Notes: generated by a model from the letters alone, not told the origin. Counted from the stretch's first letter, positions 1 to 64,000 are shown. The stretch: DNA of 64,000 nt from Lingula anatina (GCA_051362555.1 CM120640.1:1054001-1118000), one strand, 5' to 3'. Program-made: numbers and translations.

Positions 1-527
1 GGTCAAGGAGTAGCAGGGGGAGCAAAGGGGGAGGGGAGGATGATCATGTTCACCAAAAACAGACACGTGCCTCGCCAACCCCGAACATCAGAGCACCTTC
101 GCCTCACCCACCCCCCCGCCTTAGTTTACTTTTGGTGATCCCTTGCAATTAGCCTGCGTCTTGCCAGCTTTGGCTTCTTACTCAGATCAGAATGATTTAT
201 GATATAAATAATGGATAGGTGATTAATAATTCTTTTATAATTTCATTACCAATTATGAACAATAATAATTCTTTTTTACAATTTTCCACACACGCATGTT
301 GTTTGAAACTCGACTACAATAGTCAGATTGTAATATTTAGAAAAAACGTAAAATAAATACACAAGTCTTAAACAAGTTTATTTGTCAGTTGTTTGGCTTA
401 TCAAGATCTTATTTTGAGAACAGTTAATAATTCTGTTTCCAAATTATACAAATTATAAACCTTGTATTTAGTATAAACAGCTATGCAGGGTTTGCAAATG
501 CAAGGTTTTAATTCTTAACATATTTAC

Positions 528-3500
528 CCGTGCAAGATGGAGGTTCGGAACTCCAACTCCCGTTATTCATACAAACTGCTGTTGAACTCCCTGCCAATAC
601 CAAGTCTCCATCACTACAAGTGTATGTTAACGTGCTGCCAAACACCAAAGAATCATACGTCACAACCACTGTGTCTGGTAACTTTGGTAACTGACAGGTA
701 ACAACTAAAGAGAATAAACAAAAAATAAAACATATTTAGCTCTGAAAAAGTTACCCCCCCCCCCAAAAAAAAAAAAAAAAAAATTATTAGATCCTACAAA
801 GGTCCATAAAATTTCAAGAAATTTGCTGGATTTAAACTTCAGTATGGGTATGATCATTCACTTCTCTTGGTCACTTTTGCCTAAAAGTTGCTCTTTTTAA
901 TAATATGCTCCAAATGGCTACTGCGGCATTGGAGTCACAATTGCAAACGTTTCAAAAATTTGTCAATTACTCGACCACATTCCTCCTTCGGCATCTACCC
1001 GAGCCACCTTCAGTTTACCAATTGTTTGAGGGTTATTCTTGAACAAATTATCCTTGACATACCCCCTATATACATTATTATAATCGAGTGCTGTTTTTTT
1101 AATGTCCTATTTTCCACGTGAAGGCGGGCGAAATATCTGTAGGCAGATCAGGAGCGTTCACAATGATGTTAAGCTTATTTAACTACAATATTGATGTTGT
1201 TTTATAATTTTACATAAATGTGCAGTACATAATCTTAACCCATTTTGAATAAAAAAATTAAAGACTAATATAACTTACTGGAACACGTATTTCCATTTCC
1301 AAAATAACCAATTTCACACTGGCACTTGTAGCTTCCAAAGGTGTTACTACAAACCACATGTTTGCCAGAACAGTTGTGTTGGCCATTGCTACATTCATCC
1401 ACATCTACAAAAAATATCAAAAACCATCACACGCTTGATTTTATTAGTTTTATCGAGGAATTTTCATTTTCCCCTTTCTTCTTTTACCATGACGCTATAT
1501 TCCACCTTGACCATTATTTTGTAATGGGTATGTTCCTCAAACTATGCATTTACCACTCAGTAAACACGATACTTGCTGCAACGAACAATAATCTTTGAAA
1601 TTTAATGGAGCGAACTTCATTGCATAAATAAATCTTGGCACATAAAATACGTACCTTCACAAATATAGCCGTCTCCATTATACCCAAAATCACATGTGCA
1701 GGTATATCCACCATTGGTATTGGTACAACTAGCTGAGGAGCTGCAGTTGTTGGTTGTTTGGCATTCATCAATATCATTACAGTTGTAGCCATCACCAGTG
1801 TAGCCAGAATTACAAAAGCAGGTAAAACCACCATTGGTATTGGTACAGCTAGCTAAGGCGCTGCAGTTGTTGGTTGTTTTGCATTCATCAATGTCACTAC
1901 ATGTGTAACCATCACCGGTGTAGCCAGAATTACAAGAGCAGGTATAGCCACCATTGGTATTGGTACAGCTAGCTAAGGAGCTGCATTTCTTGGTTGTTTT
2001 GCACTCATCAATATCATAACAGTTGTAACCATCACCAGTGTAGCCAGAATTACAAAAGCAGGTAAAACCACCATTGGTATTGGTACAGCTAGCTAAGGCG
2101 CTGCAGTTGTTGGTTGTTTTGCATTCATCAATATCATTACAGCCGTAGCCATCACCAGTGAAGCCAGAATTACAAGAGCAGGTATAGCCACTATTGGTAT
2201 TGGTACAGCTAGCTACGGAGCTGCAGTTGTTGGTTGTTTTGCATTCATCAATGTCATTACAGTCGTAGCCATCACCGGTGTAGCCAGAATTACAAGAGCA
2301 GGTATAGCCACCAATGGTATTGGTGCAGTTGGCCAAGGAGCTGCAGTTGTTGGTTGTTTTGCATTCATCAATATCATTACAGTCGTAGCCATCACCAGTG
2401 TAGCCAGAATAACAAGAGCAGGTATAGCCACCAATGGTATTGGTGCAGTTGGCCAAGGAGCTGCAGTTGTTGGTTGTTTTGCATTCATCAATATCATTAC
2501 AGTCGTAGCCATCACCGGTGTAGCCAGAATTACAAGAGCAGGTATAGCCACTATTGGTATTGGTACAGCTAGCTACGGAGCTGCAGTTGTTGGTTGTTTT
2601 GCACTCATCAATATCATTACAGTCGTAGCCATCACCGGTGTAGCCAGAATTACAAAAACAGGTATAGCCACCAATGGTATTGGTGCAGTTGGCCAAGTAG
2701 CTGCAGTTGTTGGTTGTTTTGCATTCATCCATGTCATTACAGTTGTAGCCATCACCAGTGTAGCCAGAATTACAAGAGCAGGTATAGCCACCATTGGTAT
2801 TGGTACAGCTAGCTGAGGAGCTGCAGTTGTTGGTTGTTTGGCATTCATCAATATCGCTACAGTTGTAGCCATCACCGGTGAAGCCAGAATTACAAGAGCA
2901 GGTATAGCCACCATTGGTATTGGTACAGCTAGCTGAGGAGCTGCAGTTGTTGGTTGTTTTACATTCGTCAATATCATTACAGTTATAGCCATCACCGGTG
3001 AAGCCAGAATTACAAGAGCAGGTATAGCCACTATTGGTATTGGTACAGCTAGCTGAGATGCTGCATTTGTTGGTTGTTTTGCATTCGTCAATATCATTAC
3101 AGTCGTAGCCATCACCAGTGTAGCCAGAATTACAAGAGCAGGTATAGCCACCAATGGTATTGATACAGATAGCTGAGGAGCTGCAGTTGTTGGTTGTTTT
3201 GCATTCATCAATGTCATTACAGTTGTAGCCATCACCGGTGTAGCCAGGATTACAAGAGCAGGTATAGCCACCAATGGTATTGGTGCAGTTGGCTAAGGAG
3301 CTGCAGTTGTTGGTTGTTTTGCATTCATTAATATCATTGCAGACGTAACCATCACCGGTATAGCCAGAATTGCAAGAGCAGGTAAAGCCACCATTGGTAT
3401 TGGTACAGATAGCTGAGGAGCTGCAGTTGTTGGTTGTTTTGCATTCATCAATATCATTACAGTTGTAGCCATCACCGGTGTAGCCAGAATTACAAGAGCA

Positions 3501-6500
3501 GCTAAAACTGCCTGGTAAATCTGTGCATTTTGCGTGTAAAGTGCAGTTGTGGGTGCCCAGGATGCATTCGTTCATGTCTGTAAAGATTATGGTTATTATT
3601 TGCGTGAACTCTTTAATTATTTTAAAATATACAAATTTAATATCAAAAGATGTGATGAAATAGACATGAAAATATTTTACGTGTTTGCATATTTTAAATG
3701 TATTTGTAGTATTTTAAAAAATCACTGTATCAAACTTTTTGCCTCCAGCACTGAACTCCTCCAGCACTGCTGAAATTGTTGTGCCAGAAACGAACAAACC
3801 ATTCAATTAAGAATTCGAAGATAATTTTGTATGAATGGCTATACATGTGACCGTGTCTAATTAGGGCCCAGTAAGTGGCCCATAACGGCCCCAAAGCCCC
3901 CCCCCCTCCCCCCGAAAAGCTGGGTGTGCTCGAGGGTGGTCGACTTACCCGAGCAACCTGCTGTAATATTCCACTTTCCATTTGAAAGACAAACTATGGA
4001 AAAACTACTGTCTCCGTTCATGTGGTACCCGTCTTCACAGACATAGTTAGAACTCATCATGTCTGAACTCATTAGTTTACTGTGTTCTGGGTGAACCTCC
4101 GGGCATCTGGGACCTAGTGAATATAAAACCATTATTTTGACTGGGACAGCTTTGAGACGTGTTTTTTCTTAGGTTGTACTATTTTTACTTTCTGTCTAAG
4201 CAATGAACTTACAGGGCCTTTGCTCTGGAATTTAAGTTTCGTTTACATTTACAAAAATACAATGTATCTTTGTATCTATAGAGCATGATAACTGACCAAG
4301 CAGTAGCACACAATTCACCTACATGTGTATATTTTTTTCTGATCGCTCTCGCGCGTACATATGCAAGGTAGTGAGATCAAAAGGAAACAAATAATCTCAT
4401 GTCCGTGCAATTGTTAAAATAAAAGATTTGCTTCCTACCAGACTGGCACATGTAATAGTTGATGTCCGCGGCAACACCGGTGACCCATCTGAAGTCTCTT
4501 GCCCTGTCAAGCCTGATGGCTTCGCGAGCATTTGCTCGTTGGGTTCCATGTGAGTCCCAGTTAAAATAGTCCAACTGCTTTCCTAAGAACACCAAAAAGA
4601 ACCATTATTGGCAAACGGCACCTGGAGATCTAAGGACAGATATAAGGTACATTGTATAAGAACACTACGTGATATTCCCTAATACAAATACGTGGAGTGA
4701 ATTATTATCTCATCTAGATTATTTTGACTGTACTGCATTTTTAAGATTTTCACAAGAATGCCCAAAATTGACATTAAGACAAAAACATCCTAAATAATGT
4801 TCTAGTTTTCTATATGCAATTTGTATCATTGCCATTTTAATATGGAAAGAAAAGCTTGCTTCTTTTATTGATGGTCCATTTTTGACACTTGTCAATGATG
4901 AAGGAAGTTTTTGCTTCTTGAAATTGCAGTTGGACGTGAGACTATTCAAAATGTATGAAAAATTATAAATAATCTGATTCTTAAATATTTTAAGACTTTG
5001 ATTTATGTGTTTTATGCTGACGTTACCAAACCCATTCCAATGCCTCTTCATAGTTAACATAAACATACCATTTTCCCAAACCCACGTATATGGTTCTGCT
5101 GTGTTCCAAACTGCGCCGATCCAGTAGTTTCCAGCATAACGCCGCTTGTCCCTCACGCTTTCTGCTTTAATATGGCTGACTATAACATTCTGTGTGGACT
5201 GGTTTTCGATATGGGCAAGCCTTGCTCCTTTGTTGTCACATAAGCTTTTTGCCTCTATCCAAGTGTATCCGTCTTCGCTTCTTGATCCAGGGTGAACCTC
5301 CAGACAAAAACATGACCCATTGTGAAAGACGCCGGATCCGCAGTCACTTACTCCAGAACAGCTTTGAACGTTGGCTGAAATATAGCACAGGTGTATTTGT
5401 TTGTAGAAACAATGTACACGTATTATGATGGAATGTCTACGACGCATTGTCACGTCCATTTCCGATATGACACAAGAGCCTAAAACCTTCAAACTTTTCA
5501 AATACATCTGCGAATAAAAATGCTTCGAGACATAACTTTTACATCAAACTGCACAATAAATCTAACAAATATAAAAACTTATCGTACAAACAATAAAATG
5601 AATAAGATAATGTATAGGAAACATGAGACCTCAACACGCTGTTTTGGTGTAACAATCAATTGACAGTGGCAATAATTTAACTGTCTTTGAGGTTCTTATG
5701 TTACACTTCAAACATTCATGCATTCTCTTTCCCAGACGACTATCTACAAACACAGTTTAAAACTCTTAAATATTGCCGATCGTAATTTGGTAGGCTGACA
5801 AAAGTAACGGCATATCACTTCCGACAATTTAATGTGATTACACCATAAATTGAAAATACATTTAAAAATGGTCAATAGGCTTTGGTTAATTTCAAAACTT
5901 TGAATGCTAATAATAATAATCTTTATTAGTTCTAGCACAATTTACAAAGGCTATGACCAAACAATTTCATAGGTAGGCCTACCATATATCAATACTTGGT
6001 GTGTATACTTAAGTGTACTAGTAAGTGCTGTTATAGGGCCTACATCCATTATCAGAGGTGCAAATTATACAACTTGGTACATTCTGTATTATGTTAATGT
6101 ATAGACAATAAACATCGTCGTGTTAAATCTACAGAAATTTTTTGAAACTAAAATCTCTAAAATTGTTGCCTCTATTGCAAAACAGATGTCTGATCACAAA
6201 CAAACGAACAAAAAAAAGCAGACCAATGTACTTACTGAAATATTTTCGCAAGCAAAAAGATATAATAAATTCATTGCAGTACTTACTAAATTCGCAAATA
6301 GCGTTGGACTTTTCCTCGTGCGTTTCGTTAGTTCTGTAGATGTGGGTTGTTGTTTTTGCTTCGTCGTTCCACTTATAATCAAAGTCTCTCCACAGCATGA
6401 CGCGATCTTCATTTCCGCCGTTGAAATTAGGCTCTCCAGGTCCCCACGATGCCCAGGAGAGGGGTTGTCCGTCTGAAGTAAAAATATCCCAGCAGGCATA

Positions 6501-9500
6501 GTTGCGTTGGATCAACGCTGAAAACAGGTTGACACGTTGAATTGCCGTTGATCAACCTAAATTCAACGTAAAATCAACGTTGATCCAGCCACTTCAAAAC
6601 ACCGTCATAATGTGACGTTGACTCAACGTTGTATTTTGGTCAATGACACAACCTTGCAGTTATGGATTGTAATTTAAAATATTAATTATTGAAAACGTGA
6701 TACTTTGTTTATCAATACTGTAACTAAATTTATCAAAATAATAACAAAAGGGTTCTAAAGTAAAAGTGACAGTTGTTTTGTGTCTTTAGTTTACTAGTGA
6801 GTTTTCTTAACTTGTTATTCAGAAATACATTCCAATAAACTGAATTCCTTGCAAGGTCAGCTAACACTAGGATGAATAAGTTGCTATAAATGTGATGGAG
6901 TTAACAGTTCTTGGTAACCTGTTATCAAGGAGTTATAACAGAAGGAGATTACACGCGTGGGGGCGGAGCCCGTATTACGGTCTCTCATTAGTCGGAATGA
7001 ATAGAACCCAGAGAACAATGGGTTCCTATCTCTGTTAGGCTTTCTGTTACTCTCGTTTAAATCTCGTTTGTCAGAATAGGTGCCTTCGTCTGTCGTTTGG
7101 AGAGGACACAAACAGAAACTCAGTCAAAAGTTTCTTAAAATGAGAGAATTACAGAGTGCAGAGGATATAACGTTGGATAAGGTTATCAAAAAACAGGTAA
7201 GTGCTTTTAAATGCATAACTACTCGAAATATGAAGATAAATTGCAACTTTTATGCCGTGGGGTCTCACTACATGTAAGTGTCCAGCTCCACGTCGATCTC
7301 GCGAGGTGGTGTGTGGAGAATAAATATTGCACGAAAAATATTTCCCACTCATAACAAGTGCTTACAAATAGTATCAGATGAAGAAATGTTTGGTCTTTAT
7401 ACAGTTGCAATTGTTTAGTTATTTGTGGCAAAAGCATAGAATAAAACTTAGGTGCACTTTCAGTAGCCGAATAACAAGCAGATGCATAAGCCGCCATCTT
7501 GTTTATGTTTCGAAAAAAATAACTCCAAAAGACATTTTCCTCCTACTTTTTGATACTTGTGTCACATGACAGTCATAAAATTTAACTAATTGATGTGTGT
7601 GCAATACATTTTCTTGAGCAGTATTGTTGGTTTTTTCGATTTTAAATGTGGTCTAGCTTGAATACGACAAGGGACAATTTTCACGAGTCCAGATCAAAAA
7701 GTGTTACGCTTGTTACGGCCAAAAGCCTGAACGTTTTTTGCACTTTTCAAATGCGTGATTATAAAAGATTTTGGTGTATTTAGATTCTTGAACATCTTGG
7801 TCGTGGCTTGGTATATATTGCATGGGTATTGCTCCAATATTTCTTGAAAAAAATAACCTGTTTTGTCCAGAATACCAATTTTTTACTTTAGTGTTATGGG
7901 TAAATGTACCATTTTTGCCTTTACCTTTTTCGTGTTTAAAACTAAGAAGACTTATCATGACAGTTGGTCATCATTTTTCTTCTCACCATGGAGGGTGGCT
8001 TTGGAGTGGTAACTTTGTTGTTAAAGTAAGGTGCTCAGTTATTTTGACTGGAAAGTTTTGCCTCCACTCAGCATTTTCCATCATGGCGGTCTAACGGGAA
8101 GTTTGACTTCACAGTGTCTTTGGTATAGTTATTTTAAACTTATTTAGTCTTCTTTTTACATATATATGTTTTAATTCATATTAAACCTTTGAAAAAAGAA
8201 CACACATGAATCCTGGTGCTTCTGAATTTAAAGTCTTAAGGTTTTAAGTTCACCTAGGCTCCACCAATTACTTTACCTGTTATCTCACTACACATCTCCC
8301 TTTGAGTCAAGGTGTGTAAGACACACCTTATTGTGTAAGACACCTCTATAATTAAGGGGTACTTGCTTCTCTACTTTAATTATACTTCACTACTTTGGCA
8401 TGTTAGGTGGCAAGCTTGGATGTTTCAGTTCATTTTAAGAAAGAAGCTTTGCCTTGGTGGTTACAAAAGAATAGAACTTTTTTAAGGTTTATTCATTACT
8501 TGAAAGTAAATATTTCATCTTGCTGTGTTGAAACAGAAATTCTCTCAAAATTGATAATGAATTTTACATGCATATCTTAACACTACTCAAGTTTTTTTTC
8601 TTCTATTATAGATATGGGAGAAGGCTGCATTGAATATACTAGTATGAATTATGGTCAGGCTGGAAAAAATTTAAAAATGTCAATGAAAAAAGGAGGTCAG
8701 CGTGTCAGGGGTAAGTTACTTTTGTAATAATGCCTAAGATGCATTAAACATTCACTAATAACAGTACCCTTTTAAATTTTTTTTCAAAATACGACAACCT
8801 TGGGCATTTTCCTTTTAGCAACCAGCCTCTCTGAAATCCCCTTTTTGTCCTGTCAGAAGAGTAGGAACCAGGGCGGATTTAAATAATTTCTTGTAATAAG
8901 TACAATTTCTTTCAATTTCTTGGGGTTATTAGCTTGTGATCATGAATCTTGATATTTTACATAAATTTAGTTGTAAATTGTTCATTTATGTGGTGAACAT
9001 TATTTCAGTCAAGTCATAACAAGACACATTAAACTTCACTGCGTAATTCCATAATGTCTACATGGATACTAGTAGTTCATAATGCTATTATTATGTTTTT
9101 TTCTAACCTACAGGTTTCTCTCTTTTCTGAGTGGCATGGCATTGGCAGGCAGAAGAAAAGGCCCTGAAGAAATTCTCACTTGAGTTGTCCTTTTTGGAGA
9201 AGAAACTGGATAAGACTGGCCAACAGAGATTGCATTAAATTAATAGTGCTCCTTCATGACATTTTAAAATATTTTCAGTCACCTAACTGACTCTATACAT
9301 TTCAAAAGTTGACATAAATTTTATGTTACTGTCACATGGAAAAAAATTCAAAACCTATATATAATTTGTTGAGTGCCATGGTATAAAAGTCTACTTGATT
9401 GCCAGTAAAATTTGGACTGTTTCAGTGAAATTTCTTTAAAGCAGTCACTTACTGGCCCAGTTAATTTTTTCAGCTGTAACATGTACTCCAGTTCATTTTA

Positions 9501-10847
9501 TAAATGTTCTTACTAAGTGTTGTCTTGATTTATAATAACCTTTTGAAAATCCCATGTTTTTTATCCTATTTGTAAGAAATAGCCACTTTATCTTCTAGGT
9601 TTTTTTTTTCATTCAGCCCATTAGATTCTCAGACCTTGCTGGCCTGTGAGTGGAATAGTATCTGGCACAGACTGGTATCAGCAAGTCAGATAAAAAAGAA
9701 TATAATTATTTCTATTTGCACGGTTGAAAAAAATTCCAACACAGACTGCATAAAACTGGAAAACTATAGCAACTTAATCATTCTTATGACTTCATTAATT
9801 ACTGCTTATGTTTAAAATTTTGTTTTTGTTCTTCTATTGATGTAATAAAATGGTTTTACTCACAGATGCTACTATCATGATGCTTGAGTATAGAGTTGAC
9901 TTAAAAGATATTTAAGTTAATATAGTAAATAATATTTTGAAATTCAAAATTCTCATCTTTATTTGTTTCACTTTAAAGAGCTCAGTTGATACTAAAATTT
10001 CTGATATATTTTGTACATAAATATATTTATGAATGAATAAAAATTATTCTTAATGTTTAGCACTGTGCACTTGTTTACTGACAAATAAGAAGTGTTAGTA
10101 CCGGGGTATGTGTCAAAATAATCCTGAAAATAAAAAGGGAGATTTCCAAGATAAAGAAACTTATAACGAGTATTTAGTAAACTGACATGTCGTGGCATTG
10201 CCTCAACCTTTGATTAAAATTTCACTTTAATGCATTATGATATTAAAATTATACCGAGTGAGAGAAAAAATACTTAAAGAAATTAAAAACCAGTCACAAA
10301 GCTTAGGCACTGTCTCAATGTATATGTTTATGGGACCAAAGGGCAGGGGGGTCCAAACGTTTATGTATTAATATTATGCCCTTTGGCAGTGAGGACAGAC
10401 GTTCACTCGAATGTCATTTTCACAAACCACAGTTGGGACGTTTTCTTTTGACTTATCCTTGGTGATTTTTCACTGTGTTGTGCAAAAGAAAAGCCATCTA
10501 TCACCGACTCAAAAAAACTCATGGCGACCATCCTCAGTCACCACCTTATAATCGCTTTCTATGATATCGTTCCCTCCCAGCACATCGTCCAAATAACTAC
10601 CTGTGAAAAAAATCGTCAGCATACAGCGCCGCTTTGACACTACTGATCTCGAATTCTAACGCGAAATAACGCATATAAAATCAATCTCCAAGCGGAGGAG
10701 AGCGACCCAGACGAAACCTTGAGACAGGAGGCCCCCCGTAGCTAGCTCCGCCCACCGTAACAGACATCGGAGAGGCTTGCGTGTAATTTCCTTCTGTTAT
10801 AACTCCTTGCTGTTATAGATAGACAGGTTGAGGTGACTGTGACTTTG

Positions 10848-10921
<74 letters not shown>

Positions 10922-13209
10922 CAAAGTATATATTAATCTGAACCTTGGAAATTTTAACTTAAACGCCATACATTAATACCCTACATATATTTAGCCATCA
11001 AACATGTCCTACTGATAAACACATCCAGGCTAATTTCCCGCTGGGTGGGGTTGATATAACATTGTTTTCTGACGTTGATACAACGTTGTTATCTGAGGTT
11101 GACACAACTTTCAAATCCAGCCTTTATCCAATGTCTTCTCAACGTTATGGTTCAACGTTGGTTCAACGTTAAAACAACATAATTTGCCCGCTGGGATGCT
11201 ACTGATGAATGGATGGATTCCTTTTGTATATGAACGTTTGATAATTTCTTAAATGTTTCATATTCTTCCCCGTTAAGTAGTGAAAAATGTCAAATTTAGA
11301 AATATGTAATCTTACCTACAGGTACTATGCAGCAGACACGACTTAACAGGCATTGAGACATTATCACTATGAGTAAAATCAGCAAATGATTTTTAATGTT
11401 CATTTATTTATAAATACCGGTAAGGTCACTTGATATTATTTTTCCTTACATATATTTATTTATTTATTAAAGTGTCACATATTCTTAAAACATAAAATAC
11501 AAAAAACAGTATAAAATAAACTACTAATTAAAAGAATACCCAGCCATATTTGGCTTATGAGACACAGTTTTAAACATTTTAAAAACTGTCTTAGCTAATA
11601 AAAACTGGTATTCGCAATTCATAATAAAAACAAATTTTTCTGTATCACTATAATTGCTAAAACATGGATTAAGATAGTGACATTGATCTAAAAGTTCTTG
11701 TCGTAAATCTGAATAAAAAGGACATATTAAAAGAAAGTGAATCTCATCTTCTGTATTTTTTCTATCGCAATAAAAACAAAGTCTTTCATTTAAAGGGGTT
11801 CGTATTAAACGGCCAGATTCTACATGTATTTAACTGGGCCACAGCGCAACTTAGCTAAAACGCTACGGTAAAGTCTCGGCATTGCACAGTGAAGATATGT
11901 CTCCGTTTTCAAATCTTTTTTGAAGAATCTATAATGCCTCAGTTTATTTCCATTGGGGTTTCCTTTGTCATTCCACAATTTACAAAACCATTTCTGTTCG
12001 TAAAATTGAAAAAGAGACCTTCTAATCTCTTTTTTAGCGTTTTTTAAATACATAAGACTCATTGCTTAACATGCTGTTCAGTTTATACTGAGTGAGAAGT
12101 TTAATGGTTTTCACACCCCAAGAGCGTTTCTCCTTTACTAACCAATTAAAAACTTTACTTAAAATGCGGCCGTTGTTTGCATTTTTAAGTCTACAATAGT
12201 ATCTGAACACTTCTATGTGTTGAACTGCTAGGCTAGGCATCCACCCCATATAATATGACGATGCTCTGCTAATGCAAACTAAGCATTGGGCTATTCAAAT
12301 CTTCCTTTCGGAAAATTAAGAATGACAATGATAATCTTAACTTTTTATCTCCAAATCATTTCAATTCCGCAATACTTTTATTTGCTTTCTTTAACAACAT
12401 GTACATGTACTTTTTAAAAGCATGGACTTATTTAACCTTTATTAATCTTTTAACTATGTTATGATTTCAATAATTATCACAATTAATTATTTCTTGGTCC
12501 TGGCCAATGCGACCACAAATTTCTTACCGAGGTTAAAACGTAGTTCTAAAATTTTATGCATTATGGAAACATGAAATAAAAATAAATTTTCCTTATAGTT
12601 ACAGCCGATGATATCTTACAAATGACACATTTTCTTGTTTATAACAAGGATAAAACAACACGCAGCTTAAACTGACATATTTCTTATAAAATCGTTTGAT
12701 GCTGTTACAAATATCCATTAAAAGAATGAAAACACCTACCGTCGTCCCACCGCCATCTTTTTGTAGCCGAAGCGCCAATCCAAACGTCGAAATTAAGTCC
12801 CTTTCCTTTTAAATAGCGTTCCCTGACGAAATCATCTGAATTCTTGTTATCTATGACTACCAAGGTTCCATTTCTAGACTTACAATCATTTCCAGCGTCC
12901 GTCCAAGACTTCCGTTCTTTAAAAAGCCGGAGACACTTGGAGTTAAAATAGACTGCATCCGGTCCCTGACAAAGCTGACCGCCTTGTAAAAACAAGGATA
13001 ATGGGTTTACATGTACATCTGCTGTCTTCAACACATCTAAGGTACAGGTGTATAAAAAATAAAAAGAGAAAATTACGAAACGCTTCATGACATCGCTTCA
13101 TTTTTAAGAATTTTGAACAAAACATGTTCTTACCTACAGGAACATTGCAAAGTATCACCAAAACAACGGCCAACAATACCATATGGTTCTGTATATTAGA
13201 GACAGCCAT
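528..13209 (-). CDS. Gene A: signal peptide - 2x C-type lectin domain - sushi - 16 cbEGF (one exon) - 1 EGF - sushi; 3' end (probable TM/tail) beyond left edge
   Basis: Exons (minus): 13134-13209 signal [25 protein letters not shown]; 12740-12982 and 6287-6472 CTLD1 ([29 protein letters not shown]); 5069-5374 and 4439-4582 CTLD2; 3949-4113 sushi; 1655-3577 EGF array; 1279-1404 EGF ([12 protein letters not shown]..); 528-704 sushi (..[15 protein letters not shown]). All internal exons are GT-AG, phase 1-1, and the same length as paralogous exons. Confidence 0.88.
1655..3577 (-). repeat. Coding tandem array of 16 calcium-binding EGF units (120-bp period) in one exon of gene A
   Basis: 1923 nt = 16x120+3. 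Units read [40 protein letters not shown], matching the cbEGF D-I-D-E-C and C-x-N-x4-Y/F-x-C patterns. Confidence 0.97.
6926..10809. mobile_element. P-superfamily-like DNA transposon (31-bp TIR, 7-bp TSD) nested in the previous element; no intact transposase seen
   Basis: TIR caaggagttataacagaagga(g/a)attacacgc at 6926-6956, inverted at 10779-10809 with 1 mismatch. Flanked by direct repeat ctgttat (6919-6925, 10810-10816). A CANRG start and 7-8 bp TSD are typical of P elements. Confidence 0.75.
10849..10920. repeat. (TA)n microsatellite
   Basis: Uninterrupted TA run of about 70 bp. Confidence 0.97.
11316..11403 (-). other. Orphan/alternative signal-peptide exon inside intron 2 of gene A
   Basis: [33 protein letters not shown]|gtaag, phase 1; resembles gene A exon 1 (..[15 protein letters not shown]|gtaag). 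Confidence 0.6.
11453..12250 (-). mobile_element. 5'-truncated, frameshifted LINE 3' fragment (L2/Crack/Daphne-like C-terminal region)
   Basis: Broken frames [42 protein letters not shown], then [20 protein letters not shown] (C-terminal CCHC-like region), ending in a (TAAA)n tail. Confidence 0.75.
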
Positions 13210-13952
13210 TTAGGCCGATTATGACTGTATGTGTGTATGAAGCACATCTGATTATAATACCTATATATCACAGGTCCAACCATGGTCTGAAGACTTATCA
13301 CGGACACATTCAGATATTACGTATTGACATAGGGGTCTCTATGCGCATATCTAGAAATGAATTTCATTTACAGCCGGAAACGAAAAATATTCACTTTTCG
13401 TTCGTTCCACCATACGCAGAGTAACAGGTAGAGGTATGGATAAAGACAAGAATCTTATTTCGAAATTTTATTTAGTTAATGTGACAAACGCAGCAAAAAT
13501 ATGGTAGAGGTCAGATTAACCACTGATTAGCCTTTGCAACTGTTGCTGACTTGTTTTTTGAGTGTATTTGTTTTCAAAGGCACAAAGAAAGCACTTCTGG
13601 GCTCTACATGTATCTATATATTTTAATTTGAAAATGAAAATAGGAACTGGGTAGGGCAGTTAACTTTTGCTCTGTACTTAATGAGTAAATGCATTTGTTT
13701 AAATCAAACTCTCGCTCCACTAACAAGAGCTTCTTATAGATTCTAAATTTGCGACATAAATCAATAAAGACATATGCATGTATGTAAAACATGATTTAAA
13801 ATATAAATATCGCAAAAGAAAAAAATATTCTAATAAGGGTTATTTGGCACCAGTCCAGCAGCCGTCAATCTGGGTAGATGGAGTACAGCCGAGGAGGGCT
13901 GGATTTCTGTTCAGTTGTCAATTATCTGATTACTATGACTTCCAAATGAATA

Positions 13953-14002
<50 letters not shown>

Positions 14003-14021
14003 CTCGGGGGGGGGGGGGGGG
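13953..14021. repeat. Compound (CT)n(GT)n(G)n microsatellite
   Basis: Directly visible. Confidence 0.9.
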
Positions 14022-16883
14022 CGTTGTGTGTCTGTGTCGGTGGCGAAAATGTGTGCACGTGCCGGTTCGCTCTACACATTCGGCCGACAGAGGCACACCA
14101 TCCCTTTTCATGACACACACTAACACATGCCAGAGTTTGTTCGTTTACCCTCGTGCAAAGATAAAACATGGCGCTTCCTATGTGTCTACAAGGTTTAAGT
14201 GGCGTTGATAAAGCCCCAAGGAGGTAGTTAATGGAGATATAATGTGTGGACATGGTGAAGTGGAGAGATAGTTTCAATGATACCCTGACGATAACCTTCA
14301 TAATGTAAACTATGTTTAGATTGATCTTGTTGCTACCTCTACGTCTGTCAAGGAGGACCCCTGCCAGCTAGAGCTTCGGTAGGAGAAAATAAACAAAAAA
14401 CAGCATTTGCTTTATTTGCATAAACAGAAAGCACTTTTCGTCCGTGTGGTGTGCATATTACTTGGTTTATTTTAACTAACGTTAACATAAATCCTATAAC
14501 GATTGCATTGGACAGCAAGTAATAATGAAAAATTATAGTACATTAAACAATCACAGTACAAACGATGTTAAAAAGTTTTTAACCAAAAAGGGGACATATG
14601 GAGACAAGTGGCGTATTTAGTTCACTGCCTTGTATACAATCTGAAACTGGCAGCGAGGTCATATCTTTCCACGCGTCACACCTCGGATTTCCTCTTCCTT
14701 GTATCGTTATATGCCTACTGTATGTATCCTCCTCGCCGAAATTTGAATTGACGGCATTTATTTATTCATTCATAGTCTTCAAACGGAACCTTTATTAAGT
14801 TTATTGACCTCAGTTTATTGGCCGTGTACTAGAATATTATCTTGGGTGCATTCATGTATGTAGAATAGAGACACCTGGTGCCCATCTTAAAGTAGCACAC
14901 TTTGGGGTTTAAAGATACATGTACCTCTCCCAAGAATAGCAAAGTCAGACTTGAACATCACATCAGTCAGTAGCTTACCCGGTACCTTACCATGTCATAC
15001 TACCCGTAAACCACGTTCAGTGGATTAATACATTTTTCAAAATACATAAATTCCATTTTGCCAGAAATCACGTTGACGCTCTTTCTTTCTTTTAAAAACG
15101 AAAACGACCCAATGCATTGCTGATTCTTAATAACAGGTCTGCTTTTCAAACGCTGGGATATTAAGAAATTTTGGGTTATGACGTTACTCGCCATATTTGT
15201 TATTATCTATGTATTATCTAAGTTGACATATATCCGTTCGTCTTGTCATCGCGTTTAACCAATCTTATTATCACACTTAACAATTGACACCGTTGAACAC
15301 AATGGTTTTCTCCCTTTGTCCCAATTGTTTAATTTCTTGCTACACAAAAGCTTAACATCTTTTAAAGAAATGCCCAGTGACCGTTTTTTATGGAGAGGAT
15401 TGTGTCTTGAACATGTTTCATTCACCATTGGAACTCCAACGAAAAGAATGGCCAATTATTGAAAATGTCAGTCAATAAATTTATATATATTTTCCTCGTG
15501 TCAACTGCCTTCGACAGTCAGGCAGCTAAAACGAAAAAGGCGATATGAATGTCATATGTCAATGAGTTTATTACAAAAACCACATTCTTAAAAAACAATA
15601 TACTAACTTCGAATGTCATTCACCAATTATAAGTATGGGAAAATTGTCGTTCACCCTAAAAAAATTCGTTTTGTGACCATTTTCCCGCGTAAATGAAGAA
15701 TCAGCGCCCCTGCAAGAAAATATTTGACAGGATGTCTTCAACGTAAACTAATATTTTGTACATTTGTCACTGAAGGGAATGTAATACTGGTTAGTTAAGT
15801 TAGATAACGGTCAGATAGGCGTATCTCTATATCTCGGGGGTCATAATAGGTTATCGTGCATTGTGACAAAGGTGTGAATCAATTTCATAATAATTTTCAT
15901 GTGTGCATTACATGTAGATTGTTGCCCTTATAAACATTGTGTCTAATCGGGCTGGGTAGGTCTATTGTCCGGCGTATCAATCGAGCAACAAATGCCAATT
16001 GTTGTGACCACCTCATCAGTTGTAAATGTTGCCTTGCTGCGTTTGCATAGAGTTTCTTTCCGGTATTTGGATGCATTGCTCTGTGTTACGGTCCACGTTG
16101 ACCAATACCACTTCGCCTACACCATAGTAGCCAACGCCTATACCATGAGATACTTCTTACCATCTTACGCGTCCATCACTTCTGACAACGGTCAACCTGC
16201 CTCAATCTAAAAGCAGTATCACTCCCCTTTTGTTGGCGAGTGTCTAGGCAAGAGCTCTGGTATACCATCTGGCATGTAGACGGCAAGCTTTCCCATGTGG
16301 CTGTTTGTGTTTGGTAATGATGTTTTCTAACCCTCTGAATGGTTGTCGTGGACCAACCCAACCTTCTGGCAAATCGGCTGATCAAACTCCCTCCTACATG
16401 TACATGTACGTCAGCCAATCGGTTAAAATATGTTCTTCACTCATAGAGGAAATACATATTAAATATATAATTGGTGTTCGTATATCTCAAAGGTTACGCT
16501 ATAGGTCACTGTTTTATGGTCGGCTGCCTAGTTGCTCCATGTATGCAATAATAAGATTATAGACAGAGCACTAAATACCATAGTTTTGTAACTTAATAAT
16601 TGTAACAGTAACAAAAAATTATGGTAAAATAGCTGTCTACCGATCACATTATTCTACACTGTGATGAAAACGTAATAGTTCTTTGTTAATATCATTTATC
16701 CAGATGTTATTTTTAAAAAATTAAATAACTTGAGAACCATTGAATCTTGTTACAATATGACTCTTACGAGAACAATCAAGAACAATATTCTCAAAGCAGA
16801 AAATGAGGCTATACGTTCAGGTTACGGGGGCACGACATTGACGGTAGTGCCCATCATCACTTTCTTGTCTACAGAATACACAT

Positions 16884-19800
16884 TTAACTCCTGATTTGTG
16901 TAAAATCTACGGTGTCATATATTTCAACAATTCCTTCTTCAATGGAATGACAGCGGGTGACATTTACGGATGTTTCTTCAGATATTAGATCTAGTCGAGG
17001 GAGAACGCTTTCATCAAGATGATTGCAGAAATGGCGATTGCCTGAAATGAGTAGTGTTTAAATGAATTTATCATCCTACACGTTTTTAGTATATGCAGTA
17101 TATCATACAGGTCCGTAGTTTGAGATTAACAAAGAAAATAAAACTTTAGGCATCTTAATCACTTTTACCTGTGACTGACGTCATTCCACCATGTTCTCTT
17201 GTAGCCGTATCTGCCAATACTTTGATATACATTGGGTTCAGCACTGTGCTGGAAATGCTTTCTCTCATTCTACGGTGCTTATTGTATCCGGTTTTACTGA
17301 AATTTATGAAAATGTTTAGTTTTATTATCACATTCACAGGCAAAGTGCACGCAATACGCGCTTACGTAATTAAAATGTATATTAAAGCATTATATGGGGA
17401 CGATATTTACGCCAAACATTATAACCGGATCTCTAAAACGTACATGTTGTTATCATCAAATCCTATTTTTAAAAAATTGATGTCTATCAGATATGGTTTT
17501 TAAAAGGTATTTATCAATTATAGCACTTTATATCATATTTTCAATTTTGATTTCAATACAAAATCTATGATGCAATCTAACGCAAAGAAAGGAAATAATT
17601 AGAGATTACCCTTTCCCTCCTCGGACTATCGCCAGCATCACACAGCAAACGATACCCAGAGCCAATGCAACTATTCCAGCTATGATGATCCACAGGATAT
17701 CTTAATGAACAGTTTAAGAGACAAAATTGAACACGTGAATGGCCCTTAAACCGTACCGTGTACATTTCGTATAGCCTTCATATCCTTGGATTGTTTTTTG
17801 TTTTGTGAATAACAGATCACGAAATACATTGATTAGTATTACGTGAATATGTCACATTTAAACATGTGGTACAAAACCGCTTTAAAAAGAACTAAAACCT
17901 TACAAATATCATTTTAAGTTTACCATTATTAAAAGCTTGCTTCATTGTTTGGGTGGTATTGTAATGAGTAAAATTCATCAGAAAAAGGTTTGCTAAAATA
18001 TAGATTATTTGTCAATAACCAAATATTTTCCTTTGCGTGTTCCGGTCTCAAAATATTGCGGTTCCAAAAAAGGTGTTCTATGTTGATGTGACGAAAACAT
18101 CTGAGACGAGTGTAGCTGAAGATCTATTTATACTACTGCAACCCTTGTTGTTCAGTGACTTACTCTTGAAATCCCGTCTTTCTGTCCGGTCATTTTTGCC
18201 TTCTTGTGAAGTAAAACCTAAAAAAAATCATTTCATAGCATTCAGTGTCGCAAGGAAGACTATTCAATAATACACTGCAGAAAAGCTCAAGTATTTCGTT
18301 CTAGCATGTTTCATGTATAGGAAACTGTGAAACTGGTTAACAAAAGATGCAAAGAAAAAACAGTTTACGGAAAGTGTATCGTTTACCCATTAGGAACCAT
18401 CTATAGCACCCCCTTTTTCTTTCACAAAGTGTAAAAAATATTCACCCCTTTCTAATACAATTATACTCCTTATTGGTGCAAATAATAACACTGGTCAGTT
18501 TTCGTTTTCTACTCTGTATCGTTACTTACCTATTTATTAACTTTCCATTAGTATTTAATAGTGACTACTTTTACATCGTGTATCTTCATTAAAATTGTTG
18601 AAACAAGATCCGTTTCGTTAACTAGACATTTTCCTCGTTTTCTTGCCCACTCAAATCTACGTAATTACATGAAATTTAAAGTGAATTAGAGACATCGGTT
18701 TAGACATAAACATTTTCATCCTTTCTATTTACATATCTTAGCATATTTACCCGTGCAAGATGGAGGTTCGGAACTCCAACTCCCGTTATTCATGCAAACT
18801 GCTGTTGAACTCCCTGCCAGCACCAAGTCTCCATCGCTACAGCTGTATGTTAAAGTGCTGCCAAATACCAAGGTATCGTACTTAACTGCGACCTTGTCTG
18901 GTAACTCTGGCAGCTGACATTTTACGACTGGAAAAGTAAAAATGAAAAGTGAACTACGTTTTTCTTCCTAAATTTCTGAAAAAAAAGTCATCTTATTTTT
19001 TTTATCTCATTAACGCTTCTTATCTTTTACTACATATTTTACTACTTAACAAAGGCTAAATACGATAAAAATGATAATTTGCTGACGATCGAATAACGTG
19101 AACAGATTTAAAAACCGTATGCGAATAATGATGGTCTCTTACAAAAATATACATTTATACTGGTGTTTTAATGTTTTATTGATAATTCATTTGAATTTAT
19201 CCAGGAAATAAAATTTAAATCCACATTTTATACAAACTTAGTGATACTTAATGCCATCTACAGAATATTTTGTATACGTATTTTTTAAAATTCAGTGTAA
19301 ACTATTTCTGTAAAGTCTTAAACAAGTAAAAATCTAATAAACCATTTTACTATTAATTGTTTGAGTTCTGACCATGACGATATCATAGTGCAACAATAAC
19401 TATCCATTAAATTTTGTAATCTTTTCCAAGATAAAAAACACGTGACACATACTTAAACAAACATGGCCCTCTCCATTATATCCAGTATTGCATGTGCATT
19501 TGAAGCCGCCATTGGTATTGGTACAGCTAGCTGAGGAGCTGCAGTTGTTGGTAGTTTTGCATTCATCAATATCATTACATTTGTAGCCATCACCAGTGTA
19601 ACCAGAATTACAAGAGCAGGTATAGCCACCATTCGTATTGGTACAGCTAGATGAGGAGCTGCAGTTGTTGGTAGTTTTGCATTCATCAATATCATTACAT
19701 TTGTAGCCATCACCAGTGTAACCAGAATTACAAGAGCAGGTATAGCCACCATTCGTATTGGTACAGCTAGCTGAGGAGCTGCAGTTGCTGGTTGTTTTGC

Positions 19801-21756
19801 ATTCATCAATATCATTACAAGTGTAGCCATCACCGGTGTAGCCAGGATTACAAGTGCAGGTATAGCCACCATAGGTATTGGTACAGATAGCCGAGGAGCT
19901 GCAGTTGTTGGTTGTTTGGCATTCATCAATATCATTACAGTTGTAGCCATCGCCGGTGTAGCCAGAATTACAAGAGCAGGTATAGCCACCATCGGTATTG
20001 GTACAGCTAGCTGAGGAGCTGCAGTTGTTGGTTGTTTGGCATTCATCAATGTCATTACAGTTATAGCCATCAACAGTGTAGCCAGAATTACAAGAGCAGG
20101 TATAGCCACCATCGGTATTGGTACAGCTAGCTGAGGAGCTGCAGTTGTTGGTTGTTTGGCATTCATCAATGTCATTACAGTTATAGCCATCACCAGTGTA
20201 GCCAGAATTACAAGAGCAGGTAAAACTACCGGGTAAATCTGTGCAGTTTGCGTGTTGACTACAGTTGTGGGATCCCATGGTACACTCGTTGACGTCTGAA
20301 ATAAAAAATAGTTAAAACTGTTTTATTCCCAATCACGTTTATTAAAATAGATTCTGATAAAACAATATTTTAAATTATTTGTTTCTTAATAATTGTACTA
20401 CAACTCTACCATTTTGCCGACTTTGCCACTTTCTTTACGATATATGCTCCCAATGAAAAATTGAAAAGGGGATAAATAAAGACAATGTTAACTAATATAG
20501 TTTTATGTTTAGAGTGTTTCAAAAATATCGCTGAAGGCCTTCAACATTATCATTGTGTCACTGGGCCGAGCTGTACTATCCAAAGCTAAATGGCAAGTAT
20601 CTTTACTTAAGGGCTCAAGAATCAGGGAGACAATAGGACAACACCTGCAGCACAACAAAAACCGACAAAGAAAAAATATGTCAACAATTCACCAACAGAA
20701 GGCACTATAGTGACACGGGTTACGTAACAACCAAATTCGTTTGGTAAAGATCTGTTGGCAACCCTTACTGATACTTAAGTGGAACCCAAGACCATCCTTA
20801 ACTGTTGGCTGGAGGGTACTCGACTTACTTGAGCAACCTGCTGTCATATTCCACTTTCCACTTGGAAGACAAACTATGGAAAAACTACTGTCTCCGTTCA
20901 TGTGGTAGCCATCTTCACAGACATAACTAGAACTGATTATGTCTGACTTCACCAGTTTACTGTGCTCTAGGTGGATCTCAGGGCATCTGGGACCTATGGA
21001 GTATACTTGTGCATGTAAAAGCGATGGCAGAGCTTACTCCTACTCTTGTAATTTTAGTTTTATTATTATTTGAGATAAGCATACTTTAATGCTAATTTTA
21101 AATAATGATTATAATAGGGACCTTTTGGCGAACAATTTTATTTCAATCAATATGTCGTAATGAAAATAAAATACTAATACAAGTATTGTTTTTTTTTTTA
21201 ATTTAGGGAAATGAATTTTACATTTAATGATTGATGAAACTTACATGCCAATAAGTCAAAGAGTGAGAAAGAGTAAAATCATAGAACTTATGAAAAGTAA
21301 GAGACAGCAACAAGAAAGAAAAGTTATCACTCTCTCATGACTAGGTAATGGAAAATATGTATTAATACAAATTACCAACTAATTGATTGTCACAACATTA
21401 TCTAATTTAGCATTAACAATTCTTTGATTGAAAGCTAACAATGGGAGTTGTAAAAATGCATAATGACAGATATTATGAAAGAGCGCAAAACATCACATTA
21501 TAACCAAAAAGGGGAATGTTAATAGATTGACTGATAGCATAGAAAGGAAAGATGTGAAAAAATACAGATGATATTTTATAATTTGAATGTGGAATGATAA
21601 GTTAAAAAGTAGATTTAAAATCAGAATACAAAAAAATTTGGGTACCCAAATAGTGTATGTTCTCCTTACTATTACAGAGTGGTAAAAAGTACTTTACCAC
21701 ATTACTAATGAAGTGATAAATTAATTTTTATGAGATTTGATCTATTCTTTTATTAT

Positions 21757-21793
<37 letters not shown>

Positions 21794-24563
21794 CTCAAAT
21801 GCGGATATTTGTTGAAATAAAAGAACCACTCCTGACACATGTAATAGTTTATTTCTGAGGCAACCCCAGTGACCCATCTGAAGTCTCTTGTCCAAGCAAG
21901 CTTCACTGTGTTGCCAGCATTTGCTTGTTGGGTTCCATGTGAGTCCCAGTTGAAATAATCTAACTGCTTACCTAAAAAATATACATGTATATTGAGGAGA
22001 ATTATGCAATACTGCAATAAAGTTCATATACGGGCATAATCGTATTTATAATCTAAAAAGGAAAATAAAATACATTTTTACTATGTTCAATAATTGGAAG
22101 AGTGACGAGGGGGAGTCACCTGAAAATGATGTGATTTGGATCGCGCAAAAGTGTAAGATTTGTATGACCATGACAAACACACATTTAGCTAAATGACATT
22201 TATTGAAGGTGGGGCTGGATTTGCGCTGCTTCCCATCAAATGGAGTTTTTTTAAGAGGATACTAGAAGAAAGAGAGGAAATGAGGAACGACAGGAGAGAA
22301 AGAAAGACAGAATACTCTAACCTACAAAACTGCAATAAAACCGGAAAACTTGGGAAACGAAAAGTGTAACTTTCAGCTGGACTTGGGAATGAATTATGTC
22401 TTTACTCCAGCTGTATTCAGGCAGAACCTTTTTGGTGGCACGTGACCTGAGTACTTACCAGTAATTGGATGCATACTATTTACTGAACAGGATAATGCTT
22501 ATCAGACGACTGCCTCACGCAGGGTTCTTTGTCTTATAAACCCAATTATCACTTGGGCTATAATTGGTAATTTCTATGGATAAACATACCATTTTCCCAA
22601 ACCCATGTGTAAGGTTCTGCTGTGTTCCATACGGCGTCCAGCCAGTAGTTTCCAGCGTAATGCCACTTGTCCCTCACGCTTTCTGCTTTAATATGGCTGA
22701 CTAGAGCATTTTGTGTGGACTGGTTTTCGATATGTGCGAGCCTTGCTCCTCTGTTGAGACATAGGCTGTTTGCCTGTTCCCAAGTGTATCCATCTTCGTC
22801 TCCTGAGCCCGGGTAAACTTCCAGACAAAAACATGACCCATTGTGAAATACGCCCGATCCACAGTTAGTTACTTCAGAACAGCTCTGAACGTTGGCTGAA
22901 ATATAGCACAATTTTTCTTTGTTAGGAGTGAAAACATAAACCTATCGCTCTGAAAATCAGTCTAGCTATCTAAAACACTACTGTAAACTTTGCATAATAG
23001 GATACTTTCCACATTAAGGCAACGCTAGTTTTAAGTACAGGGGCAAAAATCAAACGGCAACACTTACTAAATTCACAAAGGGCGTTGGATTTTTCAAAAT
23101 GGGAATCCTTAAGATTAAACATAAATCTTGTGGTTCCACGTTCGTCGTTCCACTTGTAATCAAAGTCTCTCCACAGCATGACGCGGTCCTCCACTCCCCC
23201 GCTGAAATTGGGCTCTCCGGGCCCCCACGCCGCCCAGGGGAGGGGCTGATCGTCTGAAGTAAAAATTGTTTTTACATGTACACACTCTTGGTCAAAAATG
23301 TTATTAGACACGTAATCTTTAGCACGCGCATTCCGGTGCTATTTGTGTGTAGATATGGTAACATTTGGTGGCTCTTTTCAATCTAATCGAAATTTCTTAG
23401 CCTCTGTAGAAATTACGATGGAACATCGGCTTTGAAGGGATACATGATATAAATTTGAATAAAGTGTATAAAATTCAATTTAATATATTATTAATATCCC
23501 CACGGTATTTTGCATTTTCTGTACACCATGAGTCAGATTGAAAATGGATTTTGGAATAAAAAGCACTGTTCCTAAAATTTACACCTGTGAGGCTCGGACA
23601 TAATAACGTTATTATATCCAAGTGTGAGGTTATGATTTGTAAACAAAAGAGCGTATGCAAGGCATGGACATATGATTCTCTCTCACACATATACATGTAG
23701 GTACACACTTACATGTATATACGTATTGTAATTTGAAGATTTTCTAAATGTTTTCCACAGTTGTGCTTCACTTAAAGTGGCACTTTTAATCTGAATATGC
23801 TTATTAAAGTTTTCAAAAGACATGAAGTGTCTTCATCAAAATAGTATTTCTTATATCTTCCTTTTAATACAAGGCATGACATTCGAATATTTTTCTTTGG
23901 TTATTCTTACTCGTCGAGGAATTAATAACCAAGAGTTATTTTTGGTGACTCGTTTCAGGTTCCTTCCCAGCGCTTATCAAACAAACTGTTCACTGACCGT
24001 CTGGGCAAGAAGTTATTTTTTCTCTCTTTTTCTTCTTTCTGGGGCTATAACAAAAATCCATTAAAATGATAAAACCTACCGTCGTACCAGCGCCATTTCT
24101 TTGTGGACGAGGCACCGATCCATACGTCGAATTTTAATCCCTCTCCCTTTAAAAAGCGTTCCCTCACGAAGTCATCTGATTTCTTGTTGTCTATAACCAC
24201 CAAGGTTCCATTTCTAGATTTGCAATCATTCCCAGCGTCCGCCCAAGACTTCAGTTCTTTAAACAGCTGAAAACACTTGGAGTTGAAATAAACTGCATCA
24301 GGTCCCTGACAAAGCTGGCCGCCTGGTAGAAACAAAGAAATGTGCTTAATGTACTGTACTTTCGACACAACAAACTTATTTTCTGCTGGTAAGTGTTCAC
24401 TCAATTAAAACTGAAAAACGTACTATTATTGGATTAAAGCGCTTCAAGACACAACATTTAAGAAATTATATCCAAAGATGTTCTTACCTACACGGACAGT
24501 GCAAAGTATCAGCAAAGCAGCAGTCAACAGTAACATATGGTTCTGCATGTTGGAAACAATCAT
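16884..24563 (-). CDS. Gene B: signal - 2x CTLD - sushi - 7 cbEGF - sushi - TM - NPMY/YDTV tail; exon-5 donor damaged (possible secreted form or pseudogene)
   Basis: Exons: 24488-24563; 24080-24322; 23068-23253; 22590-22895; ~21830-21971 (donor lost); 20829-20993; 19453-20295; 18751-18927; 18164-18217 (54-nt linker); 17610-17700 TM ILWIIIAGIVALALGIVCCVMLAIV; 17169-17296 (VLNPMY); 16884-17041 (..EIYDTVDFTQIRS*). Confidence 0.82.
19453..20295 (-). repeat. Single-exon array of 7 cbEGF units (gene B)
   Basis: 843 nt = 7x120+3; same unit as gene A. Confidence 0.96.
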
Positions 24564-26285
24564 CTATTCGGCCGATTGTGTATGTGTGTATAAAGCACAT
24601 CTGATTATAATTCATATATATCACAGGTCCAACCATGGCCTGAAGACTTATCACGGACATATTCAGATATCAAGTATTGGTGCACGTTTTACTACATGTA
24701 TAAGTAATTTCCAGGGGAATATGCTATCCAGAAATGAATTTCATCTACAGCTAGTCGATATCAGTGAACCAGTGAACTTAAAAGAGTCGATTTTCCATCA
24801 TTAATTTATTTTTCTTTGTGCTGCATCAAATGTTATATAGCAGACGCGTTTCGTTGACAAACAGTGACAAACGCGCATAGATATTCATCTAAAATTAGCT
24901 AGGTTTGTTAAACACAAATACCTAACCGATTTATATATATATTATAGTTCTTGGTGCCCAAGCTCTGCATTTGTTTTGTTTGATACAACTGACCATCCAT
25001 GAGAGGTGAAGAAATGTCGTTCATTTCATTTATTAATTTATTTTCAATCGGTAAGTTTAATACTTAAAATTTCCGTTTGAACCAGCAATTTGAACAGATG
25101 TTTTAAAGCATCGTTAAACGCCTTTAAGACCTCTTGCCGCTTTTTTTCTTTGATGTTAAAACTAAACCTACCCATGTAACCTTTTGTTTAAGTTTTTGAT
25201 AACGATGAAACAAAGGATAATTATCGAAATCACAAAAGTTGTGATAGTTATTGTAACTCTGGTATTCTACCAATATCAGATACAGTATGTCAATATCAAA
25301 AGGTACAACGTCAAAATGGCGATATTTTCTTTGATGAAAAACGTAAGCACGCCAAGAGCTCCGATAATAGAAATATTTGCTTTCGAGATTGCTGTATATT
25401 ATAAATGCAAAATTTTTATTAACATTATTTGAAATTGTTTGAAGAAGCGTAACAAATGAAGAAAGCATTTTAAATGTGCATTATACAATGTTATTAATTT
25501 CACAGTATATCATCTTTAATATCTTTAAAAGCAGCCCAAATGTGTACCTCAGTACGCACAAAGGTATGCGAGATGCACAAGTTATTTGGTTTAACCGCAT
25601 CTGGCATGCGAACAACAGTAAAAATACTTGCTTCACGCTACTTTCTATCAGCCATATCATTGCCATACATCCAACACAAAATACCTAGAAACTCCAAGTT
25701 AAAGCATTGATGGTCCATCCTCACAAAAAATCATCACAGGCAAGAAATTAATGTTTTGTACTGAGAACAGCCAAGTTAATTACAACACAATTTAAAGTAA
25801 TTCTCATAAGCCAGTCTGTGCCGCATCAATGGTCATCCGAATGAACGCTAATCTTGCAGTAATCGTACACTTGAGAATCTTGGTCTTGGAGCGGGGGTGG
25901 AGACGTTCGAGGCTCATCTTGGAATGGGCTTCCCCCTGGTGAGGAAAAATGTTAAGATCACATAAAACACCTCGGTAATAACAAGCACTGCCCCATCCAG
26001 AGGCAATATTTTGAGGGTTTTTTTCCTCCATATTGGATCAACTACTTGATAACTGACACAGGCCTACACCGAAACATGACAGATAACCAAACAGATGGAT
26101 ATTACAAGAACGAATGCCCTACATTATTAATTAATAAGACACAGCTCCCATTTTTCTCATACAATGTATATTACTAACCTCAAAGCACTGACTCTTCATA
26201 AAACATAATTTTCATCACTGCATATCATGCCATGCTATTTTATCTAGAAATTTATCAATTGTATTTTTCCATAATCTTACTGTAC

Positions 26286-28007
26286 CTGTAGAAGCCGGTA
26301 AAGTGTAGTCCATATAGTCTGGGCTGTCTGAGAGACCCCTATTATAAAGAGGGTTGTCTCTTATAGTGTATACGTTTTCTTTCAACAGAGATTGTTTAGG
26401 TGGATTGGCAATCCTGGAAAGCGTTATATAATTAAACTGATTAAATATACTATTTCAGGGAAATATTTTCAAATGTTATTCGATATAATTATTTCGTTTT
26501 AGATACATGCATTTGAATGGATGAATCATTTTACTAACTCAGCCACCTGGTAAATTTGTTTAAATGTATAGATTATATGTGTTTAATCTTTTGGGACGAT
26601 TCATAATCTGTGCTTAATATCATGGACCGCCAAAAACATGTAGATGCAGTAACTTGTAGATAGGAAAACCATAAAAATGTATCTTAATCCCCTTGAACAA
26701 TATGAATCACTATTTAGATTAAATGTATAGATAACATTTATAACCTTGTTTTCATTTCAATCTCTCACCTGTATCTTTTGTATATTAGCCAGGCCAGGGT
26801 AAAAACCGCCACAACCCCAACAACGGGAACGCCAAAGGTTGCAAACAGCTCCCAGGCTGAGAAAGGAGCAAATGTTCAATATAACGATGACGTAATTACA
26901 TCAAGAGTCGGCAAACCGATGTAAAAAATGTTTAGAAAAAATCATTTTATTATTTAAGTGTTCTCTGAATATTTTAATATTTTTTAAAAATTACGGTACA
27001 ATTATCACAGTTAATGACAAGCATACCTTGACAGTTACAAAGACACTCTATCGTCGTTTTTTAAAAGCTACTATGGTTAATCCCTATTATCTGTTTAGTG
27101 TTTCAAAATTGTTTTTTTAACATCATCTTAAAATTACGGAAGCCGACTGGTGTCATGTTCAAAAACATTTACTCTCGAAATTTCGAGGAAGTATTTTGAA
27201 ATTTGGACAAAAAAATTATCTCGAAATTTCGAGGTTGTATTTTGAAATTTAGGCAAAACTATTTTATCTCGAAATTTCGACATAGCTATCTCGAGATAAT
27301 TGTGTCGAAATTTCGTGATACTAACCCAAATTTTGAGACAATATTTTCTTGTCTACATTTCAAAATACTACCTCGAAAGTTCGAGATAATAATTTTTTAA
27401 CATGACACCAGTCGACTTCCGTTTAAAATTAAGCTCAGTGACCGTTGATATGTTTCATTAAGATATCGATATATAAATATTACAATGATTTTTTAATAGC
27501 AGAGCGTTAATGTAAATAAAAAAAACTTACCGAGAAAATGTAGACTTCCACTGTAAACAAAGGCATTTTCAGACCCCTGCGTTGTGCGGGATAATTTGCC
27601 TGGCAAAAATAATAAAGCATTAAAAAAATCTTGTGCTTAAATCATTGTTCATTGTTGTGGTGTTCAATACATTGATGTTGTTAAGTAACGCTTAATGAGA
27701 AATTGAGAACTTCTTCTAGCAATACTGTGTAAGGAGAATTTGGGGATTTCTGAATGGAATTAACCCTGCGCAAAACTGTTCAGTTGATCCCCTGATGAAG
27801 ACTGAGGAAGTTGACCGTAAAAAAGGCTCCCCTCAGTTGTAATAATAATAATAATAATAATAAGATTCTTATATGGCGCCTTACATTCTATCTCAAGGCG
27901 CCTTACAATAATGGCTAATATACTAAAATCATTAAAATGACTACAATATTTTAATCATAAACTCTCATTGGAAACCATTTAAAATTTACACTACTAAAAA
28001 TCAATCC

Positions 28008-28046
<39 letters not shown>

Positions 28047-31000
28047 ATATATATATTAAAACAAAATCTAAGAGATATAGACAGAATTAAAAAAGTGGGT
28101 CTTTAAAAGAGATTTAAAATTGTCAAAGTCTTCTGTTTTCCTAATAAAATTTGGTAGACCATTCCACACTCTTGGGGCGTAGATTATAAAAGCACGATCT
28201 CCATAACTTTTTAGGCACCCCTTCTCTAAAACAGAATGTTCTAAAATAAAATCATTCTCAGTATTAAAACGTGTGGACCGCCGTGGTAAGTTAAAACAGA
28301 TAAGATCAGATAAATATAATGGTCCTTGTGAATGGATCGCCTTAAAAATAATACAGAGTACTTTAAAATCAATCCTCTGCTTCACAGGCAGCCAGTGTAA
28401 TTCTTTCAGAATGGGAGTGATATGGTGTGTACTATTGTACTTAATTTGACAAACCAGTCTTGCAGCTGAGTTTTGAATAACTTGTAACTTTTTAATCTGA
28501 TAGTCACAAATACCAAAGAGGAGACTATTGCAGTAATCTAATCTTGATGATATAAATGCATGTACTAATTTTTCAGTGGTTTTGTTATCTAACACTTTCC
28601 TTATTTTTCCAATGCGCCATAGTGCATAAGATGCTGATTTACACACTTCAGATACACGCTTGCCCATAGTGCCATTTTCATCGAGGGTAACTCCCAGATC
28701 TTTTACAGAACTAGATGGTTTTATAAGAACATCTCCTATGCAAATGTTGGCATTTGCTACATTTTTTCTATTTGCCTTGAACCTTGATGTAAACCATATC
28801 AACTCAGTCTTACTATCATTTAAAGCCAACATGTTCACTTTCATCCATTCTCGAATCTCTGCAAGACAAGTCTCCATAGAAGTGATTGTTGCAGACTGGC
28901 TGCTCTTGCATGTAATATATACTTGTGTGTCATCTGCAAAAATAACAGTGTTCAGACCATGCTTTAGTATGATATCTTCTACAGGTAACATGTATAATGA
29001 GAATAGGATCGGACCTAAAACAGACCCTTGTGGGACACCGTACTCAAGGTATATTGTATGCTGAAATAATATACTACAAAAGAAACTGGAGACATGCCTG
29101 AACAAGAAACTCCCATGAGGAGTGGAGATGAACATATTGCAATGGATTTAAGATTTACACATGTAGGAAGACAGCGCCGAGGTGCATGTACATGAAAACT
29201 TTGAGATCCGTTTTTAGTGAATAAGTCAAAGGTAAAAAACAAATAAAATTTAATTTTCATTTTAGCCAAAAAACTCCGAGACAGGTACACATCAAAAATG
29301 CCCTTATTAGCTGGAAACTAAAGCCTCGCAGGACTTTCACAATTTCAACAAGCCATAAGAAATCAAAAAGTAATATTTTAAATTGATGAGCATTATTAAA
29401 GACAGGGTGCAGTCGTAATATTGTATTATCGGTATCTGCTTTTGCTGCAAGAATTGCTTAGATTTCTCATTACCTGTTGTAGCACTATCACGTTGGTGCA
29501 GACGTGAGGAAAAACTTGATTCGACAGAAGTTGTTCCACCGTTGACCGTTGTCATCTCCCAAGTGTCGGTGGTGCCGATAAATGAAGGATAGTTCTTGGG
29601 TTTTGGAGTCGTTTGCACATTCACGGTTATTTTCTCTGTGGTTGTGGTTTGTATTTTACTGGTTGTGATTTTTGTTTTATCACTCGTACCCTTAATGTCA
29701 CACCCAACCGATGTAGTTGTCAGCAACTTATTTTCATGTGTAGTGGCACGCGTTCTCGTGGACATGGTCGTTGTTGCAACCGTTGTCGTGGCAACGGTTG
29801 TCTCGGTTACCATTGTCGTGGCAGCTGTTGTCGCGGCAACCGTTGTCGTGGCATCCGTTGTCTCGGCAATCATTGTCGTCGAAGCCGTTGCCTCGGTAAC
29901 TGTTGTTACGACTTCAGCTGTGGATTTCTCTTGTGGTAACGTTGTTGTGATGGGTACAGGGGTGGTGGTAGGTGGTGGTATTGGAGCTGTGGCGATAAAC
30001 AATATATTATTTTGGATTGTAAAAGCGCTGGATGCTCATACTGTCGTTTTTCTTCCCAAATATGGCTGGTTGTTTGCAAAGATAAATTTTAAGAAAATAA
30101 TGTTTTAAGATTTGAACTAAATTAATGAATACTATTCAGATGTTTTCCGCGCTCAGATAAATGTCACGAAAATGCATTGTGTTATTATTATTATAGGCTG
30201 ATGTTGAATTGCAGAAATGGTAGTGTATCATTTCACTGCCCGTACAGACATAACGACCTTAACAAAATATGGAGTGTGTGATGAGTTCTCCTTACCAAAC
30301 TGACAAATATACGCAAGTTTTAGTTCAGCGTTCTCAGCTACCCATCGAAAGTCGTGGTTCCAGGACAGTTTGCAGGCTTTGAAAGCGTCCGCTTTATTAA
30401 AAGACGCTGGGTCCCAGTTTGTGTATGCAACCCGGTTTCCTGAAAGTAAAAATTCATATTTAAGCTAAACCATATATGATTTTAAGTAAAAATCAACTGT
30501 AGTTATTTGCAATTAAGTGTACATGTTTATTTTTTTTCTTTAGTGAACAATATAATGGTAAGAGACAGTAATTGCTTAAAATGTCACATGTATAATCGTG
30601 ATTTTGAGGCTTCACTAACCCCCCCCCCCCCCCCCCCCTTTACACTGAACTGCGTCCTTGCTGCGTCCTTTGTGCGATCGTGAAACTAGCATCGCTGTGG
30701 TCGTACAAAGGAGGCACAAGCATCGCTTTGGCTGCAGAATGAATGCTCAATGATTGGCCAGTTGTCGGCACGTAAAGATTATTTTTTACTCTTAAACTGG
30801 GCAGTACTACGGACGCAGAAAGGACGCCGTCCAGTGTAAAAGAGCCTTATTTCATTTATCCTGAAGTAACACTATCTGACAACACAATCACCTTATGAAA
30901 TTTTCTTCTCATTGGTCGTCAGGAACGGGAAGATTATGCCCTTAAGCTTTAACATTCAAAAATATTTGTACGTAATGTTCTGTTCAAGTGACAAAATAAA

Positions 31001-33079
31001 GCCAGAAAGGTATAAAAAAAAGCTTCTAATATGCAGTTAGTACATGTACACTGTGCAATAGTCCAGAATAATACACAACAAGCTCTTCAGCATCAATAAA
31101 CCCAAGGCAAATCCATTAACCCCAGTCACTCACCATTATCCCAGGACCAGCTGTATGGCTCTGTCCTGTTCCACATGGCTCCTATCCAGTAGTTGTTGCC
31201 ATATTCCTTCCTTTTATGCACATTCTCCACATTCAGCAGAACAGACCTCAGGGATTCCATCGTAGCTTTGTTTTCAACGTGGGCAAGACGAGCCCCCCTC
31301 GAAGTACAGAACGTCCTGGCCATGGCCCAGGTAAAGCCGTGCTTTCTTGCTGAATTGGGTCGAAGTTCCAAACAGTAGCAGGAACCATTGAAATGGTGGC
31401 CGTAGCTACACTTTGGTGTATCCGGGCATTTGTCAACATTGGCTTAAAAGAACAAAAAAAAGCAAAAATTTTTACTAGGTCATTAATCTAAAAGACAAAT
31501 TTCATAACTTAGACTTGAGACCCGAAATTCAGCGTCATTACATATCAGGCAGGTCCACAAATATACGATTGATCCTCTTTTAAATCTTAATCTTGTATGA
31601 TTTTGCAAGCAAAAGTGTCGCCACAGATTCTATAATTCTTAGGTCCTGGCCCTGCTTTTTTTTTTTTTTACATCATGCTTATTAAGATTGTCGTCTGAAA
31701 TACCATATTAACTCGAAAAATGTTCATTCTTACTAAATTCACAAACAGCAGACGACTTTTCCCAGTGTCCTTCTCGTACTCTGTGAACGCCGAGCTTGTT
31801 TGCTTCTTCGTCATTCCAATCGTATCGAAATTGCCGCCAGAGCATCACGCGGTCCTCCACGTGACCGTTGTTGTTCGGTTCGTTTGGTCCCCAGGACGTC
31901 CACTGCAGCTCCTGGCCGCCTTGAATGAAATATTTTCACAGACAAGATATACACTCTATTTTCCAGTGTGACAGGAATGGGTCCGGGTCCCCATATGAAT
32001 AGTACAGGTTAGGGTTAGTTGGAGTATTGGGGTTAGTATACTGGACGAATGTCACTTGTACAAAGTAATAGGAAGCAAACTACGGTTCCTAGCGGACTAC
32101 CATTCATGTCTCGTTAATTTATAATACATTTTTGTAGATATTACGGCTATTATAGAGTAAACAGTTATTGTTATATACATGAAGGTGTGTGTCATATTTA
32201 TAATTTGAACCTCATTCGTGCAATTTTGATTTCAGCCTTGCTCTACACGCACCGCTATGCAGTACTTACAATTCTGGAAACCATTTAAATTATTTGAAAT
32301 AAAATAAAAGGGACTGTTATAAGCTGTACGAGTATTTTACTGAAAACCAAGATTTTCTATAAAACACGTGATGGTACCTGTAGGGGCGCATTCAATTCGT
32401 AGGAAGGTTCTTATACAATAATCTACTTACTGTCTGCCCAAAACCATCTCTTCTTTGAATATGCACCAATCCAGAAGTCATGTTTATAGTTCTTAAGAAC
32501 ATTTCTGAGACTTTGATCCGTTTCTCTGTTTTCTATGGTAACCAAGTCACCTCCCTGATTCTTGCAGTAATGGCTAGCCTCTTGCCAGGTTTGCCGGCGA
32601 TTCATAAGTAGAAGACATTTCTGTCCGACAGCCAATGAGTCTGGATGACTACAGCGTGGATCACCTGGCAACAGAAAAGCAACAGAACGAAATCTATATA
32701 CAGTCGTCATAATTTAGAATATAAATGATAAATGCAATAAAAGTTATTAAAATAACTCATCAATATGAATTTACTCAGATATTGATTGATTTCAAAATGC
32801 GTATCTTTGTTAAGAAAAGTAATAAAAATGCCTTATGGTCTCTTATTTATTTCCCCTAATACTGTGTTTATTTTCCTCACCGTGTAGGTCAAAGTCCCTC
32901 ACAGAAAAATCCTTCGTTCAATGTTTTAACAATAGTAACACTGTTCTAATACAGTTCTACACATGCCTTAAACCATCCACAGCATCACATGAACCAAGGT
33001 CTGTCATATAAACAATATACTCACCTTCAACGCCTAGTACGAGCAGTACAAACAGGAAGATAATAAAACAGATATGCAT
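26286..33079 (-). CDS. Gene C: signal - 2x CTLD - Thr-rich mucin stalk - TM - NPLY tail (final exon not identified)
   Basis: Exons: 33025-33079 MHICFIIFLFVLLVLGVE; 32431-32664; 31734-31919 (WGPNEPNNNGHVEDRVMLW..WNDE); 31134-31442; 30296-30439; 29474-29986 mucin; 27531-27599; 26769-26856 TM (LFATFGVPVVGVVAVFTLAWLIY); 26286-26413 (ENVYTIRDNPLY..DYMDY). Confidence 0.83.
27137..27421. mobile_element. MITE with cggaag(c/t)cgactggtgtcatgtt TIRs and internal tctcgaaatttcga repeats
   Basis: ~23-bp inverted termini; the interior is built of palindromic tcgaaatttcga units. Confidence 0.75.
27840..29060 (-). mobile_element. 5'-truncated L2/CR1-group LINE (RT C-terminal half, ORF still open) in an intron of gene C
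   Basis: ORF 28068-29135 has GVPQGSVLGPILF, FADDTQ, LNDSKTE, VKDLGV, SRLDYCNSL, HITPILKELHWLPV. The 3' end has a tgtaaggcgcc..aaggcgccatataag motif and a (TTA)n tail. Confidence 0.93.
30636..30846. mobile_element. Harbinger/Tourist-like MITE
   Basis: cctttacactgaactgcgtcctt .. aaggacgccgtccagtgtaaaagagcc|tta inverted ends; the left end abuts a poly-C run. Confidence 0.55.
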
Positions 33080-33542
33080 TTCTTCCAAAAGACCAATTAG
33101 TTTAATCCCAGCACATCATCTGAAAAACACTCAAATGAAAGAAACGGTTTTACTACAGTTTCAATTTTTGCAAACAATATTTGGTCAAAAAGCCAGTCAG
33201 TTATTCCAAAGCTTTCTGTGCAAATAAATGCCGTGACCTTTAAATTGACACATGATTTTCAAGATCTGGGACACCAATAGACCCCCAGTAGTTCACTGTT
33301 CCGGAAATCTGCCAACGATAATTGTTATCCTCTTCGCTGACAACAGCTGCATTGTTTGTTTCAGAGTGAATTTTCCCTTTAAAGAATGCAAGACTCCATC
33401 TCTGCACTCCCACTGTTTTAATTTTTAAAAACATTGTAGCGTTCTAAAATAATAACATGATTAAAAACATGACATATTAAAGATTTAATTTGACACTATT
33501 TTGTACCTTTCAATACACCTCATACTGAGCTAAAACTGGTTA

Positions 33543-33766
33543 GACCCCATTTCCATAGATTTTAGATCGATCTATCCCTGTGGGGAGTCTCACTAGATTA
33601 CTGTCAGCTTAGCCGGCTTAAGCGTCTGTCCCGCCAATAAAAGCTGTAAGGGGGTAATTAACTATGGTGCCCGCTCGGCTGACTGCAATTTAGCGTGAAA
33701 CCCCAGGGAGTTAGGTCGACCTAAATCTAAATCTCTGGATTGATCTAAATCTCTGGGAATGCACCC
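33543..33766. mobile_element. PIF/Harbinger-like MITE (copy 1), TTA TSD
   Basis: tta|gaccccatttccataga..tctgggaatgcaccc|tta; interior nearly identical to 60089-60302. Confidence 0.8.
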
Positions 33767-34795
33767 TTATTAGTTTAGTTATATAACGGTCATACGGGTG
33801 AATATTATCTCGGGGATGTTACAAGGTTATCATCCATTGTGACGAAGGCGTGAATCACTTTATTATACTTTACACGTAATAAACTAGATTACTGCCCTTA
33901 TATACATTGTATCTAATCGTGTGGTGGTATCGTCCAACAATGTCAATAATGCCAATTATTATGATGACGTCATCAGGCTATTTAGGTCGTAATTTTGTGC
34001 GGTTTACTTTCGACCAGCTTCACAAATGTGAGCTTCACAAATGTGAGAGTACTTACAAAATCAAATAGATATAGATTTGTTTCACATGTGTGGACCAAAT
34101 GAGTAAATTATGCCAATAAACGGACAAAGAAATAGATATTTGAAAAATTACAGTAGAATGAAAGCAAATTTTAAGCGTCCATTGTCTTGGAATGTGCAGA
34201 GTTGTCCAAGGCTTACACGTTTTTGTTGAAACTGCATGCATTTTCTCGTTTTAGTTTTAGAAAAAAACAGGTATATTAATGATAACAATAAAAGTGGGTT
34301 TATTGATCACTAATTTTTTACGACTTTTACAGATTTTCTCATTTCTTCATTACATACTATCTATGTTAACAATGTTTTAACACAGCTCAGTCACTTAAAC
34401 AACGTGAAATTTTCTCTTACAAAATTTACTTACATTATATATTATTATTTATGAAATTGTCACGAAAGCAAGACACACTGACGAACATCGGTTCGTTTAT
34501 AACAATAAGTACATAGATTTTTCATCTCATCTCATCTCAGTGAAATACAATGTATTAGCTCATTGACTATTTCATTTTACAAAGTACGGTAATTTATCGA
34601 ACAATTTGCACATGTGCATCAATTACTGTACAGATGTACAATCCCCTTCACTATCCTTTCTTTCTCAGATGCATTTTTGTAGACGCAAACAACTGAGAAA
34701 CCAATTTTCATTCATTATGACTGGTGCACTGTTTTGTAAACTGATAATGTATTTAGTTACGTAATCTTCATTGTCACTCTTTACACAACGAACAT

Positions 34796-37700
34796 TTATA
34801 TTCTGATTTGTGTAAAATCTACGATATCGTAGATCTCAACAGTTCTTTCTTCGATGGAATGACAGCGGTTGACATCAAAGGATGTTTCTTCAGCTATTCT
34901 ATCCAGTCTGCTGTGTACGTCATCACCAAGCTGATTGCAGAAAGGACGCTTTCCTAAAATGTGTATTGTAAATAACTCAGACAGGTTAAGTATATAATGT
35001 ATGTACACAAAAAAGTGGCACAAGCCCAGTAGAAATGAAGAACTAAGAACTGGAGGTGGTAATTAAAATGGCCCACTGTTAGAGGGAGGACAGCTCTAAC
35101 AGGGGCAGGAGCATTCCCATAAGAAAATCTATCAAGGGAAATTTCAAATGAGGAAACAATTACCCATTTACGATACATGTCGATGACAATTTCATATTGT
35201 CATTTCCCTGTTTGAAATCACCTAGGCCCCCCTCACCCCTGCAACACTGCGATTTCTGTGACAAGAATTATATTGCAATAAAAAAACGGCATTTCACGTC
35301 GGCTTATTGGTTATGGCGTTTATAGTATTTACCTTTAAACGACGCCATGGCTTTGTTTCCCGAAGTGGGAGTATCCGCCAACCCTGTGTTATACATTGGG
35401 TTCTGAACGGTGGTGTAGATGCTTTCTTTCATTAGGAGGTGCATTCTGTGCCCAGCATTGCTGAGAAATGGGAACATGTACAATTCAATCAGTCTCAACA
35501 GAAGGCAGTACAGTTTTAAAATTATGTGATTGTATAGTCACCTTATTTATATACAGTGTTTACACAAAATACTAGTTTCATTGCAGTATTTATCATTTAG
35601 CACTATTCTTCAATATTAAATCAAATCAATATTTAGAATATGATATAATTGCACAACTTCACGTCCATTTGCATGTATGTGCGATTCTATAAGATTGCCA
35701 ATTCAACATGCAACAAGAAAGAAGTGACAATAAGTCCATTTCCCCACGAGTAACTTACTTGTATTTCTTGTATATGAACCAGGCCAGAGTGAAAGCGATG
35801 GAAACCAGCAGTACTGGGATAAATATGGCTAGAAATAGACCCCACACTGAAACCAACGACAAAAGACGAACTTATTACACAAAAAGCTAATGAAGTGGAG
35901 TCCTCACTTTCATATACCCTTACAACTGCTAGATACATTGTTATATATCTTTTTTGTCCTGCTTCTTTTGAAGTGTTTGCGTATCAAGAATATAAAGGAA
36001 AATACAAAAAAAATCTTCCAAGTTGACTATTAATGAAATAAGCCTGCGCCTACATCACTTCTGGTATTTATTGAAAACTTACTAGGTCGGTTTTGCTTTC
36101 TTTCACGTGCGGATGGATTGTCGGATATGGTCACCGTCCTAGGTGTCAGTCCATCTTTAAAAAAGAAAGATTTTTACGAAATCAAAACATTGAAGAATCA
36201 CGTTATTCCACCCAAGGACATTTTATCAACTGCCTTGCCTAATATTAACACAGTATCTTTCAGAATGAAAAAGGCTGCTATGGTTATTGCGTTTTGAATG
36301 CCTTACTTTTAGTTGGAGTTGCAAAGCCATTGGTTTTGTTTGGTTCCACGACGTTCCGAGTGCTTAAATAATCACTCATTGACGTGCTTCTCGTATGTTC
36401 CGTTATGGCATTTTCTATGGTAGTGTCTGGCTCAGTGACTATGTCACTTGGCATAGTAGTCGCTGGTTTAGTGACTATGTCACTCGTCAAAGCGGTGACT
36501 GGCTCAGTCACAATGTCACTCGTCAAAGTGGTGTCTGGATTAGTTACTATGCCACTGGTCAAAGTAGTATGGTCCAATTTAATGGCCTCCGTGGAAGTCG
36601 CTGTTGAGACATCCTGTTCTGTCGTTGACAAGGATCCTCCGGTGGTGGGGTCGTGGTTTATGGGGACTGTTGTGGGTTTCAGTGTCGGGGCACCGCTACT
36701 TGGCTCCAGTACCACTGCCGCTGGAGAGAAATAAGCAACAGGTAGCCCTACTTCCGTCACAATAATGAGGCGTTTTGGATTATTCCAGTACTAGGGGTGA
36801 TATTTAAAGCGAGTGTAAAATATGTTTTTACCTCAACAGTTAATCATTAAAAAATAAAATTTGTTTAACTAAGACGTGCTGTGAAAAAAAAAACAAGCGA
36901 AGAGAATGTTTGTATCTTAAGTACCACTGTCTTAAACCATACCGAACTGGCAAATGAAGTGGTGCAGAGAAGTTATGCTTTCGGACATCCACATGAAGTC
37001 CTGTTTAAACGCTAATTTCGCAGCCTGAATAATTGAAGGGTTCATTTGCGGCGAAATAAGCCAGTTGCTGTAGTTAACTTTTCCTCCTGAGATAAAATAA
37101 ATACAAGATTAATTAAACCATTTTATCAAAAAATACCAATTGCAATGGAATATGGCTCTTTCAGTTCTGCACATATGAAAGTATGTTTCAGGCGTCTACA
37201 TACATTTCAACCTATTGGTGGAGTGAGATGATAACAATAATTCTAACTCCATTTATCTGCTAAACCATAACTTTCAACTTACCAGTTTCCCAAATCCATT
37301 TAAAGGGGGCTGTTCTGTTCCACACGGCGCCAATCCAGTAGTTTCCACCGAACTGCCACTGTTCGTGGGACACGTTTTGGATCTGTCGGATCAAAGCGTC
37401 CATAGTTGCACGGTTGTCAACATGTGCGAGCCGCGCCCCTGTACTGGTGCACATGGTATTAGCCTGGCCCCACGTGTACCCCTTACGGTCATCTGAGAGA
37501 TCTGCATTCAGACAATAACACGAACCAACGTCTGCAATGTACACACACGTCTTTGGACTGGTAGGCGAGCACGTTTGCCCTTCTAAAATATAAATAAGTG
37601 TAAGTGTTATAACATCTGGTTATTGAATGATGTGTATATCTTTCACGCTTACAACATAAACATAATGAAGCCGAACTATCATTCAATATTTTAAAAGTGT

Positions 37701-39224
37701 CTCTCTGAGAGGAAAGTCTCAATGCTTCAAATCCACTGTATCATTATCAATGGTCAAACTACTTCCGTCATTAGTTTCTCTGTTCTCCCTCTTCTTGCCA
37801 TATCCTTGATAACTGTTCAGTTCCATAAAGGTCTTGAGTATACTTCAAATATCAATTTACTGAATTTTCCATTGCAAACGAAATATGCTTTCGAATTCGA
37901 TAAATGAAAAATACTTTCAATGCAAAATTGATTTCATTAAATAATCCTTCTTTACCGTATTCGCAAACAGCGTTAGATTTAATTCCATGGACTTCTCTTC
38001 CGTCAGCGTCCCATCTGTGGAGGTACGTGGTATCTGCTCTCTCGTCGTTCCACTCGTAGTTAAAGTCCTTCCACAAGGCCACCCTATCCTCCTGCCCGCC
38101 GGCGTCATTCGGCTCGTGGACGGCCCAGGACGTCCACCCAATTTCTCTATTAGCTGTGCAAGTATCAACCAAATTATATGTCAGTGAGCAGCTTAGGCTT
38201 TTTATACAGCTCATCACTAGGGTTGATAGACATGAAAAAACTTTGTTGCGAATCAATATTTACTAACCGGTAGTCCAAAAATGAAAACAATGGGCAACAG
38301 ACTATTAACCTAAATAAAAACTACATTTCCCTCTTGAAAACGCATTTTACCTGCCCGACGCTTAATATATACGTCCCATCCCATTACTTCGGGCAGATGG
38401 ATAACATCGAATTCATAAATAACCACTTTTGGCATACACAATAATGCTTTATGGAGGGAAAAGCAAGCGGACAAAATGACAAAAATCTTCAGCATTTGAC
38501 TTTAGAAAAGATGGGAGTGTCATGTTGAAAAACAAACAAACAAAAAAAACATTAAACGGAAAGACATGCCCTAGAGGCTTTCCCTAAGCCAAATGACGAA
38601 AATAACAGATCTTAATGATAAAACAGAACTTACTGTCCGCCCAGAACCAGCGCTTTCTTGATAAGGCGCCGATCCAGACGTCACAATGCGCCCCCTTTAA
38701 CAGCATCTGTTTCATAAAGTCGTCTGTGTCCTTGTCGTCAATGGCGGCCAAGTGCCCTCCTTGGTTTTCACAGTAGAACCTCGCTTTTGACCAAGATTGA
38801 TCTTCGTGAATTACCTCGAAACATCTGTGATTGTAGTACACGGAATTTTTCCTCTCACAGGTTTCTTGTCCTAAACAAAGTATTTATGTTGACATTTACT
38901 TACATTTTTCCTTGCCTTTTTTTTCATTCTTTTCCTCGGAATATATTTGGTCAAAACATTATTTTATAAAGCATGAATTTTCACCACTCGTGTGCTCTGT
39001 ACCTGTATTCATAAAGCAGACTTTTGGTAAATCGTTAAATGTCATGATTCATATATTATACGTCTTCACTATCCAAATTCAAATATTACTAAACAGTTTA
39101 CAAGAAAAATAAAGAAATTTGAGAAATTTCTCTTGAAAGAACCAAAAAGAAATTATAAATGTATACCTGTAGTCCATAGGACAAACAATACATGGAAAGC
39201 GATACACCGAACGTGACAGTGCAT
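34796..39224 (-). CDS. Gene D: signal - 2x CTLD - mucin stalk - TM - SIYTTV/NPMY/YDIV tail (complete)
   Basis: Exons: 39167-39224 MHCHVRCIAFHVLFVLWTT; 38634-38870; 37956-38153 (HEPNDAGGQEDRVALW..WNDE); 37283-37582; 36943-37086; 36307-36720 mucin; 36083-36154; 35759-35846 TM; 35333-35460; 34796-34953. Confidence 0.88.
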
Positions 39225-39786
39225 GGCAGATTTATCATTAGAGAATAGAGAATCTAGTTTGGCGTAAAGTTATTTCACCGTTTCCTCTTCATGTCAGCCC
39301 ACACATACATACACACATACGCAAAACCAGTCACATTTATCCGGAAAAGATACAATCAAGATAAAGCCTATTGTTTTATATCTTTTGGCCATCTTATCTG
39401 TTTGTTTTTAGCACGATGTCGTCTTGTAAAAATTTGACATGATTTTATAACTGGGGTAAAAAGTCAATTAGTAAATGCTTTTCGGATCCCAAAATGGGTG
39501 CAGGATGATAACGCTATGCTCCATATTCTTACTTCATATATACGTGAGTTTAATTACGTCTCTAAACATCGAAAAATAAGGGAAAGAAAAGATGACAATT
39601 TAATAGTGTATACCTTTAGCTTAAATAGTTTTTAGACAAAAGTTAGTATTGTGAACATGTTCTAAATATATTCCAACGTATATAGTAAGATACACAAATC
39701 ACGAGTAATAACTTACGTAGCTACCTTTTCCTTTACCAGGTAAACGTGTGTTTCCACTTTCCCTGAAATCCCTCTCGTAGGATTAA

Positions 39787-40430
39787 ATCTGACATGGTGT
39801 TAAGGTTTACCTGGTGCTCTGATGTGCAAGTAGCAACGCAGGTTTGTAACATATCCGAGTGGCTTTTTTTAAATTTATGAACATTATTATATGCATTACA
39901 AATGAGAAATATGATGAAGCATGAAAATATAATTATAAAAGTAACGAATAAACAAAAAAACAGTAACATATCTACAAACTATAAAAGCATTATCTCTGTT
40001 TTTGAGACAACATACAACATATCTGCTGAGATTAACTTTGCTGGTTAGGCCTGTTGAAACAATATATGATTAAATATATAATAATGCTCCTGTTGTGGGA
40101 TTAAGTCGGCTTTCTTCTATCTGACATGGTATTAAGGTTTGCCTGGTGCTCTGATGTGCCAGTAGCACCGCAGGTTTGTAACATATCCGAGTGGCTTTTT
40201 TTTAATTTATGAACATAATAATATGGCCTTGCAAAAAAGAAATATGATTACGCATTACGATTGGGAATTTATGAAAATATTAAATTATAAAGGTAATTAA
40301 CAGACAAAACAATAACAGTGACAAATACGGCGTGTTGTCTACAAACTATTAAAGCATCATCTCTGTTTTTGACATAAATTCAACATATTTGCTGAGATGA
40401 AATTTGCTGGTTAGGCCTGTTGAAACAATA
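39787..40430. repeat. Local tandem duplication (~280-310 bp x2) between genes E and D
   Basis: 39787-40063 and 40119-40430 share atctgacatggt..ctggtgctctgatgtgc..catatccgagtggctttt..gctggttaggcctgttgaaacaata. Confidence 0.9.
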
Positions 40431-40513
40431 AATGAATAAATAAATCTGACTGTTCAGAAAGTAAAGATGCCAGTTAATATAATAATCAATCACTTTAAGT
40501 TGCTATAGCTTAC

Positions 40514-43500
40514 CTTTTGTAGGACTAGAACAGGTGTACCCGTCACCAGTGTAGCCAGAAATACAAGAGCAGGTAAAGCCACCATTGGTATTGGTACAGC
40601 TAGCTGAGGAGCTGCAGTTGTTGGTTGTTTTGCATTCATCAATATCATTACAGTTGTAGCCGTCACCGGTGTAGCCAGCATTACAAGAGCAGGTATAGCC
40701 ACCATTGGTATTGGTACAGCTAGCTGAGGAGCTGCAGTTGTTGGTTGTTTTGCATTCATCAATATCATTACAGTTGTAGCCATCACCGGTGTAGCCAGAA
40801 TTACAAGAGCAGGTATAGCCACCATTGGTATTGGTACAGCTAGCTGAGGAGCTGCAGTTGTTGGTTGTTTTGCATTCATCAATATCATAACAGTTGTAGC
40901 CATCACCAGTGTAGCCAGAATTACAAGAGCAGGTATAGCCACCATTGGTATTGGTACAGCTGGCTGAGGAGCTGCAGTTGTTGGTTGTTTTGCATTCATC
41001 AATATCATAACAGCTGTAGCCATCACCGGTGTAGCCAGAATTACAAGAGCAGGTATAGCCACCATTGGTATTGGTACAGCTAGCCGAAGTGCTGCAGTTG
41101 TTGGTTGTTTTGCATTCATCAATGTCATTACAGTTGTAGCCATCACCAGTGAAGCCAGAATTACATGAGCAGGTATAGCCACCATTGATATTGGTACAGC
41201 TAGCTGCAGAGCTGCAGTTGTTGGTTGTTTGGCATTCATCAATATCATTACAGTTATAGCCGTCACCGATGTAGCCTGAATTACAAGAGCAGCTAAAACT
41301 ACCGGGTAAATCTGTACACTTTGCGTGTTGACTGCAGTTGTGGGTGCCCAGGGTACACTCGTCTATATCTGTGAATATGAAAGCATTTCATAATTCATTA
41401 TTTTTGTGGATGTTTTAATTAATACCACATTTAAAAAATAATCAAAACAATACCATATACATAGTGTAATTTGTACTTTTTAAAGAACTAAACATTTTTG
41501 ACATCTGCATTTGCCTTCAAGACGAAGATGACAGAATCTTAGTGACACGATACGTGTATTGGTGATGTGAGGGGTTGTCAACCCAGGAGATGTGAGTCAT
41601 TTTAAAATCGATTTCTGTAAATATAGAAACAATCCTCGTGTACAAAGATACATGTACCTTGTGGCCCAGTGGGTCACGTATTGGAAACGTACGTTATGTA
41701 AAAGACCATGTCAAATTAAGGCCCAATCGGTTGCTCACAATGGCTTCATATGGACCGACTTACTTGAGCACCCGCCTGTGATATTCCACTTTCCACTTGG
41801 AAGACAAACTGTGGAAAAGCTACCATCTCCGTTCATGTGGTACCCGTCTTCACAGACATAACTAGAACTCATCATGTCTGATCTCAGCAGTTTACTGTAC
41901 TCTGGGTGGATCTCTGGGCATCTGGGACCTAGTGAATATAAACCAGTGCTTTGATTGGGACATGTATCTCAATTTTTTCTGTACAAATGCACTAGTACAT
42001 GTACTGCATGACATTAAGTTCAATATCCTTATAAGTAATATTGAACTATTATTATATCTTTCAGCTATACAGCTGTACGAAGAGACTCAAAATTATAGCA
42101 AAACGGGTATTTCTGGCAATTACATATCCGCTCCCTACCAGACTGACACATGTAAAAGTTCGTTTCTGTGGCAACCCCGGTGGCCCATCTAAATTCTCTT
42201 GACCAGCCAAGCTTGATGGCTTCGCGGGCATTTGCTCGTTGGGTTCCATGTGAATCCCAGTGGAAATAATCCAACTGCTTTCCTGCAGGGAAAAGAGACA
42301 CAGAGGAAAATAAAATCACATAAATGATACATCAGATGCGTAACGAAGCAATATTACCATTAGGTTTGGGGGAAATGTTCTTGTATGGAATTTTTTTCTT
42401 TCAACATGGGATCACAAAGTAATACGACACCAAGTAATCGAGATACGCATGACGCCACAGTGTTTCATACCGACTGGCTGAGGACAAGTACCCAGATGCC
42501 TAAAAATAACAAGCAAAGGACAGCTGTTTATGTACTTACCCTCAAAAATACTGTAACACTTATTTGGAATCTACTGTTCCGCTAAAGTGCATGAACTGCG
42601 TGCCTCGTCGTCAGCATCGGACTCCTACCACTACCAATCTAAGATTCTTATGACTCTCACTCAGCCCCTTTATAGGTACTGTAATCAAATAATTTAGATT
42701 TACCATTTTCCCAAACCCATGTGTAAGGTTCTGCTATGTCCCAAACTGCGCCAATCCAGTAGTTTCCAGCGTAACGCCACTTGTACCTCACGCTTTCTGC
42801 TTTAATATGGCTGACTATAACATTCTGTGTGGACCTGTTTTCGATATGTGCCATCCTTGCTCCTTTGTTTAGACATAGGCTGTTTGCCTCTATCCATGTA
42901 TATCCATCTATGCCTCTTGAGCCAGGGTGAACCTCCAGACAAAAACATGACTCATTGTGAAAGATGCCGGATCCACAGTTAATTACTCCAGAACAGCTAT
43001 GAACATTTGCTGTAATATAACGCAATCTTTTTGTAAGAGTAAATGCATGCTTTAACGTGTAGCAGAAATATAATTTTAAGTATCGCAAAAACATATCACG
43101 AATACACCCAAATATCAAAACATTATAATCGAATATGTGTCACGCTATATCTTTGGTGGTTTGCAAAATATAGATTCTTTTTCAGATCTTTCATTTCAAC
43201 GCCACGAAAAACAAAAATTTTAGTAAAATGAATAAATAAAAGCCACTAGCATCGTGCATGGTCCAGCTCCAGGGACATTAACCATGACAGGTGCTTCAGT
43301 TGACACATTCAGTAAAGGTTTAAGTCATCGAAATGGATATTGGAAAATGCTCTTAACAATTCACTAAATAATAAATAATGGTGGCTGTGTGTAGATAAAG
43401 CCGGTAGCATTCTCTGCTGAATTGTTTTAACAATAAATTAAAACTTATTGGAAGAGTGTAGAGCGCATTCTGCAACCAAGCGCATTTTACAACCAGTTTT

Positions 43501-45783
43501 TCTAAGTCACTCACGCTGTTTGAAGTAGTATAGAGGTAGATTTGGAATAAAGAGAGGACTGTCTCGCCAGCGGGCCCCGAACCCCAGGCCAAGGGAGGGG
43601 GTCGGCTTGGCATCACCGGACCCCCGTTCAAATAATCCTGGATCCGCCCCTGGAATCGACCACCCCCAAGACCAAATCACTAAAAATACCAAAGACCCAT
43701 GCACATCCCTAATGATAGATGTATCAATTCCCGACGTTACACGTTCCTAACTATGATCGTTTAAGGAATTAACAATGAGAAAATTACTATATATTTCCGT
43801 CCGCCAAAGTTCTCAACAGATAGCAGAAATTATGATATAATAATAAGAATCAGCCACCCCAGGTACAGCCACGCCCAAGTCACACTAAAATTCTGATGTG
43901 TCCATGCACATCACTTATGACAGTTTCATCAATCCTTATCGTCTCATGCTTCAAACTACAGTAAAATGGTCTAAGGGTATGAAGCAGAAATAACGAAGTT
44001 GAAATATACAGAACCAACCACCCCAGGGTGGCCACATCCCCAATTACAATTAATGTCCAAAGTGCCCTTCCACATCCCTAATGTCAGGGCTATAAATCAC
44101 CAACGTTACATGTTCTTTACGGTAATGTTCAAGGAGGGGATGAAAGAAATCACGATGAAAAAAAAAATAGAATCGACCACCCCCGCGACCAAAAGTTGTA
44201 AAAGTGGCCCTACTAATAGCGCAGCGTTTTCCACTGACCGCAACCGGTTTCATAGTGTAAATTGCGGCTCTGCAGCAGGCTTTAAAAATATAGTACGGTT
44301 GCCGAATAATAGAAAATTGTCGGACGTTTATCACTGTTACGTCAACTAAAATCTATAATCAAATGCAACAACAACAACATCAATCAAATGCTCAATAAAA
44401 TTAATAAATACTGACTAATCTTATGAGTGCCGTTATGAGTGCACAGTGTACGTACTAAATTCGCAAATAGCGTTTGATTTTTTCTCGTGACTTTCGTCAG
44501 GTCTGTAAAGATGAGTTGTTGTTTTGGCCTCGTCGTTCCACTTATAATCAAAGTCTCTCCACAGCATGACACGATCTTCATTTCCGCCGTTGAAATTGGG
44601 CTCTCCGGGCCCCCACGCCGCCCAGCGGAGGGGCTGCCCGTCTGAAATAGACATTGAAGCATCTATATATGGATGGCGGTTTCTAGTGATCCTCATAAAA
44701 TACATGTATAATACTATCATTTGATGCAAAATGTATTGTATGATAATCTCTGTAGTGTTTCCATTTTAACAATGTCTTGTGAAATATGAATTACAGAACA
44801 GCGGGATCCTAGCTTAGTGATCTAAATAAAATTCAGCATAACCAGCTTGTGGTCCAAGAGAAGGCGGGAGTGTATTGTGAAATTGGTCGAAGTGATAACA
44901 GAAAGTCAAATGTTTATAAATGCACACGATGAGGTTTAGATCTGAAATTGATTTTTATATACCGGTAGTGCATTGGAACTTTATTCTGTAAATGCATACA
45001 TTTTTGTATGAATATACACATGTACCTGGACTTAACCATGTCTTATTGGTAGCCAGTAAATGCATGTACATAACATGCTTCTTTTAAAGTTCAGAATTTA
45101 AGTACAGGTTGGTAAATTGTTTTTCGCGATGGCAACTGTTGCTGTTACAAAAACCTTTTTCAAACAATAGTAAAACTAACCATCGTCCCAGCGCCATCTT
45201 TTTGTGGCCGATGCGCCGATCCATACGTCGACATTCAGTCCCTTTCCCTTTAAATAGCGTTCCCTGACGAAGTCATCTGATTTCTTGCTGTCTATTACAG
45301 CCAACGTTCCATTTCTAGTCTTGCAATTATTCCCAGCGTCCGTCCAAGACTTACGTTCTTTAAACAGTTGAAGACACTTGGAGTTGAAATAGACTGCATC
45401 TGGTCCCTGACAAAGCTGACCGCCTGGTAGAAAAACATTCAACATTTATTTCAACATAGTTGTTGCATCCATGATAATGATAGAAAGGTGGTAATATGTT
45501 TATTCTGTTTTGGATCCCTGATGTCAAATTTGATGGACTTAAAGCTATTGACCTGACCATTTCAATCTGTTTTCATGACATTGTTGTTAACACCTTATAA
45601 GTAACTAAGTGATCAAAAGTAAAAAATAAACAACAAACTAAGAACGTCCAGGGGAAAACTCACGACAGATAGAATAAATGAAAACATTTGCAGCTATCTG
45701 AAATCATGAAACAAATGACTTAACATACCCACTGTAACCAGGAGTGGTAACGCAAACAGAAGCGTCTGAGTCCGGAATATCAT
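40514..45783 (-). CDS. Gene E: signal - 2x CTLD - sushi - 7 cbEGF; no TM/tail exons found (secreted, truncated, or spliced into gene D)
   Basis: Exons: 45729-45783 MIFRTQTLLFALPLLVTV; 45181-45423; 44456-44641; 42704-43009; 42139-42282; 41764-41928; 40514-41368 (7 EGF + SPTK, G|gtaag). Lectin and sushi exons are very similar to gene A. Confidence 0.82.
40526..41368 (-). repeat. Single-exon array of 7 cbEGF units (gene E)
   Basis: 120-bp period. The true frame has no ATG, so the ORF track shows only the shifted frame. Confidence 0.95.
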
Positions 45784-46531
45784 TTTCAGCGCTCACCAAC
45801 CTCACCGCACGGGATAAGAAATGGTGTCTTAGATTATCTTCAGTGTATAAGTCAAACATATAAATTACAATTAGTCGAGAAGAGCTCTGCCTCACTGTCT
45901 GACAAGATGGCCACGTAACCAAGCGTTTGTTGTTTTCAGTAGGTTTATTGACTGAGGGCTAAAAATAGAATATATCTCCACCTAATTTTGAGGGAAGCTT
46001 TATTTTGGAGATTATAATGACAGCTATATTGGACTTTCATACAGCTTATCCAGTAGAACCCAAACGTTCTGATTAACAGAGTAGATTGCAGATGACGAAC
46101 ACAAGAGACATGTTGACACGATGTGATATGTTCGAGACGAACGAATCTTTGCATTCAGATATATCGATATAAAGATCATGAGATTATTTTTGTCTTTGGT
46201 TTATTAACAGGTTTATTTTTTTAATAAACAGCTACAAAGGAAAGAACGACATGGACAATTGTTTTAAGAGGCGTATCACGATGAAATATTTAATGAATTT
46301 TCTTATTGAATAAAAACTTAAATAAAAGCAAACAATAAGTTAATCGCCTTGATTTTGGACGGACGTACAGGTACATACATTTAAATCTGGTTTTATCATT
46401 ATGTTCAAATTATCGTCATTTCAATAACGTGTTTCGTGACAATGAACTGTTAGTTTTTATGTTCAACTATCAGTTTCTGCAAAAGACGGTAGCCAGTTCC
46501 GATCTGAAGAAGGCGTCAGGCTAGAATACGC

Positions 46532-49500
46532 TCAGTGAACATCGCCGCCACCTCCACTAGTTTCAACACTTCCCAATAGATGGCGCTGATTGTCAATCGG
46601 CTGGTTTTGACCAGTGCAAGTGGTCTCAGAGAAAATCGGCGACATAGTGTCTTGTGTACAGCTCTCAATGGTGTCATAGATACTGTCTATCTCGTTGCTT
46701 AGCGGAACGGGGCTCGGATCTGTGCAAGATTCCGATACGGTATCTATTCTGTAGTCTTGGTACACATTGCTGTGATCATAATCTCGGGCAAAAGGTCTCC
46801 GTCCTGCAATGATGATGTAAGGTTGTTATTACTGTCACCATGCCGAGGTGTTTTATTTAGAGACATGAATATATCAAAATAGCACTATGTCGATGTGAAC
46901 CAGGTACATGTATTGCAATGAAGGGGGTTTGATGCATACATACCAGTACGAGTAGTACCATGTGAGTGCTGAGAGAAATGTGAATGTATATATATATGTA
47001 ACAGTTCTAAAGACTGTATTTGAAACATTTATTTGTGGCTTTTTTACATTCTATTTGGTAAAGACACATTCTTATATTTGTCTTAGCACAAAAATTATAC
47101 TTAAAGTTTTAATACGGCAGTCTTATAAAAGGCAAAATGAAATGACAGAAATGATCTCCATTACATTTTTCAATTCTAACATTTACATTAACATTTTAAA
47201 TCAGTATAGGTCATTGGTCCTTCTTACCTTTGTAAGACTTCAGTTTGTCTATGGTCGGGTTGGGGTTGTCCTCCAGCCCCGCCTTGTACAGCGGGTTCTC
47301 TACCGTAGTGAAAAGGTCCCCAAGAAGACGCGCACGTAGTGGGTGCATCCTGAAACACACGTCAGCATTTCGATACATTTACCGATGTCATTTTACTGTG
47401 TGCAACGTAGTCCAACTGGCCGAGTATTAACGTTCTCCTTCTACTTACAGAGTTTTCAACTTGGCTATCTTTTTTCAATTAAACAAACTATAATTCAAGT
47501 CAAGAAATCTACAACATTATATTATATTATATTATATTATATTATATTATATTATATTATATTATATTATATTAGGGTTTTCGCATGAAAATCAAAACAC
47601 GGTGTTTCGTTGATCAGCGGTTTATCAAACCTGATGCAAATCAGCAAAATGCGTCACAGATATATATTAAATTAATTCATAAATTCATGCCATTTTAATA
47701 TAATAATAAAATACTATACCTACTTGCGTTTTGTATAAATGATTGAAAACACTGCGAGCACAATTGCTGCAAATAGGACGGGGATTCCAATAGCCGCGGC
47801 TAGCCCCCAATCTGAAATAAATCAATATGAAAAATTAATGACAAGATATATGGAGACCACGTTCCATAATTCTGCTAATTTTTTGTTCAGATGTTTTCTT
47901 ATTATTCATTCATTAAAAAATACTATACCCACCATGGTCACTTTGATATTGATTTTCTTCCAAAGCAGAGAAATCTTCGAGCACCGCGATCTCATTGCTG
48001 ATGGGTTCCGCTAGAGGAAAGTAGATATAAAATGTGCGCATTTTCAGTAAAGTAACGGTAAAACACGTTAAAAGGGGGATGACATCTGAGTCGATGTATG
48101 ATTGAATAACACATAAAATATCAAAACATTGAAAAGTCCTTTTGTTTTGGGTGGTTTTACGACTACAATGTCTGCAAAAGTACATGCGTTATTGAAAAGC
48201 AGTATTTTAGTTTTTAAATTTTTTGCAAAGTAATCAATCTTTTAATTAACTTTTAAAGTCAACATTTGATTATCTTTTCATGAAGCAACATGATTTTTTT
48301 TTTACAAAGTGCTGCACATGACTCCAAACATTACACTTACGAGTTTCCGTGGATGACAGTAAATCTTTCAGTAAGGCAGTTGTCAAATCAAGCTCCACGT
48401 TAGTTGTTCGTATTGCCTCGACCTGAGTTGACTCAGTTTGAGGCTCTTCTGTGGAAGACACTCCGCTGGACAGAACGGTGGTTGGATTTCTCTTGGTTGT
48501 TGTCGTATATAAACTCGATAAACCGTTGGTTGTTTGGGAATCCGGTGTTGTAGTGACCACAATGCTTGGTTCTGTAACATAACTGACACGTAAATTTGTA
48601 TTGACGCTATTTAACATGAGACAGTAAGGGCATGGCATTGACAACGAGCAAGGTATATGCACATATAAAACATCTGCTAAAAAACAAGAGCAGCTCTCTC
48701 TCAATAACAACTCATGTCGAATACTTTCGCCTGCTGCAGAATTTTATTGAAACATTTAAAAAACACATCAAATCAAGTAAATTGTTTTCTGTATACACTT
48801 ATGATGAATGGAATTCATTTTGGTTACCTACCGTACTGACACAGGTAATAGTTTTCAGCGTTTGTGTTTTCGGCGTCCCATTTGTATCCAAACCCTGCGC
48901 TAAGTTTGGCAGCTTTAACGACATCGGGTTGCTCGTCAGGCTTCATGTTCCAGTTACTATACTTAACTTCATCCCCTTAAAATAAAAATTAAAACACTAT
49001 ATATGTGGTTAAAAAGGTTGAAACCATATATATGAACTCGATGCTGTAAACTAAGCACGTTTGCATTTTGATGGAAAATTATTTGAAAAGCTCATGGGTT
49101 AATCATGTAGTTTCCATTAAGTGTCTTCTGAGGTTTTTTCGAATAATCGTATTTATGCACTATACGATATACTTTATGCGTGTCTCAGGCAAGATAAATT
49201 TGATAATTAGGTTAACGAGTGCCACTGACCACAGTTGTGAGAAAATCAGTATTTCCGCACTTGTTTTTAATGCCAATGCGCTAGCTATTGGTTTGATAAG
49301 TGGAGCATTGCAACTGATCCCAGGAAAAGCCTTAATATCGTCTTTGTTTTATTTATATATTTATTTTTCATTTTTTGCTCTGAAACATCCCAGCCCTGAC
49401 ATACAAAAACAAAAACAAAAATAATTTTCGTCCACCTCGACCCTGTTTCCATACATGATATAGCCACTCGTTAATCAACTTACCAATATTGTCTCGCCTT

Positions 49501-51301
49501 ACCGCAAAATGCCATGCAAGACTTTGGAAGAGTTCTCAATTTTCATACTCAACAAGAAGAGTAACCCAAGTCAAAGGAAAGAAAGAGCGAGTTGAGGGGG
49601 GAGTTGAGGGGGGAGTTGAGGTAATAAATGTAAACTATCATAGAAAGTAAAAAGATACCATTTTCCCAGGTCCACTTGGCGCCTTGCTCTCTATCCCATG
49701 CTGCACCAATCCAGTAATTACCCGCTAAATTGGTATCCTCCCTAATGCGTTGTCGCAAAGCATTCAGCGTCGACCAGTTTTCTATGTGTGCCAGTCTTTG
49801 GTTTTTACGCTTACAGTCTTCCTCAGCATCCGCCCGTGTTGTACCTGCTCGTTTTGCGTCTTTGTAGCTGTTCGCAGTGCCGTAGTGGCCCCTCAGGTAA
49901 AAGCAGGTTGCGTTGTGGTAGACACACCTTGAAACACCATGTCCTTTAACTGCGCATTCGCCATTTTGGGAGCAGGACCTGTTTGCTTGAATGTGATAAA
50001 AGTATTCACAAGTACACACTTATTTAGATTTGATTTTTGCAGCATATTTAGACATCACATAAAAACTTTAAAAAATAAAGCCCAGTGTTATTTGATCTAA
50101 AATTCGGGTTTAATTAATTATAGTAGTAAACAAGCGGCTAATTTCAGATCATCTATATAACTGATGATTATAATTTGAAAAATTCTTACTGTCTTCGCAT
50201 ATAAATTTGGAAATGACTAAGTGATTTTCTTTAGTGTCGCCGTGTTGATCATTCCATAAATAGTCGGCTCTCTGCCACAGCATCACAAAGTCTTCTGCAC
50301 TGTTATCATCGTTTGGCTCTCCCGCCCCCCAGGCAAACCACGTTAATTCTGAACCGTCTGAAAATGAGGGAAAATATTTTAAAACAAGTCAATCTAAAGC
50401 GGGGGAGAAGGGTGGTCGTATAGAGGCCCATAAAAATTCTAGATATGTTTTGGCTTCGTTTTGGGAAGAGAGACCCCAGGTTTTAGATGTAGTTTGTTCG
50501 CAATTCTTGATCAAATATTTCAATAAAATATCTCCAACCGTCAGTTGTTATTTGCTATCTCTTGTTTTCTTTCGGTTAAATGAATTTAGGGAATAATCAA
50601 TTATTTTTCCTTCACAACACGAGTTAGAAAAATAATGAAATATTAGAAAAGTACATAGTCAGATACACATGCACACTATTCATATATTGAATAAATAAAT
50701 AAATAAATAAATATATCCAACCTCTGAACTTATCACCGTCTTTCCAAAACCATCTCTTCCGAGTTTTTGCCCCTAACCATACATCTGCCGTTACTTTACT
50801 TCCATTGAGATATTTCCGTATGAAAGATTCCACCGTGTTATTGGAGATTGCCACCAAGGAACCATTTTGTTTCTGACACTCCACCTTTGCTTTTGTCCAC
50901 GTTGTGTTGACTTTGTGGAGTTGTAAACAGAAACCGTTGGGAAGTGTCACCATAAAGTCATCACAGATTAGTTCTGGTAGAATAAAAAAACATGCCGCAA
51001 TAAAAATCTAAGCAAGTTGAAAGGGAAAAACAGCATATTTAGAACTGAGATTATTAGAAGCTAATAAAGTGAGAAATTAGTATGCAATGTAACGTACATA
51101 ATGTATATATACAGTTCAAAATTAATTAAGGTAAATTAATTAAAATTAAATAAGTTAATGCACGTAAAACACTAAACATAACTCATCAAAATTATGTCCC
51201 TTTTGTACATACTTATTTAAAAAGATAAATAGCATCAAACTACCTGTCTTTCCGAGATGCAGAAATATGAAAAACATTATAAATGCGGCATAAGAATCCA
51301 T
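46532..51301 (-). CDS. Gene F: signal - 2x CTLD - Ser/Thr stalk - TM - NPLY/SIYDTI tail (complete)
   Basis: Exons: 51244-51301 MDSYAAFIMFFIFLHLGKT; 50737-50973; 50190-50357 (WGAGEPNDDNSAEDFVMLW..WNDQ); 49659-49985; 48832-48975; 48341-48571; 47933-48010; 47724-47811 TM (WGLAAAIGIPVLFAAIVLAVFSIIY); 47228-47349; 46532-46803. Confidence 0.87.
47515..47573. repeat. (ATTAT)n pentanucleotide microsatellite
   Basis: Directly visible. Confidence 0.93.
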
Positions 51302-51498
51302 GTTGTCTGCAATTTGTGAAAAGCACCTGTGTCGACAGTCCCTTTATCTTACTGGAATCTCTAAGACCTTCACCTGTGGTATCTTTGTGTAAACTGGGCC
51401 TGTTGCATGGACGCTGTTTGAGGTGACTTACACTTACTAGTGGTTAACAGCAGTTGGGGGGGGGGGGGGGGGGGTGTGCGTCTGTTGTGGGAAGGGGG

Positions 51499-51529
51499 AG
51501 CCAATCAAGAAAGGTGAATGGGACTTTCA
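51499..51529. promoter_or_regulatory. CCAAT box and kappaB-like site (GGGACTTTCA) ~200 bp upstream of gene F ATG
   Basis: agccaatc at 51499-51506; gggactttca at 51520-51529, one mismatch from GGGACTTTCC. Motif match only. Confidence 0.3.
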
Positions 51530-53611
51530 ATAGGGACCAAGCGCATGCCCCTGCTTACTCTAACATATAAATTTTCTAACTTCATATTCAGAGAAAATTA
51601 CCTCTGAAAACATGACTGATTGTGGTAATTGCGGTTAACGGTGATAAACTTAATCAGCGAATGAAAAAGAAAGAATGCCCTAATCCGTAATACTATCTTT
51701 TGTTCCAAAGATACAATACGTGGTACGTATGATTAGCCAGAAATCGATCATTTATCTGTTTAGAGGGATGCCAGCTGTGCCACACCCGGAGTTTCACTGT
51801 CCAATGAAAAAATACATCTGCCGGCACCATGGCCACGCTGGTGCCATATTGAATAGGCATGCTGGATAAATGGAAAATCCTCATATTGGTAGTCTTAAAC
51901 TCAGGGTTCTTCTCCCCACAATTATGTAACAATACAACTGCGAACATTTCGTGATATAGCCTTTGTCTTAGATATCTCTTATACAACGTATTGATATGCA
52001 TCTGTTAGTCGGTTTCATTTTTTTTTTAATGTCTTTTTCTAAGTTCTTTTCATTAAATTTGAAGTTTTGCTTCGCACTATTTTAAAAGGGGCATTTTGGT
52101 TGCCTTTGCCTAAATCCGAAATGATGTACCCGGAAAATCCCACCGCAAATATGAGGACACTGATCTGCAAACACAAAGACAAATGAAGGCCACACTGTCT
52201 ACAGCAAGGACGAAAGGGAGAGTTAGCCGATAGAGGTGTTAAGGCGATATCTTCGCCATATCGGGTGGGAAAAGGTGATATCTCCGTGAGTAGATTAGGG
52301 TTATCTCGTGCACTATGGACGTCGGTTTGTCTTGGCCAAATATCTGGTTGATTGGTACCCCGTGACACGCCCGTCTGTTTGGGAGACGTGAATGATATCG
52401 GTGCTGAGCTTGGAGACTGCTCAACAGTTGGTGTGGGTAGTGTTGGCCACCCTGGTGGGGGGGGGGGAGTGAATAATTCATCGTACGTAGAATACTTAAA
52501 TATAATAAACACATTGTAGGTAAATCAATTATTTTTATATGTCATGAAACTTGGTAATGCTCGACCAAAACAAAAATACAAAAATGTACATACAGTATAT
52601 GTTTATTCCCATGAACTATGACGTTTTGTCTTGTCTCTTGACATTTATCACCCAGGAGATTTTGTTTAAATATGGTCGGCTCATTGGTAATAAACGAAGT
52701 CTATCTAAAAGTGCAGATTAGGTAGATCTAAACATGCGTTAATCTAATCCTAAATCACCACAACACATGTTGGTACTGGTGTATGTAGATAATAATAATG
52801 TCCAGTCCGAGTGCACCTTTACTTTAAAAGACTGTGTTGGGACTATATTCTCTCTGGTCCTGTAGTGTACGGGATAACATACGTTGATGTAACACACGTG
52901 GAGATGGCGGGTGGAGGAGGGGAGAGGTTTATCTGAAAGAAAGGGAATTTTATTTATTTTTTTTTTTCATAAATTCTTTTCTTTATTTTTTAATTGCTGC
53001 CTGTGGTAAAATATTATGAATAAATGTTACATCAGCTGAAACTTTGGTGTTTTAATATTTACTATCACACTTATCTATAACAAGGAGTTGTTAGAGCTCA
53101 ATGTCTATAATGATTTTCAATTTCTGATAAGTCACTTAGCCACTTACAGTATGTGTAGGTGATTTTAATAACTGGGAAAAGTAATAACACCTGGTAAAAA
53201 ATTAATCCACTTGGACAAAACGTTGGGCTGTATACGTAGTAGCAAATGCCTCTTATAATCTGTGGGTGAAATTCAAAAATAAATTTTAAATAAAAACAAC
53301 ATACTACAGTGGATTATCTAAAGATCTTGGGCATTACATTTCGTTTGGTTTTAATCCATTCTACCCGTCAAAGATAGCAAAATATACCGTGATGTCCTTT
53401 AACGGTTTTCCGTGTAGTAGGGAGTTGCTCCGCAACAATGCCAGGTAACAATTGAATAATCACAAACATGAGATTTCCCGATTATTATCACCATATAATC
53501 ACTTAATTACGCCGATAATCCCATTGTTTTACATGGCCTGGAGATTGCCTAACAGCAGTTGTGTAATTAACTACCGACATTTTAGACAATTACACAGCCG
53601 TTCACCACAAC

Positions 53612-56600
53612 ATGCAGAATCCAATTGTTGTGAACATAGTGTCAGTTGTGGTATTAAACATTTTCATCAGATCTATCGATGGAGGTAAGAGGTTATTTCA
53701 AATGAGATTAATGAGATTTCTTGGAGTACCCATCAGCGGCAAAGAGAAAAATGTCATTCCTTTATCAGTGCGTTATTATGTAAGGCGCCTTTCATTTAAA
53801 ATTCAACTTGCTATTATCGATTATAGGGCCTACATGTATGTACGTTACGTAACTGATTAATTACCACCTTGTATGATTAAGTATAAAAGGTGTGACAACT
53901 AGCTATAAATATGATGTGAAATTACAATCAGGTTTTCTTTTGACCGCCTGAGCACACCGACGCTCTAAGACTTTGGGACCATTCCCAGACCTTATCGTAG
54001 TAACTGTGGATCGAACTATCTCCAAGGGGATTCTCCCTAAATTGCATTCACATTAAGCGGCTTAGATGTCTGTCACGCCTAGGGGGTAATTAATTATCGT
54101 TTAGCAGCTTCAGTAGGCGTGCCAAACATCTGAGCCGCTTAAACTGAAAGCAATTTAGCAAGAAACCCCTCGGAGATGGATAGATCCTGTTAGATCGATC
54201 TAGGTATAGGAACCCAGTCTCTGATAGGGATTAAATGGTGAGGGTGGATGGATGGGGGCAAGGCGATGGCTTAAATAACGATTTAACGAATCGTCCCTTC
54301 TAACAATCACAAGGAAAAGAAGTTAATCACAGTTTAATAATTAAGCTGATATACGGGTAGAACCGTTTATTTGTTTATTTAATTTTTATTTATTCATTTA
54401 TTTATTCATTCATTTATTTATTTATACAGCAGGACAGTTTTGTCCATATGGGGGTGTGCAAGTGCGCAGCACGTGTGTTTTAGTTGTACCGAACGCCGAG
54501 AAACTAACATGGCGGGACGCAAGGCAAAACTGCGAGAAACGAAACGCCAGCTTGCTGATTGTAAAAGACATAGATTTCCTGCGGGAGCTCAGCAGGACTG
54601 CAGCCCTAAGCCAAAGACAATACTGGGTGGGAGCGAGAAAACTAAAGAGTTGGTACTGGTTGAACGGTAAGCAGAAAATGTTAGAAATTAATAAAATATT
54701 TAAACGTCTCTAATTCCGAACATTGTATAAAATTTGGATTGTATTGAATTTTTTTAACAAGGAGGTCCCCCCTTAGGTGTTTTCAAAAATTAAAATTAAT
54801 TGACATTTTATCTTTTAAAAGAACCGAAGAGGTTTGAAAAGAATTATATTTTAGGACAAAATATTCAATCGTGCATTTTTACCGTATTATTTTTATCTTT
54901 AATTAACTACTTATAAATGTATAAATTATAAAACTCAGGTTAAATCATGAATTGTATACTATTACATGCTATTTCTGTTCCCCAGACACAAAACCGATAG
55001 GGTGGTACAAGTGGGCCCCCGGGGAGCCCAATGACTTGAAAGGCGGTGAAAATCGTTTGAACATGATGTCCAAATTTTTCTACGACTGGAATGACGAGCA
55101 GGACACCAGAATACAACGAGACAATGACGAGGACAGATACAGGATGCCAGCAGGGGCCATTTGTCAGTTTGGTAGGCATCGACAAGTAAAGTAATAATAA
55201 TCATATTATATGCACTGAGCACTATACACGTTGGGAATAAGTACACGTGTGTTGCAGTGACACGTATACAGATTAGGTATTGTATTTTCAAATTATAATT
55301 GTTCAAGCATATATCATAGATCGTTCCAAGATTTCCCAATTTTGTTAAAATTGCTTCTGTGCGTCACTTGCAAGATTTTTTCAATGGATGAGCTATTCAT
55401 AACATAAGTTCTGAAAATATGCAGTTTTATTCTAAATAGACGCATAGTGCACTGTGGGCGAGACCTTTCAATTTAAGGCAAATTGGAGGGTTTCATCAAA
55501 TAGTTACATGTATCACGTGCAAATCTGTGCCAAGATATCTCGATCGTTTTGAGGTAATGTGTTAAACTCTTACAGTTGGTCCATGCAACAGCCGGATAAA
55601 ACACGAAAATGACACTTACCCAAGAACAACCTTCCAAAACAAGACCTGTTTCCTGTTGATAAAAAGCAACAATGACTGGAACACATCTCAGAACATGTGC
55701 CAGAACACATTTGGTCACCCTGGGAATCTGGCTAGAATTGATGACTTGGAGACCCACGAATTCCTGGTGAAATTCATTAATGAGTCAGGGTACAGTGCTA
55801 ATTACTGGCTGGGTGGATGGTGGAACCGGAACAAGAAGAGCATCTTCTGGTGGCTGAATGGTAAATTTTGTCAATATAGGCTGAATGTAGTGGCACATAT
55901 AAATTCTGTTTATATTTCTTTATCAAATTGCAAAAGAAAAATAATAAATTTAATTCTAGATATATACATCACAAGGAATTGTTAATAGCACATATATATT
56001 TTAGCTGTTTTCACACTTCACTTGATCCCATTCCTTATTTCAAACACCACATACAGTGCCAAAAGATAGCAGGTGTCCCTTGGCAACAGTTTTGACAACC
56101 TTTCTCCCAGGGGTACTTTTAAGAAACAAATCACATAATTATCAGGAAATAAGTGAATTATACTTCATTTCTAATTATATGGATTCTTATTTTATTGAAT
56201 TCAAAACTGAATTAATGATATTGTTATTTAGGTGCATCTGTAGAAGATGATCTGTGGGCGACAAACCAGTCGTCTGCTACTGGGGAATGTGCACAGATAG
56301 TGAAGACCTCAAACTATTCCCTGTGGGCTCAGAACTGTGACCATTCTGGCAAACATTTTCTTTGTGAATACGGTATGCATATCAGTATCAAGATCAACTT
56401 TATTGTGTGACGGTTCTGAAGAAACGATACCGGGGATAGGGGGTTTGATGTATAATAAAAAACTTCTTCTAGAATGACTTGAAAACTTCTAGAATGACTT
56501 GAAATTTTTTTTACTGGGCAAACAGTTGATATACTCAAGCAAAAGATGGGCGAACGTTACATTTACAAACAGGGGAAAATAGAAAAATAGTCCATGAAAT

Positions 56601-59600
56601 TTTATTGTTTTCCTTCAGCTTTACCGTGCCCAGACCCCGCGATGGAACACAGCATCAAAGTATTCGAGTCAACGACCGACTTAAGAAGAGCGCACTTTGT
56701 GTGTGCGCCCGGGTACAGGTTTAATTCCAGCACCTCATTCACCATAGAATGTTTTCCAAACGGCAGGTGGAACAGCTCAGTGGGATGTCAGAGTATGTAT
56801 GCCTTGAAACAACGTATATAACTTAATTATTCCCCAGACTCTACCGATCCCTACTGGATGTTTAACGAGACGAAACGAGTACTTTTAAATTTGAAACTGT
56901 GTTCAATATTAATTGATGTCATTTGAACGTTTCCTCAGAAAAACAACACAGCCCCTGCAACTAAGTAGCCCCTTAGACTTAATTTACTACCCCTACAACC
57001 TGATCAGTATAACTATTGTATCTTAAATATTCCAGACATTAATGAATGCAGTGAACACCCCAGCCCATGTAGTCCCAATGCAGCATGTGTCGACACTGAG
57101 GGAAGTTATGTCTGCATTTGTAATTCTGGCTACACCGGTGATGGCTACAACTGTCATGATATTGATGAATGCCAAGCAACCAACAACTGCAGCTCCTCAG
57201 CTAGTTGTACCAATACCAATGGTGACTATACCTGCTCTTGTAATTCTGGCTACACCGGTGATGGCAATAACTGTAATGATATTGATGAATGCAAAACAAC
57301 CAATAACTGCAGCTCCTCAGCTAGTTGTACCAATACCAACGGTGGCTATACCTGCTCTTGTAATTCTGGGTACACCGGTGACGGCTACAAATGTAATGAT
57401 ATTGATGAATGCCAAACAACAAACAACTGCAGCTCCTCAGCTAGCTGTACCAATACCAACGATGGGTATACCTGCTCTTGTAATTCTGGCTTCACCGGTG
57501 ATGGCTACAACTGTAATGATATTGATGAATGCCAAACAACCAACAACTGCAGCTCCTCAGCTAGTTGTACCAATACCAACGGTGGCTATACCTGCTCTTG
57601 TAATTCTGGCTACACCGGTGATGGCTACAACTGTAATGATATTGATGAATGCCAAACAACCAACAACTGCAGCTCTGCAGCTAGCTGTACCAATACCAAC
57701 GGTGGCTATACCTGCTCTTGTAATTCTGGCTACACCGGTGATGGCTACAACTGTAATGATATTGATGAATGCAAAACAACCAACACCTGCAGCTCCTCAG
57801 CTAGTTGTACCAATACCAACGGTGGGTATACCTGCTCTTGTAAGTCTGGCTACACCGGTGATGGCTATAACTGTAATGATATTGATGAATGCCAAACAAC
57901 CAACAACTGCAGCTCCGCAGCTAGCTGTACCAATACCAATGGTGACTATACCTGCACCTGTCAACGTGGTTTCATAGGAGATGGGCACATATGTAGCAGT
58001 AGGTCGTTTGTTTCAAAAGCTAGGGCTTAATTCTTATTTATTTATTTATTTATTTATTATTTTGTTTGTTGGTTGGTTTTTATAATGATGTTCTTAAATG
58101 ATATTTGCCTTCTTTGTCACGTATTTTTATTTAAAAGTTAAAAAATCGCATTGCTTCTGTTTAAAAAGTGATTTATACAACATACACTCGTACAATTCAT
58201 TTGCCACTCTATGAAAACATTAATTTTCAATTTCAATTTCAATTTATTTCTGTACTGGTACATAGATTGTCATGACCTTGTACAATTTGATATACTAATG
58301 ATGATACAATACAGTTAGTGCATTACCATCTTTATATAATGGACATACGTATCAGTAAAATTACTCATAGAATATTCTATCTAAGCAATGCGATAAACCT
58401 TGGTGTGATTTTAAATTTACCATAAACATACTATAAACATGTTACACAAAAAGAATATGTTTAAACTTAAAACCAAGGTTACATAGCTGTTTAAGGCCAG
58501 TTTGATGACATGGATAATTACGACTAATGACAATTACATAAGACAGATAAGTAAATGAGTGACACAGATATAAATATTGTGCCATGTTCAGTCCCACTGC
58601 CGAGTCACTTCTCACAACAGTGGGACCATACACTGACATTTTAAGGGATATGCTATTAATATATAATATCAAAATACACTTTAGATCCTCAGTTTAGAGT
58701 ATAGATTTACATGTAGTTTTTTGGTAATAAAGGAGATTTCTAGGGTCTCGGGAAAGTAACCTGAAAGTTCACATTTATTTATCTTATATGAATCGTATAT
58801 TTTCTTTATTTCCCAGTAAACTCCACAAGCACCAGGACAGATGAGAGAACTACGATATCATTGACTGCCGGTATGGACGCTCCAGCTTATTTTACTCAAA
58901 TACAGATATGTGATTGTGACCGCATTCACAACAGCGGACTAATTAGTCCGAGGATCAAATATGGCGACCCCCCCCTTAAAAGCTTGCCGCCTTATCCCCT
59001 AATAGACACTGAATAGATTTACCGGAATTACGAGACAAGCATTCAAGTGGACCAGACATATTTGATCCGCGGACTAGTTAGTCCGCTGTTTTGAATGCGG
59101 CCTGTGATTGAACATGTTCAGGCATTAAAGTATCAAGAAAAGCAAGCACAAAGTGTTAATTATTACGTACAAATATCAATGAGTCGTGCGTAGTAACCTG
59201 GTATAAATTGCTAGGCTGTCATAAATCTCATCAAATGTGTGTTTATTTCAGTCGAGGTAAATGGAACCACTTCGGTAATAAACGAAGACGCATTTGCTTC
59301 CGTCAGAACGCAAGATGTATCTAAGGGTAGGTTTTCTCCGTGGAGAACGTTTGGAATGTATAAAGGTCACTTGGTTGGAGCTTAACCTCAACGGAGTGTG
59401 ATTAGATCGACGAATTAACAGATTGAAGTACGCATTAATTTAAATTCAATAAAATCATGTTACCTAAGGGTTATCTGATCATTTTTATCATTGTAGCAAT
59501 TGATCATGATCTCGAGATTCTAGTAATATTTTTTTTAGGTACTGCGTCTACATTTGGTTTCAGTTCGGCAGCTGTTGGTGACATTTGGAGTCCCTGGGGT

Positions 59601-61614
59601 TCTGCTGGTCATTGTTCTCTCTCTGGCCTGGGTCATATACAGGAAACACAGGTAACTACAGTGATCCCGGCAATAAAAATGATGCACGCGCTTTCCCAGT
59701 AAATAACATCTGAAGGAGACTTTCAGAAATTAAATGGGTTTTCTGCAAAAGTAAATATCGCTTATCAATTAATTCATTTCTGAGGGGCTAGTTTATAATA
59801 TTTCTATTTAAATCTAAATCTTAAATCTATTTAGATCTAAAGAGGCGTATTAAAAAACATTATATCTCTGTCATGATTGCTACTTTTTTGTAATACCTCC
59901 TCGCTATACATATGCGTTTTATTACATGTAATTCCACAGCAAAAGGAAACCTGGGGATGGCTGCCACACAGAGAGTATCTACACCACTGTAGAGAACCCC
60001 ACGTATAACGTGACACCTGACAGCGAACAGGAGACCACGTCACCTGTCAACACAGTAATGAAAGCTTTTCAAGGTAATGTACACCTTAGGGCGTATTCCC
60101 AGACATTTAGATAGATCTATCCCCGTGGGGAGTCTCACTAGATTACTGTCAGATAATCCGGCTTAAATGTCCGTCCCGCCTACTACAAGCTGTAAGGGGG
60201 TAATTAACTTTCGTGCCCGCTCGGCTGACAGTTATTTAGCGTGAACCCCCAGGGAGTTAGGTCGATCTAGTTTGGATCGATCTAATCTCTGGGAATGGGG
60301 TCTTAGACAGACCAGAACTGATTAATGGCTAACAGGCGACCGATTTGATTTTCTCTTGATCAGATGTATGAAACACTCACAGTCCGAAAAAACTAGGAGA
60401 TGGTTGGGATGTAGTCTTGTAGAGCAGTGTTGAGAGGGGGAAAACAAGGGACGAACTACAGGACAAGTTATTATTATAACATGTACATGGTTTATTAATC
60501 CGCGCCAGTTTGTTTTAGTGTCTTAAATTTGTCCCTGGGCCCAAACTACCTAAACACGGCCAGGGAATGTGTAACTGTTTGCCTGGTACTGGTTTCAACG
60601 CGTTTTGAATCACAGCAGACTTAATATTTCGGCACCAAAGTAGACACCAATTTTCGGTCTTCAATTATTTTGTGAGACCTACTTTGTACAAAAAAGGTGG
60701 CTGTAACCATTGCCAAGAAGTCGACAAGCCATGTGTGGCGGAGGCACTGTGTACTGGAGCTGGTCCACGTGCACCTGTGGACATGTTTCCGGGACGTGCT
60801 ACCTCATATCACCAGGCCCCCGGTATTTGACAGGCACATACACTATCTGTGGTTTACTATTAAACGATACAGATATCGCAGTGATAATATGACTGCCAAC
60901 ACATTGAGATCGAACAAACGGGCCTGTGCGTGTACGGCTACTTCGAAAAAGAAGCAAATGTTTTGAAAACATGCAAAAACATATAATATCAAGGTTACCA
61001 ACTCTGCAAAACTCGTTGCAAGTAAACAGGATTATCAAGCTATTTTCAGTATGATATCCATTTAAAATAAAGCGAAATCGTACATGTATTAAGGAAAATA
61101 TATAAGAGTCAGTAGACAAAAGGTTGCAGAACTTATGCTAATAAAACTTTAGGTATGATATACCATAAACAAGCGGCGTGTTTGATATTCGAAATTTGGC
61201 CGATGACGGCCGCATTTATTGAATGTCCCTCTGATAAAAGAAGGGGAGTAGTTTAATGTAACATTGAATAATGTTGAGTAAGGATATTTACGTAATGTTC
61301 GCGCCCTAAAAATCTACAGTCAGTATATAATTTCGAAACAAATAGTGCACACATTTCAATTTGCGGGGTTGCAAAGAGACGCCGATTTTTACTTTCACAT
61401 CAAAAGTGAGGCCAGAATGTAATGAAAGGCATTTGCGATTCATAACAAACACAATATTAGTGCACCAGGGGCTTTTTTTAACCTTTTTTTAAATTGTTTT
61501 CCATTAGGCTCCCGTCCCTTTCTAGAAGACTCTATGCCGTCACCGACAGTCAGCCAGTTCCAGAATACGACCGCTGGGTTGTCCATAGAGACAGTAGCCC
61601 CCGGGGTGCCTTAA
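53612..61614 (+). CDS. Gene G: signal - 2x CTLD - sushi - 8 cbEGF - linker - TM - SIYTTV/NPTY tail (complete)
   Basis: Exons: 53612-53684; 54430-54666 (NAGNAG acceptor); 54986-55171 (WAPGEPNDLKGGENRL..WNDE); 55576-55860; 56232-56372; 56619-56792 sushi; 57036-57998 EGF; 58817-58870; 59252-59326; 59564-59651 TM; 59940-60073 (ESIYTTVENPTY); 61508-61614 (GSRPF.. like GKRPF/GRRPF of D/F). Confidence 0.86.
53974..54220. mobile_element. Diverged relative of the 33543/60089 MITE family in intron 1 of gene G
   Basis: Shares attcccaga end, gcggcttagatgtctgtc, gggggtaattaa core and gatcgatcta motifs. Confidence 0.55.
57036..57998 (+). repeat. Single-exon array of 8 cbEGF units (gene G)
   Basis: 963 nt = 8x120+3; first unit INECSEHPSPC.. 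is divergent, internal units match genes A/B/E. Confidence 0.96.
58918..59102. mobile_element. MITE with ~46-bp TIRs, 3-bp TSD (Harbinger-like)
   Basis: tgt|gaccgcattcacaacagcggactaattagtccgaggatcaaatatg .. catatttgatccgcggactagttagtccgctgttttgaatgcggcc|tgt. Confidence 0.8.
60089..60302. mobile_element. PIF/Harbinger-like MITE (copy 2), TTA TSD, 15 nt after a gene G donor
   Basis: tta|gggcgtattcccaga..tctgggaatggggtc|tta; interior matches 33543-33766. Confidence 0.8.
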
Positions 61615-64000
61615 AACTGGCATGAGTTTATCCAGGTAGGCTTAAATAATTTCTATTTCAGTTATGGTTGTATTTACTAAGATATTCATGTATGAAATCT
61701 CGATTTAAGGGTATTGTGAGAGCCCCTGACTGAAGTAAGGAAAAATTGCAAACCATGCAATTATTGTTCCGTGGGTTTTCGAAAAACAGATGCGAAGTGT
61801 ATTTTTGATTGTGATGTTTCCTGCCTAGTTTTCGATATATGCTTTGTCTGAGCTGACATTATTTTGTATTTTCTTCTTTTAGATCTGAATACTCATTCCA
61901 GCTAAAACTAGGTGAAAAGTCGTACTAGATGACTAACGATACGGCCTACAGATACATGCACGATTTTTATCAAAGTGATATCTATTGGGAAGATAGCTAT
62001 CTGTGTTAACTCCTTGTACAAAGGAAACTTAAATACCAGCTTCTACAAACTAATACAATGTGTCTGTGTACTGTTGCCGAGACATGAATGAGGGAGCGGA
62101 GGAGGGAGGAAAATGGTATTTGTCACCAAGACTTTTTTAAACATTAGTAGAAGTGAAACTCCAATTCTTTTGCCAACCTTGCAATAAGGGCAATGAAAAT
62201 ACATGTCTGTAGGCACATGTATATGACATGGGAATCTATGCATTGTTGTATGTGTGATATTTATAAAATGCCCCACCCCCATTCAAAATAAGGGGTGTGA
62301 AAAAGATCTACCCAGGGGGAACTGCAGCTGCTCCTTTTTGCTTTTTTTTATGGGTAACATCATTAGTTTTTGTCAGTTGCAATAATCAAAAAGTATTGCT
62401 TGTATGCTGTGCACAATTGACACAAACTTTTTGGCATGTTTATGTTAATATTGTCGATATATTACCAAAATGAACTAAAGAACGTGAAATTTCAAGATGT
62501 AATAATGAAACACGGAGGTTTTTCTGTGAAAATTAATTATTATGAACGGATTCGCATATATATTTATTCTGAAAATGAAATAAAACATTTATATAAAACA
62601 CGATAATACCACAATTATTTTGACCTACTAGTACTGCCAGGTGTGGAGACCCTTGTTTATGAAATAATTCATTAGAATGGTATAGGCATTGGTAGGGATA
62701 ATTAATGTTTTCACATAAAATTCGAAATTAAAGTCTCTGGCATTTTGATTTTTCCCCACAAATATACAACATTGGTCAAAAAGGTTGCCCCACCCTTATT
62801 TCCATGTGCTTTTATTTACAAATGATCACCTTACAGCTGTAAATTGTTAGAAATAATGCTTTTTATTACGGATACCGTGTCTAACATGATTACTGGTTTA
62901 AAAAATACAAAATAGTGATGAAAATAAACATTTTTTATACCATTTAGTAAAATTTATAAGAGGCACCCCCCTCAAATCGACTGTTTCACTGTGACTTCTA
63001 CAGATGTAAAGAAATGTCTATAAAATTGAAAAGACGCCATCAAATGTTACCAATTTCACACACATTTAGCATTAGGGTGTGCTCGTTAAAAACCACGTGC
63101 CTAACAGCTCGTGCGTCTACCGCGTACTGCAATTATCTCCTGTAGACGGCGCGACAAGCCTTCAACATGGGTAATAATTCTGTTATGTGGGATATTGTCC
63201 CATTCATCCTAAAGAGCGTGGCGGAATTGGTCAAGATTATTTAGGAATTGGTTCTACTCTGCAATGCACATTCCAATTTATGCCACAGGTGCTCAGTAGG
63301 ATTAATTTTTGGCAATTCCTTTTTTCATGAAGTGATAATAAACGATTATAAATTGGCTTTTTATTTCTGAATTAAAGAAATACTTGTATTCTCTTTATCT
63401 GAAAAAGTTATAGTGAAAAAAAAACGCACAAATTAATATGTTATTCAGAATGTTCGTATGATTATTTAACGGCCGTCTTCGGTTTTTATCAAATCCAACA
63501 ACCATCAAGAAATTTGGTGTTACCATTTCCCATCATTATACAAGGTGACATTTTTTATCTTACGACTTTCACGTGAGTAAGAGGTGACACTGTCCAGGCT
63601 TATGGCCGGAGCGTGGTAAGAGTTGGGGGCAGTCAATGGGTCATCGCAGAGTCCACAGCAGACTGGTCCAGTCAAGGCCAAGGTCAAGAGGTCATGTTTG
63701 ACCGATACTGTTGTCACCGGGCACACCTTGCCTGCAGAACAAGGTCATTTTAACTCGTTGTCAGTAAGCCCCTTCATACTCTGTCAGACGGCGAGATAAC
63801 GCGTCTAGATTTAACTGATTAGGTTAAGATAATTTACCCCCTTTACCGTGAGTCCACGGCAATGATGCGTGACCATTAGAGTCTAATACACTGCGGGTGT
63901 TTCTCAACCAAACCTGCTACAATTACAGTCCTTTGAAAAGCATTTCGCCAAAAAGTATATCTACTAATGTGTTGTTTAATTTCATCTAGGCACAGGCACC

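What the first reader, a model, noticed from the sequence alone, without database searches (positions are those of the whole stretch)
528..61614. Seven-gene cluster of modular dual-CTLD receptors with variable stalks and tyrosine-coded tails: candidate diversified innate recognition system
Seen: seven paralogs with the same exon scaffold (signal, 4 lectin exons, variable stalk; an 88-91-nt TM exon and NPxY exon in B, C, D, F and G) that differ independently in lectin sequence, stalk type and length, membrane anchoring and tail tyrosines. Established: CTLD-sushi-EGF-mucin-TM is the layout of vertebrate group-14 CTLDs (CD93, CD248, CLEC14A, thrombomodulin), which have a single CTLD; NPxY plus YxxL tails characterise CED-1/Draper engulfment receptors. 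Inference: a lineage-specific, combinatorially diversified family of phagocytic, immune or self-recognition receptors. I do not recognise it as a named family.
Basis: partly seen in the sequence, partly recalled or inferred. Interest (0 to 1): 0.85.

Follow-up and report, generated by a model that had tools for sequence, protein, structure and literature searches.

The report
Brachiopod mix-and-match lectin receptor cluster
Seven intact neighbouring genes in a lamp-shell (Lingula) genome encode related proteins with two lectin domains, five of them with a membrane anchor and an internalisation-type tail; they likely capture mannose-type sugars for uptake and have likely traded stalk repeats and tails with each other, but an immune role is untested.

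Summary
The cluster is real: seven paralogs (A-G) with open frames, GT-AG introns and one exon scaffold; B, C, D, F and G have an 88-91-nt TM exon and an NPxY exon. The only close relatives found are fragmentary, automatically named Lingula anatina models. A, B and E differ at dS 0.23-1.0, so they are not assembly duplicates. Modules have separate histories. G's internal EGF repeats match those of A/B/E at 86% of four-fold sites, against 12-29% in lectin and sushi exons. B joins an A-type ectodomain and TM to a D-type tail. Variation sits in a post-WND insert and one CTLD2 patch. RNA reads show traces at B, C and D and little or nothing at E, F and G. Best reading: a lineage-specific, module-swapping family of likely endocytic mannose-type lectin receptors. 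Immune diversification is plausible but not shown.

The parts
528..13209 (-). Gene A: signal, 2 CTLD, sushi, 16 cbEGF (one exon 1655-3577), sushi; continues beyond the window's left edge
   Evidence: 87% identical over 271 aa to Lingula model P0001
16884..24548 (-). Gene B: 2 CTLD, sushi, 7 cbEGF, sushi, linker, TM (17610-17700), NPxY exon, tail; likely chimera of A-type ectodomain/TM and D-type tail
25826..33079 (-). Gene C: 2 CTLD, Thr-rich mucin, linker, TM (26769-26856), NPLY exon, tail
34796..39224 (-). Gene D: 2 CTLD, mucin, linker, TM (35759-35846), SIYTTV-NPMY exon, YDIV tail
   Evidence: public model P0165 has the same junctions from CTLD2 to the end, 13 differences in 390 aa
40514..45783 (-). 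Gene E: 2 CTLD, sushi, 7 cbEGF; 3' end unresolved (soluble, or a non-homologous hydrophobic exon candidate starting at 39971)
   Evidence: public model P0163 ends after the EGF exon
46532..51301 (-). Gene F: 2 CTLD, short mucin, linker, TM (47724-47811), NPLY exon, tail with SIYDTI
   Evidence: relatives P0003 (head) and P0168 (tail, 119 of 129 identical)
53612..61614 (+). Gene G (head-to-head with F): 2 CTLD, sushi, 8 cbEGF, two short Ser/Thr exons, TM (59564-59651), SIYTTV-NPTY exon, tail
57036..57998 (+). EGF exon of G; internal units 90-93% identical on average to those of A, B, E, first unit only 63-67%
16884..17296 (-). NPxY and tail exons of B, closest to those of D (34796-35460)
   Evidence: tail exon 78% nt and 67% aa; score 248 against 36-97 for the other 9 pairs
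49659..49985 (-). First CTLD2 exon of F, with a patch of concentrated divergence from P0003 (about residues 186-217)
   Evidence: 20 of 35 differences in one 32-aa window; 0 of 5000 shuffles reach it

Best explanation
This is a tandem family of seven intact two-CTLD genes, likely Lingula-specific, whose membrane members are predicted to bind mannose/GlcNAc/fucose-type sugars through CTLD1 and likely internalise the cargo through NPxY adaptors. Shown: gene structure, invariant EPN-E-WND, purifying selection, and discordant similarity of modules. Inferred: CTLD1 holds Ca2+ and sugar at the conserved site although the inner cysteine pair is lost; a variable insert after WND and the non-sugar-type CTLD2 tune which glycan or protein is taken; mucin or EGF stalks set the reach; NPxY recruits PTB adaptors and SIYTTV/YDxV motifs may recruit SH2 proteins. 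New combinations likely arise by duplication, conversion among EGF repeats and exchange of exons, which the phase-1 introns around all ectodomain exons would allow. The most likely setting is clearance or innate uptake in a rare cell type (inferred from low read depth and from known lectin families).
For: Open frames and canonical introns in 7 of 7. EPN, E and WND invariant in 7 of 7; EPN selects Man/Glc/GlcNAc/Fuc (PMC9630629, passages). Model of the D-type head (P0002): mean pLDDT 86.7, CTLD fold, target-normalised TM-score about 0.85 to CD23 and mannose receptor CRD4. NPxY is the only invariant part of its exon in 5 of 5. dN/dS 0.06-0.49 for A/B/E. Four-fold-site identity G vs A/B/E: 1760 of 2048 in internal EGF units (pairs not independent) against 20 of 89 in lectin+sushi exons; A/B/E among themselves 67-76%. 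B TM scores 90 against P0154 (others 20-28), while P0154's tail matches no window tail beyond shuffles. Mean identity in CTLD1: 0.58 up to WND, 0.27 in the insert.
Against: No binding, uptake or cell-type data. RNA depth is very low: below 1 in exon-bearing bins of B, C and D, and near nothing for E, F and G; no exon junction among the joints shown. Loss of the inner cysteine pair could impair the site. The tail-swap argument leans on an automatic public model (P0154). The EGF unit could be a repeat shared by many unrelated Lingula genes, which I could not test without the genome.
Confidence: 0.55

Rival explanations
1. A polymorphic, pathogen-matched or self/non-self recognition locus under balancing selection, like the single-pass receptor clusters of Biomphalaria.
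For: F differs from its closest public model in one concentrated CTLD2 patch (20 of 35 differences), while D, E and F's tail match public models at 92-99%. E has 7 EGF units against 6 in P0163. G's CTLD2 first exon is 80% identical to P0025 while its other lectin exons are 42-51%. ITIM-like SIYTTV/SIYDTI occurs in 3 of 5 tails.
Against: Sugar site invariant; no segment with pN/pS above 1; no ITAM. F versus P0003 may be paralogs, not alleles, and the 32-aa window was chosen after seeing the alignment. An EGF count difference can be assembly collapse.
Confidence: 0.22
2. Non-immune receptors: cell or matrix adhesion, glycoprotein scavenging, gamete surface or mantle/shell-matrix roles, with NPxY used for trafficking.
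For: Long cbEGF and mucin stalks suit adhesion. EGF, sushi and C-type lectin domains occur among Lingula shell proteins (PMC13425148, passages). In a nemertean many C-lectins are expressed in nervous tissue or gut (PMC9835746, passages).
Against: Six accessions of the public relatives were not found in the one supplementary file held for the shell proteome (weak, since it may use other ids). Rapid paralog turnover and module exchange fit recognition genes better (inference).
Confidence: 0.2
3. Mostly decaying copies or assembly duplicates.
For: Little or no RNA at E, F and G; a weak donor in B; no clear 3' end for E.
Against: No stop or frameshift in 7 of 7; dS 0.23-1.0 with dN/dS below 0.5; introns mostly unalignable between paralogs; matching public models.
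Confidence: 0.03

Closest known systems
Vertebrate group XIV CTLD proteins (CD93, CD248, CLEC14A, thrombomodulin)
   Same: Type I membrane layout with CTLD, sushi, EGF repeats and short tail (PMC9167495, passages).
   Different: Two CTLDs, 10-12 coding exons, EPN/WND site, and either EGF/sushi or mucin stalks; group XIV has one CTLD, EGF plus mucin, and no or one intron, and is described as vertebrate. Convergent architecture is the likely reading.
Mannose receptor family (MRC1, Endo180, DEC-205, PLA2R)
   Same: Tandem CTLDs; top fold and sequence matches; endocytic tyrosine-type tail (recalled).
   Different: Only two CTLDs; no cysteine-rich or fibronectin II domain; EGF, sushi or mucin stalk. 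The public names 'macrophage mannose receptor 1-like' are automatic and sit on truncated models.
CED-1 / Draper / MEGF10
   Same: Single-pass, EGF-rich ectodomain in B and G, NPxY in the tail.
   Different: No EMI/NIM domain, no YxxL or ITAM (definition from PMC8092387, passages); lectin heads.
Clusters of single-pass receptors in Biomphalaria (PTC1/GRC, PTC2, LG5R)
   Same: Tandem single-pass receptor genes with variable binding domains and signs of copy and sequence exchange in a lophotrochozoan (PMC13712769, passages).
   Different: Different domains; those loci are tied to parasite resistance by mapping, this one has no phenotype.
Lingula anatina public models XP_023930341, XP_013385180, XP_013405672, XP_013405649, XP_013405611/604, XP_013405589, XP_013397319, XP_013413931
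   Same: Same family; several lie on one 120-kb scaffold.
   Different: Most are fragments (head only, or stalk and tail only) with unrelated automatic names; none shows the full 2CTLD-sushi-EGF-TM-NPxY chain.

Membership tests
C-type lectin-like domain superfamily | CTLD fold with WIGL-type core and outer cysteine pair | tested here: met
   Pfam Lectin_C above cut-off; model and fold search
Ca2+-dependent mannose-type lectins | EPN, downstream E and WND in the domain | tested here: met
   CTLD1 7 of 7; absent in CTLD2 of all seven
Ca2+-dependent mannose-type lectins | Inner long-loop cysteine pair | tested here: not met
   Absent in CTLD1 of 7 of 7 and in CTLD2 of A, B, D, E, F; C keeps at most one of the two; G keeps both. 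84 of 262 pattern matches in 153 fetched proteins also lack both; two of these proteins carry prokaryote names
Ca2+-dependent mannose-type lectins | Measured sugar binding | not testable with these tools
   needs a glycan array
Group XIV CTLD | Single CTLD | tested here: not met
   two CTLDs in 7 of 7
Group XIV CTLD | Intronless or single-intron gene | tested here: not met
   10-12 coding exons in the complete genes; definition
Group XIV CTLD | Sushi, EGF repeats, then mucin region before the TM | tested here: inconclusive
   sushi+EGF in A, B, E, G; long mucin only in C, D, F; G has 43 Ser/Thr-rich residues after the EGFs
CED-1/Draper/MEGF10 | N-terminal EMI/NIM domain | tested here: not met
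   N-terminal exons are Lectin_C; no such Pfam hit in exons scanned
CED-1/Draper/MEGF10 | NPxY in tail | tested here: met
   5 of 5 tails
CED-1/Draper/MEGF10 | YxxL or ITAM in tail | tested here: not met
   0 of 5 tails
Mannose receptor family | Cys-rich and fibronectin II domains plus 8-10 CTLDs (recalled definition) | tested here: not met
   two CTLDs directly after the signal exon
Diversified immune receptor cluster | Positive or balancing selection on the binding surface | tested here: inconclusive
   paralog ratios all below 1; one concentrated patch in F versus P0003; no population data
Diversified immune receptor cluster | Expression in immune cells or after challenge | tested here: inconclusive
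   trace reads in runs of unknown tissue

The most novel reading that the evidence does not exclude
A brachiopod recognition locus that builds new receptors by recombining three cassettes (lectin head, stalk, signalling tail), with allele-level hypervariability in CTLD2 and stalk-length polymorphism, acting in pathogen matching or allorecognition.
Probability: 0.2. Interest if true: 0.75.

Novelty: new variant of a known kind. Interest (0 to 1): 0.45.

Why it matters
Brachiopod immunity is known almost only from gene lists, and the public models of these genes are fragments with misleading names. The cluster gives a compact, testable case of receptor modules evolving separately: repeat conversion between very distant paralogs and a tail exchange. 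It also gives an animal CTLD that keeps the whole mannose-type site without the inner disulfide. If the CTLD2 patch and the EGF count prove allelic, this would be a candidate polymorphic recognition locus in a phylum for which my literature searches found none. Expanded lectin receptor clusters are common in invertebrates, so the kind of system is not new.

Tried and rejected
No whole genome is held, so copy number, A's 3' end and genome-wide spread of the EGF unit were not tested. No RNA holder was listed; the nine runs came by species label only. A single-sequence fold failed (pLDDT 34.6) and was replaced by an alignment-based fold. Protein-level mosaic test among A, B, E and P0001: only 7 informative sites, inconclusive. 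Whole-exon transfer of the EGF exon with its introns was rejected: flanking introns of G score at shuffle level and the first EGF unit is divergent. A tail search found only two Lingula models, so no tail on an unrelated ectodomain was seen; weak evidence. The Lingula immune-gene survey (PMID 29278680) is not held and may mention these genes. Nine literature searches listed no paper describing this cluster; subscription papers are not covered. The protein atlas did not answer. Three look-ups of earlier findings returned nothing. Nine stray ORFs and the E candidate exon had no Pfam hit above cut-off.

Full report
Observation. Six-frame translation and self-alignment showed seven sets of related exons. 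I fixed splice sites by hand and script and assembled models A-G. All introns are GT-AG, no model has an internal stop, and all ectodomain introns are phase 1; the intron after the TM exon is phase 2. A-F lie on the minus strand, G on the plus strand, head to head with F. A leaves the window after its second sushi exon. B, C, D, F and G have TM exons of 91, 88, 88, 88 and 88 nt, then an NPxY exon and a last exon. E has no homologous TM exon; a T-rich hydrophobic stretch from 39971 is a candidate, not shown to be an exon. Pfam confirms Lectin_C, Sushi and EGF_CA in the exons scanned.

Origin and relatives. Searches with exon alignments returned Lingula anatina models as the only close relatives: 3 of 5 hits, 6 of 6 and 2 of 2. 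In the scan of 1.84 billion representatives, comparison of the heads with the fetched proteins put Lingula models on top; two short unnamed fragments also share the CTLD1 signature. D matches P0165 at 377 of 390 residues with the same junctions. E matches P0163 apart from one substitution and one EGF unit (7 against 6). F's tail matches P0168 at 119 of 129. These public models support the junctions but are themselves automatic. P0101 is a more distant member (2 CTLD, mucin, TM, no NPxY) on another scaffold, so the family exceeds seven.

Lectin domains. CTLD1 keeps EPN, the following Glu and WND in 7 of 7, but has no cysteine at either inner position. EPN selects mannose, glucose, GlcNAc and fucose (PMC9630629, passages). 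An alignment-based model of the D-type head is confident (mean pLDDT 86.7) and matches CD23, mannose receptor and Endo180 domains. Loss of the pair is not unique: 84 of 262 crude pattern matches in fetched proteins lack both cysteines, and two such proteins have prokaryote names. After WND there is an insert of about 10-24 residues with mean identity 0.27, against 0.58 before it. CTLD2 lacks EPN/WND everywhere and keeps both inner cysteines only in G.

Selection. Among A, B and E, dS is 0.23-1.0 and dN/dS 0.06-0.49 per exon; in loop segments pN/pS is at most 0.67. This excludes assembly duplicates and gives no sign of positive selection between paralogs. More distant pairs are saturated. One signal points the other way: F and P0003 differ at 35 mature positions, 20 of them in one 32-residue window of CTLD2, reached by 0 of 5000 shuffles. 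The window size was chosen after seeing the alignment, and allele versus paralog cannot be told.

Modules have separate histories. G's lectin exons are 37-54% identical to those of A/B/E at nucleotide level and its sushi exon 53-57%, yet its internal EGF units are 90-93% identical on average, up to 97.5%. At four-fold sites the figures are 1760 of 2048 for internal EGF units (non-independent pairs) and 20 of 89 for lectin plus sushi exons; A, B and E agree among themselves at 67-76% there. G's first EGF unit (63-67%) and flanking introns (shuffle level) do not share this, which fits conversion among repeats rather than transfer of the whole exon. B's TM matches P0154 (score 90, others 20-28), but P0154's tail is unrelated to all five window tails, while B's tail matches D's (score 248, other pairs 36-97). 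B is therefore likely a chimera. G's first CTLD2 exon is 80% identical to P0025, its other lectin exons 42-51%.

Tails. NPxY is the only invariant part of its exon. No tail has YxxL or an ITAM; D and G have SIYTTV just before NPxY, F has SIYDTI, B and D end in YD(T/I)V. CED-1 and Draper are defined by EMI/NIM domains and NPxY plus YxxL or ITAM (PMC8092387, passages); group XIV by one CTLD and no or one intron (PMC9167495, passages). Both membership tests fail, though uptake through NPxY could work alike.

Expression. No RNA holder was listed; nine runs came by species label. Seven were laid, 6-26% of each read, on 20450-40449 and 41310-57100. In X4, six consecutive bins over D had depth 0.11-0.86, all with first mate on +, as expected for a minus-strand RNA in a stranded library. 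X1 had 0.03-0.31 over B and C, same orientation. E had isolated traces; F and G had little or nothing beyond repeats. Bins are 527-667 nt and cannot separate exon from intron; none of the joints shown was an exon junction (10 and 2 rows hidden). This fits a rare cell type or an uninduced state, but also near-silence.

Literature. Seen as passages: PMC10140915 (about 100 C-type lectins in brachiopods), PMC4595640 (frequent EGF shuffling in Lingula), PMC13425148 (shell proteins; one supplement searched), PMC9835746, PMC9471012, PMC13712769 (single-pass receptor clusters in a snail). PMID 29278680, the Lingula immune survey, was seen only as a citation and could bear on novelty. Nine searches listed no description of this cluster.

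Verdict. The sugar site is conserved, selection is purifying, the Draper-type tail is absent and function is untested. New variant of a known kind; interest 0.45.

Noticed in passing
window 28071-29147 (-): Reverse-transcriptase fragment (Pfam RVT_1) inside an intron of gene C, next to an A34 run at 28012-28045.
   Followed up: partly
window 6473-12739: The 6.3-kb intron of gene A holds element-like ORF fragments at 11527-12294 (-) and a (TA)36 run; no Pfam hit above cut-off.
   Followed up: partly
window 27136-27422, 54008-54187, 58920-59100, 33561-33761 and 60106-60297: Palindromic or repeated elements, MITE-like by appearance; 33540-33770 and 53975-54220 collect many partial RNA reads from elsewhere.
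   Followed up: no
window 39787-40079 and 40119-40445: A 79%-identical local duplication just 3' of E's EGF exon; it holds both candidate terminal exons of E.
   Followed up: partly
window 40514 and 38870: E's last donor and D's first lectin acceptor are both phase 1 and 1.6 kb apart, so an in-frame E-D read-through receptor is possible; no read evidence.
   Followed up: no
P0154 and P0160: A second tail type in the family, without NPxY, sharing a short Ser-rich motif; likely the kind of tail that A carries beyond the window.
   Followed up: partly
window 22561-22941 (-): B's CTLD2 has WLDA in place of the WIGA core motif of its closest paralogs.
   Followed up: no
window 52042-52524 (-): 161-codon open frame between F and G with a proline-rich start and a hydrophobic stretch; no Pfam hit.
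   Followed up: partly
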